Shown: positions 1-64,000 of the stretch, piece after piece
Position numbering within the stretch: the first letter of the stretch is position 1
How the letters are laid out: the number at the start of each line of letters is the position of its first letter
Sequence record: MZ779063.1
Source: Staphylococcus phage vB_SauM-UFV_DC4
Strand: one strand, 5' to 3'
DNA: 64,000 bases
Notes under the pieces: model-generated
The model's input: only the letters and a program-made list of their open reading frames with translations
The model's database searches: none
What the model was told of the DNA's origin: nothing
Translations under genes and position numbers: made by a program

Positions 1-167
1 ATAATATTTATATTAATATTAATTATTAAATTTATAATTACTTACTAATATAAGTAATATATTAATACAAAATTTTAAAAATTTATAAATAAAAATTTTA
101 TAAAATCTGAATAACCAATTTATATTAATTAAAAAATCAATGACGTTTAAAAATATAATAAATTTGA

Positions 168-1394
168 TTGAGGTGTATTAAGATAATGGGTTTAAATAAA
201 AAACAAGAAGAAGGATTAAGATTAGCTAAAGAATGGTATAATAATGATAGTCATAGGCCTTTTGTATTATCAGGTATTGCTGGAAGTGGGAAGTCATTTA
301 CAATGACTAAAATAATTGATTCTTTAGGCTTACATGAAGCTAATGTTTCTTTTATAGCATATACAGGAATGGCTGCAGGCGTGTTAGTCAAAAGAGGTTT
401 GAATGCTACTACAATCCATAGAACTATTTATAATCATTTTATGGATGAAAAAACTGGTAAAGTGAATTTTAAATTAAAAGATGAATTACCGAGAGATATT
501 AAATTAATAATTATAGACGAAGTTTCAATGGTTCCTATGAAGATGATAGAAGAAATTCAAAGTTTTGGAATACCTATACTATGTTTAGGAGATCCAGCAC
601 AGCTTAAAAGTTTATCAGGAAGAAATGAATTATTAGATAAACCTGATATATTCTTAGATGAACCAGTAAGACAATCATTAGATAATCCTATACTTGTTGC
701 AGCTAATTTAGTTCGTAATGGTAAAGATTTAGAATATGGTTCATATGGAGATAATGTACATGTAATTACTTCAGATGAATTGACTTTAGATATGTATCAG
801 AATGCAGATCAAGTTCTAATGAGCTATAATAGAACAGTGGATCAATTTAATAGATTTTATAGAAGTCAAATATTAAATATTGATGTTGAAAATAATCCAT
901 TTCCTAAAGAAGATGAAAAAATTATTTGTCTAAAGAATAATTGGTCTAAAGTAGTTAATGAAGGTAATATAACTCAGTACTTAACTAATGGTTTGATTGG
1001 TAATATAACTAGATCTGGTAAAAAGAAACCTATGACTAAATCAACTCAGTTGGATTTTAAACCTAAAGGTTTTGAATTAGAAAGGTTTAGTAGAATATAT
1101 TACGATGATTTAATTTTTGAAGGTACTATTGGAGATCAACAAGAACTATTTGATTTAAGATTCAAAGATAATGAAATTAATAAAATATTTAAGAAACGAT
1201 ATGTAACTGAAATGTCTGATTTTGGTATGAAAGTAAATCCATTTAATTTTGCATACGGAATTACTATTCATAAATCTCAAGGTTCTGAATTTGATAATGT
1301 AATAGTATTTAGTGAAAATATGAGTAAAGATAGATTCAAGTCATTATATACAGCTATTACTCGTGCTAAAAAGAATTTAATTGTAGTTCAATAA
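168..1394 (+). CDS. SF1 DNA helicase, Dda/RecD-like
   Basis: Walker A GIAGSGKSFT; Walker B-like LIIIDEVSM; C-terminal motif ITIHKSQGSEFDNVIVF typical of the RecD/Dda helicase family. Confidence 0.7.
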   Translation: MRCIKIMGLNKKQEEGLRLAKEWYNNDSHRPFVLSGIAGSGKSFTMTKIIDSLGLHEANVSFIAYTGMAAGVLVKRGLNATTIHRTIYNHFMDEKTGKVNFKLKDELPRDIKLIIIDEVSMVPMKMIEEIQSFGIPILCLGDPAQLKSLSGRNELLDKPDIFLDEPVRQSLDNPILVAANLVRNGKDLEYGSYGDNVHVITSDELTLDMYQNADQVLMSYNRTVDQFNRFYRSQILNIDVENNPFPKEDEKIICLKNNWSKVVNEGNITQYLTNGLIGNITRSGKKKPMTKSTQLDFKPKGFELERFSRIYYDDLIFEGTIGDQQELFDLRFKDNEINKIFKKRYVTEMSDFGMKVNPFNFAYGITIHKSQGSEFDNVIVFSENMSKDRFKSLYTAITRAKKNLIVVQ

Positions 1395-1414
1395 TATGTA
1401 TAAGGATGATATAA

Positions 1415-1666
1415 GTGGATAATAATAATGTAAGTAGTAAAATCAATAAAAATCAATTACAAACAGCAATGAATAATATGACTAAAAATATAAATGGTAT
1501 AAGTAGAAAGATAACAGGACAAGATAAAATTGATGAAATTAATAAACTTAAAAGAGAAAATGAAGAATTACATCGTTTTCTCTTTAAGATCTATCAAGAT
1601 GATGATTTTGATAGAAGAGAATTGAAGAAAATTATATTTAAAGATGTAAATAAAAAATTTAAATAA
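1415..1666 (+). CDS. small coiled-coil protein, C-tail family mini-ORF (ends ...DVNKKFK)
   Basis: 83 aa, K/E-rich helical; ends with a basic xxFK tail resembling the large paralog arrays. Confidence 0.45.
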   Translation: MDNNNVSSKINKNQLQTAMNNMTKNINGISRKITGQDKIDEINKLKRENEELHRFLFKIYQDDDFDRRELKKIIFKDVNKKFK

Positions 1667-1668
1667 GG

Positions 1669-1875
1669 GTGATTAATTTGAATTCAGATATCCGAATAGA
1701 TAGAAGTGGCCTTTATATACAATCTAATGAGAAGCAGATGAAAGGACAAATTAAAATTATAGAAGAAAACAAAAAATTAAAAGATTTTATTATTGGTATT
1801 AAAAATAATGGTGGTTATGATGAAAAGGAATTAAATAAAATAGTAAATGAAATTGTTAAGGAGAATTTAAAATAA
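1669..1875 (+). CDS. small coiled-coil protein, C-tail family mini-ORF (ends ...IVKENLK)
   Basis: GTG start; 68 aa; tail NEIVKENLK. Confidence 0.45.
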   Translation: MINLNSDIRIDRSGLYIQSNEKQMKGQIKIIEENKKLKDFIIGIKNNGGYDEKELNKIVNEIVKENLK

Positions 1876-2330
1876 TGTCAAATGAAAAAGTTATTGCTAA
1901 AGAATTAACTTTAGATCAAAAAATTAAAATGTTAGAACCAAAGATAGATGAAGAGACTTATTTAAGACCATTAAGTCAAGTAGATGAATCTTTTTATAAT
2001 GAGGTTATTAAAGATGAATTAATTGAGAAAATTAATAATGAAGACCATAAATTTGAAAATAATTTCGATTATCATATATTTAAAAATGGACCAATACAAT
2101 TACTAGGTTTCATTTATAAATTTGAATTTAATGAAAATGCAGTAAATGTTAAAAAAGAAAAACCTAATGAAGGTAATATCTATTTTGGAAGCTTTATATT
2201 AAATAATAAAAATAAAAAAGATGATTCAATATATTTACTTAGAGTTGATAGCAGCTTAGTTGATTTCAGTATATTAGAAAATAAAAAATATAAAGAATTT
2301 GGACGTAATTTATTTAAATTAATTAAATAG
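1875..2330 (+). CDS. hypothetical protein
   Basis: 151-aa ORF overlapping the previous stop (ATGA-type coupling); no recognisable motif. Confidence 0.45.
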   Translation: MSNEKVIAKELTLDQKIKMLEPKIDEETYLRPLSQVDESFYNEVIKDELIEKINNEDHKFENNFDYHIFKNGPIQLLGFIYKFEFNENAVNVKKEKPNEGNIYFGSFILNNKNKKDDSIYLLRVDSSLVDFSILENKKYKEFGRNLFKLIK

Positions 2331-2341
2331 GAGTGATATAA

Positions 2342-2620
2342 ATGGATAAAGAAATCGAAGATTTAGCAGGAGGAATAAACAATCTAGAAATTGACCTTAA
2401 AGATATGAATCATAGATTATCTAATGATAGATCAATTATTATTTTTGAGATTGAAAAATTAAATAAAGCTGTAAATGATCTTTATGTATATAATGAAAAT
2501 CTTAAAAAGGAAAATAAACTTCTTAAAGAAGCAATAGTGTCTATTTCTAAGCATACAGAATTTAAGAATGATTATATAAATAAACTGTCTAATGAAATTG
2601 TTAAAGAAAATTTTAAATAA
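2342..2620 (+). CDS. small coiled-coil protein, C-tail family mini-ORF (ends ...NEIVKENFK)
   Basis: 92 aa; tail NEIVKENFK; GGAG RBS upstream. Confidence 0.5.
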   Translation: MDKEIEDLAGGINNLEIDLKDMNHRLSNDRSIIIFEIEKLNKAVNDLYVYNENLKKENKLLKEAIVSISKHTEFKNDYINKLSNEIVKENFK

Positions 2621-2640
2621 TAAAGAGATGTGATTTTATT

Positions 2641-2916
2641 TTGAATAATGAAAAAAGTTTAATTAAGCGTATGGAAGAGTTAGAAGAACGTACTAGAATG
2701 AATGAAATTAAATTAAATACTATGAAAGATAATTATCATTATATAAATGACATTATAGGCACATTAATTAATAGAATAGAAAATTCTAATCAAACTAATG
2801 AAAAGAAATTAGATGAAATAAGATTAGAGTTAGTCCGTCTTTCTAACGAATTAAATTCACATTCTGAATTAACTAAAAAGTATCTAAAGAATTTTATCAG
2901 AGATAATCTTAAATAA
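2641..2916 (+). CDS. small coiled-coil protein (ends ...NFIRDNLK)
   Basis: 91 aa helical; tail KKYLKNFIRDNLK. Confidence 0.45.
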   Translation: MNNEKSLIKRMEELEERTRMNEIKLNTMKDNYHYINDIIGTLINRIENSNQTNEKKLDEIRLELVRLSNELNSHSELTKKYLKNFIRDNLK

Positions 2917-2920
2917 AGGA

Positions 2921-3202
2921 ATGAAGTGCATGAAGACTATTAAAAGAATAATTGGTTCAGAAGAATTTATCAATACGGTAAAGAAAACTATAGCTAGAAC
3001 TAAGAAAGCAGAAGAGAAATTTTATGATTTAAATAATAGAGTTGATAAAGCTTTATCTTTAGCTAGTAAAGTTGTTGAAGATAATAAAGAAAAAGAAAGA
3101 CAAATTAAAGAGCTAAAAGAAGCTTTATCTAAAGAAAAAATTAATAACAGAAGCATAAAATCCCGATATAATAGATTATTGTATAAAAATGGAGGGAAAT
3201 AA
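2921..3202 (+). CDS. small coiled-coil basic protein
   Basis: 93-aa K/E-rich ORF. Confidence 0.4.
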   Translation: MKCMKTIKRIIGSEEFINTVKKTIARTKKAEEKFYDLNNRVDKALSLASKVVEDNKEKERQIKELKEALSKEKINNRSIKSRYNRLLYKNGGK

Positions 3203-3207
3203 TAATT

Positions 3208-3435
3208 ATGAACTCAAATATTAATTTTAATGATAATGGATCATCTATGGATGAACTATATTCAAGAATGCAACTTAGAGCCGCTAAACAAGTAGAAAAA
3301 GATATATTGGGAGATAATGAAAAAGATTCCCTAGAAAAAGAAGTAAAAGAACTTAGAGAACTTGTTCTTGAAGTAGCTAAAAAGTATGATGTTAAAGAAA
3401 TAAAAGAATATCTAGTTAGAAAAAATATGAAATAG
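3208..3435 (+). CDS. small coiled-coil protein (ends KEIKEYLVRKNMK)
   Basis: 75 aa; tail KEIKEYLVRKNMK matches the array consensus. Confidence 0.5.
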   Translation: MNSNINFNDNGSSMDELYSRMQLRAAKQVEKDILGDNEKDSLEKEVKELRELVLEVAKKYDVKEIKEYLVRKNMK

Positions 3436-3460
3436 TGTTTAAGAAAAGAGTTGAATAAAA

Positions 3461-3652
3461 TTGGTTGAAAATGATTTAGATATCTTTAAAGCAATTGAAA
3501 AAGCAACTAATAATATCTTAGATAAAAATGAAAAACTAAAAAGTGAGAATTTAGAACTTAAAGAATTGATATTAGATATTTCTAAAGAATATAATATAAA
3601 AGATAAAAGAATAACTGAAATAAAAGTTGATCTAGCAAAAAATAAGAGGTAA
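3461..3652 (+). CDS. small coiled-coil protein
   Basis: TTG start; 63 aa; last gene before the convergent terminator. Confidence 0.35.
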   Translation: MVENDLDIFKAIEKATNNILDKNEKLKSENLELKELILDISKEYNIKDKRITEIKVDLAKNKR

Positions 3653-3675
3653 TGACAAATTAATGTCATTACCTC
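3646..3675. terminator. bidirectional hairpin terminator between convergent genes
   Basis: perfect inverted repeat GAGGTAATGACA...TGTCATTACCTC. Confidence 0.55.
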
Positions 3676-3688
3676 AATTATACTGCTT

Positions 3689-5917
3689 TTAGTCATCATA
3701 TTTATCTTTATATTCATAATAACTATCAAATTGAACTTCTAAACCTGAGAAAGCTGAAATGAATCCCATTCTACCTTCCATATTGATGTTTTCAATATCT
3801 TTAAAATCAACATCTGGTTTACGATAATTGAAATTCTTATTTTTATCTATAAATATTCTAATTCTATTTTCATTTTTAATAATCTTAATATACTTGTTAT
3901 TAATGTCTAATGGAACATGATTAGTTAAAAATAATTGTTTTTCTGATTCATCTTGGAATATTTCTTTAGGTTTTCCAAATACTTTATCAATTTCATAGAA
4001 ACCAGTTTTCATTATACGGTCAGGATCTTTCATAACATCTTCATCATTCAAATCAAAGTAAGGAACATCCCAATTTTCTTGTTGAGAAGCTATCCAAAGC
4101 ATATAACCTGAATTTAGTTGAGTATTATAATCAAATATAATTCCTGCTCCACCAGTTTTATTTTTATTAATTACTTTAAATGTCATAATATAATTTTTAG
4201 GGAATTTGAAATTTTGACTATACACATAGTTCAATGCGTCATCATCAAATTTAGTTGTTCCATCTATGAAACTAATATAACCATAATTACCTAATGATTG
4301 TTTAGATAAAGTTTTATTATAAAATCCGGTATAAGTTTGAGTTTCTACAGGAAATGTGCCATATGATCTTAATGCAACTATCATAGGATTAAAGTATATT
4401 CCTGATCTACTCTCATCATAGAAATAATCAGAATCATCTGGATTTTTAAGTGAATAATTATACTCCAATTCAACATTATACCAATCTTCTTTAGTTACGA
4501 TAAACGTATTATCGAATTCTTCATGACTAATTCCAGCTATTTCAAATTCATCTAAACTAACTTGAATTATTTCATTTGGATCAACGTCATCAACAAAATT
4601 TGTTAATTTGACTTCTATTTCCATTTTCTTAATATTTTTCATATTGTACATCATATGTTTAAGATATGATTTTTGACCTTGAGTATTATAATTTTTATTA
4701 TTTGAAGGGAATATATTTTCTACTTTTTTAACTTTACCTGTATTTGATGTTAATGTGATATCATAAACTAACTTAGCTGTAGGATGATTATTATCTTTAA
4801 AGTTAGTTGAATATCCCATATTAAAAGCAAAGAAATCATAATTTAATAAACGTTTAATATTCATTCTAGGATTTTCATTTTCATCATCTAAAGTTATTTT
4901 AACAAATGATGCAGAATTTTCATCTTCTTTATCAGATTTACTTAAAATATCTCCTTTAACTTCATATAAACCGGTTTCTTGATTAAAACTTACTGAAGAT
5001 AATCTTGTTGATTCAAGATTAGAATGACTTACATCTTCATCATTAGCTTTTCTTAAATCAAATATAGCTGTGGGTGCTTTAAATTGATAGTTCTCTGTAG
5101 CATTAATTACATTAAAACCTTTTCGGTCTGTTATTTTTAATTTAGATGTACCATTTTGTAAAGGTGCAAATAAATATTTCTCTCCTGGTTTAAAGTACAT
5201 TTTACCTTGAAATTTACGTGAAAAACTTTTTTTGTAAAATAGATGTGGTAAAGTTTTTAAACCATCATTATTAAGTGTAAATGGTTCTACTAAATCTTTA
5301 TTATTTGTATCAGGTCTATAGAATTTATGCTCATGAACTTCATGTCTTTCTCTTAGATATCTATCAGAAGTGATATTTTCTAATTTATCTTCAAAATCAG
5401 TTTCAGGTACAAACGGTATAATTCTAGGATCGTTATAACCCGGAGTAACTCTGCCTGATTTTTCTTCAGTACTTTTCATCATATGTTTAAAAATAGGTTT
5501 AGGATTATTCTCAGTGCCTAATATTTCATTTTCTTCATTAATAATCTTATTTAAATCATTAATGACAGTCTCTGGGAAAATTTTTACAGTATCTGTATTA
5601 AATTGATCTACTGTTTGCATATCATTAACAAAAAGTAAAAGATACCAAAGATCAGTAGTTCCATATAGCTCATTAGATAGATATTCAGGTCGATAGTGAT
5701 ATGATTTTGATAAGTCATAATCTATTAAATCTCTTTTAAGTACATTTTCATATTTTTTTAGTAATGGTAAACTAAAGACAGCTTGTTTTTCAAATAAATA
5801 CCATTCTGATATATTATTAAGTAATATTTTATTCGTCTTGGAGTATTCTATTTCATCAGACATTTCAGGTACATCATTTCTACCCATATTGTTATTTCCT
5901 ACGTCACGAATAAGCAA
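3689..5917 (-). CDS. large hypothetical protein (742 aa), possibly virion-associated
   Basis: long uninterrupted ORF; no catalytic motif recognised. Confidence 0.55.
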   Translation of the reverse strand: MLIRDVGNNNMGRNDVPEMSDEIEYSKTNKILLNNISEWYLFEKQAVFSLPLLKKYENVLKRDLIDYDLSKSYHYRPEYLSNELYGTTDLWYLLLFVNDMQTVDQFNTDTVKIFPETVINDLNKIINEENEILGTENNPKPIFKHMMKSTEEKSGRVTPGYNDPRIIPFVPETDFEDKLENITSDRYLRERHEVHEHKFYRPDTNNKDLVEPFTLNNDGLKTLPHLFYKKSFSRKFQGKMYFKPGEKYLFAPLQNGTSKLKITDRKGFNVINATENYQFKAPTAIFDLRKANDEDVSHSNLESTRLSSVSFNQETGLYEVKGDILSKSDKEDENSASFVKITLDDENENPRMNIKRLLNYDFFAFNMGYSTNFKDNNHPTAKLVYDITLTSNTGKVKKVENIFPSNNKNYNTQGQKSYLKHMMYNMKNIKKMEIEVKLTNFVDDVDPNEIIQVSLDEFEIAGISHEEFDNTFIVTKEDWYNVELEYNYSLKNPDDSDYFYDESRSGIYFNPMIVALRSYGTFPVETQTYTGFYNKTLSKQSLGNYGYISFIDGTTKFDDDALNYVYSQNFKFPKNYIMTFKVINKNKTGGAGIIFDYNTQLNSGYMLWIASQQENWDVPYFDLNDEDVMKDPDRIMKTGFYEIDKVFGKPKEIFQDESEKQLFLTNHVPLDINNKYIKIIKNENRIRIFIDKNKNFNYRKPDVDFKDIENINMEGRMGFISAFSGLEVQFDSYYEYKDKYDD

Positions 5918-6014
5918 AATTATTTCACTTCCATTCTTATTTTGTTATAATAAATGCATGTTAAAGTTCGAATGAGCATATTAATAAAAAACTAAAAATT
6001 TCAACTAATATTTT

Positions 6015-6030
6015 AAATATATATTATTTT
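6015..6030 (+). promoter_or_regulatory. phage promoter-like box AAATATATATTAT
   Basis: one copy of the recurring AAATATATATTATAAAAATG motif, about 65 nt upstream of the MoxR-like gene. Confidence 0.4.
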
Positions 6031-6095
6031 AATGAGATTGAGATGGAATTAATCTTAATACTCAAAAATAAAAATTTTTAATTACAAGGAGAGAT

Positions 6096-7646
6096 TTGGA
6101 TATGGCAAAAGTAAAATACTCACAAACAAAATTATTGGTAAGAGGAGCATTTAGATCAGATGAAATTATCAACGTAGTTGGTGATGGCGGAATTGGTAAA
6201 ACACAAATGATGAGAGATATTGCAGAAGAAGATAATATGAACTTCATTACTATCGCTGCAAATAACCTTAAAGAAGGGGAATTATCTTTACCAATGTTAT
6301 CACAAAAAGATAATGAAGTTATCTATGCTCCAATGGATAAAATTAAGTTAGCTAATAGTCTTTTTGAGAGATATAAAGAGTATCAAAGAGAAGGCGGAAA
6401 ACAATATTCACGTAAAGACCTTTCTTTAAAATCTGTTGATGAATTAAAAGAAATTTATGTGAAATTGACTGGTAAAGATGTTGTTGATTATTATGAGGAT
6501 ACTCATGAAAACTATGTTAATAAAGTATTTAACAAAGCTAGAGTTAAAAATGTTAAATATAGTAAAAATGATTTAATGAAAAAATCATTTGATGAATTAA
6601 ATGAAATCTTTGTAGAATTAACTGGTAAAGAATTAAGAGATAAAATTGGTAAAGGTTTCTATATCAAAGAAATTTTAGAAGCAGTTCCAAGACCTTATAC
6701 TCTATTATTTATTGACGAAATTGGACGTACAGACCAACAAGTACAATCAGAGTTAATGAACTTCTTATTAGAACGTCAAGTAAATGGTTATCATTTACCA
6801 CCTAACGTTAAGATTGCATTAGCACAAAACCCATCTTCAGACATGCCAGGATTTGAAGACTCAGAATACGCAGCAACTTCTATGGATAACGCAGTAAGTT
6901 CTCGTATTACATTTGTACACATGGTTCCTGATATTGAAAGTTGGGTAGACTTTGCTACTAAATATAAAGATGGTTCAGAAAAGCAAAATATTCATCCATC
7001 TATTGTTGAGTTCGTAACTGAAAAAGAAAGTACTGAATATTTATTTAGACCTCATAAAGAAGCTGGTAAAGACTTCAATGATACTAACCCACGTTCTTGG
7101 GAAATGATTTCTAATATGTTATATGTATTAGAAGAAGATGATTTATTTAAATTCTCTAATAGTGAAGAAGAGAAACGTAAGAAGAAAGATACTTTACAAT
7201 TCTTCACTGAAGGTAAAATTAATAGTGATTTAGCAAACTTATTTGTTAAATTCTATATTGAAAAACAAGCTAAATTACCTCGTCCAAGTGATATTTTATT
7301 TGAATATGATAAAGGTAAAATGGTTCCTCGTAAAGAATTAGCTAAACAACACATTGAAGCTATTGAAAGTCAATCAACTATTAGACAATTAACATTGAAA
7401 ACTTCAATGATTAACTATCTTAAAAATAATCCTGATTTAGCTGAAGAACAAGTTATTCAAATTGCTGTAGAAGCTTTATTATTAGGTAAAGTTGAAACTA
7501 ATGCTACACCAATTAGATTAATTTCTAGACTTTCAGAATCTACTGAAGAGTCAGACCAAGAATTATATGAGAAATTCACTGATAATGAATTATACAGTGA
7601 TAAAGCATTTGCATTATACGAACAAATGGTAGGAAGCTTAGGATAA
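6096..7646 (+). CDS. MoxR-type AAA+ ATPase
   Basis: Walker A GDGGIGKT; Walker B / sensor stretch LLFIDEIGRTDQQVQSELMNFLLERQV parallels the MoxR DEINRAxxxxQSALLEAMQERQV; internal tandem roughly 27-aa duplication at aa 103-181. Confidence 0.7.
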   Translation: MDMAKVKYSQTKLLVRGAFRSDEIINVVGDGGIGKTQMMRDIAEEDNMNFITIAANNLKEGELSLPMLSQKDNEVIYAPMDKIKLANSLFERYKEYQREGGKQYSRKDLSLKSVDELKEIYVKLTGKDVVDYYEDTHENYVNKVFNKARVKNVKYSKNDLMKKSFDELNEIFVELTGKELRDKIGKGFYIKEILEAVPRPYTLLFIDEIGRTDQQVQSELMNFLLERQVNGYHLPPNVKIALAQNPSSDMPGFEDSEYAATSMDNAVSSRITFVHMVPDIESWVDFATKYKDGSEKQNIHPSIVEFVTEKESTEYLFRPHKEAGKDFNDTNPRSWEMISNMLYVLEEDDLFKFSNSEEEKRKKKDTLQFFTEGKINSDLANLFVKFYIEKQAKLPRPSDILFEYDKGKMVPRKELAKQHIEAIESQSTIRQLTLKTSMINYLKNNPDLAEEQVIQIAVEALLLGKVETNATPIRLISRLSESTEESDQELYEKFTDNELYSDKAFALYEQMVGSLG

Positions 7647-7657
7647 CAATTATAGAT

Positions 7658-7700
7658 AATGGAGATTATTAGTCTCCATTATCTTCATTTATTTTTTTAT
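7658..7700 (+). terminator. rho-independent terminator
   Basis: hairpin AATGGAGATTATTAGTCTCCATT followed by a T-run. Confidence 0.5.
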
Positions 7701-7710
7701 AATTAGGAGA

Positions 7711-9648
7711 GTGAATTTGATAATGAATGATAATAGAACAATTAAAGTAATTAGAAAAGAAATATTAGACGAAGTACAAGAATCGATTGTAAATGATAGA
7801 CAGTTAGATAAAAAGAAATTAACGAAGCTTGGAGAAGAATTAATTGAAAATAGTATTTTTGTGTTGTATACTTCTGATGTTGATATTTATGGAGTAATGT
7901 TAATGACTGTAGAAAAGATCATTGACATTGAAATTCCAGAACCAACTTTCTCAGTATTTGATGAAGAAAAAGGTTATAAGATTGGTATTAATCCAGTGTT
8001 ATTAGCCACTATGGTTGATAAAGATGAAGAAATAGTTTCTATGTTCCTACATGAAGTTATCCATGTAGCTCATGGACATTTAATTGAATTTAGAATGTTA
8101 AGAAATAAAGAAGATTCTCAATTAAAAATGTTAAGTCACTTAGGAATGGATTTATCAGTATTTGAAATTGAAGAAGACTTCCAATTAGGTAAACGTGAAG
8201 CTAATACAAGTAAAAAAGTTTTACCTGAAATTGCACCTAATGTAGATAAGATTGAAAAGTATATTCAAGATAAATTTAATAAAACAAATTTTAAATTAAA
8301 TCATAATGATGCTTCTCACTATTATATTAAACAATTAGTAGATATCTACAAAGAAAATAATGAAGAAGATATGTTTGATTCTATGGGTGAATCTATGCAA
8401 AATATGATTCAAGAATCTTCAGAAAAACAGAATGAACGTGATGAAGATTCATTGAATGAAGAAAATGAAATGTTGAAAGACATGTTAGAAGATTTAAAAG
8501 ACATTGAAGATAAAAATGATTTATCTAGTAAATTAGAAGATAATAAACTAGAAGAAAACAAAGTTGATGATTTTGAAAATAAAGCTCAAGATTATATGAA
8601 TAAATTAGATGAAATGAATCAAAATGATGAAGAGAATAGTAATGATACTCAAAATCAGAAAAATATAGAAGAGAAAATGAATGATTTACTAGATTCAATG
8701 AGAAATAATACTTCAGATAATAAATTTAATAGTAAAGATAATAATGATTTATCTGATAAAATACAAGAAATGAAATCAGATATATTAAATCAAATGATTC
8801 AGAATAATATGCAACAGGGTTCTCAAGGTATGCAAGGTGAAGATGGTGGAATGCAAGATGGACAAAATGTTTCTGATATGGGAAGTAACATGACTATGTC
8901 ATCTTCTTTAGATGGAAATTCTAAATATGCAGATAAATTTGATTCCAATCCTCTTGAAGGAGATGCTACAGAGGAAAGAATGAAAGACCAATTGTATGAT
9001 TTATTAGAAAGTGCTAGTAGTAATAGTCGTGGTGATACACCTAATCATATTAAAGAACAAATTGAAATTCTAAAACGTAAACCTAAGATTAAATGGCAAG
9101 ATTATCTTAAAGCTAAAGTAGGTAAAAAACGTTCTTCTAGTACGAAAACTATTTTAAGAAGAAATAGAAGACAACCTTATCGTAGTGATGTACGTGGGAC
9201 TTTACCTGGTAGAAAATTAGGTAAAGTATTTGCGGCTATTGACACTTCAGGTTCAATGGGTAGAAATGAAATTGAAGAAATTATTGCTGAATTGTATTAT
9301 ATTAGTAGTGATATGAAAATTGATTTAGTTTTATTATTCTTTTCAACTGGTGTTGAAGAAGTAGTTGAAGTAAACAGACCAAATCAATTTAATGATTATG
9401 TAATGGGTCGTGGCGGAACTTACTTCAGTTCTGTATTTGATTTCTTAAATGAAACTGATAACAAACGTAAATATTCAGTATCAAAAGATGATACTCTATT
9501 ATTCTTCTCAGATGGTTTTGGAGAACCTGAGGTGGAATACGGTGTATTAACTGATGTTGTTTGGGTTATTACTGAAGATGAAAATAATCTTTCAGTTAGA
9601 GATCCAAAAGGTAAAGTACTAAAATTAGAAATAGATAATAAAAGATAA
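7711..9648 (+). CDS. HExxH metallopeptidase-like / VWA (MIDAS) domain protein, partner of the MoxR ATPase
   Basis: HEVIH at aa 114-118; C-terminal DTSGSM MIDAS motif with VWA-like context; about 220-aa acidic N/D/E/Q-rich disordered linker between them. Confidence 0.65.
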   Translation: MNLIMNDNRTIKVIRKEILDEVQESIVNDRQLDKKKLTKLGEELIENSIFVLYTSDVDIYGVMLMTVEKIIDIEIPEPTFSVFDEEKGYKIGINPVLLATMVDKDEEIVSMFLHEVIHVAHGHLIEFRMLRNKEDSQLKMLSHLGMDLSVFEIEEDFQLGKREANTSKKVLPEIAPNVDKIEKYIQDKFNKTNFKLNHNDASHYYIKQLVDIYKENNEEDMFDSMGESMQNMIQESSEKQNERDEDSLNEENEMLKDMLEDLKDIEDKNDLSSKLEDNKLEENKVDDFENKAQDYMNKLDEMNQNDEENSNDTQNQKNIEEKMNDLLDSMRNNTSDNKFNSKDNNDLSDKIQEMKSDILNQMIQNNMQQGSQGMQGEDGGMQDGQNVSDMGSNMTMSSSLDGNSKYADKFDSNPLEGDATEERMKDQLYDLLESASSNSRGDTPNHIKEQIEILKRKPKIKWQDYLKAKVGKKRSSSTKTILRRNRRQPYRSDVRGTLPGRKLGKVFAAIDTSGSMGRNEIEEIIAELYYISSDMKIDLVLLFFSTGVEEVVEVNRPNQFNDYVMGRGGTYFSSVFDFLNETDNKRKYSVSKDDTLLFFSDGFGEPEVEYGVLTDVVWVITEDENNLSVRDPKGKVLKLEIDNKR

Positions 9649-9656
9649 TTCAAATT

Positions 9657-9688
9657 ACGTCAATGGATATTAATTTATCCATTGACGT
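9657..9688 (+). terminator. hairpin terminator
   Basis: inverted repeat ACGTCAATGGATA...TATCCATTGACGT then T-rich. Confidence 0.5.
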
Positions 9689-9725
9689 TTATATTTAAAA
9701 TTTTTTACTTAAAGGAGATTAAACA

Positions 9726-11789
9726 ATGTTAAAAAAGACTACAGAAAATGAATTAGAAAAGTTATTCAATGTCACTATTTATAATGAAGAATTTTCTAAT
9801 TTAAAACCTATGTATAATAGAAAAGATACTGAAACTAGAACTAAATTAAATGACAATCAAAATTCTAGAGTGTATGAGAATTTAATAAATTTCATTAATT
9901 ATTCTAAAGCAGGAATGACACACATGTTTTTAACTCGTTCTAATAAATATAGAGATAAATATATTGATTTTCTAAGAAATAGACTTGGTAAGGAAGATTT
10001 ATTAGATGAGGTTGAATTTGAATATACAGATAGATATTTCAGATCTTTCATATATAATATAGATATAATTAGAAGAAGTGAATATCAAACACATCAATCT
10101 ATAGAAAATGACTCTAAATTAGAAGATTCATTCTTATTAAGAAATGGAAATACAAATATAGATAGCTTTAAAACGGATAATGGTTTATCTATAGAATTTT
10201 TAGATAAAGATGTAAAGAAAGATTTTTTAGATAAGAACAAACAAATTAGTTTAGAATCTTTGCTAGATATCGATACGATGGTGTCTAATTCATTAAGAAA
10301 GAAATGGTTAAAATCAATTGAAAAAGAAGAATTACCTGATATGAATATTATATTTAAAGAAGTTCCAGAAGTAGTAATTATACTAGCAAACAGTATATAT
10401 GAAAGATCAAATTTCAAATTATCATATGTAGATAGAAGTGTTATTAATATACACGCAGACGTTTCAGATGTTTTGGAATCAATACTAACTTTAATTTCTA
10501 ATTTTAATTATAAATTAATATTAGATTTAATAGATGAAGATTACTTAAGTAAAAATTTAAATCATTTCAAAGCTTCTGAATTTTCTTTATCTGACAATAA
10601 TGACATTGATAATATATTTAGTATAATCGGAATTATTAAAAAACAAACGGACGTTATTAATAAATTTATAGAAAAAAGCAAATCAGATAATCTAGAAGAC
10701 AATATTAATTTAATAATTAAAGAAAATGAAATAGATGATGACTTTGGAGAAATATTAAAAGTTTATATTGATAGTGTATTATCTAAATTTAGAGAATATA
10801 TTGAAGATGATACCAATATATTAAAAGATTCATCTAAGGTTTTAATAGGTGAAAATCTATTTGATTTCTTTATGAAATTAGATGATCTCGAAATTTTAAT
10901 GATTAGAAATATATACAGAGTTTTAGATAGTAATGTATATAATCCTGTAATCAGAGATGTTAAAGAATCACAAGAAAAAGTTATGAATGGAATAGTAGAT
11001 TATTTTAAAAATAATACTAAAAAATTATCTTTAGATTTATCTAATATCGATATAAGTAGATTGAAAGATAGTTCTTTCACATTATTAAACGATTTCATAA
11101 CAAATGGAGAAGTAAGTAATCTTCGTATGAAACCTAATGAAGCTAATATGGAGTATTTCTATAAATTAAGTGTGGATAAAGAATTAAACCGTGACATATT
11201 AAATAGTAATATACAATATATGAAACAGGAATTATTAAAAGGTTTTAATGATAATTCTAAAATGACTTCAAATGCTATTATTGAATTTGATAATTTTAAT
11301 ATTAATTTTGCTGTAATAGAAAATAATTCATATAATAATGAAATAGAAATAATGATGCAAGGAGTTACTTTTAAGAAAAAATTAACTGATGAGGATATTG
11401 CTACTATCTTTTTATATTCACATAAAGAAGTTAGTATATATCAAGACAAAAAATTAGTTATCATGGATAGAAATTATTTCTCTAGAAGAGGTATAAATAA
11501 ATTTATAAATAATATGAATAATGTCTTCACTGATTTAGATGGAGAAAGTTTATCTAAATATATGTCTTTAATTTATAATTTATTATCTTTATCAGATAAT
11601 TCTTTTGAGGAAGATAAAGCAATTTATAATACTCTATATTACAATAAATTTGAATATATTAATAAAGAAAATGAGTTAAAAGTTGATAGTTATATTAATA
11701 TGATTAATAATAAAGATGTAACAGATGATTTTAAAAAGAAATTTAAAAAGGTAAGATCTAAGTATTTAGTTTCTAGAATATTTATTTAA
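9726..11789 (+). CDS. hypothetical protein (687 aa)
   Basis: long ORF with AGGAG RBS; no motif recognised. Confidence 0.5.
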   Translation: MLKKTTENELEKLFNVTIYNEEFSNLKPMYNRKDTETRTKLNDNQNSRVYENLINFINYSKAGMTHMFLTRSNKYRDKYIDFLRNRLGKEDLLDEVEFEYTDRYFRSFIYNIDIIRRSEYQTHQSIENDSKLEDSFLLRNGNTNIDSFKTDNGLSIEFLDKDVKKDFLDKNKQISLESLLDIDTMVSNSLRKKWLKSIEKEELPDMNIIFKEVPEVVIILANSIYERSNFKLSYVDRSVINIHADVSDVLESILTLISNFNYKLILDLIDEDYLSKNLNHFKASEFSLSDNNDIDNIFSIIGIIKKQTDVINKFIEKSKSDNLEDNINLIIKENEIDDDFGEILKVYIDSVLSKFREYIEDDTNILKDSSKVLIGENLFDFFMKLDDLEILMIRNIYRVLDSNVYNPVIRDVKESQEKVMNGIVDYFKNNTKKLSLDLSNIDISRLKDSSFTLLNDFITNGEVSNLRMKPNEANMEYFYKLSVDKELNRDILNSNIQYMKQELLKGFNDNSKMTSNAIIEFDNFNINFAVIENNSYNNEIEIMMQGVTFKKKLTDEDIATIFLYSHKEVSIYQDKKLVIMDRNYFSRRGINKFINNMNNVFTDLDGESLSKYMSLIYNLLSLSDNSFEEDKAIYNTLYYNKFEYINKENELKVDSYINMINNKDVTDDFKKKFKKVRSKYLVSRIFI

Positions 11790-11836
11790 ATATATATTAT
11801 ATAATTGAGTTGGTAATTGAACTTATCAACTCAATT
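11788..11836 (+). promoter_or_regulatory. promoter-like box AAATATATATTATATAA followed by hairpin AATTGAGTTG...CAACTCAATT
   Basis: motif plus immediately following perfect inverted repeat; may double as terminator of the upstream gene. Confidence 0.45.
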
Positions 11837-11861
11837 TAATTTTTAATTAATAGGAGATGAA

Positions 11862-13049
11862 ATGGATATGAGTAAAGCAATAAAAGATTTATTTATCAAT
11901 TACAATATATCTTATATTGAAGTTAATGAAGATCATGAACTTAATGAAATTGATAAAGAAGAATTATTAAAAATATTAGATTTTGATATTAAATTTGAAA
12001 AGGAAGAAATTTTAATAAGTGATAATATTAAAATAAATAATTTTAACGGTAATAAGTTAATAAATTTTGTATTTAATTATTACTATACAGATAATGAATC
12101 ACTAAAAGTATTTTTAAAAGATGTTATTAAAGATATTATTTTATATGGGTATAAAGAAGATAGAAAAATAAGTTTAAATATTTCTCAATTACCTTTAGTA
12201 TTTTATATAAATAAATTCTGTAAAGATAATGGTATTAAAAATATTAAATTCCACTATACTTTTAAAAATTCATATGGAAATTTTTCATTTGGTTTATTAA
12301 AAGAAGAACATCTAGATGAATTTATTGATGATATAGAAGAAATAAGAAATAATAAGTTCTTCAATTTAAATAGTGGATTATTAGATAATGACTTAATAAT
12401 TAATGGAAATGAAAAGAAATTTATGAAGCTAATATCAAGTTTAATAGATTTAGATATGTCACATAAGGGTAATATATTTAAATTAAAAATGATAAATTAT
12501 TTTTATAAATTATTTAATAGTTATATTAATAGTGAAGAAGATTTAGAATATGCAGATGAATTAATGAAGTTTAAAATAGATAGTCTTAAATATGGTGAAT
12601 TTAATAAATATTATCTATATGAAAGATTTATAATCGGTATAGATAATTTATATGAACAAGAATTCTTAGGATATAATACAAGAATGAATTATAATTATTT
12701 TATTGATAAAATACAAAAAATTGAAGATGAAGATGAAGTTAAATATATTTCAAAAATTGTTTTCTTTACATTAATAGATGATATTTATAAGGAAGCATCA
12801 TTCTTTTTATCTTTTAGAACAGTCAATAAATATACTGATATTGCAGTTAAAGAAATATTGAAATTGATTGAAGACAATCTTACAGAAAATCAGAAGAAAC
12901 AATTTGTCAGAGAATATATGAGTATGAAAGATAGTTCATTTTATGCTTCAAATGAAAAATATAATCAAACATCTACACTTGTTAAAATGTCTAAAGGGAA
13001 ATTGAAAAAATTAATTATGAATGAAACAGTTAAAAAGACATTTATTTAA
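11862..13049 (+). CDS. hypothetical protein (395 aa)
   Basis: ORF with AGGAG RBS. Confidence 0.5.
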   Translation: MDMSKAIKDLFINYNISYIEVNEDHELNEIDKEELLKILDFDIKFEKEEILISDNIKINNFNGNKLINFVFNYYYTDNESLKVFLKDVIKDIILYGYKEDRKISLNISQLPLVFYINKFCKDNGIKNIKFHYTFKNSYGNFSFGLLKEEHLDEFIDDIEEIRNNKFFNLNSGLLDNDLIINGNEKKFMKLISSLIDLDMSHKGNIFKLKMINYFYKLFNSYINSEEDLEYADELMKFKIDSLKYGEFNKYYLYERFIIGIDNLYEQEFLGYNTRMNYNYFIDKIQKIEDEDEVKYISKIVFFTLIDDIYKEASFFLSFRTVNKYTDIAVKEILKLIEDNLTENQKKQFVREYMSMKDSSFYASNEKYNQTSTLVKMSKGKLKKLIMNETVKKTFI

Positions 13050-13063
13050 AGGAGAATCAGCTT

Positions 13064-13777
13064 ATGTTAGTTAAAAAAGAAAAATTAAAGAATAGAAATG
13101 ATATCAGAATAGATCATATTATAAGTATTAATTTAGATGATCCTTCTGCACTTAATATGGTTTCATTCCAATTATTAATAGAAAGTAATATTCTGAGTTG
13201 TTATATTAATAACAACTTAGATACTACTTTATTTACTAAAAAAGAATTAGATAAATATAATAGATTTATAGATTTTGCTATTGATAATTTTGAATCAAAT
13301 GGTTTATTTATAAATAAAAAACCAGATGAATTTCTAACTGGTTTAATAAGAAAAGCTTCTATTTCTAGATTATTTAAAATGATCGATCCAATTGATAAAA
13401 CTATCAGCAATGAAAATTTATTTATTACCAGATTAAAAAATATTAGACATAATATAAATGAAACTGATAGTAAAGATTTAGCTTACTTCTTATATACTAA
13501 CTTTAGAGAAGATGTTCCGTTAGATAGATTAAAAGGTTTAATGTCTAACCCACATTTAACATCATTATCTGAGTATTTAATGAATGGTAATTTAATAATG
13601 GAGATTGATGAGCAATTGTTAAATAAATGGATTATGTTTATTGATTATGAAATAGATGGCCTTAAAGGATCTATTTATCATAGATTAAGACATAGTTTAG
13701 TTAATGTAATCAATAAGTATAATAATATACAAGAAGCTAAAGGTTATTTAGGGTATGAAAGATTAGAATTAGAATAA
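13064..13777 (+). CDS. hypothetical protein (237 aa)
   Basis: ORF with AGGAG RBS. Confidence 0.5.
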   Translation: MLVKKEKLKNRNDIRIDHIISINLDDPSALNMVSFQLLIESNILSCYINNNLDTTLFTKKELDKYNRFIDFAIDNFESNGLFINKKPDEFLTGLIRKASISRLFKMIDPIDKTISNENLFITRLKNIRHNINETDSKDLAYFLYTNFREDVPLDRLKGLMSNPHLTSLSEYLMNGNLIMEIDEQLLNKWIMFIDYEIDGLKGSIYHRLRHSLVNVINKYNNIQEAKGYLGYERLELE

Positions 13778-13810
13778 ACTTAAAAAGTTTAGTGAGAAGG
13801 GAAATTTTGA

Positions 13811-14470
13811 ATGAAAAAATTTAGAGATGAATTAATAAATCACTATACAAATTTATTGAGATTCAATGATGATTCTTTTTATTATAGATTAAAAATTAAT
13901 TATTTGAATTTCGATTTCTCTAAAGATGTAAATTTAAGAAAAAATAATGTGTTTAAATTAAATTATAAAATCAGCTTTTTCCTATATTTTAAAATTTTAA
14001 TAAAAGATTTTATTTCAAATAATTTAGATGAAAATGGTGTATCATTATTATTTTCAGATAGTGTTAATAATAATAATTTTATTTCTACATTATTTGTTAA
14101 AAATAATTCTGATATTGAATTGAAACTAGATTTGGGTGTTTATTATGAACTAGATGAAACTAAAATAGTTCTAATAGATTTAAATGAAGAGTTTAATATA
14201 GAATATTCAGATGATAGTATTATAATTCATACAGATGAAGATAATTTTGAAAATGTAGTTTATTCTATTCTAAACAAAATCAAATTCATCTTAGAAGGAA
14301 ATATATATGCATTTAGCATATCTTTATTTGGCAATGGAAAAATAGGAGATAGTAATATATTTTATTTAGAAGAGATTGAAAATATATTTAACTCTAGAAA
14401 AAATAGTATAATTGAAGAACTTTCTGAAAGTGAAGTTAAAAAATATAAAATCAAAGAAGGGTTTAAATAG
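13811..14470 (+). CDS. C-tail family protein (tail SEVKKYKIKEGFK)
   Basis: ends with the conserved tail; GGGAAAT RBS. Confidence 0.55.
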   Translation: MKKFRDELINHYTNLLRFNDDSFYYRLKINYLNFDFSKDVNLRKNNVFKLNYKISFFLYFKILIKDFISNNLDENGVSLLFSDSVNNNNFISTLFVKNNSDIELKLDLGVYYELDETKIVLIDLNEEFNIEYSDDSIIIHTDEDNFENVVYSILNKIKFILEGNIYAFSISLFGNGKIGDSNIFYLEEIENIFNSRKNSIIEELSESEVKKYKIKEGFK

Positions 14471-14472
14471 TA

Positions 14473-15084
14473 ATGGGTGATATTAAATTTAATGAAGAAT
14501 ATATGTCAGTTAAAATTTATAAGTTAATTAATTTGTTTGAGTTTCAACAAACAACTCGTAAAAGAGCATTTTCAAACCATAATTCTGAAAGTGATGAAAA
14601 TGAGCTTAATATGTATATAGGTAAAAATGACAATAAAAATATGATTGACATTTTTACTAATTCTTTCTTTTTATACAATCAATTTAAAGATGTTTGCAGT
14701 TTAGTATTTAACAATGGTAATACTATTATTGCAGAAATTGAGATATTAAATAAAAATAAATTGTCAATTGAAATTAATTCAGAAATCTTAATTGTTGATA
14801 GTGAAATTAAAAATTTCATTATCAAAAATGATTTTAGTGTAGGAGATGGCTTCTTAGGCTTAATTATTGAAAATGATAAAGAAAAAATTCTTAAATTATT
14901 TTTAGAATCATTGTCTGATAGTTATTTTTGGATAAACAAGAAAAGAAGTTTAAATATATCTGATTCTAAAAAAATTAAATTTAAAAAATATTTAGAAGAT
15001 TTATATAAAATGAAAGATTTTTATAGTAAAGAAATCACTGAAAAAGAATATAAAGAAAATATAGTAAAAGATAATTTCAAATAA
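14473..15084 (+). CDS. C-tail family protein (tail KEYKENIVKDNFK)
   Basis: tandem paralog of 15176-15817. Confidence 0.55.
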   Translation: MGDIKFNEEYMSVKIYKLINLFEFQQTTRKRAFSNHNSESDENELNMYIGKNDNKNMIDIFTNSFFLYNQFKDVCSLVFNNGNTIIAEIEILNKNKLSIEINSEILIVDSEIKNFIIKNDFSVGDGFLGLIIENDKEKILKLFLESLSDSYFWINKKRSLNISDSKKIKFKKYLEDLYKMKDFYSKEITEKEYKENIVKDNFK

Positions 15085-15175
15085 TATAATCCCAATACTT
15101 ATTAATGTAATTAACAAATTTAAAAGATTAAAGATTATTTAGTTTACGAAAGATTAGAACTGGAGTGATATTTTA

Positions 15176-15817
15176 ATGGAAGAGATTTATCTTGATAAAA
15201 GATTTGATAGTGAATATTTTAAAATAAAAACTAGAGATATGATAAACTCTGTAAGATTTACTAAAGAACCAAACTTTGATTTAATTATAAATAACCGTAA
15301 AGAAGAAAAAATTTTATATACTAAAAATGACAGTATTAGAAATTTATTTATTGAATCTTTTATCTTGTATTTAAATAATATTACAGACGTTTATACATTT
15401 AGTATATCAATCAGTAATATTAAGTTAATTTTTAGTTTAAGATACAATCATACGAATAAAGATACCAAATTTTTAATTTATATAATAGAAAATGATAAAT
15501 TTAATTATGAAAAAGATGTATCTGAATTAGAAAAAATATTAAATGACATATCTTCTTTAGTAAATAAAGAATACTATATATCTAAAGGTAGTTTTATAAT
15601 AGACTATTTAGATATAGAAAAAATTGATAAGATATTGTATTACATTAATAAATTAGATGATCTTCGTATAATGTTAGATGATTCAGAAAAAGAAGGAAAA
15701 TCGTATTTAAGTTACAACTCTTTTCTTAAAGAACTTTATTTAAAAAGAAACCTATATTCTAAAAGTATTACTAAAAAGGAATATACTGATAATTTAGTTA
15801 AAGAAAATTTTAAATAA
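15176..15817 (+). CDS. C-tail family protein (tail KEYTDNLVKENFK)
   Basis: paralog of the previous gene, including the downstream TAATATAATCCCAATAC sequence. Confidence 0.55.
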   Translation: MEEIYLDKRFDSEYFKIKTRDMINSVRFTKEPNFDLIINNRKEEKILYTKNDSIRNLFIESFILYLNNITDVYTFSISISNIKLIFSLRYNHTNKDTKFLIYIIENDKFNYEKDVSELEKILNDISSLVNKEYYISKGSFIIDYLDIEKIDKILYYINKLDDLRIMLDDSEKEGKSYLSYNSFLKELYLKRNLYSKSITKKEYTDNLVKENFK

Positions 15818-15821
15818 TATA

Positions 15822-15855
15822 ATCCCAATACCTATTACATCAATAGGTATTGGGA
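15822..15855. terminator. conserved hairpin ATCCCAATACCTATT-loop-AATAGGTATTGGGAT (copy 1), bidirectional terminator
   Basis: perfect 15-bp stem between convergent genes; same stem recurs at 29008 and 61164. Confidence 0.55.
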
Positions 15856-15872
15856 TAAATTTAAATTATTTT

Positions 15873-16169
15873 TTATTTCATGCTGTCTAATTCAGCTAAT
15901 TTTAATTTAGCTTTAGTTGCATATTTTTGACGAATTATGTCACGCCATTTTTTACGAGCACGAGCAGCTTTTTGATATTTAAAATAGATTGGATCTTGAG
16001 CTTCTTTAGCTGCAACTAATGCTAATTGGTTTAATCTACGTTTACGTTTAGTACGTTCATCTAAACGCATGATATTTTGTTCACGTAAAAGAGCTTCATC
16101 AGTTGCTTGCATAATTTGCTCTTCTAGTGGAGTAATGTTATTTTTCATAATGGAAGATCTTCCTTTCAA
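15873..16169 (-). CDS. small basic (K/R-rich) protein, lone minus-strand gene
   Basis: 98 aa; GGAAG RBS; basic stretch KRKRRLNQ...ARARKKWRDIIRQKYATKAK. Confidence 0.5.
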   Translation of the reverse strand: MKGRSSIMKNNITPLEEQIMQATDEALLREQNIMRLDERTKRKRRLNQLALVAAKEAQDPIYFKYQKAARARKKWRDIIRQKYATKAKLKLAELDSMK

Positions 16170-16295
16170 TTATTTTTATTATTCATTATAATGATTATAA
16201 GAAATATGTTTTATTTAAGAAATATGAAAAAATTATTGAACCATAATAACTTATCTTATATAAGTATGAATCTATAAGGAGATGAGAATTTATTT

Positions 16296-18230
16296 ATGTC
16301 TAATCAAGATAATAAATATGAACGTAAAAGAGCTATAACAGGATATTTAGAAAATTTAATCAAATTAATTAAAATAAGAAAACCTGATATTGATAATGAA
16401 AAGTTAATTAATACTTGTAGAGAGTATATTAAAAAACATGTAGATCCAGCTTTAATAGAAATATCTGGACAAAAAATGAATGTGGATACAACTTTAAGAC
16501 AAATTATAGATAATAATTTAATTGTAACTGGTTCTGGTTCTATTTATCAGCCTCAATCACAAAGAAAAAATTTAAATGCAGACATGTTAAAAGACTTTAT
16601 AGATTCTCGTAAAGTAGCTAAACATAATATGTTTATATATAAAGGTAAAGATGATGTTTTACATGATAAATATATGAACGAACAAAAAACAATTAAGATC
16701 TTGGCTAACAGTTATTACGGTGCTATGATTCAAAAGAATAGTACATTCTATGATGCTAATTCAGGTCCAGCAACTACATATAGTGGTGTTGATATTGTAA
16801 CTACTTCAGCAATAGCTTTAGAAAGATTTATAGGTGGAAAAATATTCTTTATGAAAATTGATGAAATATATCATTATATATTAAGAATAATCAATGAAGA
16901 ATATAAAGATCATGATATTAAAATAAAAACAATTCCAACTGATATGGAAATTTTAGAAGGTTTAGTTTCTAATGTTGAAGAATCTTTTAGCGAAGAAGAA
17001 TATCTTAAATTAGAAGAAGTATTTAGTAAATTAAGTCAAGAAGATAAAAATAAGGTATATTTCAAAAATAACTTATTTGGTTTAATTGATCATACTGATA
17101 TATTTGAGAATAAAATTAGTAAAATGACTGGTAGAGAAGATTTCTTAGATCCGAACGAACCACCTGAAGATATGATTCCATTATTAGATGAATTATTTGA
17201 AATATTAAAAGATTGGGTTATATACAACTATCAAGATTATAATAGAATGTATAGAATGAATTACAAGAAACGTAGAAGTGTTCTCACAATTGACACAGAT
17301 TCAAATTTCGTTCACTTAGATCCATTATACGAAAAAATGAAATCATTAAAACCTGAAGATTTTCCTTTAGCAGAAAATGGTTTAGAAGATAAATTAGAAG
17401 AACGTGTAGGTAATATATCTATTATTAACTATCAAATAACTAAATTATTAGAATTATCTTACTATGGATTCTGTAAAGATGTAGGATTAGAAGAAGAACA
17501 TTTAGGTTTAATATCAATGAAAAATGAATTTTTACTTGATAAACAATTAACAACAGATAAAAAGAAAACTTATGCATCATCAGTAATTCAACAAGAAGGT
17601 AATTTAATTCAACCTCCAGATTTAGATGTTAAAGGTATGGCTATTAGAAAAGTTAACACTAATAAACGTATTAGAGAATTATTTACTGAAATATTACAAA
17701 AAGATATTTTAGAAAATAAAACTGGTGTAGATCGTATTAAGATAATACGTAAATTTAAAGATATTGAAGAAATGATTAAGAAATCATTAGATAATGGAGA
17801 AATTGAATTCTTAAAACCGTTTAAAGCTAATAATGCTGAAGTTTATAAAGATCCTTATTCTCAAATGGCTTATAGAGCTGCTTTAGCATGGAATATAATG
17901 TTCCCAGAAAAGGAAATAGCACTACCTGCTAAGATATTAGCAGTTAAATTAAATATTAGTACATTTGGAGATATTAAGAATAAGATAACTGATGAAAATA
18001 CTTTAAATAGATTTAGAGAAGTATTTAAGAATGAAAGTTTAGTTAAAAATGGTTTAAATGTAATTGCAGTTGAAGGTAATACAATTCCTGAAGAGTTTAG
18101 ACCTTTTATTGACTATGATAGTATGATTGAAGATCATATTAAACCAGGTAAAGATATTATTGAATCTATAGGAGTTAGAGTATTGGAATCTTCAAATAGC
18201 TCATTTGTATCTAATATGATTAAATTCTAA
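16296..18230 (+). CDS. family-B DNA polymerase, C-terminal part (palm/thumb)
   Basis: motif B KILANSYYG (nt 16695-16721); motif C TIDTDSNF (nt 17288-17302); lacks the exonuclease motifs and motif A. Confidence 0.7.
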   Translation: MSNQDNKYERKRAITGYLENLIKLIKIRKPDIDNEKLINTCREYIKKHVDPALIEISGQKMNVDTTLRQIIDNNLIVTGSGSIYQPQSQRKNLNADMLKDFIDSRKVAKHNMFIYKGKDDVLHDKYMNEQKTIKILANSYYGAMIQKNSTFYDANSGPATTYSGVDIVTTSAIALERFIGGKIFFMKIDEIYHYILRIINEEYKDHDIKIKTIPTDMEILEGLVSNVEESFSEEEYLKLEEVFSKLSQEDKNKVYFKNNLFGLIDHTDIFENKISKMTGREDFLDPNEPPEDMIPLLDELFEILKDWVIYNYQDYNRMYRMNYKKRRSVLTIDTDSNFVHLDPLYEKMKSLKPEDFPLAENGLEDKLEERVGNISIINYQITKLLELSYYGFCKDVGLEEEHLGLISMKNEFLLDKQLTTDKKKTYASSVIQQEGNLIQPPDLDVKGMAIRKVNTNKRIRELFTEILQKDILENKTGVDRIKIIRKFKDIEEMIKKSLDNGEIEFLKPFKANNAEVYKDPYSQMAYRAALAWNIMFPEKEIALPAKILAVKLNISTFGDIKNKITDENTLNRFREVFKNESLVKNGLNVIAVEGNTIPEEFRPFIDYDSMIEDHIKPGKDIIESIGVRVLESSNSSFVSNMIKF

Positions 18231-18234
18231 ATAA

Positions 18235-18831
18235 TTGAATGAGGTATTTATTATGGAAAAATACTATAAATTTAATTTATTTGAGTGCATACTAAAAAAT
18301 ATTGGTATGCACTCAGATGAATATGAAAATTTGATAAGTAATATAAATAAAAATTTTACATCTTTATATTTTTATGACTATGAGATTAATAATAGTGATA
18401 TAGATAAATTGATATATGATAACATTCAAAAACAATTAATTGATGATAGTTATTTTTTATTTGAAATCAATAATAAAGAAGAAAGACTATTAGTTGATTT
18501 TGAAAATAACCTTTTATATGATAAATATAATGAGAAAATAGGAATGGTTTCTTTAAATAGAATTACTTCTTCTAGAGTAAATTTATTTTCAGATTTTGAG
18601 AATAAATATAGAGATTTAATATTTATGGAAAAAGAAGATATAAAATATGAAAATTTAATTGATATGGGATTTAATATTGTTACTACTTTTGAAATTTCTA
18701 CTGTATGTAAAAATAAAATAAATAATTTTAGTTACTTTGGTTTTGATATTAAAGATAATAAAAATAAGCTATTAATTGAATGTGATGAAAAAGAATTCAA
18801 AATTAATAAAGTTAAGAATAATTTTATATAA
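18235..18831 (+). CDS. hypothetical protein (weak C-tail ...KVKNNFI)
   Basis: 198-aa ORF. Confidence 0.45.
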   Translation: MNEVFIMEKYYKFNLFECILKNIGMHSDEYENLISNINKNFTSLYFYDYEINNSDIDKLIYDNIQKQLIDDSYFLFEINNKEERLLVDFENNLLYDKYNEKIGMVSLNRITSSRVNLFSDFENKYRDLIFMEKEDIKYENLIDMGFNIVTTFEISTVCKNKINNFSYFGFDIKDNKNKLLIECDEKEFKINKVKNNFI

Positions 18832-18889
18832 TTAGAAAAGTTAAAAGATAAATTTATTAATGATTATGAATAAGGAGACTTTGAATTTT

Positions 18890-19609
18890 ATGTATAAAGA
18901 AAATGAAATGAATACAGGTCATATAGTTGCTGATTGTGATGAAGTTTTAGTAAATATTTCCCCTAAGATAGTTCAATTAATGCATGAAGATTTTGATTAT
19001 TACAGTCAATTCTTTAGACTATCTCCAGAGTATAATTACGGTACTCATTACAATACAGTTCTTAATCGTCCTGAATATTATATTGACCAATGGTTAGTAA
19101 GAAAAGATGTTTATGAAAGATTCTCTGAAGATGAAGTTAATGAAGCTAGAAATAGATTACAAGATGAAATTATATTTAAAAAAGATTTATACGATACGTT
19201 AGAACCAACAAATTTAGCTAGAAGTTTATCGTATACAATTAATACACCTTTAATGAATAAATTATCAATTGTAACTAAAACTTCTGATAATAACTTAAAA
19301 TCTAAAGAGAAATTTTTGAAAACTTTATTTAGAGGAAGTATGGAAAAGGTTGATATCTATTATCTTGAATCAGATGAGAAGAAATCAGATGTAATTAATA
19401 CATTAGGTTATGTTACTAGAATATATGAGGATGAAGTTAGTAATATTAAAGACATTATTATGAATTGTGATAATGTTATGCAAACTGGCATCGATATTCC
19501 TTCATTAGGATATAACCAAAAATTAGATGAAGCAACTATTATGAAAGCTAAAGAAAAAGAAATAGACTTAAATTATTTTAGTTATATGAGTAATAGTTTA
19601 GTTAATTAA
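18890..19609 (+). CDS. HAD-superfamily 5'(3')-deoxyribonucleotidase-like protein
   Basis: N-terminal HIVADCDEVLVN matches the HAD motif I DxDx(V/T) as in the NT5C-type nucleotidases; AAGGAG RBS 12 nt upstream of this ATG (the track ORF starts at 18860). Confidence 0.4.
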   Translation: MYKENEMNTGHIVADCDEVLVNISPKIVQLMHEDFDYYSQFFRLSPEYNYGTHYNTVLNRPEYYIDQWLVRKDVYERFSEDEVNEARNRLQDEIIFKKDLYDTLEPTNLARSLSYTINTPLMNKLSIVTKTSDNNLKSKEKFLKTLFRGSMEKVDIYYLESDEKKSDVINTLGYVTRIYEDEVSNIKDIIMNCDNVMQTGIDIPSLGYNQKLDEATIMKAKEKEIDLNYFSYMSNSLVN

Positions 19610-19617
19610 TAATTATC

Positions 19618-19670
19618 GCCATGTTAAGTTTATAGCTTAACATGGCTTTTATATATTTATTTTTTTTTTA
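19618..19670 (+). terminator. rho-independent terminator
   Basis: hairpin GCCATGTTAAG...CTTAACATGGC followed by a long T-run. Confidence 0.6.
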
Positions 19671-19698
19671 TAAAATAAGATTGGAAGTGAAATGTTAG

Positions 19699-21210
19699 AT
19701 GAAAATAGATATGATCAACGTTGATCAAATTATTACAGCCTATGAAGCTAAAGAAGTTACCAATCCTATTTTCTTTGATTCAGGAACTTTACCTAAAGAA
19801 GACGGTTTATTCTCATATGAAATATTTGGTTTAATAGGTACTGATGAAAGAAAGAATAATGTGGGTTGGATTAATTTAGGTGGTAAATACTTAAATCCTG
19901 TAGCTTATAAAGCTATGAAAGAATTAGATAAGAATATCGATTTATGTATTCAAGGATCTGATTACTTTAAAATTGAAAAAGGACAATTAGTTCCAGATGA
20001 AAATGGTGAAACTGGATTAAATTTCCTATACGATAATTATGAAAATCTTAAATTTAGAAAAAATGATTCTCGTATCCGAAATGAAAAAATTGATATGCTT
20101 AAAAACACTCCTAAAGATAGAATATTCACAGATAAATGGTTAGTTATTCCTGCTTTCTATCGTGACTTTAACCCTAATGAAACTTCAGGAGAAATTCAAG
20201 ATACTGAAGAAATAAATGATATGTATGCGAGTATTTTAAGATCTGTAGATTCAATTAGTTTTAACTCATTTGATTTTGTAGCTAATACGACTAAATATAA
20301 TATTCAAAATAAATTATTTGAAATATACGTTAAATTAACTTCAGGTGAACTATCAGGTAAAACTGGTATGATGCAAAGAAATATTTTAGGTAAGACAGTA
20401 GATAATAGTACTCGTTCAGTTATTTCATCACCTAAAATCAATTCAAATAAATGGAATGAAATGCAAATTGAATTCGGTCAATTAGGTGTTCCATTAACTC
20501 AATTAGTAACATTGTTCTTACCTTTCTTTAGTAAATATATTATAGACTTTATTGAAATTCATAAAGATGCTTTCCAAACTGCTACTGGAACTGATGAAAA
20601 GGAATTAACATTAGAAGAAGTATATGAACAATTTGATGATAAATCTATTAAGAATATGTTAGAATACTTTATTAAAGACCCTAATGAAAGATTTAGTCCT
20701 ATATATGTAAATGATAGACAAGGTAAACGTCATAAAGTTAAATTATTTGAAAATACTTTAGGTAGAACTTTTACTGTAATTGATTTACTTTATATAGCTG
20801 CTACAGAAATATGTGAAGATAAGTATGTAGTTTATTCAAGATATCCTATTGAAAATTTCTTGAATGTGGCTCCTGCTAAAATTAAAATACTAACTACAGT
20901 TGATACAATTCCAGAAATTACTTTAGATGATATTGTACTTAAAGATTATCCTAAAGTTGTTCATGAATATCCTGTTGATGAAGATGTATTTATAGATACT
21001 GCTATTATACACAACAGTTATGCCGGAGCACTTGGTGCAGATTTTGACGGTGATATGATCTCTATTAGATCTTTATGGACAGTTGAAGCTAATAAAGAAG
21101 CTAATAAACTTCTTAATAAGAAAACTAACTATCTAAACTACACTGGTAATTCAGTACGTAATTTGGGTAACGAATCGGTACAAGCTTTATATTCATTAAC
21201 TAAAGAATAA
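19699..21210 (+). CDS. RNA polymerase beta-prime subunit, N-terminal-half homolog
   Basis: EDGLFSYEIFG matches the beta-prime DGLFCxxIFGP region; GADFDGDM catalytic Mg motif (nt 21040-21054); no Zn-finger cysteines. Confidence 0.7.
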   Translation: MKIDMINVDQIITAYEAKEVTNPIFFDSGTLPKEDGLFSYEIFGLIGTDERKNNVGWINLGGKYLNPVAYKAMKELDKNIDLCIQGSDYFKIEKGQLVPDENGETGLNFLYDNYENLKFRKNDSRIRNEKIDMLKNTPKDRIFTDKWLVIPAFYRDFNPNETSGEIQDTEEINDMYASILRSVDSISFNSFDFVANTTKYNIQNKLFEIYVKLTSGELSGKTGMMQRNILGKTVDNSTRSVISSPKINSNKWNEMQIEFGQLGVPLTQLVTLFLPFFSKYIIDFIEIHKDAFQTATGTDEKELTLEEVYEQFDDKSIKNMLEYFIKDPNERFSPIYVNDRQGKRHKVKLFENTLGRTFTVIDLLYIAATEICEDKYVVYSRYPIENFLNVAPAKIKILTTVDTIPEITLDDIVLKDYPKVVHEYPVDEDVFIDTAIIHNSYAGALGADFDGDMISIRSLWTVEANKEANKLLNKKTNYLNYTGNSVRNLGNESVQALYSLTKE

Positions 21211-21223
21211 ATTTAAAAAAATG

Positions 21224-21262
21224 AGGTAACGGACAATTATAGTTCGTTACCTCTATTATATT
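21224..21262 (+). terminator. rho-independent terminator
   Basis: hairpin GAGGTAACGG...CGTTACCTC followed by a T-rich tract. Confidence 0.55.
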
Positions 21263-21287
21263 GCAAAAATGTATCTAATGATATTTT

Positions 21288-21330
21288 AAATATATATTAT
21301 AATTATGAAGTTGATAATTATTAATCAACT
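21288..21330 (+). promoter_or_regulatory. promoter-like box AAATATATATTATAA plus 5'-leader hairpin AGTTGAT...ATCAACT
   Basis: motif copy followed by an inverted repeat, then an RBS and ATG at 21356. Confidence 0.45.
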
Positions 21331-21355
21331 AATTTAAATAAAAGGATGATTTAAT

Positions 21356-21655
21356 ATGAATGAAATTAAAATAATGGATACTGAACTACTACAGGAAGCT
21401 GTAGAAGGAAAAGAGAATAACGGTGGAGGTTACGAACATACTCGTACCGTTTTCGAATTCCAAGGAAAACAAGGAGTTTTCGAAGACACTTCTTGTGGTG
21501 ATTTCGGTAGCAGATTCTTCATGGAATGGGATGGAAAAATGGCTATGTGGGGAAGTATGATTGATGAAGAACTCGAATACAGTGAATTCGATGAACAAGA
21601 ACAATCAGAACTTCTAAAGTATTTTAGAGTTCCTGTTTTTGAAGAAACAATCTAG
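21356..21655 (+). CDS. small acidic protein (99 aa); GC and codon usage atypical for this genome
   Basis: E/D-rich; C-ending codons (TTC, AAC, GGT) unlike its neighbours; own promoter box and own terminator. Confidence 0.5.
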   Translation: MNEIKIMDTELLQEAVEGKENNGGGYEHTRTVFEFQGKQGVFEDTSCGDFGSRFFMEWDGKMAMWGSMIDEELEYSEFDEQEQSELLKYFRVPVFEETI

Positions 21656-21690
21656 GACATTAATGTCCTAGATTTCTTTTATTTTTTTTT
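21652..21690 (+). terminator. rho-independent terminator
   Basis: CTAGGACATTAATGTCCTAG hairpin followed by a T-run of about 15 nt. Confidence 0.65.
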
Positions 21691-21715
21691 TCTAAAAATA
21701 TTCTATTTTATGATT

Positions 21716-21736
21716 AAATATATATTATAAAAATAG
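21716..21736 (+). promoter_or_regulatory. promoter-like box AAATATATATTATAAAAATAG
   Basis: motif copy upstream of paralog array B. Confidence 0.45.
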
Positions 21737-21814
21737 ATGTAATTAAATATATTGAAAGATGTTGTTTTATATGTAAAGTTTTAGAAGAATCTAATAAGGG
21801 AGCTGAAATAGATA

Positions 21815-22297
21815 ATGATATATTACAAAAATAAAGTAAATGGTGAAATATACGAAGTTAATGATATTCATAGAAAAGATGATGCTTTTTATTATGTGTT
21901 TGGTAATGAATTTAAAAAAGAAAGAATAGGATTATATGAATCAGTGGGTAAAAAAATTGATTTATTTGATAAAGATAAAGGACATAAAGAATTAAACTTC
22001 CAATTAAATTATGACTCATCTAGATTATTTTTAGTTACACATATGAAATATGATAATAATAATCCTTTTGCACCTAAAGCAGTAGATTTAAAGAATCAAA
22101 ATTTTGTCGCATCCGATTCTTCAGAAGATCTTTACTATATATTATATAAAAGAATGTGTAATGCAATAGATATACCTTTATTAAATTATAATGTATTATT
22201 AAAAGAATTTAATTTTGATAATGAAGATATATTTAAAATAATATCAGAAGATTGTAAAGAAGTAAAAGATTTTAAAATTAGAAATCTTTTTAAATAA
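21815..22297 (+). CDS. C-tail family protein (tail KEVKDFKIRNLFK); paralog of 23025-23516
   Basis: N-terminus MIYYKNKVNGEIYEVNDIHRKDDAFYYVF is shared with 23025-23516. Confidence 0.55.
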   Translation: MIYYKNKVNGEIYEVNDIHRKDDAFYYVFGNEFKKERIGLYESVGKKIDLFDKDKGHKELNFQLNYDSSRLFLVTHMKYDNNNPFAPKAVDLKNQNFVASDSSEDLYYILYKRMCNAIDIPLLNYNVLLKEFNFDNEDIFKIISEDCKEVKDFKIRNLFK

Positions 22298-22312
22298 AAG
22301 GAGAAATTTTAA

Positions 22313-23014
22313 ATGGAAAATATTAAATTGTATAAAAATCTAGAAAATGGTGATAAATTTACTTTATCTAAAGATGAAATTAATAATGGTAGATTTCTTT
22401 ATAAAGTCATGAAACAAATAAAAAGTAGTTTTTACCCATATTATAATTATGAAGACCAACCCATTACAACCAATGGAAACTCTTATTTAATTAATAAACA
22501 ACTGAATTTTCATTTTTATACACATTCTGATATTATTATAAATTTTAAAAATTTAATTGGAATAGATGAAGATATAATAATTAAGAGTAATGAAAATAAA
22601 GAAAGAAATATTTCATCTTCAATTGTTTGTTTCTCTGATTCCAATACAGATAATGATGGAATTTATGAAAATATATTTCAAATTGTTTTAAATACAAAAA
22701 AGACTAAGAAAATAATTCGTATGCTAGATAAATATAAAAGTGATAAATATAAAATATCTTCCTGTACAATGGATAAAAATGAAGTACATTTTAAAGTTAG
22801 TTTCAAACAAGATTATTTGTCTGATAAGAATAATGACGTTTATGATTCTCTAGATGAATTAATATATTATATATTAAAAGATCTTAGAATTAAGATCGAC
22901 AATTCGTATATGTATTTTATGGATTATCTAAGATGGAATTTGGAATTTATTGCTGAAGAAATTACTGATGAGGAAGAAATTAAAAATTACTTAATTAAAG
23001 AAAAATTTAAATAA
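22313..23014 (+). CDS. C-tail family protein (tail ITDEEEIKNYLIKEKFK)
   Basis: conserved tail. Confidence 0.55.
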   Translation: MENIKLYKNLENGDKFTLSKDEINNGRFLYKVMKQIKSSFYPYYNYEDQPITTNGNSYLINKQLNFHFYTHSDIIINFKNLIGIDEDIIIKSNENKERNISSSIVCFSDSNTDNDGIYENIFQIVLNTKKTKKIIRMLDKYKSDKYKISSCTMDKNEVHFKVSFKQDYLSDKNNDVYDSLDELIYYILKDLRIKIDNSYMYFMDYLRWNLEFIAEEITDEEEIKNYLIKEKFK

Positions 23015-23024
23015 GGAAGTGTAA

Positions 23025-23516
23025 ATGGATATGATATATTATAAAAATAAAGTAAATGGTGAAATATATGAAGTTAATAATATTCATAGAAAAGATGATG
23101 CATTTTATTATGTATTCAATAATGAATTTAAAAAAGAGAATTCGTCTTTTTATAAATCTTATGGTAAAAATATTGATTTATATGATGAAGACGTAGGAAG
23201 TATAAAATTGGAGTTTTTCTTAATTTATGATTCTATTAATCTTAATTTAACTACACACTTTTCTTGGGATTTTAATAATATTCCTTTTATACCTAAAATT
23301 ATAGAATTAACAAACCAAAATCTTGTCATATCAGACTCTTCAATTGATCTTTATTATTTATTCTATAAAAGAATATGTGATGTGATAGATATAAATATGG
23401 CATATTATAATATTCCATTAGAAAAATTTAATTTTGATAATGGAGATATATTTGAAATAATTTCAGAAGATTGTAAAGAAGTAAAAGATCTTAAAGTTAG
23501 AAATCATTTTAGATAA
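23025..23516 (+). CDS. C-tail family protein (tail KEVKDLKVRNHFR)
   Basis: paralog of 21815-22297. Confidence 0.55.
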   Translation: MDMIYYKNKVNGEIYEVNNIHRKDDAFYYVFNNEFKKENSSFYKSYGKNIDLYDEDVGSIKLEFFLIYDSINLNLTTHFSWDFNNIPFIPKIIELTNQNLVISDSSIDLYYLFYKRICDVIDINMAYYNIPLEKFNFDNGDIFEIISEDCKEVKDLKVRNHFR

Positions 23517-23521
23517 GGAGA

Positions 23522-23707
23522 TTGATAAATATGAGAAAAGAAATTAGAAAAAATGAAAGTAAACAATTGACTTTACAAGAAAAATGGGAAATTGATGCAG
23601 AATTATACAGAGAGAAAAATAAAGACAAGAAAAAAATAAAAGGGCCAATTATAGGAAAGAAAGTTTCTAAAGAAGAAATGGAAAGAATCTTAAAAGGAGA
23701 AGAATAA
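23522..23707 (+). CDS. small basic protein
   Basis: 61-aa K/E-rich ORF, no tail motif. Confidence 0.35.
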   Translation: MINMRKEIRKNESKQLTLQEKWEIDAELYREKNKDKKKIKGPIIGKKVSKEEMERILKGEE

Positions 23708-23708
23708 A

Positions 23709-24362
23709 ATGTTTAATCACAATATCTTACTATATAAACCTATTAGCATTGATTATAATGATTTTATTGAGTTAAACAAAGAAAAATATAAAAATGATAG
23801 AGAATATATTAAAATGATAAATGTATTTAACTTAATGGAACTGTTAAAAATAGACTCTTTTAAAGATAAAACTTTCTTTGAAACTGAATGTAAATTAAAA
23901 TTAAGAGGTTATGATGAATATAAAAATATAAAAGTGGTTTACAATCAATCATTAGACAGTGATCCAATATTCTCTAATTTAAAAAACTTTAATGCAGAAT
24001 TAGATATTATAAGTAAAGAAAGAGATAATACTTATATGACTGAAGAATTATTATATGAATACAATATGATGAAAATGAGCACACATATAAATGATAAAGC
24101 TAACACTATTACAATTAAAATAAAAAATTTCATTAATTCAAATAAAGAAAATTTTAATAACGATTTTGAATTCCTTATTAAAGAATTTGAAAATAATTTA
24201 TTAAAGAATTTAACAGACCTCCATAAATATGAAGACTTACAACTTCTAATTAATAGTGAATATCACAGTTTAAAAGATATTAGTGTATATAATGAAAAAA
24301 TATTTAGACCTGCTACTGATAAAGAGTTTAAGAATTATTTAGTTAAAAAAGGATTTAGATGA
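23709..24362 (+). CDS. C-tail family protein (tail KEFKNYLVKKGFR)
   Basis: conserved tail. Confidence 0.55.
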   Translation: MFNHNILLYKPISIDYNDFIELNKEKYKNDREYIKMINVFNLMELLKIDSFKDKTFFETECKLKLRGYDEYKNIKVVYNQSLDSDPIFSNLKNFNAELDIISKERDNTYMTEELLYEYNMMKMSTHINDKANTITIKIKNFINSNKENFNNDFEFLIKEFENNLLKNLTDLHKYEDLQLLINSEYHSLKDISVYNEKIFRPATDKEFKNYLVKKGFR

Positions 24363-24373
24363 AAATATGTATT

Positions 24374-24423
24374 AAATATATATTATAAAAATGAGATAAT
24401 GAATTAATATAATTCATTATCTC
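24374..24423 (+). promoter_or_regulatory. promoter-like box AAATATATATTATAAAAATG plus 5'-leader hairpin GAGATAATGAATT...AATTCATTATCTC
   Basis: perfect 13-bp inverted repeat begins at the G that ends the box. Confidence 0.5.
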
Positions 24424-24455
24424 TATATTAATTTAATTAGGAGAGTGAAAAAGAT

Positions 24456-25064
24456 ATGGATTTAAAAGAGAATAAATTTTATTATAATAAAGATATTAAT
24501 GAGCTTTTTATAATTGGTAAGGATGAAAGTGATATTAACGATAAGATAAATAAATTCTATTATAAAAAATTATTAGAAAAAAATTTAGATTATCATGGTT
24601 TAATTAATAATCTTTATTATAATAGAAATATAAATTTTGATTTAATGGATGATGACGATATATATTTTAGTAATATGTATAATGGAATTAGAGAATATAT
24701 TAAGGTGAGTTATGTAGAATTTTCATGTACAAATTTTGAAGATAATGAAGTAATATTACAGTTAGATACTTTTATTGATAAAAGCAATGATAAAAATCTT
24801 TTAGAAGTTCATAAAGATTCGCATGGTGTTACCATAACAATGGTAAAAGGTTTTTATGAAAAAGATCTTATAAATTATAATGAATACAAAAATATTTTAG
24901 ACAAATTATCTGATCTGTTTGACACAATGCTTAAAGAAGAAAATGATGGAAATATTAAAATCTTTATAAATGATATTGATATATTTGAACCTTATGCATA
25001 TTTTAGAGAGTTAGAAGACGAAAGAGGAATTAAAAATATTTTGGTTAAGAAAAATTTTATATAA
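24456..25064 (+). CDS. C-tail family protein (tail ERGIKNILVKKNFI)
   Basis: conserved tail. Confidence 0.55.
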   Translation: MDLKENKFYYNKDINELFIIGKDESDINDKINKFYYKKLLEKNLDYHGLINNLYYNRNINFDLMDDDDIYFSNMYNGIREYIKVSYVEFSCTNFEDNEVILQLDTFIDKSNDKNLLEVHKDSHGVTITMVKGFYEKDLINYNEYKNILDKLSDLFDTMLKEENDGNIKIFINDIDIFEPYAYFRELEDERGIKNILVKKNFI

Positions 25065-25078
25065 AGGAGATAGATATA

Positions 25079-25705
25079 ATGGATGTAAATGAATATATAA
25101 ATAATCATGATTTTTATAGAGTTGGGAATGACGGTCAAGTATTTGTATTTAATAAAGATATATCAAAAGATGAATTAAATTCTAAAATATTTTCTAAATT
25201 ATTTGCATGCGAAAATATAGGAATTTTATTGTCTGAATATGGTTATTATGTAATAGATGAATATAATGTATTCTTAAGAAATAATGATAAAATATTATTA
25301 GTTGAAAATATGACTATTGATCTAAGTTTAATTAAAGATGATCTAATTGAATTAAATTTTGCATTAATTATTAAATCTAGTCTTCCTTCAAAAATTGGTC
25401 CTTTTGAAAAAGATAAAGGTAATCATGATGATTTTTATTATTATGATACTATTATTCAAATAGAAAATAAAGATAACTTTCAACATGAATTAATTTCCCA
25501 TATAACAAATCATTTTAATAAAATGAGTGATGTTGATTTAATGCTTTTAACTGCTAAAAATGAAATTAAATTTAATAAAGATTATAGTATTAATAAAAAA
25601 TGTATTGATTTTAAATGTAATTTTAATGAAATTTATAAAATACTTAATAAATTAGAAGATGAAAAAGAAATTAAGAAATATCTAACTAAAGAAAATTTTA
25701 AATAA
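25079..25705 (+). CDS. C-tail family protein (tail EDEKEIKKYLTKENFK)
   Basis: conserved tail. Confidence 0.55.
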   Translation: MDVNEYINNHDFYRVGNDGQVFVFNKDISKDELNSKIFSKLFACENIGILLSEYGYYVIDEYNVFLRNNDKILLVENMTIDLSLIKDDLIELNFALIIKSSLPSKIGPFEKDKGNHDDFYYYDTIIQIENKDNFQHELISHITNHFNKMSDVDLMLLTAKNEIKFNKDYSINKKCIDFKCNFNEIYKILNKLEDEKEIKKYLTKENFK

Positions 25706-25718
25706 GGATAGAATAAAT

Positions 25719-26282
25719 ATGAATTTAGATAATATTGTAATATTAAAAAAGAAAAATGATGGTAAATTTGACAATAACAAATTTATAGAATTTAATCATA
25801 ATAATATTGATAATGATGAAATATTAAGTCTTTCTTTAATTACTCTATATACAAGCGTATATGCATTTTATATAAAAAGTGATATAAAATATGACAATTT
25901 TGTTAGTTATTTAGCTAATTTTTATTTAGAAATAGATGGGTATTTAAAAGGACCTTTAAATATAACACATGATGAAAATAATAGAATGCTTATAATTTAT
26001 AAAGGAAGACTACCACAAGATATTTTCAAAGTTAGAGAATTTAACGTAAATACTAAATTATATGCGTATTTAATTAAAGATGATGAATACAATACGGTAG
26101 AAGATGATCTAATCGAATCAGTAATCAATGGATCAGAATATATAATGAATAGTGAAAGAATTAAGCCAAAAATTATTATTAATGGAGCATATAAGGATAT
26201 TACGAATGTATTAAATTATTTTGAAAAACTTACTGATGAAAAAGAAATTAAAAAATATCTAATTAAAAAAAATTTTAAGTAG
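25719..26282 (+). CDS. C-tail family protein (tail TDEKEIKKYLIKKNFK)
   Basis: conserved tail. Confidence 0.55.
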   Translation: MNLDNIVILKKKNDGKFDNNKFIEFNHNNIDNDEILSLSLITLYTSVYAFYIKSDIKYDNFVSYLANFYLEIDGYLKGPLNITHDENNRMLIIYKGRLPQDIFKVREFNVNTKLYAYLIKDDEYNTVEDDLIESVINGSEYIMNSERIKPKIIINGAYKDITNVLNYFEKLTDEKEIKKYLIKKNFK

Positions 26283-26299
26283 AATAAGGAGGATTAAAT

Positions 26300-26923
26300 T
26301 TGGATAAGTCATTATATGTATCGGATATATTCGATGAGAAAGTTATAGGAAGAAAGGATCTTAATAAAGATGAACTTTTTGATTTGTCATTTAATACAAT
26401 TTTAAATAATTCTGCTGACACTAGATTTAATAAAGAAGGAATTAGGTTAATGTTATCATTTTCAAAGGGATTAATTTTAAAATTTGATTATGCAGACAAA
26501 TATTTTTATGTGAAAGATTTTATATTTTTAATAGAAAAAGTTGATGGTAACTATGAATTTAATTTTACATTAAGTATTCCAGAATTTGCAGACAGTGAAA
26601 TTGAAATTGAATTAGGAATTTTTGAATCGGATAAAGGTCATAGAGAATTTTATTTTAATGATTTTTCTTATTATAAAGAAGGAAAAACTTTATTAGAAAG
26701 AGCTAAAGAATATTTAATATACGATATTTTTAATAATTATGGTGTTATTTTTAGTATTTTTTCATTAAAAGACAAAAATAGAATTTTAACAGACGATAAT
26801 TTTATCATAGATAATAATGATATAGATGAAATTTATAGTCTAAAAAATATAGATAACGTATTTAGAGAAGTAACAAACGAAAAAGAAATTAAAGAATACT
26901 TAGTTCAGAAAGGATTTAGATAA
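26300..26923 (+). CDS. C-tail family protein (tail TNEKEIKEYLVQKGFR)
   Basis: conserved tail. Confidence 0.55.
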   Translation: MDKSLYVSDIFDEKVIGRKDLNKDELFDLSFNTILNNSADTRFNKEGIRLMLSFSKGLILKFDYADKYFYVKDFIFLIEKVDGNYEFNFTLSIPEFADSEIEIELGIFESDKGHREFYFNDFSYYKEGKTLLERAKEYLIYDIFNNYGVIFSIFSLKDKNRILTDDNFIIDNNDIDEIYSLKNIDNVFREVTNEKEIKEYLVQKGFR

Positions 26924-26924
26924 A

Positions 26925-27536
26925 ATGAAAATAGACTTAGAATCTTATGAATACTATTACCATGATGAAGAAAAAATATTAGTTCCAGTATCATTAGATA
27001 TGAAGAAAGAAAATGCAAATGAGTTAATGACGTTTGAATATTATAAGAAAGTTTTTAAAAGTTTTAATCATAATATATTTCATAAAAGAATTCACGATGA
27101 TAATATACTATTTAGTACTCGATTAAATAAAGTGATTAACAAAAGTACTGGTATATCAATACCTGCTTATGATTTATATATACATTTTGAAATAGATAAC
27201 TCATTAAATATTATTTCCTTAGAATTAAGTTTTTCAATGGATACAAATCACTTTGATTTATTTAGAACATTCTATAAAGATAAAATAGAAGTTATAAATT
27301 TTTCAAAGACAGATTTTTTAAACTATAATCAAAATGTAGATAATTTAGAAGATAAAATGGCATGTCTATTAGCTAAATTATTCTTTGATATGCACAATGA
27401 TGAAAATGAAGATATTGAAATATATGTAGATAATTTTTACCATGAATCACTAGACATAGCTAAGCCATATAAATATTTTAGATTGATGGGAGAAAAAGAA
27501 ATAAAAAATCTAGCAACTAAAAAAACTTTTAAATAA
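26925..27536 (+). CDS. C-tail family protein (tail GEKEIKNLATKKTFK)
   Basis: conserved tail. Confidence 0.55.
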   Translation: MKIDLESYEYYYHDEEKILVPVSLDMKKENANELMTFEYYKKVFKSFNHNIFHKRIHDDNILFSTRLNKVINKSTGISIPAYDLYIHFEIDNSLNIISLELSFSMDTNHFDLFRTFYKDKIEVINFSKTDFLNYNQNVDNLEDKMACLLAKLFFDMHNDENEDIEIYVDNFYHESLDIAKPYKYFRLMGEKEIKNLATKKTFK

Positions 27537-27593
27537 TTTAATTAACTTTCTTTTATATTAATAAATACAATGAAAGAGAGTTGAATATAATAA

Positions 27594-28373
27594 ATGTCTG
27601 AAACTAATGAAATTGATTTAATATCACAAATCAATGATATGATGGATGAATATAAGATGTTAGTAAAATTTAAAGATAAAATGGAAAATAAAGAAATTCA
27701 ATTAGAAAATCGTATACAGGATTTAACTAAGAATTTGAAATATCCTAAACATACATTCGTATCTAATATGGAAGCTAACATTATTAGTGTAGAAAAAGAA
27801 ATTAAAGACACTATTATGCAAATGAAAAATGTTAAAAAAGATATTATTGACTTAACTATGAAAGCTCAGAAAATGGCTGAAGATGATGAATCTGAAGATA
27901 ATTATAAAACTCTTGCTAAAAATGTACTTAATGAGCTTAATAATATGTCTAATAAAGATATTTTAAACAGTATGATGGAACCTGAAGAAGTAAATGATGA
28001 AGATACTGATTTTAGTGAAGAATTAGATGCAAAATTATCGCAATTAGATGAAGAAGAGAAATCTATCAATAAAGAAGTAGATCAAAAAGAAGAATTGAGT
28101 CAAGAAATTAATGAGTTAGATCAACAAGATTTATCTTCTATATTAAAAGTCTATAAAGGTACATTACAATTCTTTGTTATAGGAGATTCTCCTGAAGAAT
28201 ATGAATTAGTAGTTGCCGATATGGATATGAATATTATTGAAGAAGATGAAATGGAAGATGAATATCCAGAATTATTTACTATGACTAGAGATCTTATCTT
28301 TGAAGATATTGAAGGTAATGATGAAATAGTTAAAGATGAATTTGGTAATATTTATCAAAAAGCAGAATTTTAA
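27594..28373 (+). CDS. acidic coiled-coil protein (259 aa)
   Basis: E/D-rich with heptad-like segments. Confidence 0.5.
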   Translation: MSETNEIDLISQINDMMDEYKMLVKFKDKMENKEIQLENRIQDLTKNLKYPKHTFVSNMEANIISVEKEIKDTIMQMKNVKKDIIDLTMKAQKMAEDDESEDNYKTLAKNVLNELNNMSNKDILNSMMEPEEVNDEDTDFSEELDAKLSQLDEEEKSINKEVDQKEELSQEINELDQQDLSSILKVYKGTLQFFVIGDSPEEYELVVADMDMNIIEEDEMEDEYPELFTMTRDLIFEDIEGNDEIVKDEFGNIYQKAEF

Positions 28374-28382
28374 ATTATTTTA

Positions 28383-28414
28383 CCCCATAATATATTAATG
28401 CAATGTATTATGGG
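28383..28414 (+). terminator. hairpin terminator
   Basis: CCCCATAATA...TATTATGGG inverted repeat. Confidence 0.45.
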
Positions 28415-28442
28415 TATCTATTATATAGGAGATGAATTAGGT

Positions 28443-28568
28443 ATGCTAAAAAGATTATATGAATTATTAACTAGAAAAAGATTTGAAAAGAAACTATATG
28501 AATTTAAATTTAGTTATCAAGACCATGAGCATCTTAATGAAGTTCATGAATTTAGTAAAAACAATTAA
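28443..28568 (+). CDS. possible 41-aa small ORF
   Basis: GGAGATG RBS 8 nt upstream of the ATG; short, so uncertain. Confidence 0.3.
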   Translation: MLKRLYELLTRKRFEKKLYEFKFSYQDHEHLNEVHEFSKNN

Positions 28569-28571
28569 GGA

Positions 28572-28982
28572 GTGATATTATTGCTATCAGAATACAGATT
28601 AAATAGTAATAAAGAAAATATTAAACAACTATTAAGAGATTATGGTTTTAAAAAAGATTCTTATACTAAAGCTTTAATATATAGAAAACGTGTAACTGAT
28701 CCGAATGATATTTTATTCATAGTGGCTGAAGTGGTTATTGAAACTAATTCAGATCTAGTTAAATTAAATTACTATGATAGTAAACATAATAGATTTAATC
28801 CTTCTAATGAGTCGCCAGAAGTTCAAAAAGGTTTAAGTATATTAGAAGATATGAAAGAAAAAGAATTATTAATTGAACCAGAATTAACTCAAAATAAAGA
28901 AGAAAAAGAAGTTCTCGATAGACTTAAAGAACAACGTGAAGAAATGGAAAATGGTCAAGTATCACCCAATTCTGAAAATTAG
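28572..28982 (+). CDS. hypothetical protein (136 aa)
   Basis: GTG start preceded by AAGGAG. Confidence 0.45.
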   Translation: MILLLSEYRLNSNKENIKQLLRDYGFKKDSYTKALIYRKRVTDPNDILFIVAEVVIETNSDLVKLNYYDSKHNRFNPSNESPEVQKGLSILEDMKEKELLIEPELTQNKEEKEVLDRLKEQREEMENGQVSPNSEN

Positions 28983-28985
28983 AAT

Positions 28986-29037
28986 AAATATATATTATAA
29001 AAATGTTATCCCAATACTATTAAATTAGTATTGGGAT
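28986..29037 (+). promoter_or_regulatory. promoter-like box AAATATATATTATAAAAATG plus conserved hairpin ATCCCAATACTATT...AGTATTGGGAT (copy 2)
   Basis: box followed 3 nt later by the CCCAATAC hairpin; upstream of array C. Confidence 0.5.
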
Positions 29038-29062
29038 TATTATAATAAAAGGAGTTAAATAA

Positions 29063-29839
29063 ATGGAGAAAATTAACAAATACTACATTAGTAAATCGAA
29101 AGATGAATTTATAGAATTAACTTTCAATGAAAATGAAACACTCTATTTTGACTTTAAGTGGAAAGTTTTAAGTGAGCTATTCACTACAATGCAAATAAAT
29201 TATAATAAGAGATTTCTTATATCTCATGAAGAACATGATGACAATGGTTTAGTTGGTCTTAGAATAAATTTCAATGCTTTTCCCACAGTTAAATACAAAT
29301 ATAAAGGTAAGAAAAATAAAATGGAACTTCTTATATACGCTATAATACGCTTTAGTCTAAATGAAGAAGACGATAATTATATTAAGTTTAAAGCTGTTCC
29401 TTTATATAATAATAGTGAAATAGGGAAAAGATTATTTAGTAAAAGATCTGGTATATTTGATGATAATGGTGAACTAGATTTACCGCATGACTTTAATGAA
29501 GAAGTTATGATTCGCTTTTTAAAATATTTTAAAAGCCATATACAAAAAGGAAAAAGACCTTTAGAACTCAAGGACGATTTACACAAGATGTTTACTACTA
29601 CAAATAAATTAATTTTTGAATTACTAGATCAGATACAAGATCATTCAGATATTGAATTTCTTATTGCACCCGATTGGGATTTTAGTGGTAAAGAAATGGA
29701 AAAAGAAAAAGGTTTTAGTTTTGAAAAAGAATATGATAAGTATATCAGTTTAAATGATTTCGATGTTGATGCATATTTTAGAGAAATAACTGATGAGAAA
29801 GAGATTAAAAAATTTAAAGTTAAGAAAGGATTTTCCTAA
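29063..29839 (+). CDS. C-tail family protein (tail ITDEKEIKKFKVKKGFS); RDHxDIEF subfamily
   Basis: tail plus the shared internal motif LLDQIQDHSDIEFLIAPD. Confidence 0.55.
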   Translation: MEKINKYYISKSKDEFIELTFNENETLYFDFKWKVLSELFTTMQINYNKRFLISHEEHDDNGLVGLRINFNAFPTVKYKYKGKKNKMELLIYAIIRFSLNEEDDNYIKFKAVPLYNNSEIGKRLFSKRSGIFDDNGELDLPHDFNEEVMIRFLKYFKSHIQKGKRPLELKDDLHKMFTTTNKLIFELLDQIQDHSDIEFLIAPDWDFSGKEMEKEKGFSFEKEYDKYISLNDFDVDAYFREITDEKEIKKFKVKKGFS

Positions 29840-29840
29840 T

Positions 29841-30659
29841 ATGAAAAATAATACAAAATATTTTATAGATAAAAAAAGAGATGAATTAATTGAAATTGAT
29901 AAAGAATATCTTAATCGATATGAGTATATTGCACACGTATTAACTGTCATTGATATGAATAAGCTTTTATATATTGAAGATCATGCTAGATCCTTTATAA
30001 ATGGTATTAATATTGAAGAAAATGATGTGGGAAATGGATTGACTTTTAATAATATAGAAATTCATAATAATATCCATTTCAAAAATATAAATAGTAAAAA
30101 TAATGCGTATAAAAATTTTAATACCGATTTTTATATAAACTTCTTTATTGATAGAATGGATAAAGTTAAAACTCAGAATTTTAAGTTAAAATTTAATTTT
30201 TATAATTCAATATATAAAGAATATTTTAATAAAATTACCAATAATTTATTAAATGAAGATAATTTAGTCAATGAAGGAGTAAATAAAGAAATAAGATCTC
30301 TTATGAATTTTGAATTATTTAAAAAAGAGTTATATAATACTAAATACAATAATAGTGAATATTTAAATCTTTTTGAAAATTCATCATATATGAAGGACAA
30401 TGTTATTGGATTTATAAATAAATTTGAAGGATTATTTTCTAGTGTAATATACCAAAATAACCTTAGTGTATTAATGACTCTTTATGAAATAAAATACATG
30501 TATGAAGATGACATAGATTTTTATATTAATTTTTATAATGAAAATTATGGTTTAGTTAATATATTAGAATTAATCGAAAGTGATGAAAATGATTTATTTA
30601 AAGAAATTAAAACAGAAAAAGAAATGAAAGCGTTTAAAGTTAGAAAAGGATTCAAATAA
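29841..30659 (+). CDS. C-tail family protein (tail KTEKEMKAFKVRKGFK)
   Basis: ATG at 29841 sits right after the upstream stop, so it is preferred over the overlapping track start at 29793. Confidence 0.5.
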   Translation: MKNNTKYFIDKKRDELIEIDKEYLNRYEYIAHVLTVIDMNKLLYIEDHARSFINGINIEENDVGNGLTFNNIEIHNNIHFKNINSKNNAYKNFNTDFYINFFIDRMDKVKTQNFKLKFNFYNSIYKEYFNKITNNLLNEDNLVNEGVNKEIRSLMNFELFKKELYNTKYNNSEYLNLFENSSYMKDNVIGFINKFEGLFSSVIYQNNLSVLMTLYEIKYMYEDDIDFYINFYNENYGLVNILELIESDENDLFKEIKTEKEMKAFKVRKGFK

Positions 30660-30680
30660 TATAAAGAAAGGATTTTTGTA

Positions 30681-31421
30681 ATGGAATATAATAATTACTA
30701 TAGATATAAATTAGATGGAAAAATACTTCACTTTGATATGGATAGAACTGATTTACGTAGAGATAAATTGGCTGAAATATTTACTAAAGTTAAGATGGAA
30801 TATATTTATAAAGATAAAAAAATGATTAAAAAAGCAAGAAACTTTATTTACCGATCTAATCTTTCTTTAGAGTATTCTCATTTTAAAGATAAAGTATTTG
30901 TAATCAAACAAATTTCTAAAATGCTAAGTAAAAACAATGTAAGGGATTTATTAATTTACGATACGGATCTTAGTTTAGAATTTAATTCTATTTTAGACGG
31001 TGGTATATTTAAAAAAGATTTTCCAGAAGGATCCTTTTATGAAAAAATAGAAAGTAATATGAATAGAAAATATTTAATTTTAAGTGATAATATAAGACAC
31101 ACTAGTGAAAGTTTTGTTGATTTATATGATAAAGATTATATTTTAAATTTTGAAGAAGTAGAATTGCTAGTCAAAGAATTTAATAAAACTCTTTTAAATT
31201 ATCTTATGGATTTAATGAGTTATGGAAATCTAGAATTAAAAGTTAGAAAATCGGAGTTAGCATATTTTATGACAGGAATATATACAAAAATGGAAGAAAA
31301 CGAAGATAAGTTATTCCCTATATTTGATTATAAATTTTTACTTAATGAATCTGGATTATTTGAAGAGATTACAGATGAGAAAGTTATTAAAGAATATTTA
31401 GTGAAAAATAATTTTAAATAA
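30681..31421 (+). CDS. C-tail family protein (tail ITDEKVIKEYLVKNNFK)
   Basis: conserved tail. Confidence 0.55.
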   Translation: MEYNNYYRYKLDGKILHFDMDRTDLRRDKLAEIFTKVKMEYIYKDKKMIKKARNFIYRSNLSLEYSHFKDKVFVIKQISKMLSKNNVRDLLIYDTDLSLEFNSILDGGIFKKDFPEGSFYEKIESNMNRKYLILSDNIRHTSESFVDLYDKDYILNFEEVELLVKEFNKTLLNYLMDLMSYGNLELKVRKSELAYFMTGIYTKMEENEDKLFPIFDYKFLLNESGLFEEITDEKVIKEYLVKNNFK

Positions 31422-31437
31422 AAAGGAGATCAATGTA

Positions 31438-32220
31438 ATGAGTATAAATAAAAGTCATAAAAAATATTTTTTGAGTAAAATGACAGATGATTTATTTGAA
31501 GTTACTAACTTATACAGATATAATATAAATGAAGATTATTTATATCTACCTCAATTACTTTCTAATTTACAAGTAAAAAGTAATGAAGAAATAAATATAC
31601 TTTCTGAAGAGATTGTTGGTAAAGATGATAATGGAGAGAATTTATGGTCAGGAACTATATCAGCTGGATATATTTTTCCAGTTATCAAATATAATGTTAA
31701 TAATAAAAAGACAACGAATATACTTATTATTGATTTTGATATTATTTTCAACGAATCAATAGAAAATGAAAACTATTTAAAAGTTAGAATTGAAAATCCA
31801 TACTCTTCAGGTATAAATTCAATAATTTTTAATAGCGTTATTGGCAATATATTAGATGAATCCAATTCTTTAAAAGTGCCTTTTAGATTTCATATAAATA
31901 GCATGGAAGATTTAATATCAGATTTTAATAATGGTACAGAAAATAATTTTAGAAATAATAAAGATTTATACCAAATATTAGTTGAAGTAAATAGTTCTAT
32001 ATTGGAACTTTTATCACAAATTAGAGATCATTTTGATATAGAATTCTTTGTATCAGATTCTTGTTTCTCGCATATACCGGAGAATGATAAAAGAGATAAT
32101 GATGATATAGATGATAGATACTATAATTTATTTGACGAATATAAAATATCTGGAGTATTTGAAGAGATTATGGATGAAAAGATTATTAAAAAATATTTAG
32201 TGAAAAATAATTTTAAATAG
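31438..32220 (+). CDS. C-tail family protein (tail IMDEKIIKKYLVKNNFK); RDHFDIEFF subfamily
   Basis: tail plus LLSQIRDHFDIEFFVSDS. Confidence 0.55.
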   Translation: MSINKSHKKYFLSKMTDDLFEVTNLYRYNINEDYLYLPQLLSNLQVKSNEEINILSEEIVGKDDNGENLWSGTISAGYIFPVIKYNVNNKKTTNILIIDFDIIFNESIENENYLKVRIENPYSSGINSIIFNSVIGNILDESNSLKVPFRFHINSMEDLISDFNNGTENNFRNNKDLYQILVEVNSSILELLSQIRDHFDIEFFVSDSCFSHIPENDKRDNDDIDDRYYNLFDEYKISGVFEEIMDEKIIKKYLVKNNFK

Positions 32221-32235
32221 AAGGAGATCAATATA

Positions 32236-33030
32236 ATGGGTGTAATTAAAAGTGATAAAAAATATTTCTTATGTAAAATAAATGATGAATTATTTGAAGT
32301 TGATAAAAATCATAGAGATTCATTTTTATATGACTATTTACCTTTAATAATAGCTGAAAAAATAATTAATTCGACTGAAAAAGATTCATATGAAACTAGA
32401 GCAATGGATGTTTATTATAAAAAAGAAGATAATGTAATTGAAGGTAATTTAAAATTTTTAGCAAGATGTTTACTTCCTGTCCTGTATAATTTCAATAATA
32501 AAAATTCATTTAAAACCGTTATGACTCTCGCAAATTTTAAATTTAAAAGGGATGCTAATAAATCTACTTTTAGTATAGATAAAAATAGTGTTAATGATAA
32601 AATACTATTTCAAATGAGACCTTTAGGAAATGAAATTGATGATATTTTATTTAATAGTATTATAAGTGACCTTTTGAACGAAGATGACGAAATAGAAATG
32701 AAACAAATGTTATTAGTTGGTAATTTTGAAAAATTATTAAACGAAATTGATAGTCAAAATATAAAACATCATGATGATTTTAAAATTTTAATCAAAGATA
32801 TATTCAATATTTATCTTAATTTATTAAAATCCTTAAGACATCATCTTAATATTGAATTTTTCTTTTCTGAATCTTCTTTTCTAGACACGTTAAATGTTTA
32901 TAATTTTGATATTATTAATAAAGATAGTTATAAAATAAATATTTTTGAAGATGATTTAGATGGAATATTTGAAGAAATTACCGATGAAAAATTTGTTAGA
33001 GAATATTTAGTGAAAAATAATTTTAAATAA
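32236..33030 (+). CDS. C-tail family protein (tail ITDEKFVREYLVKNNFK); same subfamily
   Basis: tail plus LKSLRHHLNIEFFFSES; 3' end and downstream RBS nearly identical in DNA to 31421 and 32220. Confidence 0.55.
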   Translation: MGVIKSDKKYFLCKINDELFEVDKNHRDSFLYDYLPLIIAEKIINSTEKDSYETRAMDVYYKKEDNVIEGNLKFLARCLLPVLYNFNNKNSFKTVMTLANFKFKRDANKSTFSIDKNSVNDKILFQMRPLGNEIDDILFNSIISDLLNEDDEIEMKQMLLVGNFEKLLNEIDSQNIKHHDDFKILIKDIFNIYLNLLKSLRHHLNIEFFFSESSFLDTLNVYNFDIINKDSYKINIFEDDLDGIFEEITDEKFVREYLVKNNFK

Positions 33031-33043
33031 AGGAGTTAATATA

Positions 33044-33880
33044 ATGAGTGATGTATATTATGAATATAAATTGAGAAATAAAATATTTAAGTTTAATGAT
33101 GAAATTGAAGATTTAAGCGATACCGGTATTAAGAACTTTATAACATATGAAAATAATATTTTAAGCAATTTATTGACAAATATATTAATTGATCATACTG
33201 TCTATGGTTTTATACCGAATATATCCTATGAAGAAAATAAAAATGATGGTGTTGATAAAGAATATGTAAAAAAGGTAAATTTAAGTATTTTAAAACATTT
33301 ACCCTTAGTATCATACAGTGTAGGTAATTCAAATATATTAAATGATTTTTCTTTAAATGTCAATTCTGTTGTTGATATTTATAAAAAAGGAAATTTCGAA
33401 GATGAAGAAGGCAATAAAATGATTATACCTAAAGAAAATTTTAAATTGGAGACAAATATAAATATTGATAATTTAGGTGGAAAAATCGATCATGAATTAT
33501 TTAATAAAATATGTGGAGATATTTTTGATCAAGACGAGAATTTTTTATTTTATAAAATGTATGATCATATATTAGAGGAAAATTCTATGTCACTATATGA
33601 GAATATAGGAAATATAAATAATAAATTGGTTTATGAAATTATACTCCGTTTAAATAATAATATTTTATCATTATTTGAAAAAATCAGAAGTCATTTAGAC
33701 GTGAGATTTTATTTAAGAGATAAAGACTTTTATCTTTTCAGTAATGGAGAAATAGACAAAGATTCATTAAGTGACGAATATATTGAAATATCTGAATTTT
33801 TAGGAAAATCATCTTTATTTAAAAAGATTACAGATGAGAAGATTATTAAAAATTATGAAATAAAAGAAAACTTCAAATAA
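33044..33880 (+). CDS. C-tail family protein (tail ITDEKIIKNYEIKENFK); same subfamily
   Basis: tail plus LFEKIRSHLDVRFYLRDKDF. Confidence 0.55.
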   Translation: MSDVYYEYKLRNKIFKFNDEIEDLSDTGIKNFITYENNILSNLLTNILIDHTVYGFIPNISYEENKNDGVDKEYVKKVNLSILKHLPLVSYSVGNSNILNDFSLNVNSVVDIYKKGNFEDEEGNKMIIPKENFKLETNINIDNLGGKIDHELFNKICGDIFDQDENFLFYKMYDHILEENSMSLYENIGNINNKLVYEIILRLNNNILSLFEKIRSHLDVRFYLRDKDFYLFSNGEIDKDSLSDEYIEISEFLGKSSLFKKITDEKIIKNYEIKENFK

Positions 33881-33936
33881 AATTAAAAATTTATAGTAAC
33901 GGAAATATATTTATCAATAGGAGTTGAAACTGGATA

Positions 33937-36672
33937 ATGAAGATTAAAAGATTAAAGTTAAAGAATTTTATCGGTATTTATGCTGGTATGGGATTAAAAG
34001 AAGTTGAAATTGATTTTAGTAAAAGTAAAAATAATATGATTATGCTTCTTGGAGATAACGCTTCAGGTAAGACGACAGTTATGTCTAATCTTAATCCATA
34101 TAGAGAAACTAATGATCAACGTAAAACTATAGTATTAGAAGATGAAAAAGGTATAAAAGAGATTGATTATATTAAGGGTAATGATGTTTATGAAATTAAA
34201 CATCATTATGGTAAAAACAGTTCTCAAAATAAATCATTCATTAAGAAAAATGGTGAAGAACTTAATGAAAATGGTGGTATTAAATTATTCAATGAAATAG
34301 TAGATAAAGAATTAGGTGTATCTAAAGAATACTTTACTGTAGGTCGTTTAGGTGATAACGTATCAAACTTCATTGACTATACTACAGGTGATCGTAAATC
34401 ATATATCAATAAATTTGTACCTAATATTGATAGATACTTAGAAGCTTATAAAGTAGCTAATGAGAAATTAAAAATTATTACTAAAGATTTAAAATCACTT
34501 AGATTTGATTTAGACAAATATAAAGAATTTGATGAAATCAAAAAAGAAAAAGAGAATTTAGAAACTTTAATTGATCAATTACAAAATGAACTTGATGAAG
34601 CTAATAAAGATAAAACAACTCATGAAACTAAAATGAATTCTATCATGGAAGATAAGTACAAAGAGATTCATCCAACTGAATATAAAAATCAATTAATTAA
34701 TGAAATTAATGAACTTAATCAAGAATTAGAAAAAGAAAGAAAGTTAAAAGAAGATAATGAGAATTTAAATAAATATACTATTGAATCCGCTAATGAGAAA
34801 AAAGATAAAATAGATACTATATTAAATAATACTAATAATGAGTTGACTTCTGTTGAGAAAGATAAAGAGAATAATCAAGATAAATTAGATGATTTAATCA
34901 GTAGAAAATCTAAAATAGAATCTCGTATGAATGCTATCAAATTTAATGAAGATTATGATGCTTCTGATGAAATTGATTCAATTCTTGAAGGATATAAAGA
35001 AGATTTAGAAGGTATTAAAGATGATGTAGATATTTCTAGAGGGTCTTTTGTAAGTGAATTCGGTTTACAAATTAAAGATAATATTAAAGAGGATTCATTA
35101 AGATTATATGTAAATGATTTAATTTCTAAGGTAGATAATTTTAAAGAATTTATTAATGATAATGAATTTAAATATGGTTCTATTCGTGGAGATTTTGAAA
35201 GTGAAATTAAAGATAATAATGAAAAAATTTCTATGAACCAGAATGAATTTAATGAAATTAATACTAAGCTTAATCAAATTAAAGGTAAATCAGACTTATT
35301 AAAAATATTAGATCAAAAAGATCATGAACACTATAATGAATGTGTATTTGTTCCTTTAGTAGCTGACTTTAAAGATAATGAATTTGATTCAATTTCTGAA
35401 TTAGAAAATAAAGGTAATCAACTTTATAAAGATAATCAAGAATTAGAAAAAGATAATAGATTATTATCTAATCATATTGATTTATTACGTAAATTTAATG
35501 ACATACTTAATAGCAGAAATGGTTTAATTGAATATATTGGTTTTGAAATGATTGATATTGATAGTATTGAAGAAATATTTACTAATGGTAATACATTCTC
35601 TAGTGAACTAAATAGACTTAATTCATTAATTGAAAAGACAAATGAAATTCGTACTAATGAAACTAATAGAGATAAATTGACTATTGAATTAGAGAGAAAA
35701 GAAAATGCTCTTAAAGAAGATTATTCTAATAAGAAAATATTAGATCAATATAAAGAAGATAAAGAAGATTTAGTTAAACAAATTGAAGAAATTAAAAATA
35801 AAAATAATGAAATTTCTGAGAATCTTAATTATCTTAATGGTCGTAAAGAAAAAGCAATTACTAACTTAAATATTATTAATGAATTTATTAATCTAACAGA
35901 GAGATCTGAAGAAATTAAATTAAAAATGAAAGATAAAAATGATATAGTTGATGACATTGATAAGGATCTTTCAAAATTAAGTAATTTATATGAACTTAAT
36001 CAAAAAGCAGACAATAAGATTCAATCTATTAAAGATAATTTAACTATGAAGAAAAATGATTTAGAATCTACTAAAGAAAAATACTTTGCAGTTAATTCTA
36101 TTATTACTAAGATTGATGAAATTGAATCAGTGTTATGGAAATATAATATGGTGGTAGACTCATTAAATCCTAAGAAAGACTCTATACCATTAATATTCAT
36201 TACTAATTATCTTAAAGATATTGCAGTAAGTACTAATGAATTACTTTCAGTTGCTTATAATAATTCATTTAAAATTGACTTTGACTTAACAGATAAAGAT
36301 TTCTTTATTAATGTGTATAAAGGTAATGGAACTGAACTTAAGGATATTAAAGAAGCTTCTCAAGGAGAAACAGCTTTAACTAATATTAGTTTATCATTAT
36401 CATTATTAAACAAAGTATCTCAAGATTATAATATTCTATACTTAGATGAAATGGATTCAACATTAGATTCTAATAATAGAAGAAGATTTGTTGATGTGAT
36501 TGACAGACAAATTGAATTAATGGGTCTAGAGCAAGTATTCTTAATTAGTCATAATGATGAATTTTATAGTGCTAATATTGACTTAATTTTACTTAAAGGA
36601 TATGAAAGTAAAATTGACATTAATAATGAAGAAATGATGCAAGGTAAAAATGTATTATTTAAAGTAAACTAA
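33937..36672 (+). CDS. SbcC/Rad50-like SMC-type ATPase
   Basis: N-terminal IKRLKLKNFIGI...LLGDNASGKTT (Walker A); long central coiled coil; C-terminal signature/Walker B region ...ASQGETALTNISLSLSL... LYLDEMDSTLD. Confidence 0.7.
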   Translation: MKIKRLKLKNFIGIYAGMGLKEVEIDFSKSKNNMIMLLGDNASGKTTVMSNLNPYRETNDQRKTIVLEDEKGIKEIDYIKGNDVYEIKHHYGKNSSQNKSFIKKNGEELNENGGIKLFNEIVDKELGVSKEYFTVGRLGDNVSNFIDYTTGDRKSYINKFVPNIDRYLEAYKVANEKLKIITKDLKSLRFDLDKYKEFDEIKKEKENLETLIDQLQNELDEANKDKTTHETKMNSIMEDKYKEIHPTEYKNQLINEINELNQELEKERKLKEDNENLNKYTIESANEKKDKIDTILNNTNNELTSVEKDKENNQDKLDDLISRKSKIESRMNAIKFNEDYDASDEIDSILEGYKEDLEGIKDDVDISRGSFVSEFGLQIKDNIKEDSLRLYVNDLISKVDNFKEFINDNEFKYGSIRGDFESEIKDNNEKISMNQNEFNEINTKLNQIKGKSDLLKILDQKDHEHYNECVFVPLVADFKDNEFDSISELENKGNQLYKDNQELEKDNRLLSNHIDLLRKFNDILNSRNGLIEYIGFEMIDIDSIEEIFTNGNTFSSELNRLNSLIEKTNEIRTNETNRDKLTIELERKENALKEDYSNKKILDQYKEDKEDLVKQIEEIKNKNNEISENLNYLNGRKEKAITNLNIINEFINLTERSEEIKLKMKDKNDIVDDIDKDLSKLSNLYELNQKADNKIQSIKDNLTMKKNDLESTKEKYFAVNSIITKIDEIESVLWKYNMVVDSLNPKKDSIPLIFITNYLKDIAVSTNELLSVAYNNSFKIDFDLTDKDFFINVYKGNGTELKDIKEASQGETALTNISLSLSLLNKVSQDYNILYLDEMDSTLDSNNRRRFVDVIDRQIELMGLEQVFLISHNDEFYSANIDLILLKGYESKIDINNEEMMQGKNVLFKVN

Positions 36673-36708
36673 AATCTGTTATTAAAAATTTGAGAGGAGT
36701 AACTCTAT

Positions 36709-36996
36709 TTGATTCTTAATGTTAATAAGACTTTAGATGCTAAATTGGAAAAAGAAATGTATGATGATATTAGAACTGCATTCATTGATAGTACGTTAAC
36801 ACCAATCCGTTATAAAAAATTAGAAGATTTATGTGAAATCCATAATAAAGATATAAAACTTTATTATAACCATGATATGATAGAATCTAAAGAATTAAGA
36901 AAAAGTTTGATTAGATTTTATAAAGAAAATAATTTAGATGAAGACGAATTCATTATAAAGATTAAAAAAGAAGTTATTAAAGATACATTTAAATAG
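36709..36996 (+). CDS. small protein with a C-tail-like ending (...KKEVIKDTFK)
   Basis: 95 aa; TTG start in the track. Confidence 0.45.
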   Translation: MILNVNKTLDAKLEKEMYDDIRTAFIDSTLTPIRYKKLEDLCEIHNKDIKLYYNHDMIESKELRKSLIRFYKENNLDEDEFIIKIKKEVIKDTFK

Positions 36997-37012
36997 AAAA
37001 GGACGGTTTTAT

Positions 37013-37165
37013 ATGGATAAAAAGAAATTATGGATATTGACAGGTATAACTTTTTTAACATCTCTCACAGTAAATTTCATTATTTTATATTATAAAGATA
37101 AATATAAAATGGATGATATTGATACAGCAGAAGATCCATTTATGAAAGGTCCATTATTTATATAA
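37013..37165 (+). CDS. small single-pass membrane protein (50 aa)
   Basis: GGACGG RBS-like sequence; hydrophobic stretch WILTGITFLTSLTVNFIILYY; not in the ORF track (below its length cutoff). Confidence 0.35.
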   Translation: MDKKKLWILTGITFLTSLTVNFIILYYKDKYKMDDIDTAEDPFMKGPLFI

Positions 37166-37174
37166 TTTAAATAT

Positions 37175-37216
37175 TGCCAAACATTCTTTAAATAGAGTGT
37201 TTGGCATTTTATATTT
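37175..37216 (+). terminator. rho-independent terminator
   Basis: TGCCAAACA...TGTTTGGCA hairpin followed by TTTTATATTTT. Confidence 0.6.
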
Positions 37217-37288
37217 TAATTTTTTATGAAATCTAAGTAACGATTAAATTATCAAAGTAGCAATTGAATTGAGGAGTGTTCAAAGATA

Positions 37289-39010
37289 ATGGGTAGATTT
37301 ATTAAATCAACATATTTAAATAAAAAAGAGACACATTCAGGAAAAGAAAAAGTAGTAATGGTAGTTAAAGAAGAAGACGGTAATAAAAAACATATGGAAA
37401 TAACTGATCCAATGATGCATTATTATGTAACTAAAGATGAACATTGGTTACCACCTAATAAAATTGTAGGTTCTATTGAAAAAGATAAAGTAAGAACTGT
37501 TACTTGTAAGCATAAAGATATTATCAAATCAGTAGTTAAAGAAGCTGGTAATGCTCAAGATAAAGCAGAATATGATAGAATTATGAAATCAGGTAATTGG
37601 CAAGAATATAGAAAATTAAAAGATTTTCATTTATTAAATAATGCTCATGGATCTGATATTAATATAGAAGATTATAATATTAATGAGTATATTAAAAAGA
37701 ATTTAGATAGTAAAGTCGGTATAGATATATGTCTATTCGATATTGAGGTTGATGGTTCTCAAGTAACAGGCTTCCCAGATCCTGAAAAAGCTGAAGCAGA
37801 GATAAATATTATAACTGTAGTGGATTGGAGTAAGAAAAAAGTATTAACATTCGCTCTTAAATATGACACTGATACTTATAGAGAAACTATGAAAGATCAA
37901 GATAAGTTAATTAAAGACTTAAATGAAATCTATAATAATGAAAATAGTGAAATTGGTAAAGATTTAGGTTTAGAATTTGAAATATATGAATTAGATACAG
38001 AAATGCAAGTAATTAAATCTTTCTTATACTATATTAATGAAATTAGTAAACCTGATATATGTACAGCATGGAATCTAGATTATGACTTCCCTGCAATATT
38101 TGAACGTATTAGAGCTAATGGAGAAGATCCTGCAGATTATTTCTGTTCTAAAGAATTTGAAGATAAAAAAGCATATTATAAATTAGATAAAAATGCTACT
38201 GATATGGCTAATAGATCTTCTACATTTGAGACTAATTCTTATACTAACTGGATTGACCAATTAGCTTTATATGCAAATATTAATAAACCTAATGGTGCTT
38301 TGGAATCAGTTAAGTTAAATGATATTGGAGAAAAAGAAGCGAGAGTTACTAAAGATGTTTATGAAGGTTCTATCTCTGATTTACATTTTAGAGATTATTA
38401 CACATTTATACTTTATAATATTAAAGATACTGTATTAGCTGCATTAATTGAACATAACACTAATATGTTTGATTTATTATTCTCTATTGTAGATATGACT
38501 AGAACAAGACCTAGTAAAGCACTTAAGAAAACTATTTGTTTAAGAAATCGTAGTTCAGTATTCTTTGAAAATCAAGGATATGTATTAAGTAATAACCACT
38601 CAAAATTATTATCAGATCCGAATGCAGATAAAATTCGTGGTGGATTTGTAGCAGATATGATGTTAATTGAACGTAATGGTGATACATTAGTTAAAGGTAG
38701 AGATATTAGATCTAATAGATTATTTAGTAATGTTTGTGACTTTGACTTGAGTGCTCTATACCCATCTATTATTAGAGCATATAATATAACACCTGAAGGA
38801 CATGTGGGTAAAATGAATATTCTTGATAAAGATAGAATAACAGTGCCTAAGTATGAGGAAGATAAAGATAACTATGATTTTAATACTGAATTCGTAAGTA
38901 AGTTTAACAGTCAAGATAGTGTTGCTTTTGCTCAAGAATTTCATGGTTTACCTCCTCTTATTAAAGCATCTGATGACATTATTAAAGAATTAGAGGAGGA
39001 AATTGGTTAA
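37289..39010 (+). CDS. family-B DNA polymerase, N-terminal part (3'-5' exonuclease plus motif A)
   Basis: Exo I LFDIEVDG; Exo II WNLDYDFPAIFER; Exo III YNIKDTVL; pol motif A DFDLSALYPSII (nt 38738-38773); ORF ends about 80 aa later, before motif B. Confidence 0.75.
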   Translation: MGRFIKSTYLNKKETHSGKEKVVMVVKEEDGNKKHMEITDPMMHYYVTKDEHWLPPNKIVGSIEKDKVRTVTCKHKDIIKSVVKEAGNAQDKAEYDRIMKSGNWQEYRKLKDFHLLNNAHGSDINIEDYNINEYIKKNLDSKVGIDICLFDIEVDGSQVTGFPDPEKAEAEINIITVVDWSKKKVLTFALKYDTDTYRETMKDQDKLIKDLNEIYNNENSEIGKDLGLEFEIYELDTEMQVIKSFLYYINEISKPDICTAWNLDYDFPAIFERIRANGEDPADYFCSKEFEDKKAYYKLDKNATDMANRSSTFETNSYTNWIDQLALYANINKPNGALESVKLNDIGEKEARVTKDVYEGSISDLHFRDYYTFILYNIKDTVLAALIEHNTNMFDLLFSIVDMTRTRPSKALKKTICLRNRSSVFFENQGYVLSNNHSKLLSDPNADKIRGGFVADMMLIERNGDTLVKGRDIRSNRLFSNVCDFDLSALYPSIIRAYNITPEGHVGKMNILDKDRITVPKYEEDKDNYDFNTEFVSKFNSQDSVAFAQEFHGLPPLIKASDDIIKELEEEIG

Positions 39011-39792
39011 TGTCTATTATTATTGAAGAATCAAAAATAGTAAATAAATTAGTAATGACTTTTGAAGAAATATCTAAGCTATTCAATAATATTGTTGATG
39101 GAAGTAAGTATATTAGTTTAAATAAAAATATTATAACAAATCATTCTAAGTCAGATGATAATCCTAATTCAGTTGAAGTGGAAATTATAGAAGATAATCC
39201 AATTTACGATTATCTTCTACCTATTGAAAATTGTGTTTTTAGTGTAGAAGACTTTATTGAAGTAAGAAAGAATAAGGGAGATAAAATTGTTAAAGTTGAA
39301 TTTTTCAATGAAATCGATAATAGTGGTATTAAAATAACTAGAGAATCTGATTTAGAAACTACTATTAATGGTGATGAGTTTGATGAAGATTTATTAGATG
39401 AAGAATTAAATTATTCATTGGATGCTATTAATTATTTTAGTTCTTTTGAACCAAGTCTAAATTTCAAATTAGATAATGATAGTTTATTGGAAATTAAGGA
39501 AAGAAAACCTTCTGAGTTCTTTAAGTTTATATTTACTGAAGATGATGTTATTGTTAAAGATCCTTATTATATTTATAATGAAGAAGACTACCTTATTGAT
39601 TTTAGAACTTCTAAAAAGTATTTATTAGGATTAAAATATAAAAAGACTAAAGGAGAAACAGTTTGTCCATTAGTTAAAATAGATGTATACGCCCCAGAAA
39701 CAACTGTATATAGTGAATTGATTATGATAAAATTTTCAATTTACCAAGACAAATTTGTTGCAAAATTGAAGAATTTAGTTTATAATATATAA
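39010..39792 (+). CDS. hypothetical protein (260 aa), translationally coupled to the DNAP N-terminal gene
   Basis: ATGA-type overlap with the upstream stop; no motif. Confidence 0.5.
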   Translation: MSIIIEESKIVNKLVMTFEEISKLFNNIVDGSKYISLNKNIITNHSKSDDNPNSVEVEIIEDNPIYDYLLPIENCVFSVEDFIEVRKNKGDKIVKVEFFNEIDNSGIKITRESDLETTINGDEFDEDLLDEELNYSLDAINYFSSFEPSLNFKLDNDSLLEIKERKPSEFFKFIFTEDDVIVKDPYYIYNEEDYLIDFRTSKKYLLGLKYKKTKGETVCPLVKIDVYAPETTVYSELIMIKFSIYQDKFVAKLKNLVYNI

Positions 39793-39835
39793 TGTGAAAA
39801 AATACTTATAAATTAAGAGAAAATTCTAAAAAGTA

Positions 39836-42298
39836 TTGAAAAGGAGTGTTTTGAATTTGGCTGATGAGAATAAAACTCAGAGAAGTATAAATAATCTCAA
39901 CAGAGATATGGTCAGAGGATTAGGCGATGAAGAAAATCCTAAGAACTTATCTGACAATATAAATGATTTTGATGATAGACTAAAAAAGATAAGACGTAAA
40001 AGTAATCATGGTAATAGTAATGGTGATATTCTATCTTTAGCATCTAAAGTAAACGGTAAAAGTAGAAATGTTAGAAAATCTAATACCGGTGATGATAAAA
40101 AAGATTTCATTAAAGATTTTATAGAAGAGAATATTGAAAATCAAGATTTTTCATCTGAAATTGCTAGAGTATCTAGATACGATGACTATAGAATTATAGA
40201 TAAATTTATACCTGAAATATCAACAAGTATTGATGTATTCGCTACTTCTATTATTGCACCTGATGATACTTCTAAATTATCATTGATGTATCGTTATGGT
40301 GATACAAATAATAAAGATGAATCAGAAAATAAAGAAGTTTTAAATGAATTAGATAGAATTGTAAAGAAATATAATTTGGACAATTTGACATATACTTCTA
40401 TTCGTGATGGTTTATTATTAGGTGATGTATTCTATATTATTAAAGATACTAAGTCTGATTTTGAAGAAATACTTAATGAAAATGATGACGTATTAGGAAG
40501 AGAAACACGAGATGAACAAAAAGTAATTAATGAATCATTTATTGACCAGAATCTTAAAGAATCTGATTTAGACACTATAATTAATGAATTTAATAATCAA
40601 TTTGAAAAGCCTATTAAAGATGAAGATCAATTAAATGAACAGAGAACTAATTTTAAAAATGAAATATTAAAGAGTATTAATGAGAATGTAGCTTTCTTTG
40701 AAAATTCTTCTGAATTACTCTCTGATATAGGTAAATACAAAGGTTCTAATGACTTACAATCATTTTTAAATAAAGCAGATAACAAAAATAAATCTAGTAA
40801 ATTAAAATCTGGTTCAGTTTATTTTAGATCCGTAGAACCCGAAGACATGATTAAATTAGAAATTGATGGTATGTGTATTGGTTATCTTTATATTGAACCT
40901 GATTCTGGAACTGATTTAAGAGGAGGAGCTAATCCTTTATTATCTGCTATGAATAATTTAATGGGAGATGGATACCAGAAGCAAGGTCAAACAGGATCAC
41001 CTTCAGGTGGTATGGGAATTACTAACTTAGATCCTGTTACTGGTGGCGTTGCAGGAAATAATATGTCTAGTAATTCTAAAAATCCTAATTCAGGAATGAA
41101 TGCTACATCTGGATCATATTATGAAAATGGAAATACTGTTATGGCATATCAAGGTTTAGTTGATGTTATAGTTAAAGGTATATCTCAAAAGATTAATATG
41201 GACTTCATTAATAAAAATGATTCATTTAAAGATATCATATATAGATTAATCCGTAAGAATTATATTATTGAAAATGGTATTAAAATGACTTTCTTAGAAG
41301 CTGATGAAGTGTTTCATCATAAATTAGACAGTCAAAAAACTTATGGAGTTTCTAAACTTAATAAATCATTATTCTTTGCTAAATTATATTTAAGTACTTT
41401 AATAACTACAATGATGGTTAAATTAAATCAATCAAGAGATAGACGTGTATTTAGAGTTAATGCAGGTTTAGATGATGATTATGAAGGAACTGTAGAAGAA
41501 ATAATTCGTAATGTGAGACAAAACGAAATGTCTACAGGATTATTTGGTGACGGAACTTCAGTTCAAACATTATTCAATCAAGTAGGTAACTTAGAAAACA
41601 TGTACATTCCTCAAAATAAAGAAGGTACTTCACCTTTAGAAATAGATACAATCTCTGGTATTCAAGTTGATATTAATGATGAGTTCTTAGAATGGCTTAA
41701 GAAATCAGTTATATCAGGTACAGGAGTTCCTTTAAACTATATTGATGCTGAAACTGAAACTGATTACGCACGTTCATTATCAATGCAGAATAATAACTTT
41801 GTCAGACGTGTAGTTAATTATCAAAAATCTTTCGGTGAATTTTATACTGAAGTATTAAGAAAACTTTATTATTTAGAAAATGTAAGTAAAAATAAAAAAG
41901 AAAATGAAGAATTAAGTAATAGAATACAAGAAATTGAAGCATACTTCCCAGCACCAGTATTCTTAAACTTAGGAAACCTTAATGAAGAAGTTGGAGCCGT
42001 TACGCAAATGATAGACTTCTTAGTTCCTTTATATACTTCAGAAGCTTCTGGTGACGAAGAAGAAGATGATAACGAAAAACTAAAACGTCTATTCCGTAAA
42101 GAATTAGTTCAACAAGAATTCATGTCTAATTTAGATTACGATAGATATGAAGATATTATTAACAATATTAAAGATGAAATAAATAAAGATAAAAGAAAAA
42201 ATGACATGGTAAATAATAATAATACTGATGAAGACGATTTATCTTCTTCAGATGACTCTGAAAATAATTCAAGCGATAATTTTGAGGATGATTTCTAA
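39836..42298 (+). CDS. candidate highly divergent RNAP beta-subunit C-terminal-like protein
   Basis: weak but co-linear resemblance to the beta C-terminal motifs: ...ENMYIPQNKEGTSPLEIDTISG vs ...MPYDENGTPVDIVLNP, and YARSLS...(16)...QKSFGEFYTEVL vs HARSTG...(14)...GQRFGEMEVWAL; lies next to the beta-prime C-terminal gene. Confidence 0.35.
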   Translation: MKRSVLNLADENKTQRSINNLNRDMVRGLGDEENPKNLSDNINDFDDRLKKIRRKSNHGNSNGDILSLASKVNGKSRNVRKSNTGDDKKDFIKDFIEENIENQDFSSEIARVSRYDDYRIIDKFIPEISTSIDVFATSIIAPDDTSKLSLMYRYGDTNNKDESENKEVLNELDRIVKKYNLDNLTYTSIRDGLLLGDVFYIIKDTKSDFEEILNENDDVLGRETRDEQKVINESFIDQNLKESDLDTIINEFNNQFEKPIKDEDQLNEQRTNFKNEILKSINENVAFFENSSELLSDIGKYKGSNDLQSFLNKADNKNKSSKLKSGSVYFRSVEPEDMIKLEIDGMCIGYLYIEPDSGTDLRGGANPLLSAMNNLMGDGYQKQGQTGSPSGGMGITNLDPVTGGVAGNNMSSNSKNPNSGMNATSGSYYENGNTVMAYQGLVDVIVKGISQKINMDFINKNDSFKDIIYRLIRKNYIIENGIKMTFLEADEVFHHKLDSQKTYGVSKLNKSLFFAKLYLSTLITTMMVKLNQSRDRRVFRVNAGLDDDYEGTVEEIIRNVRQNEMSTGLFGDGTSVQTLFNQVGNLENMYIPQNKEGTSPLEIDTISGIQVDINDEFLEWLKKSVISGTGVPLNYIDAETETDYARSLSMQNNNFVRRVVNYQKSFGEFYTEVLRKLYYLENVSKNKKENEELSNRIQEIEAYFPAPVFLNLGNLNEEVGAVTQMIDFLVPLYTSEASGDEEEDDNEKLKRLFRKELVQQEFMSNLDYDRYEDIINNIKDEINKDKRKNDMVNNNNTDEDDLSSSDDSENNSSDNFEDDF

Positions 42299-42309
42299 TA
42301 TTGACATTT

Positions 42310-42359
42310 GAATAACGGATTAAATACAATTCGTTATTCAAATTTATATTATATAAGTG
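42310..42359 (+). promoter_or_regulatory. terminator hairpin GAATAACGGATT...AATTCGTTATTC followed by the variant box AAATTTATATTATATAAGTG
   Basis: perfect inverted repeat, then a TATATTAT-containing box upstream of the beta-prime C-terminal gene. Confidence 0.45.
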
Positions 42360-42398
42360 TAGTACAGAATATTTATTTATAAGGAGAATGAATTAGAT

Positions 42399-44312
42399 AT
42401 GACAAATGAAGAAATTGTTTTAGATTTAAAATTAGGTAAGTATAATGATTATTTACACTCAGATAATTATTTTGAAATTTTAGAAGATTTAAAGAAAGAT
42501 ATTATTAGTAATCCTCAAAAAAGAATGGAAGACTATTTTGAAGACAATATATCTAAAAGTAATTATTTCACTTTATTAGTATTAGGTAAACCTTTTAGAG
42601 ATATGAATAAAGAGTTTACGGAAGAATACTTAGTTAATCCAACTGATATTGAAGATTATTATGATTATTTTGACAAAGTTGTTGTTAATTTTATTCATGA
42701 AGGACATGACCCAATAAAAGTTAGTCAATCTATTGCATTTATTATTGATGAATTAACTATATTTTCAAATGAATATATTTTACCTTTAGATGGACCATCT
42801 ATTTCATTATACGATATTATGAGATTGGCTAATGAAGATAAAGAAGTAGAAAAATTAATTAACTTTGATAAAGAAGATATTGACCCTAGCTTAAACTATC
42901 AGCAAATTATCAATGAAGTTCAAAAACCTAATATGCATAAATTAATTGATCGTATTAAATCTGATAAAGAAAATGATTATAAAACTTTCTTACATTCAGG
43001 AACAGGTATTAATAAGATACAATTGAATGAGGTTTTAAGTTTCGTAGGATACAAACCAGATATTCGTGGCGATGTTGTAACTGATATTATTGATACCTCA
43101 TTCATGCGTGGTTTAAAAGATACAACACAATTTGCTATTGATGCAGAATCTTCATTAAACGCATTAATGAACTCTAAGAATAAAGTACGTGAATCAGGAT
43201 ACTTAAACCGTAAAATTACTTTATTAACTTCAGATTTAAAATTATCAGAAAATGAAGATTGTGAAAGTAAACATTTTGTTTACGTTAATATGAATAGTCA
43301 AGATAAATTAGATAGATTTAATGATAGATTCTATTATGATGATACAGATCAAGAATTAAAATTAATTAATTCTAAAGAAGATAGTCATTTAATAGGACAG
43401 ATTGTTCCATTACGTTCTCCTATCACATGTGCTGAATCTAAAGGAAAAATATGCCAAACTTGTTACGGTAAACGTTTATATAACATTAATAGAAACTTAT
43501 CTGTAGGTATATTGGCTACATTAAGATTAACAGAACCTATGACTCAAAAATTATTATCAACAAAACACTTACAAGCAGTACAATTATCTGAATTCTCTTG
43601 GCCAGATATCTTTAAAGAACACTTTGAATTCTCTGGAGATAATATTGTTCCACGTAATGAAAAGACTAAAGTTATTATTGATGAAATGATTATTAATGAA
43701 GATTATGAATATGGAAGATATAAAGCTAACAGTTTTAAATTTAAAGTAGGTACTAAAACTCATACTGTTAAATCACCTGTAACTCTTAAAATACCAGATC
43801 AAAATATTGAGACTATGGATAAGTTTTATGATGAAGAAGAAAATGCATTTATATTCAGTATGAAAGACTTAAAAGAGAATTTCTTATTTAATATTAAAAT
43901 TAAAAATGAAGGTGTTGCTGACCCACTTCTTAAAATACGTTCTATATTAGAAAGTACTAAATACATTAGAAATGATTATGAAGAAAATAACTATCAAGCA
44001 ATGTTTAATGATGTAACAGATTTATTACTTAAATCAGGTACAGACGTTATGAGTGTTCATTTAGAAACTATTATTAGAAACATGGTATTCTTAAATGAAG
44101 ATTATAAAGAAAGAACTAAATATAGAGATCCTGAATTTGAACCTGATATTGAATTGAAAAATGTAGGTAGTGCTATTTTAAGTTCACCTTCGCCAGTACA
44201 ATCATTAATCTTTGAGAAGATTAAAGCACAATTAAGTACTGATGAAACTAATAACTTCTTCAGTAAAGATGGAGACTCAATGTTCGATCCGTTATTTGAT
44301 TTTGATATTTAA
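42399..44312 (+). CDS. RNA polymerase beta-prime subunit, C-terminal-half homolog
   Basis: CQTCYGKRLY...GILATLRLTEPMTQ matches the beta-prime C-terminal Zn-site / region G CxxCYGxDL...GxIAAQSIGEPGTQ (nt 43452-43475). Confidence 0.65.
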   Translation: MTNEEIVLDLKLGKYNDYLHSDNYFEILEDLKKDIISNPQKRMEDYFEDNISKSNYFTLLVLGKPFRDMNKEFTEEYLVNPTDIEDYYDYFDKVVVNFIHEGHDPIKVSQSIAFIIDELTIFSNEYILPLDGPSISLYDIMRLANEDKEVEKLINFDKEDIDPSLNYQQIINEVQKPNMHKLIDRIKSDKENDYKTFLHSGTGINKIQLNEVLSFVGYKPDIRGDVVTDIIDTSFMRGLKDTTQFAIDAESSLNALMNSKNKVRESGYLNRKITLLTSDLKLSENEDCESKHFVYVNMNSQDKLDRFNDRFYYDDTDQELKLINSKEDSHLIGQIVPLRSPITCAESKGKICQTCYGKRLYNINRNLSVGILATLRLTEPMTQKLLSTKHLQAVQLSEFSWPDIFKEHFEFSGDNIVPRNEKTKVIIDEMIINEDYEYGRYKANSFKFKVGTKTHTVKSPVTLKIPDQNIETMDKFYDEEENAFIFSMKDLKENFLFNIKIKNEGVADPLLKIRSILESTKYIRNDYEENNYQAMFNDVTDLLLKSGTDVMSVHLETIIRNMVFLNEDYKERTKYRDPEFEPDIELKNVGSAILSSPSPVQSLIFEKIKAQLSTDETNNFFSKDGDSMFDPLFDFDI

Positions 44313-44386
44313 AACAATATAATTCAACCAAACTTCTATTAACTTAGGAGTTTGGTTATATATAATAACTCTAGGAGGAATTTAAT

Positions 44387-44677
44387 ATGGAAAATGTACC
44401 AGAATATAGTTTATTAGGGATATATAATTTTAATTATGATAAAGAGAAATTAATAATGTCTATAATAAAAAATTGTCATATTGTCTTTAACACTATTAAT
44501 GAGGATGGAGAAAGAGATATTTATTTATTATCTGATTTAGAAATTAGTGAGGATGGTATATTTTCTTTTGTATTAACTAAAGATGATTTACCGGTATCAG
44601 TTCATAATTTTTCAATTAAAGAGGTATATGATTTTGATGAACTTAATAAATTGATAATGAAAGAAATTAATTCTTAA
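44387..44677 (+). CDS. hypothetical protein (96 aa)
   Basis: AGGAGG RBS. Confidence 0.45.
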   Translation: MENVPEYSLLGIYNFNYDKEKLIMSIIKNCHIVFNTINEDGERDIYLLSDLEISEDGIFSFVLTKDDLPVSVHNFSIKEVYDFDELNKLIMKEINS

Positions 44678-44744
44678 AAAATTAATTTTTTATAATAACT
44701 GATAGATATAAAATTTTAAAGCAAAAAGGAGAATTTAATTTAAC

Positions 44745-45191
44745 ATGGAAATTTTCAAATTAAAAGAATTAGAAGGTAAACAAGAACAAACAATCGAATT
44801 AACTGGTGATGATAAAAACCTTAAAGAAATTAGAGAAGCATTCTTTAATAGTCAATCAGGTACTTATATGGTAAATAAAACTATCAATGATAATATTGAA
44901 GAATTCTTCAAACATGCTGAAGATGATGTAACTGTAGATGATGTTTATAAACTTAATGTAATTGTTGAAGATGATAAACAAATTACTTTAGTTAAAGCTG
45001 AAAAAGATGATCAATTTAAGAAAGGTTGTTTCTACATGGTATTTGACTTAATGGGTTCTGTACCTGTTTATACTGATTTAGAAAATCCTGAAGCTACATT
45101 TGATTTATCCGGTATGTTTAAAGAAAATGGTTTTGATTTCTTTAAAACTATTGCAGAAGTATTCCCTACTACTATTGAGCTTAAACAATAA
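44745..45191 (+). CDS. hypothetical acidic protein (148 aa)
   Basis: AAGGAG RBS. Confidence 0.45.
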   Translation: MEIFKLKELEGKQEQTIELTGDDKNLKEIREAFFNSQSGTYMVNKTINDNIEEFFKHAEDDVTVDDVYKLNVIVEDDKQITLVKAEKDDQFKKGCFYMVFDLMGSVPVYTDLENPEATFDLSGMFKENGFDFFKTIAEVFPTTIELKQ

Positions 45192-45208
45192 AGAAAGAAG
45201 CTGATACT

Positions 45209-46756
45209 ATGGTAGTATTAAATGAAACAAGAAAAATAAAAGTATCTGTATATCCTACTCGTATATTAGTTGAAAATTACGAGTTAGGATTTTGTTCTGC
45301 AATAGAAAGTTATCTATCAGTATGGGATAAAATATATCATAAACATACTTATAAAGCTTTCAAATATGATGAAGAAAATAAAACTATATCTTTTCCAGCA
45401 GGTATTAATACTAAATTATTATTACAGTCATTAAAAAATCATGGAGAAATTGATTATCAAGATTTCAGAGCAGTTGAAAATTTATTCTTTAAACCTAAAC
45501 CAAATTATGATGTTAAAATGAATTTTAAACCTAGAGATCTTCTACAAAGAAAAGCTATAGAATTCTTAAATTCATTTAGTATATATGATCCATCAACACA
45601 AAAATTCCTTTCATTACAAACTGGTGAAGGTAAAACTTTCTGTGCTTTAAAATCAGTCATTGACAGAGAATTAGTACCTATGATTTTTGTTAATAACAAT
45701 AAACTTAAAGAGCAATGGGAAGAAAAAATAAAAGAGTACACTAATGTTGATAATGAAAAAATATATGTGATTCAAGGGAGATCAAGTATTAATAAACTAT
45801 TTAAAATGAAATCTAAAGAAAGAAATAAAATAGATTTCTATATAGTAATGTATAAAACGTTAAATTCTTTTATTCAAGAAGATGAAGAAAGATTACAAGA
45901 ATTACTATTAAAAACTAAAGTAGGTATTAAGATATTTGATGAAGCACATTTAGATTTTCGAAGCTTAACTAATATTGATATACAAACAGATTTACCGTCA
46001 ATATACTTATCAGCTACACCTAGAAGATCTGATAAATCAGAAAATATGGTATTTAGTAATATATTCTTAAAAACACCTATATTTAGTTCTGATAATTACG
46101 ACAGACAGATAGCTAATAATAGAAAAATACCATCTAAATATCATGATGTATTTATTATCAGATGGAATAGTAATCCTAAAGAAGTTGAATTAGCTGATTT
46201 CATGAAAGCTTCTAAACGTAATGGTCTTAATGTAAATCATTATAGTAAATACTTAATTGAAGAAGATAAAAGAAGAAAAGAATACTTTGATATTGTATTT
46301 AATATTATTAATAATGTCATTATGAAAGAAGAAGTTAAAAAGACTGTAGTTATGTTTAAATTAAAGAATATGATAGATGATTTTTATTCATATTTAGAAG
46401 ATAAACTTGGACCTGAAGGATTAGAATTTTTAAATTGTATTAGATACTATGATGGTATTGATAAAGAAGAAAAAGATAAAGTATTAGAATCTAACTTAAT
46501 TATTACAACTGATTTATCTCTAGGTACTGGAATAGATATACCTGATTTAAAAGCTGTAATTAATACAGTTCCTTTATCAAGTGAAAGTAAAGTAACTCAA
46601 ATTATGGGTAGATTAAGATATATTGAAAATGAAAAATTAATGTTCTTTGATCTAATTGATCATGGATTTAAGAAATTAGTTTCTCAAGGAAGTAATAGAT
46701 TAAGAAATGTATATAAGAAGAAAGCTTTAAATATAACTGATTTTAAAATTAAATAA
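45209..46756 (+). CDS. SF2 helicase (DEAH-box)
   Basis: Walker A-like TGEGKTF; DEAH box IFDEAHLDF; motif VI-like MGRLRYIEN. Confidence 0.6.
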   Translation: MVVLNETRKIKVSVYPTRILVENYELGFCSAIESYLSVWDKIYHKHTYKAFKYDEENKTISFPAGINTKLLLQSLKNHGEIDYQDFRAVENLFFKPKPNYDVKMNFKPRDLLQRKAIEFLNSFSIYDPSTQKFLSLQTGEGKTFCALKSVIDRELVPMIFVNNNKLKEQWEEKIKEYTNVDNEKIYVIQGRSSINKLFKMKSKERNKIDFYIVMYKTLNSFIQEDEERLQELLLKTKVGIKIFDEAHLDFRSLTNIDIQTDLPSIYLSATPRRSDKSENMVFSNIFLKTPIFSSDNYDRQIANNRKIPSKYHDVFIIRWNSNPKEVELADFMKASKRNGLNVNHYSKYLIEEDKRRKEYFDIVFNIINNVIMKEEVKKTVVMFKLKNMIDDFYSYLEDKLGPEGLEFLNCIRYYDGIDKEEKDKVLESNLIITTDLSLGTGIDIPDLKAVINTVPLSSESKVTQIMGRLRYIENEKLMFFDLIDHGFKKLVSQGSNRLRNVYKKKALNITDFKIK

Positions 46757-46776
46757 TGAAAGGTTGTTGAGGTATT

Positions 46777-47487
46777 GTGTCCATTATATCTCGTGGAGAG
46801 GCTATTGATAATTATCAATACCTCAATGAATTATTTATAAGTTTTAGAAAAGAAATTAATGAATTTTTATTTAGTGAGATATTTAAAATTAATCATACTG
46901 ATTTTAAAAACTCTATTATAGGTAGTGTTAATTCAGAATTTAAAGTTAAGGAAGAAAAAGATTCAATATGCTTATTATTAGAAGATAAATTTATTGAATT
47001 CGACCTTTATGAAGGATTTATTATCCTTTACAACTTTAAAGAGAATATTAGTTTAATGAAAGAAAAAATTGATATCCAAAAATCTATAATAGAAAATAAA
47101 TTAGATACTAGATATAATTCTAATAATAAACTTAAAAATAAGAATAAAAAGCTTAATAATGAAATAACTGAAAAGAATAATGAACTTAATGAAAGAATTA
47201 AATTAGGTGTTTTAACTAATGCATTACTAAATATGTTAAGAATGCCCAATTCATTTAAATTAAAAGAAGAAATAGATGAACTTAATAAAAGTATTGAGAA
47301 AAATAATCTAATTATAGAGAATAATGATAGTAATATAAAATTATTAGAAGAAGATAAGAAAGATATTAGTAAATATGATTTTAGGTTTGCTAATGATAAA
47401 TATCTATTCAATAAGATTAGTGAGTTTGTACAGTACTTTAAAAATGAATATGGTTTTGAATTTTATATTAAAAATGATACTATATAA
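46777..47487 (+). CDS. coiled-coil protein (236 aa)
   Basis: N/K/E-rich helical. Confidence 0.45.
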   Translation: MSIISRGEAIDNYQYLNELFISFRKEINEFLFSEIFKINHTDFKNSIIGSVNSEFKVKEEKDSICLLLEDKFIEFDLYEGFIILYNFKENISLMKEKIDIQKSIIENKLDTRYNSNNKLKNKNKKLNNEITEKNNELNERIKLGVLTNALLNMLRMPNSFKLKEEIDELNKSIEKNNLIIENNDSNIKLLEEDKKDISKYDFRFANDKYLFNKISEFVQYFKNEYGFEFYIKNDTI

Positions 47488-47498
47488 GGAGTAAATAT

Positions 47499-48131
47499 AT
47501 GAATACAGAACTAAGCAAATTAAGTTTAGAAGAGTTGAGTGATTTAAAAGAAGAAGTCAATAGATTTTTTAATAACGATTTATTTAAATTTCCTAATGCA
47601 GGAATCACATCTAATTTATCTTTACCTGCAAAGTATTATAATCTTTTATTAGTTAATATTATAGAAGACAGTAAACTAAAATTTACTTTATACGGTATCG
47701 ATATGATTATTTTTGATTTAGATACATTAGAAGTATCAATGAGCGATAAATATGAACACAATATGGGTTTAGCTGAAGAAACTCTAATTTCTAATTATGA
47801 AGGATTTACTGAAAAAGACAAATTTTTAGATTCTATAGAAGATGAGAAAAATATACTAAAAGATAAATTTATATTTGAAAATAATATTAGTTCTATTAAT
47901 AAAGAAATAGAAAATATTGAATCATTATTTGGTATCAAGTTTAAATTTATCGAAGATTTTGATGGTTATAAATTAGAAAGAAATCAAGATAATGAAGATA
48001 CAGAAGAAACTGAAAAAGAAAATATAATTGAAGATAATAAAATTGCTAAAGAAAGTAATGAACATGAAATTACACATAGTAAAAAAGATTCTTTAATTAA
48101 AAGAATAATTAAGAGAGTGGTGAAATTTTAA
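47499..48131 (+). CDS. hypothetical protein (210 aa)
   Basis: ORF with RBS. Confidence 0.45.
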   Translation: MNTELSKLSLEELSDLKEEVNRFFNNDLFKFPNAGITSNLSLPAKYYNLLLVNIIEDSKLKFTLYGIDMIIFDLDTLEVSMSDKYEHNMGLAEETLISNYEGFTEKDKFLDSIEDEKNILKDKFIFENNISSINKEIENIESLFGIKFKFIEDFDGYKLERNQDNEDTEETEKENIIEDNKIAKESNEHEITHSKKDSLIKRIIKRVVKF

Positions 48132-48731
48132 ATGACTGAAGAAAAATTACCTGCATTAAATATTATTGCTTCTGCAGTAACTACTACACCTAAGACTAAT
48201 ACAGAATTTATTAATATGACATTTATGGTAGATAACCCTAAATTTAAAGATATGTATTTAGAATTTTCTGATATTGATTTATCAGAAGTATTTAAAAACG
48301 AAATGCTTAAAGAAGCTTATGAAAACGGTCAATTAGCAGAATATACTAAAATTGATCAGACTTTAGATAATTATAATATTAGAATGATTAAAGATGATAC
48401 AGTTATACAAATACAACGTATTAGAGATTACTTTGAAGAATTATCTGAATATGCTGATAAATTAATATTCTGGGTTGATGAGATTACTTTATGGTCTCAG
48501 TTAATAGAATTAGTTTATGGAGGTTCATCAGATAACACATATGAATTACCTTCATATATTGACTTCCAACCTATTGACATAAAATCAGTAGTTAGAATGT
48601 CAGCTATAAGAGATAATGATTATTCATATGCAGAAGAATTAATGGGAACAAGTGAATCACTAACAGATTCATCTTTATCAATTTCATCATTCTTATTAAC
48701 ATTCATTAAAAATGCTGGAATATTAAAATAA
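48132..48731 (+). CDS. hypothetical protein (199 aa)
   Basis: start overlaps the upstream stop (TAAATG). Confidence 0.45.
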   Translation: MTEEKLPALNIIASAVTTTPKTNTEFINMTFMVDNPKFKDMYLEFSDIDLSEVFKNEMLKEAYENGQLAEYTKIDQTLDNYNIRMIKDDTVIQIQRIRDYFEELSEYADKLIFWVDEITLWSQLIELVYGGSSDNTYELPSYIDFQPIDIKSVVRMSAIRDNDYSYAEELMGTSESLTDSSLSISSFLLTFIKNAGILK

Positions 48732-48737
48732 ATTTTT

Positions 48738-48757
48738 AAATATATATTATAAAGATG
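48738..48757 (+). promoter_or_regulatory. promoter-like box AAATATATATTATAAAGATG
   Basis: motif copy about 45 nt upstream of the SSB-like gene. Confidence 0.45.
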
Positions 48758-48801
48758 TATTAGTAATGGAATATTATTAATATAAATAATTTAAATGGAG
48801 A

Positions 48802-50052
48802 GTGTCAGATATTATGTTAACAAATTTTAAAGATCATTTACACAGAGGCGGAAACCTTTCAGTTTCAATTTATACTTTATTTACTAGAAAGAATAAAAAT
48901 ACTGGTAATGCTATTAATGGTGAGTATATTAACACGTATCAATCAAGTCAATATAACGGTGTTCCTTTCTTAAGTGAAATTGAAAATAATGGTAATCATT
49001 ATATTTCTTTCTCTTATAACAAATTTCAACAAGGTCAAGCACCTATTCGTGAAGATGTATTAATTAGTTATCCACATTTACAAGAATTTAATAATTTCTT
49101 AAAAGCAACTTATACAAGTATTAGTGAGAATTTTAATAATATTTTCTCTAATAATCAAGTTAATCCAGATTATCAACAACATATTTGGCAATCACCAAAA
49201 TTAGTATCTGGTAAAGAAATTGCTATTGCTCCTGCAGTAATTCAAAATAATAGAACTAATAATTTTGAAATTGGTTTTAATATTATGGTAAATGATACTA
49301 ATAAATATGATTTTGTATCAGCTAATACATTTATCAGTTTAGTTAATTTATTAGTTAGAATTACTAATGATCCATTAACATTCAGAAATCAATGTGTGCA
49401 AGCAGAAATGCAAGCTAAAGAAATTGAAAATAATCAACTATTAAAAGGATTATTAAGAGCTCAAGGTTTACCTACAGACATGAGTAATCATCATATGGAT
49501 GAAAAATCAGCTCAAGGCAATGCTCCACGTAATAATAACTTTAATAACAACAATGGTGGAGGTTTCAATAATAATAATAATCAATTCGGTAATTTCGGTG
49601 GTAATAAAGGAAATTTTAACCAAGCTCCACAACAACAAAATAACTTTAATCAACAGCAACAGAGTCAACCTCAAGGAAATCCTTTTGGAAATTTTAATCA
49701 ACCTCAACCACAACAGAATCAACAACCAGCACAACAAAATGATAACCCTTTTAATGTAAGTCAACAACCAGTACAACAAAGTAGTAGTAATCCATTTGAT
49801 GCTGGTCAAACGGATCAAATTAGTGATGATGATTTACCATTTGAAACTAAAGAAACACCACAACAAGATGATAGACAAATTGATAAATCTAACATGTTTA
49901 AAGATGCTGAAGTTAACAAAGAATCAGGTTCTTTAGAAGACTTATCAAATACAGTAAATAATGAAAGTGAAGGTAAAGCTAGTTCTTTACTAGATGATTT
50001 CATTAAAAAAGGTAAAGAATCAGAACAAGAAGATGATGATTTAGGAATTTAA
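48802..50052 (+). CDS. SSB-like protein candidate: folded N-terminal part, Q/N/G/P-rich linker, acidic DDDLPF-type tips
   Basis: about 100-aa N/Q/G/F low-complexity linker (FGNFGGNKGNFNQAPQQQ...), then DDDLPF (nt 49825-49842) and a terminal EDDDLGI, reminiscent of the bacterial SSB disordered linker plus DDDIPF tip. Confidence 0.35.
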   Translation: MSDIMLTNFKDHLHRGGNLSVSIYTLFTRKNKNTGNAINGEYINTYQSSQYNGVPFLSEIENNGNHYISFSYNKFQQGQAPIREDVLISYPHLQEFNNFLKATYTSISENFNNIFSNNQVNPDYQQHIWQSPKLVSGKEIAIAPAVIQNNRTNNFEIGFNIMVNDTNKYDFVSANTFISLVNLLVRITNDPLTFRNQCVQAEMQAKEIENNQLLKGLLRAQGLPTDMSNHHMDEKSAQGNAPRNNNFNNNNGGGFNNNNNQFGNFGGNKGNFNQAPQQQNNFNQQQQSQPQGNPFGNFNQPQPQQNQQPAQQNDNPFNVSQQPVQQSSSNPFDAGQTDQISDDDLPFETKETPQQDDRQIDKSNMFKDAEVNKESGSLEDLSNTVNNESEGKASSLLDDFIKKGKESEQEDDDLGI

Positions 50053-50136
50053 GAATTAAATAATATATGGTCTAATATGGATAAATATCTGTATTAGATC
50101 ATATATACCTTTTATTTTTTATAAAAAATAAATAAA

Positions 50137-50988
50137 GTGAGTGAATATTATATGGCAAATAAAAAGGATCTAAGTGAGTTAGAAAGAATTATAAGTAGTA
50201 TGGACACTATTGACGTTAGAGAAGTTTTTAAAGATGTAAGAAGTTCAGATAATGTTAATGAAGAAGATGATCTAAATTCATCTAAATACAAAGGCGATAT
50301 TAAAGGTTTAGTAACTAAAGAAGAGTATGAAAATCTTCCTTATTTAGGTAAACGTGCTATTCAGTTTATGGAAAATATTGCAGCTGATAAAGAAAATTTA
50401 GATTTTGAATCTTATTTTGAAAGATATGCAAAAGCATATGGTAAAGATGAAATTGATTCATTTAAAAACACTATGTATAGACTTAAAAGTAGTAAGGTTT
50501 TTACAATACAATCATTAATGACGATTACCGAAGCTATTGACTATAAAGTTCATATAATAACTGAAGAATTTAAAGGTATGGATGAATTAAGATTATATGA
50601 ACCTAAAAGAAAAGTTAAATCTTCTAGATTTATGGGTAAATTAAATTTTGATTTAATGCCAGATGTTATATATGAAGACTTTATATTGGAGTTTGTAGAG
50701 TTTTTAGAAGAATTAGGAAAAGAAGGATATACATTTGAAATGTTATTTGGAGAACTTGAAAATAATTCTGATGAGAAAAATCCTATAAGCAAAATTAAAT
50801 CATCTATGGATAAAATGATTAAACAAGGTAAACTAACTTGGAAAACTATGGAAACTATAACAGAGTCTCTAGGTATGAGTATCAAAGTTGATTTTATAAA
50901 AGAAGTTATTGACACTGATGAAGTTAATAAAATTGATGCATCTAATCAAATACATCTAGAAGATGATAATATAATTCATAAAAAATAA
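50137..50988 (+). CDS. hypothetical protein (283 aa)
   Basis: ORF; ATG at 50152 after a GTGAGTG RBS is the likely true start. Confidence 0.45.
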   Translation: MSEYYMANKKDLSELERIISSMDTIDVREVFKDVRSSDNVNEEDDLNSSKYKGDIKGLVTKEEYENLPYLGKRAIQFMENIAADKENLDFESYFERYAKAYGKDEIDSFKNTMYRLKSSKVFTIQSLMTITEAIDYKVHIITEEFKGMDELRLYEPKRKVKSSRFMGKLNFDLMPDVIYEDFILEFVEFLEELGKEGYTFEMLFGELENNSDEKNPISKIKSSMDKMIKQGKLTWKTMETITESLGMSIKVDFIKEVIDTDEVNKIDASNQIHLEDDNIIHKK

Positions 50989-50996
50989 AATATATC

Positions 50997-51036
50997 CCCT
51001 AACCTTATTAATTTAAGGTTAGGGGAATTTATATCA
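50997..51036. terminator. bidirectional rho-independent terminator
   Basis: CCCCTAACCTTA...TAAGGTTAGGGG hairpin plus a T8 run, between convergent genes. Confidence 0.65.
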
Positions 51037-51042
51037 TTTTTT

Positions 51043-52713
51043 TTATTCTGTAGCTTCTTCTTCTGGAGATTCTTCTACTTGTGAAGTAGAAATATTAATA
51101 TTAATATCTTTACTTATACTGTCAGAAATAACATTAACTTTAGCAGTTCCTGCAGCTTTAGCAGTCACGAGTCCATCGTTATTAACTGAAGCAAATTCAG
51201 AACCTTCAGTAATAGAATAACTTACAGGGTTTCCTTTAGGATCTGTAGTTACATTTAATTGTTGAGTTTCATTGTCTTTCATATCAATACTATCAGGAGT
51301 AACTGTTAGACTTTTAGTCTTTACTCTAGTTACATTAACATTAACTGTCTTACTAATAGAATCAGAACTTACTTTAACTTTAGCAGTTCCTACAGTTTTA
51401 GCAGTTACAAGACCACTATCATTAACTGAAGCAAATTCAGATCCTTCAGTAATAGAATAACTTACATTGTTTGTAGATGGTTGAATTTTAACGTCTAACT
51501 GTTGAGTTGATTCTGCATCTATGTTAACTTCTTCTGGAGTAACAGTTAGACTTTTAGTCTTTAAACGACTTACATTAACTTCTACATTTTTAGAAACATT
51601 GTCTGATTTAACTGTCACATTTGCAGTTCCTTCAGAAATACCAGTAATATTTCCTTTATTATCTAATGAAGCAAATTCAGAACCGTCTTTTAATTCAAAG
51701 CTTACTTTTCTTCCTTCAGGTTCAGTAGTAACTTCTAATTTTTGAGTTTCTTCTGCTTCAATATTAACTGTCTCTGGAGTAACAGTTAAGCTTTTAGTTT
51801 GATTGATACTTTCAAATTTTCCGTTTTTAGGATTATAAACGGAATATTCAATTTTTTTATCAATTTCGTTTTGTACTGTTTCTTCACTTAATATGCGAAT
51901 ATTGAAATTAACAATATTATCTTGAATACTTCTCTCATGTACTTTAACTAAGACTTCACCAGTTTTACTAAAGAATAATAAACGATTTTTATCTGATTGG
52001 TATCTAGCATAACTTTCATCACTAATATTTACAGATAATAATTGTAAAAGGTTTTCTTTAGCTACAGGAGTAACTTCTTTAGTATCGAAATCTTTATAAC
52101 CTAAGATTTTATCTAAAGGTAAAACAGATTCTTTAAGAACGTTAATATCTTGTTGTAATTGAACAAGACGTCCTGTAAATTTACCGTATTCTTTAACTTT
52201 AATAAAGATTGAATCTTTAACACGTTCAAAGATATTTTTATGTCCTTCAGAAATAGCAATATCATACTTTTCTGAAGCATCTTTAGGGAAGTATAATTTA
52301 AGTTCATATTCTTCATTAACTTCTAAATCAGAAGTAGGTAAACTTAAAATTTCAGATTTAACATCTTTAGCAGTATAAGTTTTAACTACAGACTTATCTG
52401 AAAGTTTGATTAAGTCAAATTTTAATAATCCCAATACATCACGAGCATCTACAGGATTAATATAGAAAGGTACATTAATAAACTTACCAGTTTCTCCTTC
52501 AGATTTGAAGTAAACTGTTCTTCTATCATATTTAATTTTACCAGTTTCAGGAAGAGGTTGAACATCAGTAACAGTCCAACCAGCTTGTTTTAAGCTAGCT
52601 AGATCATTACTAGAAAGAATAACGTTTTCACGAGGTCCACGTTCACCTAAACCTAAAAATGGAATTAATTTTTCATCTAATAATTTTACTTTAAAGTAGT
52701 TAGTAGTAGCCAT
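51043..52713 (-). CDS. virion structural protein with three C-terminal Big_2 (bacterial Ig-like) repeats
   Basis: three roughly 79-aa repeats TKSLTVTPE...GSEFAS...GTAKV(N/K)V.SD (nt 51085-51798). Confidence 0.6.
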   Translation of the reverse strand: MATTNYFKVKLLDEKLIPFLGLGERGPRENVILSSNDLASLKQAGWTVTDVQPLPETGKIKYDRRTVYFKSEGETGKFINVPFYINPVDARDVLGLLKFDLIKLSDKSVVKTYTAKDVKSEILSLPTSDLEVNEEYELKLYFPKDASEKYDIAISEGHKNIFERVKDSIFIKVKEYGKFTGRLVQLQQDINVLKESVLPLDKILGYKDFDTKEVTPVAKENLLQLLSVNISDESYARYQSDKNRLLFFSKTGEVLVKVHERSIQDNIVNFNIRILSEETVQNEIDKKIEYSVYNPKNGKFESINQTKSLTVTPETVNIEAEETQKLEVTTEPEGRKVSFELKDGSEFASLDNKGNITGISEGTANVTVKSDNVSKNVEVNVSRLKTKSLTVTPEEVNIDAESTQQLDVKIQPSTNNVSYSITEGSEFASVNDSGLVTAKTVGTAKVKVSSDSISKTVNVNVTRVKTKSLTVTPDSIDMKDNETQQLNVTTDPKGNPVSYSITEGSEFASVNNDGLVTAKAAGTAKVNVISDSISKDININISTSQVEESPEEEATE

Positions 52714-52736
52714 TCTTAGAATTCACTTTCCTTTCT

Positions 52737-53288
52737 TTATTTTTCTAATAGTAAATCAATTAAATCTTGTTTACGAGCATTTTTATTATACTCAATTCCT
52801 TTAGAATCTAATTCTTCTTTAAGCTCAGCTACAGTGAATTCATTTAAATCTTCTTCTGTAACCTCAACTTCTTCAGAATCTTTTTCTTCTACTTTCTTAT
52901 CTTCTTTTTCATCGATAGTAGAAGCTTCTTCTTCAGAACTTTGTTCTTCTTTAGTTTCTTCTTTTACTTCGTCTGATACTTCGCTATCTGTTCCTTCATC
53001 CACTTGCTTCTCTTTGCTGCTGCTTTGTTTTTCTTGTGATTGCGTATCATTTGATTCAGAAACTGTTTCATTTTTATCTTCACTTTTATCTTCTTTTTTA
53101 TTTGATTTATCGCTTGGATATACATAGTCTTCATCAACAATTGTTACTTGTAAACCTAAACGTCTAAATAAACGAATTTGTGAACCTGAAGCACGGAAAG
53201 GTTTAACAAAAGGACCTTTACCTTTACCAGGTACAAATGCTTTTTCATTAATAATAATGAAATTATTATCTTCATTGAAATTTAACAT
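52737..53288 (-). CDS. acidic protein with C-terminal SAP/Rho-N-like helix-extension-helix motif
   Basis: C-terminal FTVAELKEELDSKGIEYNKNARKQDLIDLLL; central S/E/K-rich acidic region; N-terminal VPGKGKGPFVKP motif shared with the tail fibre. Confidence 0.45.
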   Translation of the reverse strand: MLNFNEDNNFIIINEKAFVPGKGKGPFVKPFRASGSQIRLFRRLGLQVTIVDEDYVYPSDKSNKKEDKSEDKNETVSESNDTQSQEKQSSSKEKQVDEGTDSEVSDEVKEETKEEQSSEEEASTIDEKEDKKVEEKDSEEVEVTEEDLNEFTVAELKEELDSKGIEYNKNARKQDLIDLLLEK

Positions 53289-53331
53289 AAATTAGTAATC
53301 TCCTTTACCATATTTTATTTTATAAATAAAA

Positions 53332-53365
53332 GTTAAGGAAGGATCTTATAAAAATCCTTCTTAAC
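53332..53365 (-). terminator. hairpin terminator overlapping the CHAP lysin stop
   Basis: GTTAAGGAAGGATC...(GA)TCCTTCTTAAC inverted repeat. Confidence 0.45.
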
Positions 53366-54158
53366 TAAATGTTCCCCATGCGTTACCAATACGTTGTCCT
53401 TTACCATTTGATTTACCAATTGGCACGTATACATATTGTCCCTTAAATTTACCTGAAACCCAGATAAGACCATCAAAGTCTTGGATTTCTTCGTATTTAA
53501 TAGAGTCGCCTTTTTTCATGAATGGACCTGTAGGCCATCCAGTCCATGGACCATTTTTACGAGTAATAATTCCTGAAGCAACATTACATTTGAAAGTAGC
53601 TTTTTCAGTTTTCCATAGAATACCTGCTGAATTACGTTTCCATTTAGCAGATGTAACAGCTTTCTTAGGAGCTGCTTTCTTAACTACTTTTTTCTTAGGA
53701 GCTGCTTTCTTAGTAGTTGCTTTTTTAGTAGCTGTACTACTAAAGGCTGGACGAATTACTCCCCAAAATCCTGTATAATCATGGAATACTTTAGCTGCAG
53801 GTGAACCATTGCTACCTGCGTTAAACCAGTTTTGGTCAACTGAATAGAAATTGTTTAAGTTAGCTGAAGTAATAATACCTGTATGACCATAAACATCATA
53901 TGGAGGATTAGCCCAAATAGCTATATCTCCTGGTTGAGGTAAGAATGATGGAGTATTTTTAATAAGTTTCCATCCTGAAGGCATTGTATTATCTTTAAGA
54001 TCTTTAGCATTACCCCAAGGCCAGAATTTTCCATCAGTTAAATAGTGACAATAACCAATAGTCAAATCCATACATTGAGCACCATAAGCTCCATCCATGT
54101 CAAGTCTACGACCAATACGATTATTAACCCAATTCAAAGCTTGAGTTTTAGTTTTCAT
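53361..54158 (-). CDS. endolysin: CHAP peptidase plus SH3b (SH3_5) cell-wall-binding domain
   Basis: CHAP motifs GAYGAQCMDL and YGHTGII; K/T/A-rich linker; C-terminal SH3_5-like WKRNSAGILWKTEKATFKC...GKFKGQYVYVP. Confidence 0.8.
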   Translation of the reverse strand: MKTKTQALNWVNNRIGRRLDMDGAYGAQCMDLTIGYCHYLTDGKFWPWGNAKDLKDNTMPSGWKLIKNTPSFLPQPGDIAIWANPPYDVYGHTGIITSANLNNFYSVDQNWFNAGSNGSPAAKVFHDYTGFWGVIRPAFSSTATKKATTKKAAPKKKVVKKAAPKKAVTSAKWKRNSAGILWKTEKATFKCNVASGIITRKNGPWTGWPTGPFMKKGDSIKYEEIQDFDGLIWVSGKFKGQYVYVPIGKSNGKGQRIGNAWGTFS

Positions 54159-54256
54159 ATTTTATTCAAACCCTTTCGATAATTTTTATTTATTTCTTTA
54201 TATTTAGTTGTTCTTTTATAAAAATAATATGTTTCATAATAGTATAAAAATATATA

Positions 54257-54287
54257 CCCTAACGAATCTTTAATATGATCGTTAGGG
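54257..54287 (-). terminator. hairpin between the two lysin genes
   Basis: CCCTAACGA...TCGTTAGGG inverted repeat. Confidence 0.45.
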
Positions 54288-54323
54288 TATATAAAATTAT
54301 AATTTAAATTATAGAATCATTTA

Positions 54324-55274
54324 TTAGCTAAATGTTCCCCATGCTGGACCAATACGTTTACCGTTACCATTTGATTTACCCACTGGTACGTATACATATT
54401 GTCCCTTAAATTTACCTGAAACCCAAATATATCCGTTAAAATCTTGGATTTCATCATATTTAATAGTGTCACCTTTAGACATACGAGGACCTTGAGGCCA
54501 TCCAGTCCATGGACCATTTTTACGAGTAATAATTCCTACAGATACACCACATTTGAAAGTAGCTTTTTCAGTTTTCCATAGAATACCTGCTGAATTACGT
54601 TTCCAAGTAGTTGAAGTTTCAGTACTTGTTTTCTTAGGTTTAGCAGGTGCTTTAGTTGTAGTAGTAGATTTAGTCGCTGTTGAAGTTTTAGCTGTAGAAG
54701 TAGCACCATTTTTCATATAAGCTAGAACCTTTTTATCTACATTAGAAACACTACGAGACATACCGCATGCAGCTAATAAGTTACCTGGATCTTGTTTGTC
54801 TGCTTGAATATCTTGATGACCTGGCATATTTGTACTTGCATTAACTTTATATTCTTTACATAAGAAAGCAAGAATACGACAATAGTTATCAAATGATTTT
54901 AATGAACGACTTCTATTAGAGAAGTAACATCCTTCAACACCAATAGCACCGTCATTAGCATCAATACCATACCAAGCATTATCAGTTGGTGTATTATACA
55001 TAACATGCCATGCTTTTTCATCTAAAGGAACACAAATAATACATTCTTTATCATCAACAAAAATATGAGCTGATGCTGTATAGTTCCAATCGATATTATA
55101 TGAATTACGATAGTAATCAACATTATTTTGAGCTGTTGTGTTAGGGTTTCCTGTGTCATGAGCAACAATAAATTTAGGTCCGTTAAGCTTATCTCCAGCT
55201 CTACGAGTACCTATTGGTAAAAAATCAGTATAAACAGGAACACCGTTCCATGTACCGATATGTTTTTTAGCCAT
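54324..55274 (-). CDS. endolysin: N-acetylmuramoyl-L-alanine amidase (Amidase_2/PGRP) plus SH3b (SH3_5)
   Basis: Amidase_2-like N-terminus (KFIVAHDTGNPNTTAQNNVDYY...); T/S/K linker; C-terminal SH3_5 module about 80% identical to that of the CHAP lysin. Confidence 0.8.
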   Translation of the reverse strand: MAKKHIGTWNGVPVYTDFLPIGTRRAGDKLNGPKFIVAHDTGNPNTTAQNNVDYYRNSYNIDWNYTASAHIFVDDKECIICVPLDEKAWHVMYNTPTDNAWYGIDANDGAIGVEGCYFSNRSRSLKSFDNYCRILAFLCKEYKVNASTNMPGHQDIQADKQDPGNLLAACGMSRSVSNVDKKVLAYMKNGATSTAKTSTATKSTTTTKAPAKPKKTSTETSTTWKRNSAGILWKTEKATFKCGVSVGIITRKNGPWTGWPQGPRMSKGDTIKYDEIQDFNGYIWVSGKFKGQYVYVPVGKSNGNGKRIGPAWGTFS

Positions 55275-55342
55275 AAAAAATTTCCTCCTTGATATTTATA
55301 TTACTAATTAAAGTAATTTCTATATTTAAGTGTTCTATATTT

Positions 55343-57691
55343 TTAATACTTGATTTCTGTAGATACGATTAATTTATTTTGATATCTTCCACCTCTAGTA
55401 TAAACTTTACTATCAGCGTCACCTACATTAATACTATTTTCAGATCCATAACCTATACATTCATCTAAGAATAAATTACCTCCTGATGAAGCTTGGAAGT
55501 CTTTTCCTTGATAACTTTCAAATGCGATACATCCTAAATTCCACGATTGTGTACCTTCATTTACATCAGCTACATTACCTCCATCATTTCTTCCATATAT
55601 ACCATTTATTCTAATGATTTTTAAACCTTCATGAGTAGTTGATCCGTTATTTGATTTAACGCCATTCAATCCTTTATCAGTTCCATTATCCATTCCTATA
55701 CAATTAATTTCTATTATATTAGGTTTAGAACCATCAGCTCCAATATGGTAATTTAAACCGTCAAAACTATTATAATTACCTTTACAGCTATCAAGAATAA
55801 TATCTTTTCCACCAACAATAGCAAGACCATTGTAATTTGAAGCAGAATGATAAAAATTACATTTCTTAAAGAATGCACTATTATTTGAAGTTAAATTCAA
55901 TTCAACACAGTTTCTTCCACCATATATATTTAAATTTTCAAAATATATATTCGAAGCTAGACTTGTTAACTGTATATTTGAAGAAGATATTAAAGGTATT
56001 ACATTACTATTTGAAGGTTTATTATCATTAATATTTGAATAAACTTTAGTACCATCAGTAAACCATGAATTAGGCGTGCTTTCAACTTCATCAATACTAT
56101 TTACTTTCTTTATATCAATACTATTATCTAGAGTTACAACTTTATCGGTAGAAGATCTACTAAATTCATAAGTTCTATTTTTATCAGAAGTTAGTGTCCA
56201 TGAAGGTTCATCAGCCATAATAATATTCACATTATTACCTGTACCTATTATATTAATACTCTTATTAAATGCTTTTGTAATTAATGTACCGCCTATTCTA
56301 AAATAGTTACCATCAGCAACCATAATTGTATCATTATCATTGACTTTAGGTATTGCTACTTTAAAAGATTTAAATGGTTTTTCATTAGATAAACCGTCAT
56401 TAGAATCATTGCCATTAACAGAATCTAAATAGTAGGTAGTTCCACCTGTAAGTCTATTAACGGTTATATCATATTTTACATCAAAAGTGCCTTTTCCATC
56501 AGTAACAATTCTATTTTTTAATATTTCATTACCATAATTGAAATCATTAGGTTTTCTAACTGTTATTGGAAGTGTAGGTGCATAATTACCATCAAGACCG
56601 GGTAAACCTTGTAGACCTTGACTTCCAATTTGTCCAGTATCCCCTTTTTCACCTTTTAATCCATTTAACTGTTCTTCAGTAAAATCAGAGTACTCGAAAG
56701 GATTTCCTTTTTCACCTTTTAATAGATCTAATTGTTCTTGAGTAAAATCAGAATATTCAAAAGGGTCACCTTTTTCACCTTTTAACTCAGATAACTGTTC
56801 TTGAGTAAAATCAGAGTACTCGAAAGGATCTCCTTTTAATCCATTTAACTGCTCTTCAGTAAAATCAGAGTATTTGAAGGGGTCGCCTTTAGGACCTTGC
56901 ATACCTGGATCACCTTTATACATCTCAGCATTTTCTACCATGTAATTCTTAAGATTTTCTTTATAATCTAATAATTTATTTTCAAAATCTTCTATTTTAC
57001 TGTTAAATGAATCTTGTGCTAATTTTAATTCTTCAGATTTATCTTTTATGAGATTTAATTTTTCTTCAACTTTAACTACATCATTTTCCATATTCTTAAC
57101 ATAGTTTGTAGTCTCACTAAGTTTTTCCATTTCATCATTAAGACTCATTGTATTGTTATAATTACTATTGAATTGTTCTCTTACAGTTTCAAAATCAGAT
57201 AGAGTATTTTTCATATTACTCAATTTGTTATTCATATCTTCTATTGTTGAAATTACTTCTTCTTTTTCAGATTTTAAATCTAATTTTTTATCTTCAATAC
57301 TATATTTAAAACTATCTAGCTCACTCAAATATGAATTAAGATTATCATCATCAATTAAATTTTCTTTGATTAAGTTAAGTTTTTCTCCTGCTTTTTCATT
57401 AATATTATTTATATCAGTAGATATTATTTTTATTTGTTTAAAAGCTTCATTCACTTGAAGATATTTCTGTTTTATAAAATCTTCAATAGAGAAATAATCA
57501 GCTACGTCATATTCTCCATCTGAATTTAAATCAACATATTCATTTTTATTTACCTTTACATATTGAATATTCATTAAATCATAATAATCTAATGTATTTC
57601 TATCAACATAATAAGGTTTATTTATAGGTCCCATACCTTTACCTGGAATATAAGTTTTTTGAGGAACTATAATTAGTATACTATCTTCCAT
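55343..57691 (-). CDS. tail fibre / receptor-binding protein with collagen-like region and beta-helix (pectin-lyase-like) C-terminal domain
   Basis: 4x 21-aa tandem repeat [21 protein letters not shown] plus Gly-X-Y triplets (nt 56588-56920); C-terminal N/G/S/T-rich region typical of parallel beta-helices. Confidence 0.6.
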
Positions 57692-57870
57692 ACTATATTT
57701 CCACTCCTTTAAATTTGATCTGTAAAATCCCCCTAATATATTTTTAAATCGATGATTATTCTATTCTTATAATTATTGGCTCATCGTTTAAAGTTATATA
57801 TTAGGGGAACTAATTTTAGTCGAAAAAACTAACGAAAATTAATTTTTATTATATAATAATGTTATAAATT

Positions 57871-59796
57871 TTAACCATTAATAATTTTAAAAATATTTTC
57901 GTTTAATAAATCTCTTTCTAATCTACTTTCTTCAGAAAGTTTTTCCATTAATTCTTCTTCTGTATATTTATCAAAAGATACAGAATTATATCCATTAATA
58001 GAAATAGAAGATTCATTAACTTGAATTGATTTATTTACATTTAGATCATTAATGCTTTCTTCTAAGAATTTTTTAAGGCGTGTTTCATCTTTATTAGGTA
58101 CATTTTCATAAGCTTCAAACACTATATCTTCATAGTATTCTTCTAATGATTCTTCAAAACCTTCATAAAGTGAATCATCTTTATTTTTTAATTGGAAATT
58201 AATATTTTCTTCTAGTAATTCTAAATTAACTTCTTCAGATAATCTTTCTTTAACATCTTCGTTAACTTCATCTAAAGGATTAAGATAGTTTTCTAATAAA
58301 CCTGATTCTGATTCATTATTAACACGTTGAATTGTATTCATATTGAATTCTTTTTCTAAGTTTTCTAAAGTTATTTCATTATCTGTATAAAATTCTTTAA
58401 GAACTTTATTTACTTTAGGTTCAACTACAATAACTTTCTTAAATCCTAAACCGAAATCAACTTTATCAACTAATAATGAAGAAGGATTATATACTTTAGG
58501 AACTTCATCCATATAAGATTCTTTACTAATAACGATATCAACACGTTTACCTAAAGATTCAGATAAAGCATTTGTATATCTAATTAAGTCTTTAATTGTG
58601 TAAGTTTCATTAACTTCTTCTTCATTAATAACTTTAGTTTTAAATTCAATATCAGTAGATCCACAATTTTCACATACTAATTCTTCTTCATTAACGTTAG
58701 GATCAACTGTTTCTTGAACTCCACATTCGTTACAAATTACTTCTCCAACTTCTTTAGAAGTTTTTAAAGCTTCTTCAAGTTCTCCATTACAATTTTCACA
58801 TACTAATTCATTTGATTCATTCATTGTTAGATTGCTTCCACAATTTTCACAAACAGCTTTTCCATTTTCAATTTTACCAGTTTCACTTAAAATACGTCTA
58901 ACAGTTTCAATTGATTCATTAGTAACAAAAATTTGTTTTTCATTTTCGTTCTCTAATTTAAATGTATTTAATAGAGTTTCATGAATTTTCTCTGCATGAT
59001 TTTTAAATGATTTAACTACAGCAAAATCAGAATCTTCTCTCATATATACGTATGGGAAAGCTTGATTATTTTTATCATCAACATAATTTTCATTAGCAAT
59101 TATATTTTGTTTTTCAGTATTAACTTCTTTAGATTCTGGAGTACCTATAGCATATCCTACTTCAGCAGGAGTGTCTAATATTCCATTTTTTAAATCTACA
59201 AAAGTAAATTCAGGAACTGGATCTTTATCGTATAAATAAGTTTCAGTAACTGCTCCTCCAACACTTGGAGAACCATTTGCAGCAGACAAACCTCCATCAC
59301 TAACAGAACTTGCATTGGTATTTGCATTAGAAGTACTTACTGAATAAGTCGCATGTGGACCAAAAGTAGTAGGAACCATCATTTGAGAATCTAAGAATTT
59401 AGCTCTTAATTCAGAATATCCTGGTTGTTTCTTATCTTCATCATCGTCTTCTTTTTCATCTTCGAATAAATAATCTTCTTCAACAGAAATTTCAGGATCT
59501 GAATTAGCTACATCAGTAATGATAACTTCATCTTTATCAGCCACGATTGGTTGATCGTAATCAGGATGATCCGAATCAATTACTTGAACATCATCTTCAT
59601 CTTCAGCATCTTCAATTTCATCAAGATCATCAGATTCCTCATCATCAATTTCTTCTTCATCTTCATTAATTATTTCGTTAAACATTTCTTCTAATTCTTC
59701 ATCATCTTCAGGAATGTCACGTTTTAATTCTTCATTTTCATCATCATTTAAATCATCTTCAAATAATAACATATCATTTTTATTTTCTTCAGACAT
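57871..59796 (-). CDS. acidic protein with paired zinc-ribbon motifs
   Basis: strongly acidic N-terminus; CENCGSN...VCENCNG and CNECG...VCENCGS CxxC...CxxC pairs. Confidence 0.5.
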   Translation of the reverse strand: MSEENKNDMLLFEDDLNDDENEELKRDIPEDDEELEEMFNEIINEDEEEIDDEESDDLDEIEDAEDEDDVQVIDSDHPDYDQPIVADKDEVIITDVANSDPEISVEEDYLFEDEKEDDDEDKKQPGYSELRAKFLDSQMMVPTTFGPHATYSVSTSNANTNASSVSDGGLSAANGSPSVGGAVTETYLYDKDPVPEFTFVDLKNGILDTPAEVGYAIGTPESKEVNTEKQNIIANENYVDDKNNQAFPYVYMREDSDFAVVKSFKNHAEKIHETLLNTFKLENENEKQIFVTNESIETVRRILSETGKIENGKAVCENCGSNLTMNESNELVCENCNGELEEALKTSKEVGEVICNECGVQETVDPNVNEEELVCENCGSTDIEFKTKVINEEEVNETYTIKDLIRYTNALSESLGKRVDIVISKESYMDEVPKVYNPSSLLVDKVDFGLGFKKVIVVEPKVNKVLKEFYTDNEITLENLEKEFNMNTIQRVNNESESGLLENYLNPLDEVNEDVKERLSEEVNLELLEENINFQLKNKDDSLYEGFEESLEEYYEDIVFEAYENVPNKDETRLKKFLEESINDLNVNKSIQVNESSISINGYNSVSFDKYTEEELMEKLSEESRLERDLLNENIFKIING

Positions 59797-59816
59797 TTTT
59801 AAATATCCTCCTTAAA

Positions 59817-61085
59817 TTATTTTCTAAAAGTTCCTTCAATACTATCTTTAATAATAAATAATATACATGGAAGTAATACATAATCTTCCATATTCATATC
59901 ATATTTATCATCATAGTAATTAAACACTTTACTTAATATTTTTTCTTCTATCTTTTCATCATTCATATACATTGAGACTAATTTATATCTATCATCAAAG
60001 TAAGTTAAACTTTTAGTGCCTTGATAGTCTTCATTAACTTCATTGATCTTAGTTAAATTACTTAACTCTATAAAATCATTTAATCCATCTAATACTTTAG
60101 TATCTTCTATACTTTTATGAACGAAGCTTATTTCTTTATACTTCTCTCTAAACATTTTTAAGAAATTATCCTTAGTGTCGTTAAGAGTAATAACATTAGG
60201 TAAAGTCTTTTTATCCTTTAATTTTTCATATAGAGAGAATTTATAATTCTTTTGATTTATTCTTTCATTCTTAGGATTTTTATCTTTATAAGGTAATATA
60301 TTAGAAAGATAAGTACTAGATTTTACTAATAGATTATTGTCATAAATAAATCTGGATAAATTCAAATCAATATATTTAGTTGATGCGACTGCACTAAATT
60401 CATCTTCATAGTAAATAAAAGTATTTAATGAAGAATTATAGAAATGATCAATAAATATTTGTGAAAATTCATCAGCGTATTTAATGCTATGATTGACTTG
60501 ATAGAAATCTTCTTCTAGTATCAATGATTTATTATCTGTTCCAATATTGGAAAATACTGTTCTATATACGTTTGATACCTGATTTTCAATATCTTCTGTA
60601 TTAACATTAAAATTCTGATATTGTATTTTATAGTAAGCGGAATTCTCTAATGAACTCATTTCTACATTAGTTACACGATATATTCTACTAGTTGCATTTT
60701 CTTTAGACTGATATTGAAATACAATAAAATCATCTGGTAAAGGTTCAATAGTACCTGGCAATATAACTGCTTCAGATTCTAAATCTTTTTCAGTTCCCCA
60801 TTCCTCATCCCATTCAATTGTAGGATTCATTTCAGCTACATTATATAAAGGGAAGTCTTTTAATTTATTATATTTCAAAGGAGAATTATCTCCAATAATT
60901 TCTTCAACATTATCTAGTGAACGATCAGAAGTAGATTTCTCATGATCTTTACTATAGTATGTAACAAAACTAGGAGCTCCTGCTTGAAACTTACTATATT
61001 TTTCTGTACCGGATAAATATGAGGATACGTAACTATTTACAATATCTTTTGGTTGTAATTCATCATTTGATATAAATGTACCCAT
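59817..61085 (-). CDS. hypothetical protein (422 aa), possibly structural
   Basis: ORF with AGGAG-like RBS. Confidence 0.5.
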   Translation of the reverse strand: MGTFISNDELQPKDIVNSYVSSYLSGTEKYSKFQAGAPSFVTYYSKDHEKSTSDRSLDNVEEIIGDNSPLKYNKLKDFPLYNVAEMNPTIEWDEEWGTEKDLESEAVILPGTIEPLPDDFIVFQYQSKENATSRIYRVTNVEMSSLENSAYYKIQYQNFNVNTEDIENQVSNVYRTVFSNIGTDNKSLILEEDFYQVNHSIKYADEFSQIFIDHFYNSSLNTFIYYEDEFSAVASTKYIDLNLSRFIYDNNLLVKSSTYLSNILPYKDKNPKNERINQKNYKFSLYEKLKDKKTLPNVITLNDTKDNFLKMFREKYKEISFVHKSIEDTKVLDGLNDFIELSNLTKINEVNEDYQGTKSLTYFDDRYKLVSMYMNDEKIEEKILSKVFNYYDDKYDMNMEDYVLLPCILFIIKDSIEGTFRK

Positions 61086-61163
61086 ATATTCTCATTATCC
61101 TCACTTTCTTTATTAAATTTCGTATATGGTATTGTTATCTTTGAATTTTGTTTTAATATAATA

Positions 61164-61202
61164 ATCCCAATACCTTAATATTATATTAATAGGTATTGGG
61201 AT
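61164..61202. terminator. conserved hairpin ATCCCAATACCTTAAT...ATTAATAGGTATTGGGAT (copy 3)
   Basis: same stem sequence as copies at 15822 and 29008. Confidence 0.5.
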
Positions 61203-61220
61203 AAAATATTTTATAAAAAA

Positions 61221-61730
61221 TTAAAGACCAAATTCTTTATCTAAAGATTCTTCTAAAGAACTAATATCTTCATTAGTTTGTTCTTCTTCTTTAACAGCTT
61301 CAAATAAGCTAAATAAAGCTTCTTCAACAGGACTTACAACTGAATCAATTTTATTTTCCATAGCTTCATTTAATTTAGTAGGTAATTTTTTGAATAGAGC
61401 GATGTATTTCTTTTCATTATTTCTAGCCCAGGCTTCTGCTTTTTTAGGACTTTGGAAAGCACATACTCGAATAAAACGATTTAAAATAGATGTTTTACCT
61501 TTAGCATCAATTACTCTGTAAGTAAATATAACTGTTCCATCTTCATGAGCATCTAAAGCAAATTCATTTTCATCAAATTTTTTACCTTTAGCGATAACTT
61601 TAGCTTTCTTTTTAGTAGCACGTGCTATGAATTTTTCCTCTGTATCTTTATCAGAAGGGTTTACCATTTTTCTTAATGTATCCTTCACATTAGCTTCATT
61701 TAATAATGTTTCTTGTAAAAAATCTTCCAT
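61221..61730 (-). CDS. hypothetical protein, paralog of 61772-62332 (C-terminal ...LEESLDKEFGL)
   Basis: shares AEAWARNNEKKYIALFKKLP / KEAQKWVQSNGNKFVSIFKKAP and the LEESLDKEFGL motif. Confidence 0.5.
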   Translation of the reverse strand: MEDFLQETLLNEANVKDTLRKMVNPSDKDTEEKFIARATKKKAKVIAKGKKFDENEFALDAHEDGTVIFTYRVIDAKGKTSILNRFIRVCAFQSPKKAEAWARNNEKKYIALFKKLPTKLNEAMENKIDSVVSPVEEALFSLFEAVKEEEQTNEDISSLEESLDKEFGL

Positions 61731-61771
61731 AATTATAATTCCTACTTTCGTAATTTATTTTTCTATATAAT

Positions 61772-62332
61772 TTAGTTTAATTTAAATTCCTCATCTAATA
61801 TTTTTTCTAAATTTTCAATAACTTTATCATCTTCATCAATTTCAGGTTTCTTATCAGGAGCTTTCTTGAAGATAGATACAAATTTATTTCCATTACTTTG
61901 AACCCATTTTTGTGCTTCTTTGAAACGATCTGCAACTATTCCAATAGGTATTCTTCGAATTTTATCTTTACCTTTATATTTAACAGGTACTTCTAAAGCA
62001 GCGTTTTTACCACCAGTACGTTTGGCCACTACTACAATATTGCTTGAATCAATTCTAATACCATTACTTTTAGCTTTTATTTTAAAATTCATACAAGCTT
62101 TAGCAAAATCCGCTTCAAGCGTATCAGGTTCAACAATTCCTTCTTGAACTGCAATATCCGAAGTATTACCGCAATCTTCACATACTAATTGACCTGATTC
62201 ATTTGGAGACATTTTAGAACCACATTCTTCACAAATAGGCTCTTCTTTATCAGTATCAATATCACGATTTAATTCTTCATTAACTAAACCAAATTCTTTA
62301 TCTAAAGATTCTTCTAAAGATTTAAAATCCAT
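61772..62332 (-). CDS. zinc-ribbon protein, paralog of 61221-61730 and related to 57871-59796
   Basis: N-terminal MDFKSLEESLDKEFGL; CEECGSKMSPNESGQLVCEDCG zinc ribbon. Confidence 0.5.
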   Translation of the reverse strand: MDFKSLEESLDKEFGLVNEELNRDIDTDKEEPICEECGSKMSPNESGQLVCEDCGNTSDIAVQEGIVEPDTLEADFAKACMNFKIKAKSNGIRIDSSNIVVVAKRTGGKNAALEVPVKYKGKDKIRRIPIGIVADRFKEAQKWVQSNGNKFVSIFKKAPDKKPEIDEDDKVIENLEKILDEEFKLN

Positions 62333-62428
62333 TATATTTTCCTCATTTCTATTTATATTTATTAATATTAATGTGTTATCTTAAATAAATTGCCCTAATG
62401 ACAATTTTTATCATTAGGACAATTAAAA

Positions 62429-63943
62429 TTATAGCATATCTTTTACTTTACGTTTTAATTCTATTAAAGCTTTATTAGTTGCCAACATTAAATAAATATC
62501 AGTAGTCATACGAGATACGATACTTAATGGAGAGAATATAGCTTCGATTTCTTCGTCAGGTCTATATTCTGCATAAGGAGATTCATTAGGAGGAGTAACA
62601 TCAGCAATAACTGTTTTACATGCTCCATAGAAACTAATCTTATCACCGATACTCATATCATCTTCATATTCTGTGAAAATTTCAATAAGTACTCCATCCA
62701 CTTTTTCACCTTTAATTTTCTCACTATTAATTTTCTCTACAGCTGGAATATCTACATCTAAACCAGGTAATGTAGATTTATTATCTTTAACTGCATTTTT
62801 GTATTCTCTATATTTACTCTTAGATTTATTAATATAACCATTAACTAATTTAGCTAATGTAGGAGACATATTTTCAATATCATCATTATAATAGATATTT
62901 ACTTTTTTAATTTCTCCAGTATATTTAGATCTAACAGCTCTATTAGAAATATCTTGTATTTCTTGTTCAAATTCAGAACCGATTTTATCTAATAAAGAAC
63001 CAATACCTTCATCATCAAATGAATTCTCAAATATCATTAATGGATCTCCTGTACGTACATTTTGACCTTCCTTAACAATATATTGAATATTTGTATTAGA
63101 AGCTAAATTAACTGTTTTCTTCATAGTAACTTTAGTTGACATTGCTTCAGACATACTGTTAGAAATAATAGAACTATCTTCGTACGTGCCATAGCTTGAA
63201 GCAACTGCAACTTTAGATAATTTACCAGCAGCAAATTGAATATCATTATTACTGCCAGATCCTGCAAAGTAACTATCATTTTTAGCCAATACTTGTCCTT
63301 TATTAAATTTCTTACCTACTTCAAATTGTGGGGTAAGTTTATTATTTTGATAGAAACCGCCATTAGAGTTTTTAGCAAGTTTTTCAGATATATCAATTAC
63401 ATCTTTATCCCCATTAATGTATTCAACAAGCATTAATCCTGTTTTCTCATTGATAGAAGTTACTTTCCCATCTTCTTTAGCTTTAAATGCAAAAGTATCT
63501 GAAATTTGATACGCTAAAGATTTATCTACACCAGATCCAACTAATGGACGATCATTTGTTTTAGTAGCGATTAAATGCTTAGCCTGAGTTCCTGTCATTC
63601 CTATACGAGGTGAATCTGCATGTCTACTAGTATATGGGTTTAATAATTCTAATGGAGTGTATAAAGCTGTATCACTTACATCTTTCTTACTACCATCAGT
63701 ATATCCACGAGTAGATTTAATCTGTGTATCATATGAAAGTTGTCTAACTATACCTACCTTATTACTGTCAGGTGTGCTTATTCCTAATATACCTTGCATA
63801 CTTTCGTCATAAGAACGAATATCAGGTTCATATGATTGTTCAGAGTTACGTCCAGCAGGACCTTTAAACGTAACAGAAGTCATCTTATCTATTTCTAAGT
63901 TAGGGTTTAAATCAGATACTTCATCTACTGTAGGTTGTTCCAT
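62429..63943 (-). CDS. RNA polymerase beta-subunit homolog, middle fragment
   Basis: GISTPDSNKVGIVRQLS vs the beta CPIETPEGPNIGLINSLS; RPLVGSGVDKSLAYQISD vs KPLVGTGMERAVAVDSG; lacks the GRHGNKG / GGQRFGEME C-terminal motifs, so beta is split here too. Confidence 0.6.
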   Translation of the reverse strand: MEQPTVDEVSDLNPNLEIDKMTSVTFKGPAGRNSEQSYEPDIRSYDESMQGILGISTPDSNKVGIVRQLSYDTQIKSTRGYTDGSKKDVSDTALYTPLELLNPYTSRHADSPRIGMTGTQAKHLIATKTNDRPLVGSGVDKSLAYQISDTFAFKAKEDGKVTSINEKTGLMLVEYINGDKDVIDISEKLAKNSNGGFYQNNKLTPQFEVGKKFNKGQVLAKNDSYFAGSGSNNDIQFAAGKLSKVAVASSYGTYEDSSIISNSMSEAMSTKVTMKKTVNLASNTNIQYIVKEGQNVRTGDPLMIFENSFDDEGIGSLLDKIGSEFEQEIQDISNRAVRSKYTGEIKKVNIYYNDDIENMSPTLAKLVNGYINKSKSKYREYKNAVKDNKSTLPGLDVDIPAVEKINSEKIKGEKVDGVLIEIFTEYEDDMSIGDKISFYGACKTVIADVTPPNESPYAEYRPDEEIEAIFSPLSIVSRMTTDIYLMLATNKALIELKRKVKDML

Positions 63944-64000
63944 AATAGTTTTAATTAATTGATCTTGTTTAACTGAAATATTCTTAGGATTTTTATTATT

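Follow-up and report, generated by a model that had tools for sequence, protein, structure and literature searches.

A block of eight small genes in a Staphylococcus jumbo phage contains tandem paralogues, three of which end in the C-terminal motif of a clade-specific superfamily

The internal proteins of phage T4 are late-gene products that carry an N-terminal capsid targeting sequence, are cut by the prohead protease, and are packaged into the virion. In the poxvirus ankyrin-PRANC (F-box-like) families, a C-terminal motif docks all members on one host hub. In the Bacillus jumbo phages AR9 and PBS1, the uncharacterised paralogue array g030-g036 has a C-terminal tail of its own and includes a 56-aa tail-bearing mini-protein, g033. 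A zinc ribbon present in about 35 copies in Bacillus phage G is a lineage-specific jumbo-phage expansion (PMC7824862). Here, we report the analysis of a block of eight genes (g1 to g8) in a 64,000-nucleotide stretch (the window) of Staphylococcus phage vB_SauM-UFV_DC4 (DC4; MZ779063.1). The block (1415-3652) occupies the distal portion of a gene run that a helicase opens, in a dU-DNA Staphylococcus jumbo phage (DC4/S6 group), and is made up of five tandem paralogues, two conserved helical mini-proteins (g5 and g6), and one unrelated 151-aa protein (g3).

The AR9/PBS1 array comes from the same phage group and resembles the DC4 family in its tandem paralogues, whose conserved tail (..F..S.KRVK.YEA..IL..L) is strictly C-terminal, in its location in early-promoter-led runs, and in the presence of a member, g033, that keeps little beyond its termini; the tail sequence is nonetheless different, the array has 6 genes versus about 45 in the Staphylococcus phage, and g033 is not a coiled coil. 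Homology of the Staphylococcus phage tail to the AR9/BpSp tail was rejected (hhalign, 0.3%; no mutual blastp hits between the arrays), as was mini-gene synteny in AR9 or LPJP1, where none was found. The T4 internal proteins likewise share a short terminal peptide among unrelated, fast-evolving small phage proteins, but the DC4 motif is C-terminal and helical, the genes that carry it are on the non-structural strand, and the minis were undetected in virions (shallow data). DC4 and the poxviruses both have large paralogue families within one virus, variable at the N-terminus and ending in a helical motif that is conserved; the sequences are unrelated, however, a hub for the DC4 tail is hypothetical, and the bacterial host is not known to possess an SCF ligase. 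As in phage G, one small module occurs in tens of copies in a single jumbo genome, there as a recognisable zinc ribbon and here as a C-terminal capped helix of about 16 aa with no Pfam match in 25 proteins scanned (the eight operon proteins and 17 tail carriers elsewhere). The features of the locus are as follows.

168..1394, plus strand: RecD/Dda-like helicase (Pfam AAA_30, 1.9e-16; UvrD_C_2, 8.8e-15)
1415..1666, plus strand: g1, 83 aa (UFVDC4_00002, judged from gene order), basic and helical, tail marginal
1669..1875, plus strand: g2, 65 aa with the annotated TTG start (1678) or 68 aa with a GTG start (1669)
1875..2330, plus strand: g3, 151 aa, acidic, no tail, not a coiled coil
2342..2620, plus strand: g4 (UFVDC4_00005), 92 aa, predicted long helix plus tail helix
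2641..2916, plus strand: g5, 91 aa, helical mini, tail marginal
2921..3202, plus strand: g6, 90 aa with the annotated ATG start (2930) and otherwise 93 aa, helical mini whose end is weakly tail-like
3208..3435, plus strand: g7, 75 aa, canonical full tail YDVKEIKEYLVRKNMK at 3385-3432
3461..3652, plus strand: g8, 63 aa, paralogous to g4 and g7, tail degenerate
3646-3675: hairpin between the convergent g8 and baseplate wedge gene
3689-5917, minus strand: baseplate wedge gene, convergent with g8

The eight consecutive plus-strand open reading frames fill 1415-3652 with spacers of −1 to 25 nt (the g3 start and g2 stop overlap by 1 nt), and a Shine-Dalgarno-like sequence precedes most starts. The helicase (annotated start, 186) opens the same gene run and is separated from g1 by only 20 nt. 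All eight genes are annotated as coding sequences in S6, Madawaska, and SA1, and six in each of Machias and AH12, from which g2 and g8, dispensable there, are both missing (of g8, a remnant of the 3′ end persists in AH12). Seven of the eight have dN/dS values of 0.07 to 0.48, with g3 (0.07 to 0.10) among the most constrained and values of about 0.07 in g6, 0.10 to 0.20 in g5, and 0.25 to 0.32 in g1; the exception is g2, which evolves fast and almost neutrally (0.87). These are thus real, conserved genes, most of them under purifying selection. The eight back-to-back reading frames with ribosome-binding sites described in the first-pass annotation were therefore borne out, and its size range for mini-genes (60 to 95 aa) holds for seven of them (63 to 93 aa); at 151 aa, g3 is not a mini-gene. 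That annotation had overlooked that g3 is a different kind of protein and that five of the minis are mutually paralogous.

The hairpin at the 3′ end of g8, which had been described as perfect and as closing the block, is so: its 12 bp of stem pair perfectly around a 6-nt loop (−20.9 kcal/mol; z = −6.45), and the stem is kept in five relatives, with the loop inverted in some. A T-run is clear on the minus-strand side, and the element carries a terminator annotation in Machias. It is likely a bidirectional terminator. At the other end of the run, the extended early-promoter consensus TAAATATATATTAT was sought and is absent upstream on the plus strand; a different conserved 11-mer, TTCTATGATCC, lies upstream of the helicase-led run. 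A copy of TAAATATATATTAT at window −94 is on the minus strand. The block may be a small early host-takeover operon, as had been suggested, in keeping with the position of the AR9 helicase homologue, g016, in an operon annotated as early; the missing early-promoter consensus upstream of the helicase-led run argues against it.

Paralogy within the block was established by Smith-Waterman comparison against shuffles, in which four pairs link g1, g2, g4, g7, and g8 as tandem paralogues (g2/g4, z = 7.4; g4/g8, 7.0; g7/g8, 6.7; g1/g2, 5.1); g2/g4 also gave the highest hhalign probability (93.9%). No significant similarity to the other minis was found for g5. The five paralogues align end to end across their C-terminal 45 aa, and in g1, g4, and g8, this part has pN/pS values of 0.15 to 0.39 versus 0.43 to 1.18 for the N-terminal part, a contrast that is repeated in the invariant columns. 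The N-terminal parts of the paralogues are thus fast evolving, and the C-terminal module of about 45 aa is constrained. On this evidence, g8 is paralogous to g4 and g7, and its tail has degenerated.

All eight proteins are rich in K, E, N, D, R, and Q (47 to 58%), and g6 is strongly basic (pI 10). Heptad periodicity is strong in g4 only, borderline in g1, g5, g6, and g8, not significant in g2 and g7, and absent from g3. AlphaFold2 was run on monomers, with g4 as the mini modelled; its model (mean pLDDT, 91.5) has a helix at residues 2-70, a loop at 71-76, and a second helix at 77-91. Array protein 25719 is modelled with its tail as a helix at 174-186, and the only confident regions of that model are an N-terminal hairpin (pLDDT, 70 to 81) and a C-terminal strand plus helix (71 to 92). 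The models suggest that the tail forms a separate terminal alpha-helix in both proteins, and that of g4, with its long helix, loop, and 15-residue end helix, fits the idea of a tag plus a short helix. The blanket description of these products as all-helical coiled coils consequently stands for g4, is borderline for g1, g5, g6, and g8, lacks significant heptad support in g2 and g7, and fails for g3.

Across the genome, the tail ends 42 to 48 of 282 phage genes, or about one sixth. At p < 0.002, 42 C-termini were observed versus 0.56 expected; all 42, and indeed all tail carriers, are on the plus, non-structural strand, and 34 of 48 tail genes lie in runs headed by an early-type promoter motif. 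The consensus is roughly ..EIT[DE]KE[IY]K.[YI][LK]VK.[NTG]F[KRI]-COOH, with F at −2 in 43 of 48 tails and K or R at −5 in 37 of 48, and no internal protein window reaches the median tail score. The tail is portable: some of its carriers have a YY motif near the N-terminus, others begin with unrelated sequence, and the helical minis bear it too. It is conserved while the remainder of the tail proteins has diverged to about 20% identity. The YY motif is found in 22 of 42 tail proteins versus 26 of 234 others (odds ratio, 8.8), and in none of the eight operon proteins, although the g2 N-terminus looks hairpin-like by eye. In at least half of the larger tail proteins, an N-terminal hairpin motif co-occurs, so the tail may be partly structural. 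A search of the tail profile against 1.84 billion representatives confined the family to the clade of Staphylococcus jumbo phages; g7 and g3, used as tblastn queries on phages, gave matches within that clade alone, and Foldseek of the low-confidence array model against BFVD returned only an orthologue. The tail superfamily is clade specific and absent from the domain databases and literature searched.

The tails of the minis were scored with a C-terminus-anchored, two-block (gapped) PSSM built from 36 non-mini tails, against 20,000 composition-matched shuffles of the last 30 aa of each protein. The tail is significant in g7 (p ≤ 5e-5), g2 (p ≤ 5e-5), and g4 (p = 3e-4; ungapped, 5e-5), marginal in g5 (p = 4e-3) and g1 (p = 4.6e-3), and weak in g6 (p = 0.017; ungapped, about 1e-3), which had not been listed before; it is not significant in g3 and g8. 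The ungapped anchored score ranks the genes in the same order. By an ungapped 8-mer score, g7 and g4 lie above all 240 non-family C-termini, and g2 above all but two further tail-like ends. In an unanchored profile HMM, g7 is the sole mini of the eight to pass (the SA1 orthologue of g2, ending in EIVKDNFK, also passes), and g1, g2, g4, g5, and g6 are not separated from their own shuffles; the evidence therefore depends on C-terminal anchoring. The full 16-aa tail of g7 scores 20 to 25, inside the range of the array proteins, with the upstream block [TD][DE]KE[IY]K in register with the end block. The best scores of g1 (last 16 aa at 1616-1663), g2 (tail at 1819-1872, with a 3-aa insertion inside), and g4 (2570-2617) require an insertion of 3 or 4 residues, and among these the upstream block is clear in g2 only (DEKEL); no clear upstream block was found in g5 (tail at 2866-2913) or g6. 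Residue −2 is F in g4 and g1, L in g2 and g5, M in g7, and G in g6, and residue −5 is K or R in g2, g4, g5, g6, and g7 and N in g1, whose orthologues end in ..KDVVKKFI or ..KDINSKFI.

All five tail sequences quoted in the first-pass annotation are present, and its proposal that these are minimal members of the tail family stands for g7 (full 16-aa tail) and for g2 and g4 (with the 3- to 4-aa insertion), is marginal for g1 and g5, and does not extend to g8, in which the tail has degenerated. For some of the genes, then, the data support the view that the minis are miniaturised members of the largest lineage-specific superfamily of the clade, derived by tandem duplication and truncation, because the terminal helix of g7, g2, and g4 is the motif that ends 42 to 48 genes.

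Database searches with all eight proteins (Pfam, PHROGs, and NCBIfam) gave nothing significant; for g3, the same holds against PDB sequences, and an Rfam scan of the window gave no match. The g4 protein is 100% identical to the DC4 protein and has only 7 clusters among 5.8 billion proteins, none of them outside the Staphylococcus jumbo phages. Weak matches of g1, g4, and g8 to the leucine-zipper-like N-terminal region of YabA (PF06156/PRK13169) fall short of an identification (Pfam, 14.5 to 16.3 bits versus a cut-off of 30; NCBIfam, 19 versus 142; no zinc-binding C-terminal domain), and, like weak bZIP and centrosomal matches, they are generic coiled-coil noise. No WXG100/ESAT-6-like Pfam match was obtained in the eight proteins, even at an E value of ≤1. 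DC4 virion protein UFVDC4_00019 (91 aa) was considered as a mini and rejected, as gene order assigns it to the minus-strand gene at 15873-16169.

We favour, at about even confidence, the reading that the minis are non-structural accessory proteins presenting the shared terminal helix to a partner common to the larger tail proteins. They would act through protein-protein binding: a helical stalk, probably dimeric and with a fast-evolving N-terminal part, would present the conserved terminal helix, and this helix would dock where that of the larger tail proteins does, on the same surface or partner. It is plausible that such a putative reader of the tail exists, and the minis may then be competitors, decoys, or regulators of it, as the first-pass annotation proposed. 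The near-neutral evolution of g2, the dispensability of g2 and g8 in Machias and AH12, and the passing of the unanchored HMM by g7 alone count against this reading, and the AR9 array with its tail-bearing mini is a parallel in its favour. A stronger version, in which the tail is a proteome-wide address tag, one host or phage receptor binding the free C-terminus of about 45 non-structural, mostly early-type proteins, and the tail-only minis are dimeric competitors or adaptors, we regard as unlikely. A rather doubtful account needs no reader: the tail would be the structural capping helix of one rapidly diverging fold, packed on the N-terminal hairpin or stalk of its own protein, and the minis would be truncated derivatives by descent that stand in no regulatory relation to the arrays. 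Since the tail of 25719 is modelled confidently only together with the N-terminal beta-hairpin, and since the YY motif is enriched in tail proteins (22/42 versus 26/234), the tail could be an intramolecular packing element; the 45-aa helix-loop-helix module of the g4 model could also close on itself, and AR9 g033 resembles a deletion derivative with both termini kept. Set against this are the occurrence of the tail on at least three unrelated architectures (20 of 42 non-mini carriers and all minis have no YY motif), its conservation in proteins otherwise diverged to about 20% identity, and conserved charges and a stop one residue past F in 43 of 48 tails, which exceed what a packing helix needs.

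A chance resemblance owed to composition (the genome is K/E/N-rich, with 22% GC), or a signal at the DNA level marking gene ends, we consider very unlikely as an explanation of the mini tails. The failure of the unanchored HMM to separate g1, g2, g4, g5, and g6 from shuffles, and the marginal anchored results for g1, g5, and g6, are what an accident would give, but g7, g2, and g4 stand out from 20,000 composition-matched shuffles (p ≤ 5e-5 to 3e-4), hold the 8-mer ranks given above, and include a gene whose SA1 orthologue passes the HMM, so for these three it is largely refuted; for g1, g5, and g6 it may still hold. DNA-level causes (promoter, ribosome-binding site, or gene conversion) were rejected: same-codon use in the tails is at the genome expectation (0.73 versus 0.70 expected), so the constraint is on protein, not DNA, and the 13- to 17-nt spacers keep the ribosome-binding site of the next gene outside the tail. 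That an ATP-dependent machine recognises the tail as a signal for addressing or degradation, with the minis modulating that machine or competing for it, appears quite unlikely. The candidate machines are host ClpXP or ClpCP or the phage MoxR-like AAA+ ATPase (6096-7646) and its zincin-VWA partner (7711-9648); the motif is strictly C-terminal and basic plus hydrophobic, and the ATPase/zincin-VWA pair heads an early-promoter-led run in DC4 and AR9, followed directly by a paralogue array with a family-specific C-terminal tail (in BpSp the arrangement is alike, three genes further downstream). This is an argument from gene neighbourhood alone, however, and most tail genes, the mini block included, lie away from the ATPase; there is no profile similarity between the Staphylococcus phage and AR9 tails, and a role in virion assembly has been proposed for MoxR-vWA pairs (Iyer et al.; PMC7824862). 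A virion-packaging signal akin to T4 capsid targeting, with the minis injected along with the DNA, strikes us as extremely unlikely, even though a short terminal motif is common to many otherwise unrelated small proteins and the fast evolution of the N-terminal parts is what injected anti-defence proteins would be expected to show: the tail genes are all on the non-structural strand with 34 of 48 in early-type-promoter runs, the motif is C-terminal with no protease site identified, and UFVDC4_00002 to UFVDC4_00009 are absent from the 15 proteins detected in DC4 virions, a shallow proteome.

In an S. aureus jumbo phage that transduces and is relevant to therapy, about one sixth of the genes thus end in the same 16-residue predicted helix, and the minis, as its smallest carriers (63 to 92 aa), are the easiest handles for finding a partner of that helix. 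No uracil-DNA glycosylase inhibitor of a known type (Ugi, SAUGI, or p56) has been found in the Staphylococcus dU phages, and two candidates (one from MarsHill and one from S6) were negative (PMC10303552); a screen for such inhibitors could reasonably include the small, conserved g3, g5, and g6. Should the tail have no partner, a large lineage-specific family is still defined, and the operon is ordinary accessory cargo. Were the address-tag reading true, it would be a phage C-terminal targeting system with dedicated small regulators, and a common partner, if one exists, would show how AR9-like phages organise many accessory proteins in Gram-positive hosts.

Staphylococcus phage vB_SauM-UFV_DC4 belongs to the AR9/PBS1-like group (dU-DNA, split multisubunit RNA polymerases) and has a GC content of ~22%. 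The first 8 kb of the window was 98.4% identical by megablast to two Staphylococcus jumbo phages, S6 and PALS_2, and 82-96% identical to seven further relatives. Positions 1415-3652 are filled by eight ORFs (g1-g8), with inter-ORF spacers of -1 to 25 nt and a Shine-Dalgarno-like sequence at most starts; g4 was 100% identical to UFVDC4_00005, and gene order assigns the upstream helicase as UFVDC4_00001 and g1-g8 as UFVDC4_00002-00009. dN/dS was calculated by Nei-Gojobori against SA1 and Machias, and the tail, a ~16-aa C-terminal motif ending many genes of this phage, was tested with a C-terminus-anchored two-block gapped score; for each protein, the 30 C-terminal residues were shuffled 20,000 times for comparison.

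Genes of the block, with protein length, dN/dS and anchored tail test
1415-1666, + strand, g1: 83 aa; dN/dS 0.25-0.32; tail p = 4.6e-3
1669-1875, + strand, g2: 65/68 aa; dN/dS 0.87; tail p <= 5e-5
1875-2330, + strand, g3: 151 aa; dN/dS 0.07-0.10; tail not significant
2342-2620, + strand, g4: 92 aa; dN/dS 0.31-0.48; tail p = 3e-4
2641-2916, + strand, g5: 91 aa; dN/dS 0.10-0.20; tail p = 4e-3
2921-3202, + strand, g6: 90/93 aa; dN/dS ~0.07; tail p = 0.017
3208-3435, + strand, g7: 75 aa; dN/dS 0.16-0.31; tail p <= 5e-5
3461-3652, + strand, g8: 63 aa; dN/dS 0.37; tail not significant

S6, Madawaska and SA1 have annotated CDSs for all eight ORFs, and Machias and AH12 for six, g2 and g8 being missing there. 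Judged by substitution rates, seven of the eight genes are under purifying selection, and g2 is nearly neutral and missing from two lineages. The first-pass annotation had described eight back-to-back mini-genes for coiled-coil proteins; the genes and most spacers are real, but g3, at 151 aa, is not a mini, and heptad periodicity was strong in g4, borderline in g1, g5, g6 and g8, and absent from g3. g4 is mosaic in its central part: the allele found in the window lies near that of AH12 (pN 0.045) although flanking DNA is only ~82% identical, and far from that of Madawaska (pN 0.19) despite 96% identical flanks, which suggests allele exchange between lineages.

The block closes with a hairpin (3646-3675) between the convergent genes g8 and baseplate-wedge, probably a terminator. 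This feature of the first-pass annotation is real: the 12-bp stem is perfect (-20.9 kcal/mol; z = -6.45) and is kept in five relatives, some of which have an inverted loop. Across the window and four comparison loci (L001, L003, L004, and L005), the stem is identical, but the loop reads AAATTA in one orientation and TTAATT in the other. In AH12, the last codons of the deleted g8 remain directly upstream.

Pairwise local alignments among the eight proteins, scored against 1,000 composition-preserving shuffles, linked g2-g4 (z = 7.4), g4-g8 (z = 7.0), g7-g8 (z = 6.7), and g1-g2 (z = 5.1), with all remaining pairs at z <= 2.4; profile comparison agreed (g2-g4 probability, 93.9%). These five proteins align end to end across their last ~45 residues (roughly EN..LKE.I..ISK, loop, tail), a module with pN/pS of 0.15-0.39 in g1, g4, and g8, versus 0.43-1.18 N-terminally. 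The AlphaFold2 model of g4 (mean pLDDT, 91.5) comprises helix 2-70, loop 71-76, and helix 77-91. g3 is unrelated to the other seven proteins, and no relation of the conserved, helical g5 and g6 to the five was detectable.

All five tails quoted in the first-pass annotation are present in the sequence. Anchored p-values were strong for g7, g2, and g4, but a composition-corrected, unanchored profile HMM separated only g7 (and SA1 g2) from shuffles; we therefore regard three tails as robust and two (g1 and g5) as marginal. Ungapped scores gave the same gene order, and g7 and g4 exceeded all 240 non-family C-termini in 8-mer score. The SA1 g2 orthologue ends in EIVKDNFK, and g1 orthologues end in ..KKFI or ..SKFI, resembling the "FI" variant of several larger tail carriers (array proteins). 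The sequence case for the mini tails relies on their C-terminal position.

Genome-wide, 282 genes were called on the window joined to the S6 backbone and scored with a position-specific matrix built from 18 array proteins. Forty-two C-termini, all on the + strand, scored at p < 0.002 (0.56 expected), rising to ~48 with longer matrices; position -2 is F in 43/48, and the terminal residue is most often K (35), followed by I (7) and R (3). The median tail score was reached by no internal window in any protein called. Same-codon use at identical tail residues was 0.73 versus 0.70 expected from genome codon usage, so the constraint is on protein, not DNA. No Pfam domain was found in 25 proteins scanned, of which eight are from the operon and 17 are tail carriers encoded elsewhere. 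Against 1.84 billion representative proteins, the tail profile gave eight real matches, all at the extreme C-terminus and from the Staphylococcus jumbo phage clade, and no description of the family was found in the literature searched.

Tail-like ends also occur outside the operon on a 95-aa protein (36709-36996, +), 3' of an SMC/SbcC-like ATPase gene (33937-36672), and a 64-aa protein of S6 (22435-22629, +). Two array proteins carry internal tail-like segments, EIKNFIIKNDFS (14473-15084, residues 111-122) and GNKMIIPKENFK (33044-33880, residues 123-134), possibly remnants of tandem copies that fused. At 29793-30659, the longest ORF shares 47 nt with the gene before it; the family alignment instead agrees with a start near 29838-29841 (MKNNTKYF...).

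An early-promoter-like motif (core TATATTAT, from Korn et al.) leads runs holding 34/48 tail genes. Its extended form, TTAAATATATATTAT(A)AAAATG, occurs on the + strand at 6015-6035, 11788-11810, 21288, 21716, 24374, 28986, and 48738, several copies lying directly 5' of an inverted repeat (a predicted hairpin at the transcript 5' end). The mini block lacks a promoter-like gap and begins 20 nt after a RecD/Dda-like helicase gene, and no + strand early-promoter consensus was found upstream of this run. In AR9, the homologue of this helicase belongs to an operon with an early annotation; neither AR9 nor LPJP1 has a mini-gene counterpart. Slightly beyond the window edge (coordinate -51; ~445-460 in comparison locus L002) is the 11-mer TTCTATGATCC, 219 nt 5' of position 168, where the helicase ORF starts. 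It is kept there in 5/5 relatives and has 11 genome-wide copies versus ~0.1 expected; it could represent a second class of promoter, or a binding site. Other copies on the S6 backbone are at 165749, 196663, 232055, 233042, 233674, 234782, and 239093 (+) and 115335, 132642, and 246314 (-). Of the 11 copies, four precede a start codon by 29-57 nt, and some are inside inverted repeats. None of g1-g8 is among the 15 proteins detected by DC4 virion mass spectrometry. UFVDC4_00019 (by gene order) is among them; this very basic ~91-aa protein is encoded by a lone - strand gene (15873-16169) within a + strand array.

Two neighboring genes are a lead on a possible reader of the tail.

Candidate reader genes
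6096-7646: MoxR-like AAA+ ATPase, homologous to AR9 g028 (E = 8e-22)
7711-9648: zincin-like peptidase + VWA, homologous to AR9 g029 (E = 8e-31)

In DC4 and AR9 alike, this pair stands first in an early-promoter-led run, and immediately after it comes a paralogue array whose C-terminal tail is family-specific; the AR9 array (g030-g036, 24579-30840 of locus L013) includes the 56-aa g033, and in BpSp (gp088-091, 11264-16073 of locus L015) the arrangement recurs three genes further downstream. The tail of these Bacillus relatives, AR9 and BpSp (..F..S.KRVK.YEA..IL..L), differs from the Staphylococcus-phage tail, and no profile similarity was found between the latter and the AR9 tail, so the lead is an argument from analogy and neighborhood. 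Iyer et al. (PMC7824862) proposed that the MoxR-vWA pairs of other jumbo phages serve as virion-assembly chaperones.

The main rival explanation gives the tail helix a purely structural, intramolecular role. The AlphaFold2 model of array protein 25719 has a mean pLDDT of only 52, its confident parts being an N-terminal beta-hairpin (pLDDT 70-81) and the C-terminal strand with helix 174-186 (pLDDT 71-92). The tail often partners such a hairpin: within the first 16 residues, an aromatic pair is present in 22/42 non-mini tail proteins versus 26/234 others (odds ratio, 8.8; p = 9e-9), as an intramolecular role would have it. That pair is absent from all minis, however, and the tail also ends unrelated large proteins lacking the hairpin, which speaks for a portable module. 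In the reading with the best support, the block encodes miniature versions from a large clade-restricted family, so far undescribed, whose defining feature is a helix strictly at the C-terminus; three other small proteins of the block are unrelated. The family proteins may work by presenting this helix to a shared partner.

Follow-up and report, generated by a model that had tools for sequence, protein, structure and literature searches.

Background

Lavysh et al. 2017 (PMC5312081) used dRNA-seq together with primer extension to map the early promoters of Bacillus phage AR9, whose consensus is AAATATATATTAT-(6N)-G(+1). Transcription from these promoters starts within minutes of infection and proceeds without protein synthesis, and has been attributed to the injected virion RNA polymerase (RNAP) (PMC5312081). 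In Staphylococcus phage MarsHill, MEME detected the same motif before 29 genes (Korn et al., bioRxiv 10.1101/2020.12.14.422802), and the promoter itself is already known, since its motif has been published for AR9 and predicted in MarsHill. Neither of these two papers mentions hairpins at the promoters, and our literature search found no 5′-end map or transcriptome of any Staphylococcus jumbo phage. The virion RNAP of phage N4 is reported to use DNA hairpins (PMC4496689). Bacillus mRNAs are stabilised by a 5′-terminal or nearby hairpin or by 5′-proximal ribosome-binding sites, with the pyrophosphohydrolase RppH requiring at least two unpaired 5′ nucleotides (PMC3997798).

Results and discussion

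The stretch of DNA analysed here (64,000 nt of Staphylococcus phage vB_SauM-UFV_DC4, accession MZ779063.1; the window) is 98% identical to the Staphylococcus jumbo phage S6, and encodes subunits of split multisubunit RNAPs, both virion and non-virion, as in AR9-type phages. These include the virion RNAP β′ gene (19699–21210, assigned by synteny), the non-virion RNAP β′ gene (42399–44312) and, on the minus strand, an RNAP β gene (62429–63943). Searching the window for AAATATATATTAT-N6-G recovered all eight plus-strand copies listed in the preliminary description, with the exact 13-mer AAATATATATTAT present at 6015, 11788, 21288, 21716, 24374, 28986 and 48738, and a single-mismatch version (AAATTTATATTAT) at 42340. 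All eight copies are intergenic and located 5′ of a plus-strand gene, as described previously. With +1 set at the final G of the box, the predicted transcripts of six of the eight promoters have a stem-loop starting at +1, +3 or +4. The candidate promoters (P1–P8) and their stem-loops are as follows:

P1, 6015–6034, plus strand: exact 13-mer (6015–6027), spacer TTTAAT, predicted +1 G at 6034; divergent gap with an AAA-ATPase gene 3′ and a minus-strand baseplate wedge gene on the other side
P1 stem-loop, 6034–6063, plus strand: +1 to +30, 11 bp with one bulge and one G·U pair, −8.5 kcal/mol
P2, 11788–11807, plus strand: 13-mer (11788–11800) sharing bases with the stop codon of the preceding ORF, spacer ATAATT, predicted +1 G at 11807
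P2 stem-loop, 11807–11832, plus strand: +1 to +26, 10 bp, −9.7 kcal/mol
P3, 21288–21307, plus strand: exact 13-mer, predicted +1 G at 21307, with a second, strong hairpin further upstream (21223–21253)
P3 5′-proximal stem-loop, 21309–21330, plus strand: +3 to +24, 7 bp, −5.3 kcal/mol
P4, 21716–21736, plus strand: exact 13-mer; box position 20 is A, with G following at 21736; lacks a 5′ hairpin; an upstream terminator hairpin with a T-tract ends at about 21671
P5, 24374–24393, plus strand: predicted +1 G at 24393; box begins 12 nt past the upstream stop codon and is followed by paralogous genes in tandem
P5 stem-loop, 24393–24423, plus strand: +1 to +31, 14 bp, perfect, −14.1 kcal/mol
P6, 28986–29005, plus strand: predicted +1 G at 29005; box begins 4 nt past the upstream stop codon
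P6 5′-proximal stem-loop, 29008–29037, plus strand: +4 to +33, 12 bp, −16.4 kcal/mol
P7, 42340–42359, plus strand: AAATTTATATTAT, one mismatch, predicted +1 G at 42359, no 5′ hairpin, Shine-Dalgarno (SD) sequence at +25; an upstream terminator (42306–42343) overlaps the box
P8, 48738–48757, plus strand: exact 13-mer, predicted +1 G at 48757
P8 stem-loop, 48757–48783, plus strand: +1 to +27, 12 bp including G·U pairs, −5.9 kcal/mol

The window boxes match the AR9/PBS1 early promoters in the 13-mer, the spacer length of 6 nt and the starting G, and AR9 and the window phage are also alike in having intergenic sites that point to non-structural genes and in having two split multisubunit RNAPs. A G is found 6 nt after the 13-mer, at the +1 position of AR9, in seven of the eight window copies, with P4 having an A followed by a G, and we infer by homology with AR9 that this G is the start site in the window phage. 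An SD sequence follows the predicted start of the plus-strand copies in the window by 25–65 nt. P7 is located upstream of the non-virion RNAP β′ gene, and AR9 likewise has an early promoter before g154, the homologue of this gene; in the close relative MarsHill the same motif was predicted. The preliminary description proposed a promoter class for the phage RNAP, either early or middle; as the box is letter for letter the AR9 early consensus, the class is probably early, and this identity supports the assignment of the boxes as putative early promoters of a virion-packaged RNAP of the AR9/PBS1 type.

The genome contains only about 25% G+C, TATTAT resembles TATAAT and the spacing to the G suits that between a −10 element and +1, and the boxes might then be chance AT-rich words, or host σA −10 elements (TATTAT-N6-G) used by the host RNAP. 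This is hardly credible given the number and placement of the boxes: with up to three mismatches allowed, nine matches were found in the window versus 0.94 expected, and 0/100 shuffles reached nine. The ninth match (62881–62900) is on the minus strand within the RNAP β-subunit ORF, with one mismatch in the 13-mer and no hairpin. The box was not equally common within ORFs or on both strands, as all exact copies in the window are intergenic and on the plus strand, and the window search found none before the minus-strand structural block (encoding an Ig-domain structural protein, two endolysins, a tail fibre, a virion protein and the RNAP β subunit), as previously noted. The conserved stretch around the box covers at least 21 positions in S6-like phages, with an invariant T at −1 (30/30), whereas σ70-like sites occurred at chance level (195 versus 186 ± 13) in the third of the window that was tested (25001–45000). 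The attribution of AR9 early transcription to the virion RNAP, without a need for protein synthesis (PMC5312081), also argues against host RNAP.

Inverted repeats had been noted after the boxes at 11788, 21288, 24374 and 28986, and these proved to be real, with stems of 10, 7, 14 and 12 bp starting at +1, +3, +1 and +4, respectively. The preliminary description missed two more hairpins, at 6015 and 48738, both from +1, and under the AR9 start rule the predicted transcripts would indeed begin with a stem-loop. Folding of +1 to +50 gave energies between −6.3 and −16.9 kcal/mol, and z-scores versus dinucleotide shuffles lay between −1.9 and −4.9. The stems (7–14 bp) and loops (3–9 nt) vary in sequence from promoter to promoter.

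The same arrangement extends over the S6 genome, where 18/25 promoters carry a hairpin, with the stem starting at +1 (12), +3 (5) or +4 (1). Counted from the inferred start site, 0, 2 or 3 unpaired 5′ nucleotides precede the stem in these 18 S6 promoters and in 6/8 window promoters. The mean energy of 32-nt segments was lowest exactly at offset 0, both in the window (−8.4 kcal/mol, n = 8) and in S6 (−8.0 kcal/mol, n = 39), with flanks at about −1 kcal/mol, and 21 of the 39 S6 sites hold one of the 746 clusters of ≤ −8 kcal/mol present genome-wide, with ~0.7 expected. About 15 distinct stem sequences were found among the +1 hairpins, and the S6 stems extend 5′ of +1 no more than expected by chance. 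The gap from hairpin to SD sequence is 11–23 nt in S6, and several hairpin-less promoters have an SD sequence at +4, +5, +18 or +25.

Orthologous promoters in related phages showed both conservation and replacement of the hairpins. Seven phages keep the P1 hairpin, which shows one compensatory change (AU>UA) and two of the type UA>UG, while in SA1 the P6 hairpin has a compensatory CG>UA change and the P8 hairpin has two compensatory AU<>UA changes; the P5 orthologs keep the stem, with variation in the loop and inner stem. The Machias ortholog of the P6 hairpin is annotated as 'terminator'. At the P2 site, SA1 has a non-homologous +1 hairpin, and Machias and PB50 have a non-homologous hairpin at about +12, while at the P3 site of SA1 the hairpin is another one, again located at +3. 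Together the orthologs have four compensatory pair changes, and 5/5 one-sided changes lead to G·U, counts that come from only 3–4 distinct sequences per hairpin and for which the shuffle controls were not significant alone. Machias and PB50 kept a hairpin at just 3–4 of the eight orthologous promoters. Outside this clade, a 5′-proximal hairpin was found in 3/21 AR9 early leaders, with none starting at +1, and in BpSp and LPJP1 no hairpin accompanies the identical box. The AR9 leaders are short and unstructured, with the SD sequence at a median of ~16 nt from +1, whereas the S6-like leaders have a stem-loop of ~16–31 nt inserted at +1.

An injected virion polymerase and an inverted repeat at early promoters are features shared with N4, and the repeat adjoins the start site at most promoters, which would fit an N4-like action in the DNA, with a cruciform or single-strand hairpin aiding the σ-less virion RNAP in melting or escape. 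The N4 hairpin lies upstream of +1, has conserved features, and is recognised as DNA by a single-subunit enzyme, whereas the repeat described here is downstream of +1, variable in sequence and dispensable in relatives. A conserved upstream DNA hairpin of the N4 type was considered and rejected, as the repeat is 3′ of +1 and absent from P4 and P7. The broader DNA-based explanation is also very improbable by comparison with the relatives, as AR9 functions from an identical box without the repeat, which BpSp and LPJP1 also lack, and two of the eight window promoters are without it (P4 and P7, the latter being the promoter of the non-virion RNAP gene). Stem and loop sequences are not conserved among promoters, and the one-sided ortholog changes all lead to G·U, which argues against a DNA role. 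G·U pairs in the stem are A·C mismatches on the opposite strand, and a comparison of the two folds favoured the sense strand in stability 12 times and the antisense strand twice. From these results we infer that the hairpin acts as sense RNA.

Such an RNA hairpin could belong to the upstream transcript, acting mainly as a terminator or 3′-end protector of the preceding cistron, with the stem at the new 5′ end a by-product of genome compaction. A co-directional gene precedes the box in five of the six window hairpin cases, and in four of these five it ends 0–12 nt before the box with no hairpin between, while P3 has its own upstream hairpin. The GAGGTAATGACA hairpin family is also found at a convergent gene end (3646–3675) and upstream of P3 (21223–21253), and the ATCCCAATAC family at the convergent gene end at 15822–15856. 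Strong +1 hairpins in S6 mostly occur where a separate upstream terminator is absent, which fits a 3′-end role, as does the Machias annotation of the P6 ortholog, and in uncultured viral contigs that share this box (L068, L039, L002, L001 and L105) a T-tract follows the +1 hairpin, with the stem extending into the N6 spacer in about half of them. However, hairpins are also present at divergent promoters where no co-directional gene ends upstream, both at P1 in 7 phages, where the hairpin is conserved with a compensatory change, and at S6 positions 118577, 141611 and 44422. None of the 18 S6 +1 hairpins is followed by a T-tract (≥5/8 nt T after the stem), and no +1 hairpin within the scanned part of the window was flagged as a plus-strand terminator, whereas classic T-tract terminators do occur in promoter-less gaps of the same window. 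The stems stop at +1, the phage uses a terminator-then-promoter order at P4 and P7, and AR9 has equivalent tight junctions without a hairpin. A true terminator past +1 would also halt the transcripts starting there. The +1 hairpins are like intrinsic terminators in being intergenic stem-loops, with some stem sequences also found at gene ends, but differ in lacking a U-tract, in occurring without a gene end, and in beginning at the predicted start. A main role in termination or 3′-end protection is thus possible but rather unlikely, although the 5′ stem-loop may double as a 3′-end element of the upstream cistron.

The best reading, which we consider probable, is that of a virion-RNAP early promoter combined with a 5′-terminal stem-loop that stabilises the early mRNA. 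The virion-packaged multisubunit RNAP, injected with the DNA, would recognise the box and start at the G six bases past the 13-mer, the final base of the 20-mer. In this clade the first 16–31 nt of the transcript would then usually fold into the stem-loop, leaving 0, 2 or 3 unpaired 5′ nucleotides, to be followed by an A/T-rich linker of 11–23 nt and the SD sequence. Such a structure would impede pyrophosphate removal by an RppH-type enzyme as well as the entry of the RNase J1/J2 5′ exonuclease, and 5′-end-dependent decay would be slower, making the early mRNAs longer-lived in the Gram-positive host. At boxes that closely follow the end of a co-directional gene, read-through RNA may also gain a protective 3′ end from this hairpin.

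The suggested protection from RNases agrees, by analogy, with the rules established for Bacillus. The stabilisers of ompA (E. coli), the aprE leader (B. subtilis), ermC and SP82 likewise have a stem-loop at or near the 5′ end, before the ribosome-binding site (PMC3997798), and share the alternative of a 5′-proximal SD sequence where the hairpin is absent. These are single genes with measured effects on half-life, whereas in the window phage a whole promoter class of one clade is concerned, known from sequence. The S6 clade is also similar to the T7 φ10 promoter in having a phage-polymerase promoter directly followed by a 5′-terminal hairpin. The transcript from this class III promoter, with the gene 10 leader, starts with a stem-loop reported to raise mRNA stability; the T7 case involves a single-subunit RNAP, late genes, one leader, and a Gram-negative host with RNase E rather than RNase J. 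The hosts of AR9, BpSp and LPJP1 have RNases similar to those of the host of the window phage, and since these three phages lack the hairpins, the hairpin is not a general requirement.

The location of the hairpin at the very start of early operons, where the nut sites of lambda and the put sites of HK022 are also located, would allow for a role as a nascent-RNA signal, such as nut/put-like antitermination, processing by RNase III or tagging of the RNA for a phage protein; processing sites were also suggested in the preliminary description. As loops and stems differ among promoters, a protein would have no shared sequence to recognise, and the 7–14 bp stems are below the length of typical RNase III substrates. 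No match to an Rfam family was obtained for the hairpins, and we consider such a signal very improbable.

Conclusions

The hairpins of the S6-like phages are phase-locked to the predicted start of the early transcripts, vary among relatives and are restricted to this clade, and this result is robust. The prediction that most early transcripts of this clade, in contrast to those of its Bacillus and Listeria relatives, begin at the base of a stem-loop seems to be new. Beyond passive stabilisation, the +1 stem-loop could serve as a clade-specific identity mark of early mRNAs, acting as a closed 5′ end or being read by a phage factor, and also capping the 3′ end of the preceding cistron; we put this forward as a speculative and quite unlikely extension. 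If true, the marked early messages would survive a host-shutoff or phage-induced 5′-dependent decay by which host mRNA is removed. In another version of this reading, the stem-loop would be read by the virion polymerase or another phage factor, for example in resisting termination or in escaping on uracil-DNA. With the hairpin also capping the 3′ end of the preceding cistron, one hairpin would insulate both neighbours.

Early promoters in the window

The preliminary description listed eight plus-strand copies of a 20-mer, all intergenic and ahead of plus-strand operons. A search of the window for this unit with up to 3 mismatches recovered all eight coordinates among 9 sites; dinucleotide shuffles gave an expectation of 0.94, and 0 shuffles reached 9. 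The 20-mer consists of a 13-mer box, AAATATATATTAT, a 6-nt spacer (N6) and a G. The box is exact at 6015, 11788, 21288, 21716, 24374, 28986 and 48738, and has one mismatch at 42340. All eight boxes are located in gaps between plus-strand ORFs or in a divergent gap, with a Shine-Dalgarno (SD) sequence 25–65 nt 3′ of the predicted start, while core matches with two mismatches are scattered over both strands of the window, as expected at ~25% G+C. Also as described, no box was found ahead of the minus-strand block at 51–64 kb, which encodes an Ig-domain structural protein, two endolysins, a tail fibre, a virion protein and the RNA polymerase beta subunit. Chance occurrence of the boxes in AT-rich DNA is ruled out by their counts, strand and placement, the exact copies being intergenic and on the plus strand.

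The ninth site, at 62881–62900 (−), reads AAATATCTATTAT-N6-G with one mismatch, lies within the RNA polymerase beta-subunit ORF and is kept in Staphylococcus phage S6 at 107219 (−), without hairpin and without SD. This copy is probably inactive, because a single box mismatch can abolish promoter activity in Bacillus phage AR9.

The window shares 98.4% identity with S6 across the 10 kb tested, and 85–97% with PALS_2, Madawaska, MarsHill, PB50, LY01, Machias, AH12 and SA1. The window phage and these relatives fall in the AR9/PBS1 group, with two split multisubunit RNA polymerases, and the following polymerase genes are found in the window:

19699–21210, virion beta′ gene
42399–44312, non-virion beta′ gene
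62429–63943, minus strand, RNA polymerase beta gene

The 41 early promoters of AR9 obtained by dRNA-seq and primer extension follow the consensus AAATATATATTAT-(6N)-G(+1); they are on at five minutes post-infection, also under chloramphenicol, which led to their assignment to the injected virion polymerase (PMC5312081). The window box equals this consensus letter for letter, which places the predicted start at the final G of the 20-mer. The same motif was found with MEME upstream of 29 genes in MarsHill (Korn et al., bioRxiv 10.1101/2020.12.14.422802), and the promoter itself is therefore already known: the proposal of a promoter class for the phage RNA polymerase was right, and had been published for this phage group. 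With this box the AR9 early-promoter rule covers one more S6-like phage, and the promoter itself adds no novelty. Host promoters received no support from a sigma-70 consensus scan, with matches at chance level in the third of the window that was scanned (195 versus 186 ± 13). Conservation among 30 S6 promoters extends from T at −20, nearly invariant in the S6 clade, to G at +4, with a G-A-R-G start and T at −1 in 30/30, whereas the base at −1 varies in AR9.

The AR9 late-promoter motif, AACA-N6-TA, is present before 6/11 minus-strand genes of the window (~1.7 estimated by chance), 45–85 nt upstream of start codons ending at 5917, 53288, 54158, 55274, 61085 and 62332 (−). This suggests that the promoter rule for the non-virion RNA polymerase is also common to AR9 and the window phage.

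The operons after P5 and P6 (the predicted early promoters at 24374 and 28986) are tandem arrays of weakly similar paralogs of ~190–290 aa (24–36% identity), and ORFs 21815–22297 and 23025–23516 are 66% identical. The paralog regions of the window are:

24456–27536
29063–33880
21815–23516

ARAGORN predicted a 94-nt tRNA-Phe with anticodon AAA at 52143–52236 (−), inside the ORF of the Ig-domain structural protein, which is probably a false positive because of its length, anticodon and AT-rich coding context.

Stem-loops at the predicted transcription start

Folding of +1 to +50 for each of the eight promoters identified a stem-loop in 6/8, with z-scores versus shuffles of −1.9 to −4.9, which confirms and extends the four hairpins described previously; none was found at 21716 (P4) or 42340 (P7).

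Predicted early promoters (plus strand) and their hairpins; energies are for the isolated hairpin.
P1, box 6015: +1 to +30, −8.5 kcal/mol (hairpin A)
P2, box 11788: +1 to +26, −9.7 kcal/mol
P3, box 21288: +3 to +24, −5.3 kcal/mol
P4, box 21716: none
P5, box 24374: +1 to +31, −14.1 kcal/mol
P6, box 28986: +4 to +33, −16.4 kcal/mol (hairpin F)
P7, box 42340: none
P8, box 48738: +1 to +27, −5.9 kcal/mol (hairpin H)

We assembled the whole S6 genome and repeated the analysis on it. A 5′-proximal hairpin was present in 18/25 S6 promoters having a downstream SD and ORF, starting at +1 (12), +3 (5) or +4 (1), with a length of 16–31 nt and a constant hairpin-to-SD gap of 11–23 nt. The folding energy of 32-nt segments slid across the promoter start showed a sharp minimum at exactly offset 0, with −8.0 kcal/mol for the 39 S6 sites and −8.4 kcal/mol for the 8 sites of the window, and was about −1 kcal/mol ten bases to either side, in line with the earlier expectation that transcripts would begin with a stem-loop. 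A first stem finder (≥9 pairs, G·U allowed) gave 963 stems and was too permissive at 25% G+C, and was therefore replaced by a genome-wide energy scan. This detected 746 hairpin clusters of ≤−8 kcal/mol on both strands of the S6 genome, with 21/39 promoter start sites carrying such a cluster where well under one was expected.

The +1 hairpins are common in S6, the window, SA1, MarsHill and LY01, and rarer in Machias and PB50 (3–4 of 8 orthologous promoters). AR9 has the same promoters, but its folding profile shows no dip at +1 (−1.1 kcal/mol), a nearby hairpin occurs in only 3/21 leaders with none starting at +1, and the SD lies at a median of ~16 nt from +1. The box is likewise present without +1 hairpins in fifty-kilobase stretches of the nearest outgroups found, Bacillus phage BpSp and Listeria phage LPJP1. 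The systematic +1 stem-loop has solid statistical support and is a specific trait of the Staphylococcus clade. The hairpins matched no Rfam family, and neither the AR9 paper nor the Staphylococcus jumbo-phage genome papers screened by term mention hairpins or stem-loops, while a literature search found no transcriptome of a Staphylococcus jumbo phage; a systematic +1 stem-loop appears unreported so far.

An additional early promoter, absent from the window and S6, lies close to the DNA polymerase genes of some relatives:

MarsHill 14841
LY01 (reverse complement) 17077
Machias 14285
SA1 19792

In MarsHill, LY01 and SA1 its hairpin is strong and starts at +5 or +6, and in Machias it is weak; the gene behind this promoter is ~435 aa in MarsHill, LY01 and Machias, and a different one in SA1. 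Gains and losses of promoter-hairpin units hence accompany gene insertions.

The hairpins as probable structures in the sense RNA

Comparison of orthologous promoters in SA1, MarsHill, Machias, PB50 and LY01 showed that the stems are retained, with four both-sided pair changes (AU>UA in hairpin A, CG>UA in hairpin F and two AU<>UA in hairpin H), and with 5/5 one-sided stem changes yielding G·U. Non-homologous hairpins occupy the same position in SA1 at P2 and P3 and at S6 237192 versus SA1 78414, and S6 221363 and SA1 62071 have a different hairpin at the same position with multiple compensated differences. Covariation on single hairpins, with 3–4 distinct sequences per alignment, was not significant against shuffle controls, and the argument therefore rests on the pooled events and the positional signal. 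Of the S6 hairpins, 12 fold more stably as the sense than as the antisense strand and 2 the other way round, owing to nine G·U pairs, which favours a structure in the sense RNA rather than a symmetric DNA element.

A DNA-level role like that of the N4 hairpin promoters is unlikely, as the repeat is downstream of +1, variable and asymmetric in its G·U pairs, and as the identical box works without a repeat in AR9 and the repeat is absent in same-box relatives. The stems represent about fifteen unrelated sequences and hence no common protein site, and a nut/put-like site or protein-binding signal in the hairpin was rejected, since the hairpins have neither loop nor stem sequence in common.

Hairpins and transcript termination

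The main alternative is that the hairpin serves the upstream cistron as a terminator or 3′-end element. In four window cases the box comes after the upstream stop codon or overlaps it, which makes the hairpin the first structure after that gene, and certain hairpins recur elsewhere. The GAGGTAATGACA family, GAGGTAA(T/C)G...C(A/G)TTACCTC, is found at +1 of four S6 promoters, in two promoter-less S6 gaps, at a convergent gene end (window 3646–3675) and upstream of P3 (21223–21253), and the ATCCCAATAC...GTATTGGGAT family at P6 (+4; 29008–29037) and at a convergent gene end (15822–15856). The reused hairpins (window; S6 loci L129–L130) look like a dispersed family of intergenic palindromes. Strong +1 hairpins in S6 occur mostly where a separate upstream hairpin is missing, the P6 ortholog is annotated as a terminator in the Machias record, and a few uncultured viral contigs have a T-tract after the +1 hairpin and, in about half, a stem extending into the N6 spacer. 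However, hairpins are also found at divergent promoters, which have no co-directional gene ending ahead of them (P1, S6 118577, 141611 and 44422), and that of P1 is kept, with a compensatory change, in seven phages. A T-tract follows 0/18 S6 hairpins, whereas promoter-less gaps of the window have classic T-tract terminators, and extension of the stem upstream of +1 is not beyond chance (0, 1, 2 and 4 nt in 5, 5, 1 and 1 stems). A genuine terminator past +1 would also halt the newly started transcript, and at P4 and P7, where termination is evidently wanted, the terminator comes first and the promoter second. The evidence is thus against termination as the sole explanation.

G+C-richer hairpins are located in the following window gaps without a +1 hairpin:

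7654–7684
9657–9688
19618–19646
~21650–21671
37175–37206
42306–42343
50063–50104

Most are followed by long T-tracts and are classic intrinsic terminators, and all but two of the gaps are promoter-less; the terminator hairpin at 42306–42343 overlaps the start of the P7 box.

An exact-pattern scan of IMG/VR for the box gave 120 loci, mostly single matches in AT-rich viruses, which are probably due to chance and therefore unusable as a sample of relatives. In the informative uncultured contigs (23–43% G+C) the box comes directly after a stop codon:

L068, 1342, 7526 and 9231
L039, 1957
L002, 3576
L001, 8718 (−)
L105, 6828 (−)

The T-tract that usually follows their +1 hairpin, together with the spacer pairing, embeds the promoter in the 5′ arm of a terminator, an arrangement that differs from the S6 clade and merits separate study.

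A probable role in stabilising early mRNA

Processing by RNase III is improbable for stems of just 7–14 bp, making an RNase III site an unlikely function of the hairpins. RppH requires a minimum of two unpaired 5′ nucleotides, with three or more preferred (PMC3997798), and stems starting at +1 or +3 are consistent with this rule. Several hairpin-less promoters have an SD at +4, +5, +18 or +25, an alternative 5′ stabiliser. From the fit to the RppH rule and these 5′-proximal SDs we infer that the +1 hairpin probably serves as a 5′-terminal stabiliser of early mRNA. A dual role is plausible, with the hairpin as a 5′ shield of the new transcript and as a 3′ stem for read-through RNA.

For annotation, box plus hairpin marks where early operons begin, and at least one of these hairpins has been annotated as a terminator. 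The combination could also serve as a compact promoter-leader module in the engineering of these therapeutic-candidate phages. The same promoter with +1 stem-loops in the Staphylococcus clade, and with none in the sampled Bacillus and Listeria phages, forms a natural comparison useful for experiments on mRNA stability, termination and polymerase escape. The hairpins provide a testable handle on a little-studied step, the way in which a jumbo phage that carries its own polymerase safeguards its first messages in the Gram-positive cell.

Follow-up and report, generated by a model that had tools for sequence, protein, structure and literature searches.

What kind of gene family has proteins that differ in their bodies and end, one after another, in the same short C-terminal tail? 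The question is raised by a stretch of 64,000 nt (hereafter the window) from Staphylococcus phage vB_SauM-UFV_DC4 (MZ779063.1), a jumbo phage close to S6 that belongs to the AR9-like uracil-DNA clade. A preliminary description listed 19 consecutive ORFs in three blocks and read their common ending as a tag for sorting or docking, with capsid packaging among the candidate functions. In the present analysis, the constant tail appears to be a common handle for variable bodies, not a tag for packaging into the capsid.

Members of the arrays

The tail ends 18 of the 19 listed ORFs, all on the plus strand, and a 20-column HMM of the tail finds it at the C-terminus of all 18 with 22.7-33.5 bits, establishing their membership. 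Array 1 consists of 13811..14470 (219 aa, ending in SEVKKYKIKEGFK; 22.7 bits), 14473..15084 (203 aa, ending in KEYKENIVKDNFK) and 15176..15817 (213 aa, ending in KEYTDNLVKENFK). Orthologues of the first are present in MarsHill, LY01, PB50 and AH12 and missing from Machias and SA1. The second carries a tail-like relic inside its reading frame (residues 109-121, about nt 14797-14835), and ahead of the third, at 15129-15164, the 3' end of gene 13064-13777 (family D15) is present as a relic copy. Array 2a contains 21815-22297, 22313-23014 and 23025-23516 (span 21815..23516), and a fourth member at 23709..24362 (217 aa, ending in KEFKNYLVKKGFR). The listed ORF at 23522-23707 was rejected as a member; it encodes 61 aa, ends in ...ILKGEE and has no tail. 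Array 2b (24456..27536) has five members, 24456-25064, 25079-25705, 25719-26282, 26300-26923 and 26925-27536. The six of array 3 (29063..33880) are 29063-29839, 29841-30659, 30681-31421, 31438-32220, 32236-33030 and 33044-33880, all of which align collinearly from end to end. The longest ORF of the second begins at 29793; the start at 29841 was chosen and brings its N-terminal hairpin into register.

Several outlying plus-strand ORFs carry tail-like ends. A weak member at 18235..18831 (198 aa, starting with EKYYKFN and ending in EFKINKVKNNFI) retains the strict hexapeptide. The mini-ORF cluster at 1415..3435 (68-151 aa) is devoid of the N-terminal hairpin, and five of its ORFs have a related terminal hexapeptide (...DVNKKFK, ...EIVKENLK, ...EIVKENFK, ...FIRDNLK and ...KEIKEYLVRKNMK); another mini-ORF, 36709..36996 (95 aa), ends in KKEVIKDTFK. 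The same kind of ending had been attributed to all of these mini-ORFs; it is clear in 3208-3435, 2342-2620 and 36709-36996 and weaker in the remainder. In addition, two larger clade-specific proteins of 687 and 395 aa, encoded at 9726..13049 in an early operon in common with array 1, have degenerate tail-like ends (...KYLVSRIFI and ...NETVKKTFI).

In the whole S6 genome, a relaxed pattern finds about 40 tail-carrying genes, all on the plus strand, which make up roughly 15% of the gene set, or about one gene in seven. The family is restricted to the Staphylococcus AR9-like clade, and the syntenic region of AR9 is without the arrays. Pfam, PHROGs and a fold search gave nothing hinting at its function. 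The tail had not been recognized as a described motif, which agrees with its absence from Pfam, PHROGs and the phage literature consulted.

Sequence, position and specificity of the tail

The tail is a 20-residue element, F-x-E-I-T-D-E-K-E-I-K-x-Y-L-V-K-x-N-F-[K/R]-stop. The closest runners-up to the 18 members in the HMM search are 3208-3435 (14.4 bits) and 18235-18831 (13.6 bits), both matched at the C-terminus, and internal matches over the six frames of the window reach at most 12.7 bits. An HMM built from array 3 alone and run on arrays 1 and 2 ranked eight of their 12 members at 15-31 bits; 21815, 23025, 26925 and 15176 scored just 6-9 bits at the C-terminus, and the C-terminus of 14473 was not recovered. 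Mean pairwise identity over the last 14 aa is 0.50, compared with 0.08 for random internal 14-mers and 0.15 for composition-matched shuffles (maximum 0.17 in 1000). Thus, the shared ending lies far above what K/E/N-rich composition yields, but to call the endings identical was too strong. The strict hexapeptide ends 31 of 282 S6 genes, against 0.08 expected.

The position of the tail was further examined in 125 copies, drawn from the window, from the complete genome of S6 and from six additional phages (eight sources in all). In all 125 it sits at the extreme C-terminus, with a single residue between the penultimate F (122 copies) or, rarely, M and the stop codon. At least 90% of copies have K at -9, and E/K are conserved at -13 and -12. 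Among 127 matches, the only internal ones are those in 14473-15084 and its S6 orthologue. The tail is kept in orthologues from Machias, MarsHill, SA1, LY01, PB50 and AH12.

Bodies, N-terminal hairpin and fold

Most family members also share an N-terminal beta-hairpin (KYY.K...GE.FEV). Its motif is found at the N-terminus of about half of the body clusters, and the 117 control clusters all score below 6 bits. Two hairpin residues (Y3 and G10) and two tail residues (K and F) are the same throughout the 150-aa and 160-aa subfamilies. Between these ends, profile-profile comparison detected no homology among the middles of the subfamilies except for a few links, such as that between the bodies of 26300 and 25079 (hhalign, E 3e-5). 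The earlier view of the bodies as unrelated or only weakly related is partly wrong, given the hairpin and the collinear array 3. The N-terminus reported to be shared by 21815 and 23025 is real, and the similarity extends over the whole length (65% identity). The RDHFDIEFF-type box is present, as described, in four members (29063, 31438, 32236 and 33044), with a weaker version in 29841.

An AlphaFold model of 31438-32220 shows one confident alpha/beta domain (pLDDT 84.8, pTM 0.86), and its fold search returned no analogue from the PDB or from viruses. BFVD models of relatives, made independently, superpose with TM 0.67-0.84. A first model, of 25719-26282, was poor (pLDDT 46), and on these predictions a single common fold is established for array 3 only. 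In the 31438-32220 model, the tail forms the last strand (241-244) and a helix (247-259) of the globular domain, with pLDDT dropping from 91 to 73 along the segment, which argues against a free tag. About half of the residues of the helix are hydrophobic and are distributed around it, as in a buried element.

Proposed role of the family

The three arrays are perhaps best explained as one clade-specific, early multigene family of Staphylococcus AR9-like jumbo phages, in which the termini stay constant and the middle diversifies, and which probably encodes host-takeover or anti-defence binders; the chances of this explanation, taken as a whole, appear about even. The members would be made early by an injected virion RNA polymerase, would not be part of the virion, and would be rapidly gained, lost and diverged. 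Each protein may consist of one alpha/beta domain with a fold lacking a known analogue. The two constant ends, the N-terminal hairpin and a tail made of a beta-strand (F-x-E-I) and a three-turn helix that terminates in N/G-F-[K/R]-COOH, would then form a structural clasp of the domain and a common surface, while the variable middle would give each paralogue a separate target. The family could thereby act as a panel of early binders directed at the host.

Tail-like ends also occur on small hairpin-less ORFs and on two large proteins, which a purely structural role of the tail does not predict. Furthermore, among about 40 paralogue lineages none has been extended by even one residue, for which a structural helix is not obviously sufficient.

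The most serious alternative, which we regard as possible but clearly the less probable, is that the tail acts in trans as a docking peptide or degron recognized by one common host or phage reader, such as an unfoldase or adaptor of the Clp type, the phage GroEL or a replication hub. Tailed proteins would be delivered to or cleared by such a machine, or would bring their bound targets there. The strict end position in all 125 copies, never extended, and the conserved charged positions are in line with this, as are the presence of tail-like ends on other body types (75 to 687 aa) and the purifying selection on the tail while the bodies run free. Nearly all known motifs that are confined to the C-terminus of diverse proteins serve in sorting or degradation. 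ClpX recognizes such ends in C-motif 2 of MuA (RRKKAI) and in the ClpX-binding tail of SspB (LRVVK), which endings such as ...KKNFI and ...KKGFR resemble. However, the tail is modelled as a structured strand and helix in a compact domain, its hydrophobic residues lie all around the helix, and it co-occurs with the conserved hairpin, which suggests an intramolecular partner. In addition, no candidate reader has been identified, and the tail DNA pattern is absent from 185,579 bacterial genomes; thus, the pattern tried gave no sign of host mimicry.

Selection, gene conversion and copy number

The tail had been proposed to be conserved as a peptide with varying synonymous sites, and codon-level comparison bears this out. 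Third codon positions of the tail are the least conserved (0.57 bits, compared with 0.86 and 0.73), and L is encoded by TTA, CTA or TTG. Among orthologues, tail and body have similar dS (0.44 and 0.50), and dN/dS is halved in the tail (0.24 vs 0.47), demonstrating a more constrained C-terminal element on fast-diversifying proteins. Neighbouring non-family genes have dN/dS of 0.21-0.23, so that family bodies evolve about twice as fast. Identity to Machias is 29-87% for family orthologues and 55-96% for most non-family genes; of the 18 family genes compared, four are unmatched in Machias and another two find a better match in a paralogue.

The 3' ends of 30681, 31438 and 32236 had been described as almost identical, pointing to recent duplication or gene conversion. 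Over 83 nt their identity is 82-83%, which is less than claimed, but the last 27 nt are identical, including a GTG Val codon unused in other tails, and the RBS are similar. Because three adjacent genes share these 27 nt, local gene conversion in array 3 is supported. Array 3 has six copies in the window, five in S6 and four each in Machias, MarsHill and SA1, and copy number changes between phages in whole-gene units. These changes may have arisen by gene conversion and unequal crossing-over where the DNA of tail and RBS is repeated.

These observations also bear on the possibility that the 3' ends are primarily nucleic-acid elements (a promoter, a recombination site, or a context for translational coupling or for termination) and that peptide conservation is a by-product. 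The next start codon follows 15-75 nt after the tail DNA, and both the identical 27 nt with their similar RBS and the whole-gene units, as unequal crossing-over between repeated tails would give, fit such an element. Nevertheless, this is very improbable given that third positions are the least conserved, the unreduced dS with halved dN, and substitutions that are conservative in the protein (K/R, I/V, Y/F). Moreover, the last genes of arrays, before long spacers or terminators, retain the tail, and the DNA past the stop codon is not conserved.

Early promoters and virion proteomes

Seven exact copies of a 13-mer, AAATATATATTAT, occur in the window, all intergenic and on the plus strand, and four of them head arrays. 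These lie at 11788..11800, heading the operon 11862-15817, at 21716-21728 ahead of array 2a, at 24374-24386 ahead of array 2b, where a hairpin follows (24393-24423), and at 28986-28998 ahead of array 3. The AR9 record carries the same 13-mer with the annotation 'early promoter'. In S6, 39 of 50 matches fall in the intergenic 6% of the genome, and the same promoter motif was found upstream of 29 genes in MarsHill (MarsHill preprint). Because the promoters are identical to AR9 early promoters, we infer that the injected virion RNA polymerase would transcribe the family early.

The preliminary description had proposed, as one candidate function, that the tail is the C-terminal equivalent of the capsid-targeting sequence of T4, with tailed proteins packaged internally and injected or ejected with the DNA. 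Such phages do package proteins, the virion RNA polymerase among them. However, in the SA1 virion proteome (LC-MS/MS; 52 proteins, 11 of them counted by the authors as virion-unrelated contaminants), products of neighbouring genes were detected, and those of ORFs 179-183, 188-191, 64-69 and 107-111 were absent; these ranges take in all 14 tail-type ORFs of the two SA1 stretches scanned. The exception is the weak-tailed ORF58 (...YFINKNFS), which was detected in the sample. The DC4 virion list likewise contains no tail protein, although it is shallow (15 proteins). Furthermore, the arrays lie behind early promoters on the early/replication strand, outside the structural modules, and match neither the phiKZ internal-protein family nor any Pfam family. 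Since two virion proteomes lack tail proteins with one weak-tailed exception, packaging is very unlikely. Least of all can the tail be a by-product of AT-rich, K/E/N-rich composition, as a genome of 24% G+C with K-, E-, N- and I-rich proteins might suggest, a reading refuted by the shuffle, internal-segment and occurrence controls and by the absence of internal or off-frame matches.

Comparison with known systems

The ClpX-recognized peptides share with the tail an extreme C-terminal position, a basic-plus-hydrophobic ending and a free carboxylate. In contrast, the tail differs in sequence, is longer and is predicted to be helical and packed, and the MuA and SspB examples come from Proteobacteria. 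The T4 internal proteins resemble the family in having a short common peptide on otherwise dissimilar small phage proteins, but the T4 signal lies at the N-terminus, undergoes cleavage by the prohead protease and occurs on late packaged proteins, whereas the tail is C-terminal, follows early promoters and is missing from virion proteomes. Similarly, the phiKZ-type inner-body or internal head families are paralogue expansions in a jumbo phage; however, their products form part of the virion and undergo processing by the head protease, unlike the tail proteins, which are absent from virions and without a Pfam match.

Hyperplastic regions of T4-type phages carry PeSL cassettes (early promoter plus stem-loop). 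As in the arrays, blocks of small early ORFs differ between close relatives, with an early promoter and then a stem-loop at the block head. The PeSL ORFs are unrelated ORFans, whereas the tail ORFs are paralogues with constant termini behind an AR9-type virion-RNAP promoter.

Large DNA viruses contain multigene families such as the poxvirus ankyrin/PRANC F-box-like proteins and ASFV MGF360/505. These are likewise tandem paralogue arrays with copy numbers that differ between close strains, and their fast-evolving bodies and early host-directed roles may have a parallel in the tail family. The tail family belongs to a bacterial virus and shows no sequence or fold similarity to them; its 20-residue strand and helix seemingly belong to the same domain as the body and are paired with an N-terminal hairpin, and the Skp1 hub of ANK/PRANC proteins has no known counterpart. 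The ANK/PRANC proteins, too, close with a short conserved element, there joined to a variable body that binds targets.

Conservation of the C-terminal tail

The open reading frames (ORFs) of the three blocks were confirmed at their reported coordinates, and 18 of the 19 end in the tail, a 20-residue C-terminal motif closing with F-[K/R]-stop. The preliminary description had assigned it to all 19; the exception is 23522-23707 (61 aa). A 20-column hidden Markov model (HMM) of the tail matched the C-terminus of each of the 18 members at 22.7-33.5 bits. When the whole window was scanned in six frames, the next-ranked matches, at 14.4 bits (3208-3435) and 13.6 bits (18235-18831), were also C-terminal, and no internal or off-frame segment exceeded 12.7 bits. 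An HMM built from array 3 alone (29063-33880) returned most members of array 1 (13811-15817) and array 2 (2a, 21815-24362; 2b, 24456-27536) as its top matches, with four of them at just 6-9 bits and 14473-15084 missed at its C-terminus.

The window has a G + C content of 24%, and a shuffled-sequence control had been proposed against biased composition. Mean pairwise identity over the last 14 residues was 0.50, compared with 0.08 for random internal 14-mers of the same proteins and 0.15 for self-shuffled tails. Composition is thus an unlikely cause of the tail, being rejected by the shuffles, the internal-rate control and the cross-validated HMM.

Conservation resides in the peptide, as had been supposed. 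The third codon position of the tail is the least informative (0.57 bits vs. 0.86 and 0.73). Pooled over 25 ortholog pairs (the window or phage S6 against Machias, AH12 or SA1, all related Staphylococcus jumbo phages), the tail gave dN 0.10, dS 0.44 and dN/dS 0.24, and the bodies, that is, the proteins minus the tail, gave dN 0.23, dS 0.50 and dN/dS 0.47. As dS is about equal in the two, synonymous change is as fast in the tail as elsewhere, and a nucleic-acid element is unlikely as the main cause of the conservation on this evidence and that of the codon positions. Non-family genes of the same loci had dN/dS of 0.21-0.23. The tail peptide is therefore under ordinary purifying selection; compared with neighbouring genes, the bodies are about twice as free to change, a relaxed or diversifying evolution relative to core genes (0.47 vs. 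0.23).

All 125 tail matches of at least 10 bits in the window, S6 and the syntenic loci of six other phages lie at the extreme C-terminus, and none of these copies is extended beyond the tail. F stands in the penultimate position in 122 copies and M in three; the final residue is K in 91, R in 14, S in 11, I in six and E in three. Among 127 matches, the only non-terminal ones belong to 14473-15084 and its S6 ortholog. The internal segment, DSEIKNFIIKNDF, occupies residues 109-121 of 14473-15084 (about nt 14797-14835), which suggests a relic of two units fused through loss of a stop codon.

Bodies, N-terminal hairpin and predicted fold

The bodies had been described as unrelated or only weakly related. 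BLAST of the tail-less proteins recovered sub-family links only. In profile-profile comparison (hhalign) of proteins trimmed by 20 residues at the start and 22 at the end, collinear links joined those starting at 26300 and 25079 (E 3e-5), the two array-3 types (E 7e-4) and one further pair; other pairs of sub-family bodies were mostly at the background of family against control. One fold common to all members is therefore not demonstrated. A common N-terminal motif, KYY.K...GE.FEV, is nevertheless visible in the family alignments. The ungapped 14-mer of this hairpin stands at the N-terminus of roughly half of the 28 body clusters; most of the others show variants that differ in loop length, and in none of 117 control clusters does a match reach 6 bits. 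Array 3 aligns collinearly over its full length, all six genes and their homologs included, with Y10, K14, F131, F241 and F259 invariant. Common descent of the tandem paralogs is indicated by the collinearity of array 3, the sub-family links and the absence of both terminal motifs from controls. In view of the hairpin and the array-3 alignment, the tail is not a tag on unrelated proteins, and these genes form one superfamily with constant ends and a fast-diverging middle. The mini-ORFs at 1415-3435 and 36709-36996, which lack the hairpin, and the large proteins 9726-11789 and 11862-13049 stand apart; these have a tail-like end only.

The interval 1415-3435 holds seven successive small ORFs (68-151 aa), five of which finish in [IV]-[KR]-[DEK]-N-[FLM]-K; judged by eye, several look paralogous and have heptad-like repeats.

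An AlphaFold model of 31438-32220, computed from 21 array-3 sequences, reached a pLDDT of 84.8 and a pTM of 0.86. Its elements are an N-terminal hairpin (residues 8-13 and 19-23), an antiparallel region of five strands, a long helix spanning 175-198 and, at the DIEFF box, another strand; the chain ends with a strand (241-244, F-E-E-I) and a helix (247-259, E-K-I-I-K-K-Y-L-V-K-N-N-F). The tail thus appears in this model as a strand and helix inside a compact domain, at pLDDT 91 down to 73. The tail is accordingly predicted to be the last two secondary-structure elements of the fold, and it would contact the N-terminal hairpin. Independent BFVD models of clade relatives superposed at TM 0.67-0.84. 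No viral match besides clade relatives was found in the BFVD search, and neither the solved structures of the PDB nor the BFVD viral models provided a known analogue of the fold. The model of 25719-26282, from a 36-sequence alignment, was poor (pLDDT 46, with just the terminal strands and C-terminal helix at 62-82) and was left out of the fold search. Family and control genes did not differ in charge or pI, and the idea of DNA mimicry, approached in this way, was dropped.

Distribution and copy number

The window matches Staphylococcus jumbo phages of the AR9-like, uracil-DNA clade. S6 is 98.8% identical across the first 72% of the region; PALS_2, Madawaska, MarsHill, LY01, Machias, PB50, SA1 and AH12 are less so. 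Judged by protein identity, the window is vB_SauM-UFV_DC4 or a phage very close to it. All genes of the region are annotated as 'hypothetical protein' in all records. The genes for the DNA polymerase catalytic subunit and the virion RNA polymerase (RNAP) beta' subunit (16296-18230 and 19699-21210) are uninterrupted in the window, S6 and SA1; in MarsHill, Machias, PB50 and AH12 introns or homing-endonuclease genes split one or both, and in LY01 the polymerase region contains a transposase gene. A further tandem duplication, with no relation to the tail family, is seen at 53361-54158 and 54324-55274 (- strand), adjoining paralogs that both end in GKSNG.G.RIG.AWGTFS.

The whole S6 genome (LC680885) was scanned for tails. 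It has tail genes at 210.9-214.8 kb (210954-214836), a tandem set of seven ORFs of ~150 aa after the ligase gene at 218.5-221.9 kb (218524-221863), a single gene at 240.3 kb (from 240332), a run at 242.9-246.9 kb (to 246906) and a pair at 179.4-181.3 kb (179442-181262). The seven ~150-aa proteins start with MKYYK and finish with EITEKEYKxxxVKxxFK, and may show the fold in its smallest form. A strict hexapeptide, [IVLT][KRQ]x[NGTSKLH]F[KRIS], closes 31 of 282 S6 genes, compared with 0.08 expected from its internal frequency; a relaxed pattern closes about 40, all on the + strand. Some 15% of the genes are thereby grouped in a single family, fast-evolving, probably early and of new fold.

Searches beyond the window, as had been recommended, found relatives within the clade only. 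Neither Pfam nor PHROGs matched any of 10 members scanned, and Pfam likewise had nothing for 10 tail proteins that were larger or outlying. HMMER against 1.84 billion representative proteins returned 19 matches, all of this clade and none outside it. Word-indexed searches, tblastn against 50,697 phage records, and pattern and profile scans of IMG/VR each gave Staphylococcus jumbo phages only, or nothing. A tail-pattern scan of 185,579 bacterial genomes had zero matches, and a metagenome scan yielded two contigs, both of this clade. A 42-aa tail profile, too short for a database of 5.8 billion proteins, had no match there. In AR9, five small unrelated genes lie between the virion RNAP beta' and SbcC ATPase genes, and none of the interval's genes has a tail. 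The family goes unmentioned in the papers on MarsHill/Madawaska/Machias, PALS2, SA1 and DC4, and a broader literature search produced no relevant find, in keeping with the first impression that the motif had not been described.

Copy number varies among close relatives. Array 1 has three copies in the window and S6, two in MarsHill, one each in LY01, PB50 and AH12, and none in Machias and SA1; array 3 has six in the window, five in S6 and four each in Machias, MarsHill and SA1. On a metagenome contig, array 2 is arranged in yet another way. Identity to Machias is 29-87% for the family (ortholog found for 12 of 18), compared with 55-96% for most non-family genes.

The similar 3' ends of the adjoining genes starting at 30681, 31438 and 32236 had been put down to recent duplication or gene conversion. 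Their last 83 nt are 82-83% identical, the final 27 nt match exactly, down to a GTG valine codon absent from the other tails, and their bodies share only about 25-30% protein identity; local gene conversion stands, and recent duplication of whole genes does not. In the spacer before 15176-15817, a relic at 15129-15164 is 83% identical to 13738-13773, the 3' end of 13064-13777 (...KGYLGYERLELE); it is left over from the segmental duplication by which array 1 arose. The family may expand and contract by recombination between repeated segments of tail plus ribosome-binding site.

Promoters and timing of expression

The exact 13-mer AAATATATATTAT occurs seven times on the coding strand of the window (6015, 11788, 21288, 21716, 24374, 28986 and 48738), always between genes, and four of the copies lie 70-100 nt upstream of the array-1 operon, array 2a, array 2b and array 3. 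In the AR9 record, five of six early promoters examined equal this 13-mer or differ by one mismatch, the sixth being more divergent. S6 has 50 matches at up to one mismatch, 39 of them in the intergenic 6% of the genome, and most of its tail genes have such a match zero to six genes upstream. The same motif was reported upstream of 29 genes in the MarsHill preprint. Since the array promoters match the AR9 early promoters, the family would consist of early genes transcribed by the virion RNAP. A stem-loop follows within about 10 nt at 11788-11835, 21288-21335, 24374-24423 and 28986-29037, so that transcripts would start with a 5' hairpin.

A palindromic repeat, TATAATCCCAATAC...GTATTGGGAT, lies directly after the array-3 promoter (29008-29037) and, as a hairpin resembling a bidirectional terminator, at 15822-15856 after 15176-15817; a half copy at 15085-15100 follows 14473-15084.

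Virion proteomes

The tail had been read as a possible signal for capsid packaging or ejection, with virion proteomics as the check. In SA1, LC-MS/MS detected 52 virion proteins, of which the authors count 11 as virion-unrelated (SA1 paper). No spectra are listed there for ORFs 179-183, 188-191, 64-69 and 107-111, which include the 14 tail-type ORFs of the two SA1 stretches scanned, and the neighbouring ORFs 168, 169 and 173 were detected. The sole tail-type protein detected was ORF58, with a weak tail (...YFINKNFS). The DC4 virion proteome, shallower at 15 proteins, contains no family member. Both proteomes are of limited depth; together with the promoter class, they make capsid packaging unlikely. 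The T4 capsid-targeting sequence differs as well, being N-terminal and removed by the prohead protease, whereas the tail is C-terminal in all 125 copies. Packaged T4 internal proteins are present in virions, and tail proteins, apart from SA1 ORF58, are absent from both lists. Further, T4 internal proteins are expressed late, with head genes, whereas the arrays follow early promoters of AR9 type, their timing being judged from that motif.

Between array 1 and the DNA polymerase gene, 15873-16169 (- strand) encodes a small basic protein (about 91-98 aa) detected in virions of DC4 (UFVDC4_00019) and SA1 (ORF173). AR9 g153 (about 99 aa), annotated 'virion protein', corresponds to it in position and strand.

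Interpretation and significance

The reading with the best support is a multigene family restricted to the clade, early and non-virion, in which a new fold combines constant termini with a diversifying middle. Judged from other viral multigene families, its role would probably be host takeover or anti-defence, and we give this reading about an even chance.

The main rival is that the tail may also or mainly act in trans, as a docking peptide or degron. Its terminal position is never extended, its charged positions are conserved, and similar ends occur on mini-ORFs and large proteins with other body types. The tail helix is, however, hydrophobic, structured in the model and paired with the N-terminal hairpin, and we consider action in trans rather unlikely overall. 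A specific form, also rather unlikely in our estimate, would make the tail a new phage C-terminal address label: some 40 early proteins, with bodies of any kind, would all dock to a single machine of host or phage by the F-[K/R]-COOH that ends a capped helix. Such proteins may be a library of adaptors or 'degraders' taking many host targets, for example defence proteins or uracil-DNA glycosylase, to a single unfoldase, protease or chaperonin; or the label may be a shared degron timing the removal of the entire early class.

Members of the multigene family are candidates, too, for the clade's missing inhibitor of uracil-DNA glycosylase: Staphylococcus uracil-DNA jumbo phages have no recognisable one, and the candidates tested were negative (PMC10303552). 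Jumbo phages of S. aureus are under study for therapy and for transduction, and no function has been assigned to about 80% of their genes. The F-[K/R]-stop tail offers a sharp, easily mutated experimental handle. Should the variable middles bind host targets, the family would be a catalogue of host-takeover or anti-defence specificities; should the tail be read in trans, phage biology would gain a new C-terminal signal for sorting or degradation.

Comparison with known systems

In T4-type phages, 'promoter-early stem-loop' cassettes flank variable genes, and the layout of promoter and stem-loop in the window resembles theirs. C-terminal docking and degron signals (ClpX C-motif 2, SspB XB and PRANC-like) are short free-C-terminus motifs on differing proteins, a description that also fits the tail. 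Lineage-specific multigene families of viruses (gene 'accordions') are marked by tandem paralogs, copy-number change and relaxed evolution, and the tail family has all three. It is thus a new family of a known general kind, viral multigene expansion, and its unusual feature is a strictly terminal constant module.

Follow-up and report, generated by a model that had tools for sequence, protein, structure and literature searches.

The window, the whole 64,000-nt stretch of Staphylococcus phage vB_SauM-UFV_DC4 that was analyzed (MZ779063.1), carries two distant ORFs that very probably encode the two subunits of the phage's sole replicative DNA polymerase, a phiKZ/AR9-type split family B enzyme consisting of DNAP-N and DNAP-C as a non-covalent 1:1 heterodimer. 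The reading draws on two sources. In this analysis, the homology of the sequences, the motifs they contain, the invariant catalytic residues, the presence of a single copy in the genome and the conserved split were established; for PhiKZ, others described the stable complex, the structure and the activity. The proteins encoded in the window are those of Staphylococcus phage S6, a jumbo phage of the AR9/PBS1 type with uracil DNA, at 99.8-100% identity, and the phage is referred to as S6 below.

Two distant ORFs carry complementary halves of a family B DNA polymerase

An ORF check gave 644 aa for 16296-18230 and 573 aa for 37289-39010, both on the plus strand and separated by 19,058 bp, with the C-terminal half located upstream of the N-terminal half. 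The gap of 19 kb holds about 24 ORFs of at least 80 aa, and phiKZ-type multisubunit RNAP genes are also present in the window. A preliminary description of this DNA had proposed a family B polymerase divided over two distant ORFs in inverted order, with the break between motifs A and B and with neither ORF carrying the motifs of the other. ORFs, motif locations and homology all bear this out. The N subunit contains Exo I, II and III and motif A, but not motifs B and C, whereas fingers (motif B), motif C, the KKxY motif and thumb are found in the C subunit, which lacks exonuclease and motif A (Table 1). The split polymerase ORFs are a real feature of the window.

Table 1. Coordinates of the two polymerase subunit genes, their motifs and neighboring expression signals in the window.
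Feature	Position	Strand	Remarks
16-bp hairpin, bidirectional terminator-like	15822..15856	.	between convergent genes upstream of DNAP-C
Shine-Dalgarno AAGGAG	16276..16281	+	14 nt 5' of the DNAP-C start codon
DNAP-C gene, 644 aa	16296..18230	+	palm-insertion head, fingers, remaining palm, thumb; homologue of PhiKZ gp50 and AR9 gp152
Head, residues 1-~65	16296..16490	+	helices 5-28 and 34-48; family-specific; predicted palm-insertion segment 2; corresponds to PhiKZ DNAP-C 1-98
Motif B KILANSYYG, aa 134-142	16695..16721	+	second fingers helix
Helical insert of ~145 aa, residues ~182-328	16839..17279	+	pLDDT ~90; from motif-B palm helix to motif C; predicted palm-insertion segment 3; corresponds to PhiKZ DNAP-C 221-419 (PMC13648687, PMC7824862)
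Motif C TIDTDS, aa 331-336	17286..17303	+	D335 corresponds to PhiKZ DNAP-C D426
KKKTY, aa 422-426	17559..17573	+	KKxY primer-terminus motif
Terminator-like hairpin with T-run	37175..37206	+	83 nt upstream of DNAP-N
Shine-Dalgarno GAGGAG	37271..37276	+	12 nt 5' of the DNAP-N start codon
DNAP-N gene, 573 aa	37289..39010	+	homologous to PhiKZ gp82 and AR9 gp132; N-terminal domain and 3'-5' exonuclease, then the motif A-bearing first palm strand and a helical tail
Exo I FDIEV, aa 150-154	37736..37750	+	D151, E153
Exo II WNLDYDF, aa 261-267	38069..38089	+	N262, D266
Exo III YNIKD, aa 376-380	38414..38428	+	Y376, D380
Polymerase motif A DFDLSALYPS, aa 484-493	38738..38767	+	D486 corresponds to RB69 D411 and PhiKZ DNAP-N D562
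80-aa tail after motif A	38768..39007	+	helices 531-572; predicted palm-insertion segment 1; corresponds to PhiKZ DNAP-N 589-638

The N-half matched PHROG DNA-polymerase families (4e-63) and aligned (E 1e-10) to residues ~106-344 of RB69/T4 gp43 as well as to its motif A region. For the C-half, matches to the Pfam families PF20286, 'Divergent Family B DNA polymerase' (4.9e-53), and PF00136 (7.7e-11) were obtained. The predicted structures of both halves have RB69 and T4 gp43 as best PDB matches. In the N-half model residues 1-440 and the tail helices are confident, and the lone palm piece has a pLDDT mostly below 75 and of ~44 around motif A, as expected of a strand without its sheet. The model of the C-half comprises the head helices and a confident helical insert (189-323), followed by the motif C hairpin. 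About 130 aa at the start of this half had been taken as unrelated; this has to be corrected to ~65 family-specific residues, since the PF00136 alignment begins at residue 66 and the fingers helices of the model span residues 93-145.

The catalytic residues are strictly conserved. D151, E153, N262, D266, Y376, D380, D484, D486, Y491 and P492 do not vary among the 69 aligned N-type sequences, each of which ends with a tail of 59-154 aa behind motif A and none of which contains motif B or C. Likewise, K134, N138, Y141, G142, D333, T334, D335, K423, K424 and Y426 are invariant in the 19 C-type sequences, where motif A is never found and motifs B and C are spaced by 182-236 aa.

Comparison with PhiKZ and other split polymerases

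In PhiKZ, gp82 (DNAP-N) and gp50 (DNAP-C) were co-purified as a stable 1:1 heterodimer of two unspliced chains, and its cryo-EM structure at 2.1 Å shows a shared active site, with the motif A residue D562 coming from DNAP-N and the motif C residue D426 from DNAP-C, as well as a helical palm insertion that contains the break and is composed of N 589-638, C 1-98 and C 221-419 (Basu et al., bioRxiv 2026 preprint, PMC13648687). The S6 subunits belong to the same two protein families, with the same division of motifs between N and C. Besides the membership of the C-half in Pfam family PF20286, homology to both PhiKZ proteins was detected by BLASTP, in which residues 67-181 and 395-641 of the C-half aligned to residues 93-222 and 474-730 of gp50 (E 1e-13) and the Exo II and motif A regions of the N-half to gp82 (E 9e-7 and 3e-3, respectively). 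The identity is low (~23-26%) and confined to local stretches, and the equivalence of tail, head and insert is positional, not residue-level.

The layout agrees in the two phages. In PhiKZ, a tail of 70 aa follows motif A (560-568) of gp82, and motif B and the DTD of gp50 lie at 175 and 424-426; in S6 the corresponding positions are 484-493, with an 80-aa tail, 134 and 333-335. Both enzymes have an N tail, a C head and an extended insert that separates motifs B and C; in S6 these segments lie at positions matching the PhiKZ palm insertion and are predicted to be helical in the single-chain models, so that by position the break would fall inside such an insertion in S6 too. Furthermore, the C gene is upstream of the N gene on one strand in both phages (35 kb apart in PhiKZ vs 19 kb in S6), and both are jumbo phages with split multisubunit RNAPs. 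In difference to PhiKZ, with subunits of 638 and 731 aa, the S6 subunits have 573 and 644 aa, the insert between motifs B and C is ~50 aa shorter, and S6 replicates uracil-containing DNA. Judged on size alone, the S6 N subunit also has no obvious space for the 'little finger', an insert restricted to a subset of Pseudomonas phages (PMC13648687).

By analogy, we infer that the S6 chains assemble as in PhiKZ. Each gene would be transcribed and translated separately, and the two proteins would form a non-covalent 1:1 heterodimer that restores the normal PolB architecture. DNAP-N would supply the proofreading exonuclease, the N-terminal domain and the palm's first strand, on which the motif A aspartate D486 is located. 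Fingers with motif B, thumb and KKxY motif would come from DNAP-C, as would the motif C hairpin (D333/D335). As the aspartates of motifs A and C reside on different chains, the polymerase active site would be composite. Neither chain would be able to polymerize alone. The chains would be joined by the helical palm insertion, built from the 80-aa tail of DNAP-N and from the ~65-aa head and ~145-aa insert of DNAP-C.

An older interpretation of the phiKZ-like enzymes regards the C-half as a full polymerase in itself and the N-half as a loosely associated stand-alone proofreading exonuclease, like E. coli DnaQ, with a vestigial motif A. Kazlauskas and Venclovas (2011) assigned the two catalytic aspartates of phage EL to its polymerase ORF (PMC3201878), and Iyer et al. 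also count in favor of this reading. However, it is very unlikely to apply here, because a motif A-like sequence is missing from all 19 C-type proteins, the invariance of D484, D486, Y491 and P492 in all 69 N-type proteins argues against a vestige, and the PhiKZ cryo-EM structure has the motif A aspartate D562 in DNAP-N. In addition, D562A in DNAP-N was the change chosen for a polymerase-dead PhiKZ mutant (ΔPol), and the primer was neither extended nor degraded when ΔPol and Δexo were combined (PMC13648687).

The two-subunit arrangement is not specific for S6. Although the preliminary description implied that the split was novel, it is ancient and common to AR9, PBS1, BpSp, phiR1-37, LPJP1 and PhiKZ; the same two genes occur in more than 15 independently sequenced phages, and no fused full-length form is found among the 19 C-type or the 120 N-type matches listed. 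The AR9-type phages compared were AR9, PBS1, vB_BpuM-BpSp, phiR1-37 and the Staphylococcus phages MarsHill, Madawaska and Machias. Direct orthologues of the window subunits are present in MarsHill (96-98% identity) and AR9 (35-39%). AR9 and PBS1 share the C-before-N order with S6, with a similar spacing in AR9 (15 kb), whereas in phiR1-37 the pair is divergent and just 2 kb apart. The S6 copies are uninterrupted, in contrast to several relatives in which one of the genes or both are broken up by additional HNH endonucleases or introns. In AR9, gp132 was described as having 'a partial catalytic domain', and the genes of both subunits, gp132 and gp152, are classed as 'continuously expressed' (PMC5312081). 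AR9-type relatives are already annotated with a 'DNA polymerase exonuclease subunit' and a 'DNA polymerase catalytic subunit'.

Outside this family, Petrov, Ratnayaka and Karam in 2010 and Kelman et al. in 1999 reportedly described a split gp43 in some T4-related Aeromonas phages and a split PolB in Methanothermobacter thermautotrophicus, the two chains of which are said to assemble without splicing. Both are separate and later fissions, in enzymes that are canonical in other respects. In contrast to S6, the two genes lie next to or near each other with N preceding C, and the enzymes lack the palm-insertion domain that is predicted for S6. A further likeness is offered by NrdA of phage Aeh1, an essential replication-related enzyme that was split by insertion of a homing endonuclease and is reassembled via protein-protein interaction, but this is another enzyme with a recent split in which the mobile element is still there, whereas the S6 break is free of mobile elements (PMC3045599).

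Expression signals and the connection of the two chains

Both genes have their own Shine-Dalgarno sequence and an upstream terminator-like hairpin (Table 1), and the hairpin in front of DNAP-N indicates that this gene begins its own transcription unit. Two possibilities had been put forward initially, assembly of the halves in trans or their joining at the RNA or protein level. The former is favored by the unspliced 1:1 complex of PhiKZ gp82 and gp50 (PMC13648687), and the latter is disfavored by the lack of introns and intein blocks and by the separate expression signals.

An alternative is that the halves become covalently joined after expression, through a split intein or through trans-splicing at the RNA level, with a group I intron in two parts. 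Group I introns, inteins and homing endonucleases are frequent in AR9-like phages, HNH or intron insertions interrupt these polymerase genes in PALS_2, Machias, PB50 and MarsHill, and MIJ3, a different jumbo phage, has a split-intein PolB (PMC6892783). For S6 we nevertheless regard such joining as highly improbable. No Rfam intron family, group I included, nor any other Rfam family matched at the gathering thresholds across the whole window, and the ORF following DNAP-N overlaps its stop codon (ATGA), which leaves no space for a 5' intron half. An N-intein would comprise about 100 aa and begin with Cys or Ser; the tail of the N-half has 80 aa, no Cys/Ser start and no TxxH block, an HN-C/S/T junction is missing at the head of the C-half, and Pfam detected no intein domain, so the earlier statement that the junction ends bear no intein signature holds. 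Moreover, tail and head are conserved features of the family and are ordered in the mature two-chain PhiKZ enzyme.

The proposed heterodimer would also be the only replicative DNA polymerase of the phage. In tblastn searches of the S6 record pieces and the window, which together make up the whole genome, one copy of each half and nothing further up to E = 10 was obtained, and hence no second or intact polB. The ORF directly after 39010 showed no polymerase similarity in Pfam and PHROG comparisons, and a frameshift signal was not found. Although both ORFs are labeled 'hypothetical protein' in the S6 GenBank record (LC680885.1), the chance that they are remnants of pseudogenes in decay, or that the split is an artefact of assembly or frameshifting, with another polymerase replicating the phage, is negligible, as both are long and intact with all catalytic residues kept, the arrangement recurs in independently sequenced phages, no further polB-like sequence exists in the S6 genome and the ORF-filled gap rules out a frameshift.

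Processivity and the reach of the split architecture

PhiKZ has a third subunit, Rhc, in which RNase H is fused to a sliding-clamp-like domain. In the S6 genome no Rhc clamp domain was detectable (best E 0.24 with the clamp-domain HMM, compared to 1.5e-25 for the RNase H part), and the S6 RNase H (S6_1060) is a bare domain of 203 aa whose match to the Rhc PHROG is limited to positions 86-206 out of 496. The S6 holoenzyme may therefore differ from that of PhiKZ. In addition, tblastn with the PhiKZ chimallin gp54 gave no match in S6 at E ≤ 1; S6 thus lacks chimallin and does not belong to the Chimalliviridae, the nucleus-forming phages that include PhiKZ. The same combination of a present msRNAP and an absent chimallin was described for PALS_2, PBS1 and phiR1-37 (Prichard 2023). 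AR9/S6-type phages have no nucleus and contain uracil DNA.

As a speculative and rather doubtful extension, the AR9/S6-type split polymerase might function without Rhc, which PhiKZ needs for efficient synthesis, the split core might predate the phage nucleus, and S6 might use another, unrecognized processivity partner. The ORF at 39010-39792, clade-restricted and coding for 260 aa, is a candidate processivity partner. Translational coupling is suggested by its start codon, which overlaps with the stop codon of DNAP-N.

Polymerases encoded by two genes are already established as characteristic of phiKZ-related jumbo phages, and the kind of feature seen here is not new. Descriptions of the exonuclease and polymerase ORFs date from 2008-2011 and those of the AR9 subunits from 2016-2017, and the PhiKZ pair was characterized structurally and biochemically in 2026. 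For S6, both genes in LC680885.1 can now be named as DNA polymerase subunits N and C, and the lack of a recognizable Rhc clamp domain bears on how the AR9/S6 clade attains processivity. The composite-active-site architecture, solved in a nucleus-forming phage, extends to this chimallin-less clade with uracil DNA, with all catalytic residues intact. Since the split is present there, it would predate the phage nucleus and would not be tied to it.

Two halves of a divergent family-B polymerase

The N-terminal half (DNAP-N) and the C-terminal half (DNAP-C) of the split family-B DNA polymerase were located on the same strand, 19,058 bp apart, with the ORFs and motifs arranged as the preliminary description had stated. 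T4 and RB69 gp43 align with DNAP-N in two places, the exonuclease domain and motif A (E about 1e-10). For DNAP-C, Pfam gave PF00136 (7.7e-11) and, more strongly, PF20286, named 'Divergent Family B DNA polymerase' (4.9e-53). Judged by sequence, the motif matches in both halves are real homologies and not chance. Each half has a PHROG family of its own (phrog_3011, 576 positions, and phrog_2927, 710 positions), so the half-proteins are established families in their own right. Among PDB structures that did not include the PhiKZ cryo-EM chains, the S6 halves matched only RB69, T4 and archaeal PolB. The head of DNAP-C had been described as an unrelated region of roughly 130 aa, which has to be corrected: only about 65 aa are unlike canonical PolB. 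The PF00136 alignment starts at residue 66, and the fingers helices occupy residues 93-145 in the predicted model.

Polymerase genes, their motifs and other features in the window, in Staphylococcus phage S6 and in relatives
Feature	Location	Strand	Details
DNAP-N	37289-39010	+	573 aa
DNAP-C	16296-18230	+	644 aa
Exo I FDIEV	DNAP-N 150-154
Exo II WNLDYDF	DNAP-N 261-267
Exo III YNIKD	DNAP-N 376-380
Motif A DFDLSALYPS	DNAP-N 484-493		80 residues, then stop
Motif B KILANSYYG	DNAP-C 134-142
Motif C TIDTDS	DNAP-C 331-336
KKxY motif	DNAP-C 422-426
ORF next to DNAP-N	39010-39792	+	260 aa; start codon overlaps DNAP-N stop (ATGA)
Virion RNA polymerase beta-prime fragment	19699-21210
SbcC-like ATPase	33937-36672
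Portal protein	39836-42298
Helicase-like gene	45608-46630	+	tblastn E 1e-10 to PhiKZ gp75, annotated 'DNA helicase'
TAAATATATATTAT copies	6017, 11790, 21290, 21718, 24376, 28988, 48740	+	exact match
Sole S6 RNase H, S6_1060	LC680885.1 120847-121458 (outside window)		203 aa, bare RNase H domain
Interrupted-gene loci in relatives	MN091626.1 205359-208102; MW349128.1 128814-132338, 108425-110694; OR770614.1

The window has a G+C content of 20-30% and one strand carries nearly all genes. Both polymerase ORFs share 99.8-100% protein identity with Staphylococcus phage S6 (LC680885.1, 267 kb), a jumbo myovirus related to the Bacillus phages AR9 and PBS1, for whose DNA uracil instead of thymine has been reported. 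On LC680885.1 the window begins near position 44,517, and its first 200 bases are identical to the record there. The DNAP-C gene lies 6 nt further along that record than this offset predicts and DNAP-N matches at 99.8%, not 100% (tblastn), and therefore at least one small indel or substitution separates the window from the deposited record. The RNA polymerase fragment, the SbcC-like ATPase, the portal protein and the helicase-like gene fit the S6/AR9-type identity. Iyer et al. describe a divergent DnaB-like replicative helicase as the companion of such polymerases in group 1 jumbo phages (PMC7824862); the helicase-like gene, which follows DNAP-N at a distance of about 6.6 kb, may be this helicase.

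Around 24 ORFs of at least 80 aa separate the two polymerase genes. Small paralogous ORFs of 160-290 aa, arranged in tandem, take up most of the interval (21815-33880), and more of them lie at 14473-15817. The BLASTP clusters include several pairs and, at 29063-33880, a family of five members; no function is annotated for these ORFs in the related phage MarsHill.

A probable composite active site as in PhiKZ

That phiKZ/AR9-type jumbo phages encode their polymerase in two genes is textbook-level knowledge, and sister phages already carry the annotation: in MarsHill, Madawaska and Machias the orthologues are entered as exonuclease and catalytic subunits. Kazlauskas and Venclovas (2011) identified the phiKZ-like phages' divergent polymerase, described the exonuclease as a separate ORF and assigned both catalytic aspartates to the polymerase ORF (PMC3201878). 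Iyer et al. (2021) described a 'divergent family B' clade typical of group 1 jumbo phages, in which a long helical insert precedes the second palm strand and the exonuclease is encoded at a different place (PMC7824862). In an October 2026 preprint PhiKZ gp82 (DNAP-N, 638 aa) and gp50 (DNAP-C, 731 aa) were purified as a stable 1:1 complex, which has polymerase and exonuclease activity and was solved at 2.1 A (PMC13648687). There the split falls inside a helical 'palm insertion' domain built from DNAP-N 589-638, DNAP-C 1-98 and DNAP-C 221-419, and the active-site aspartates are D562 of motif A in DNAP-N and D426 of motif C in DNAP-C. Synthesis is boosted by Rhc, a third subunit in which RNase H is fused to a clamp-like domain (PMC13648687).

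The S6 halves were mapped onto these proteins by BLASTP. Residues 67-181 and 395-641 of DNAP-C correspond to gp50 93-222 and 474-730 (E 1e-13), and in DNAP-N the Exo II region corresponds to gp82 206-295 and residues 463-513, with motif A, to gp82 539-589. Pattern positions of motif A in gp82 (560-568, followed by a tail of 70 aa) and of motif B (175) and DTD (424-426) in gp50 agree with the published numbering (PMC13648687). By position, the three palm insertion segments of PhiKZ are equivalent to S6 DNAP-N 514-573, DNAP-C 1 to about 65 and DNAP-C about 182-328, and the active-site aspartates to D486 of DNAP-N and D335 of DNAP-C.

AlphaFold2 models are consistent with a PhiKZ-type segment layout in S6. 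In the DNAP-N model (mean pLDDT 87.5) confidence is high over residues 1-440, drops at about 441-530, the orphan palm piece, to about 44 around motif A, and recovers in the tail helices 531-572. In the DNAP-C model (mean pLDDT 82) two helices (5-28 and 34-48) precede the fingers. The helical insert (189-323) comes next and is modelled with confidence; it ends just before the motif C hairpin (330-339), after which the thumb follows. The top Foldseek matches of both models were RB69 and T4 gp43, which were likewise reported as the top structural matches for PhiKZ.

Copy number and conservation of the split

A frameshift or sequencing artefact, with motifs B and C continuing downstream of 39010, and an intact polymerase elsewhere had been named as findings that would speak against a split gene. 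Both halves together with PhiKZ gp50 and gp82 were used as tblastn queries against the pieces of the S6 record and the window, which jointly cover the whole genome. Each half has one locus genome-wide, with no further match down to E = 10, motifs B and C were found neither after 39010 nor elsewhere in the genome, and the next ORF is without polymerase similarity. These results exclude a frameshifted continuation and a second intact polB, and the split stands.

Nine S6-like staphylococcal phages have the gene pair, and so do AR9, PBS1, Goe21, Internexus, BpSp, LPJP1 and phiR1-37. As in S6, the order along the transcribed direction is C-half, then N-half in AR9, PBS1 and BpSp (9-17 kb apart) and in PhiKZ, whose gp50 and gp82 genes share a strand, gp50 being upstream by 35 kb. 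In phiR1-37 the genes have a divergent orientation and a distance of 2 kb. A fused form of about 1200 aa is absent among the relatives in a large protein collection: all 19 C-half relatives are 357-717 aa long and the best 120 N-half relatives 330-710 aa. The catalytic residues are invariant in both family alignments. In 69/69 aligned N-type proteins a tail of 59-154 aa (median 70) extends beyond motif A, and none of these proteins contains motif B or C; motif A is missing from all 19 C-type proteins. The spacing between motifs B and C is 182-236 aa in the C-type proteins and roughly 50 aa in RB69. The conserved tail, head and B-to-C insert indicate real enzyme parts rather than debris of a broken gene.

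Additional interruptions, by HNH homing-endonuclease genes or predicted introns, cut the polymerase genes of the sister phages PALS_2, Machias, PB50, AH12 and LY01 into two to three pieces. In MarsHill about 62 extra aa are present in frame, in a segment annotated as an intron (L002:5062-7182). The S6 genes are uninterrupted and thus convenient references for exon boundaries.

Assembly, expression and the missing clamp

The preliminary description had left two ways to join the halves, assembly in trans or splicing of RNA or protein. Splicing is not supported. Rfam at gathering thresholds gave no match in the window, for introns or any other RNA family, and the start of the next ORF overlaps the stop codon of DNAP-N, which leaves no space for an intron half. 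As had been noted before, the junction ends carry no intein motifs: neither inspection of residues and blocks nor Pfam revealed intein hallmarks or domains in the 80-aa tail and the DNAP-C head. In addition, both genes are preceded by a Shine-Dalgarno sequence of their own and, further upstream, by a terminator-like hairpin. With the PhiKZ enzyme consisting of two unspliced chains, non-covalent assembly is left as the explanation, and by analogy S6 DNAP-N and DNAP-C would associate non-covalently in trans.

In AR9 the counterparts gp132 (N) and gp152 (C) are both classed among the continuously expressed genes (PMC5312081). In the window, TAAATATATATTAT occurs in seven exact copies, all on the + strand and with G or A about 6 nt after each, against 1.8 expected by chance; no shuffle reached seven. 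The motif is the early (virion RNAP) promoter consensus published for AR9, AAATATATATTAT-(6N)-G. Just upstream of the small paralog arrays there are several copies, which suggests that the arrays are early genes. Directly upstream of either polymerase gene there is neither the early consensus TAAATATATATTAT-(6N)-G (best 2 mismatches, at 16202) nor the late motif AACA-(6N)-TA/G. Shared AR9-type promoters for both genes were rejected on this result, and the sequence thus gives no indication of when the genes are expressed in S6.

In PhiKZ the clamp-like C-terminal domain makes Rhc a processivity subunit of the polymerase; S6 has no detectable one. An HMM of this domain, built from 57 diverse Rhc proteins, found no clamp domain among all S6 ORFs of at least 60 aa (hmmsearch, best E 0.24), while the RNase H part of Rhc was detected in the genome at 1.5e-25 (HMM). 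S6_1060 matches only this RNase H part of the family.

The ATGA overlap suggests translational coupling of the ORF at 39010-39792 with DNAP-N. This ORF is clade-restricted, with three representative homologues among 1.84 billion proteins in an exhaustive HMMER search. It has no Pfam or PHROG match, only noise in a PDB profile search (E >= 0.37) and an hhalign probability of 0.1% against the Rhc clamp-domain alignment; a stand-alone clamp of the Rhc type was rejected on these sequence comparisons. That it might be a separate clamp-like subunit is a weak lead.

Chimallin, a protein of nucleus-forming phages, was not found in S6 by tblastn, which agrees with Prichard et al., who list PALS_2, an S6-like phage, PBS1 and phiR1-37 as msRNAP phages without chimallin. 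The split polymerase thus also occurs outside the nucleus-forming phages.

With these results the 'hypothetical protein' labels of both halves in the S6 record can be corrected and the missing clamp domain is flagged, and the split, with a probable composite active site, extends to the chimallin-less uracil-DNA clade.
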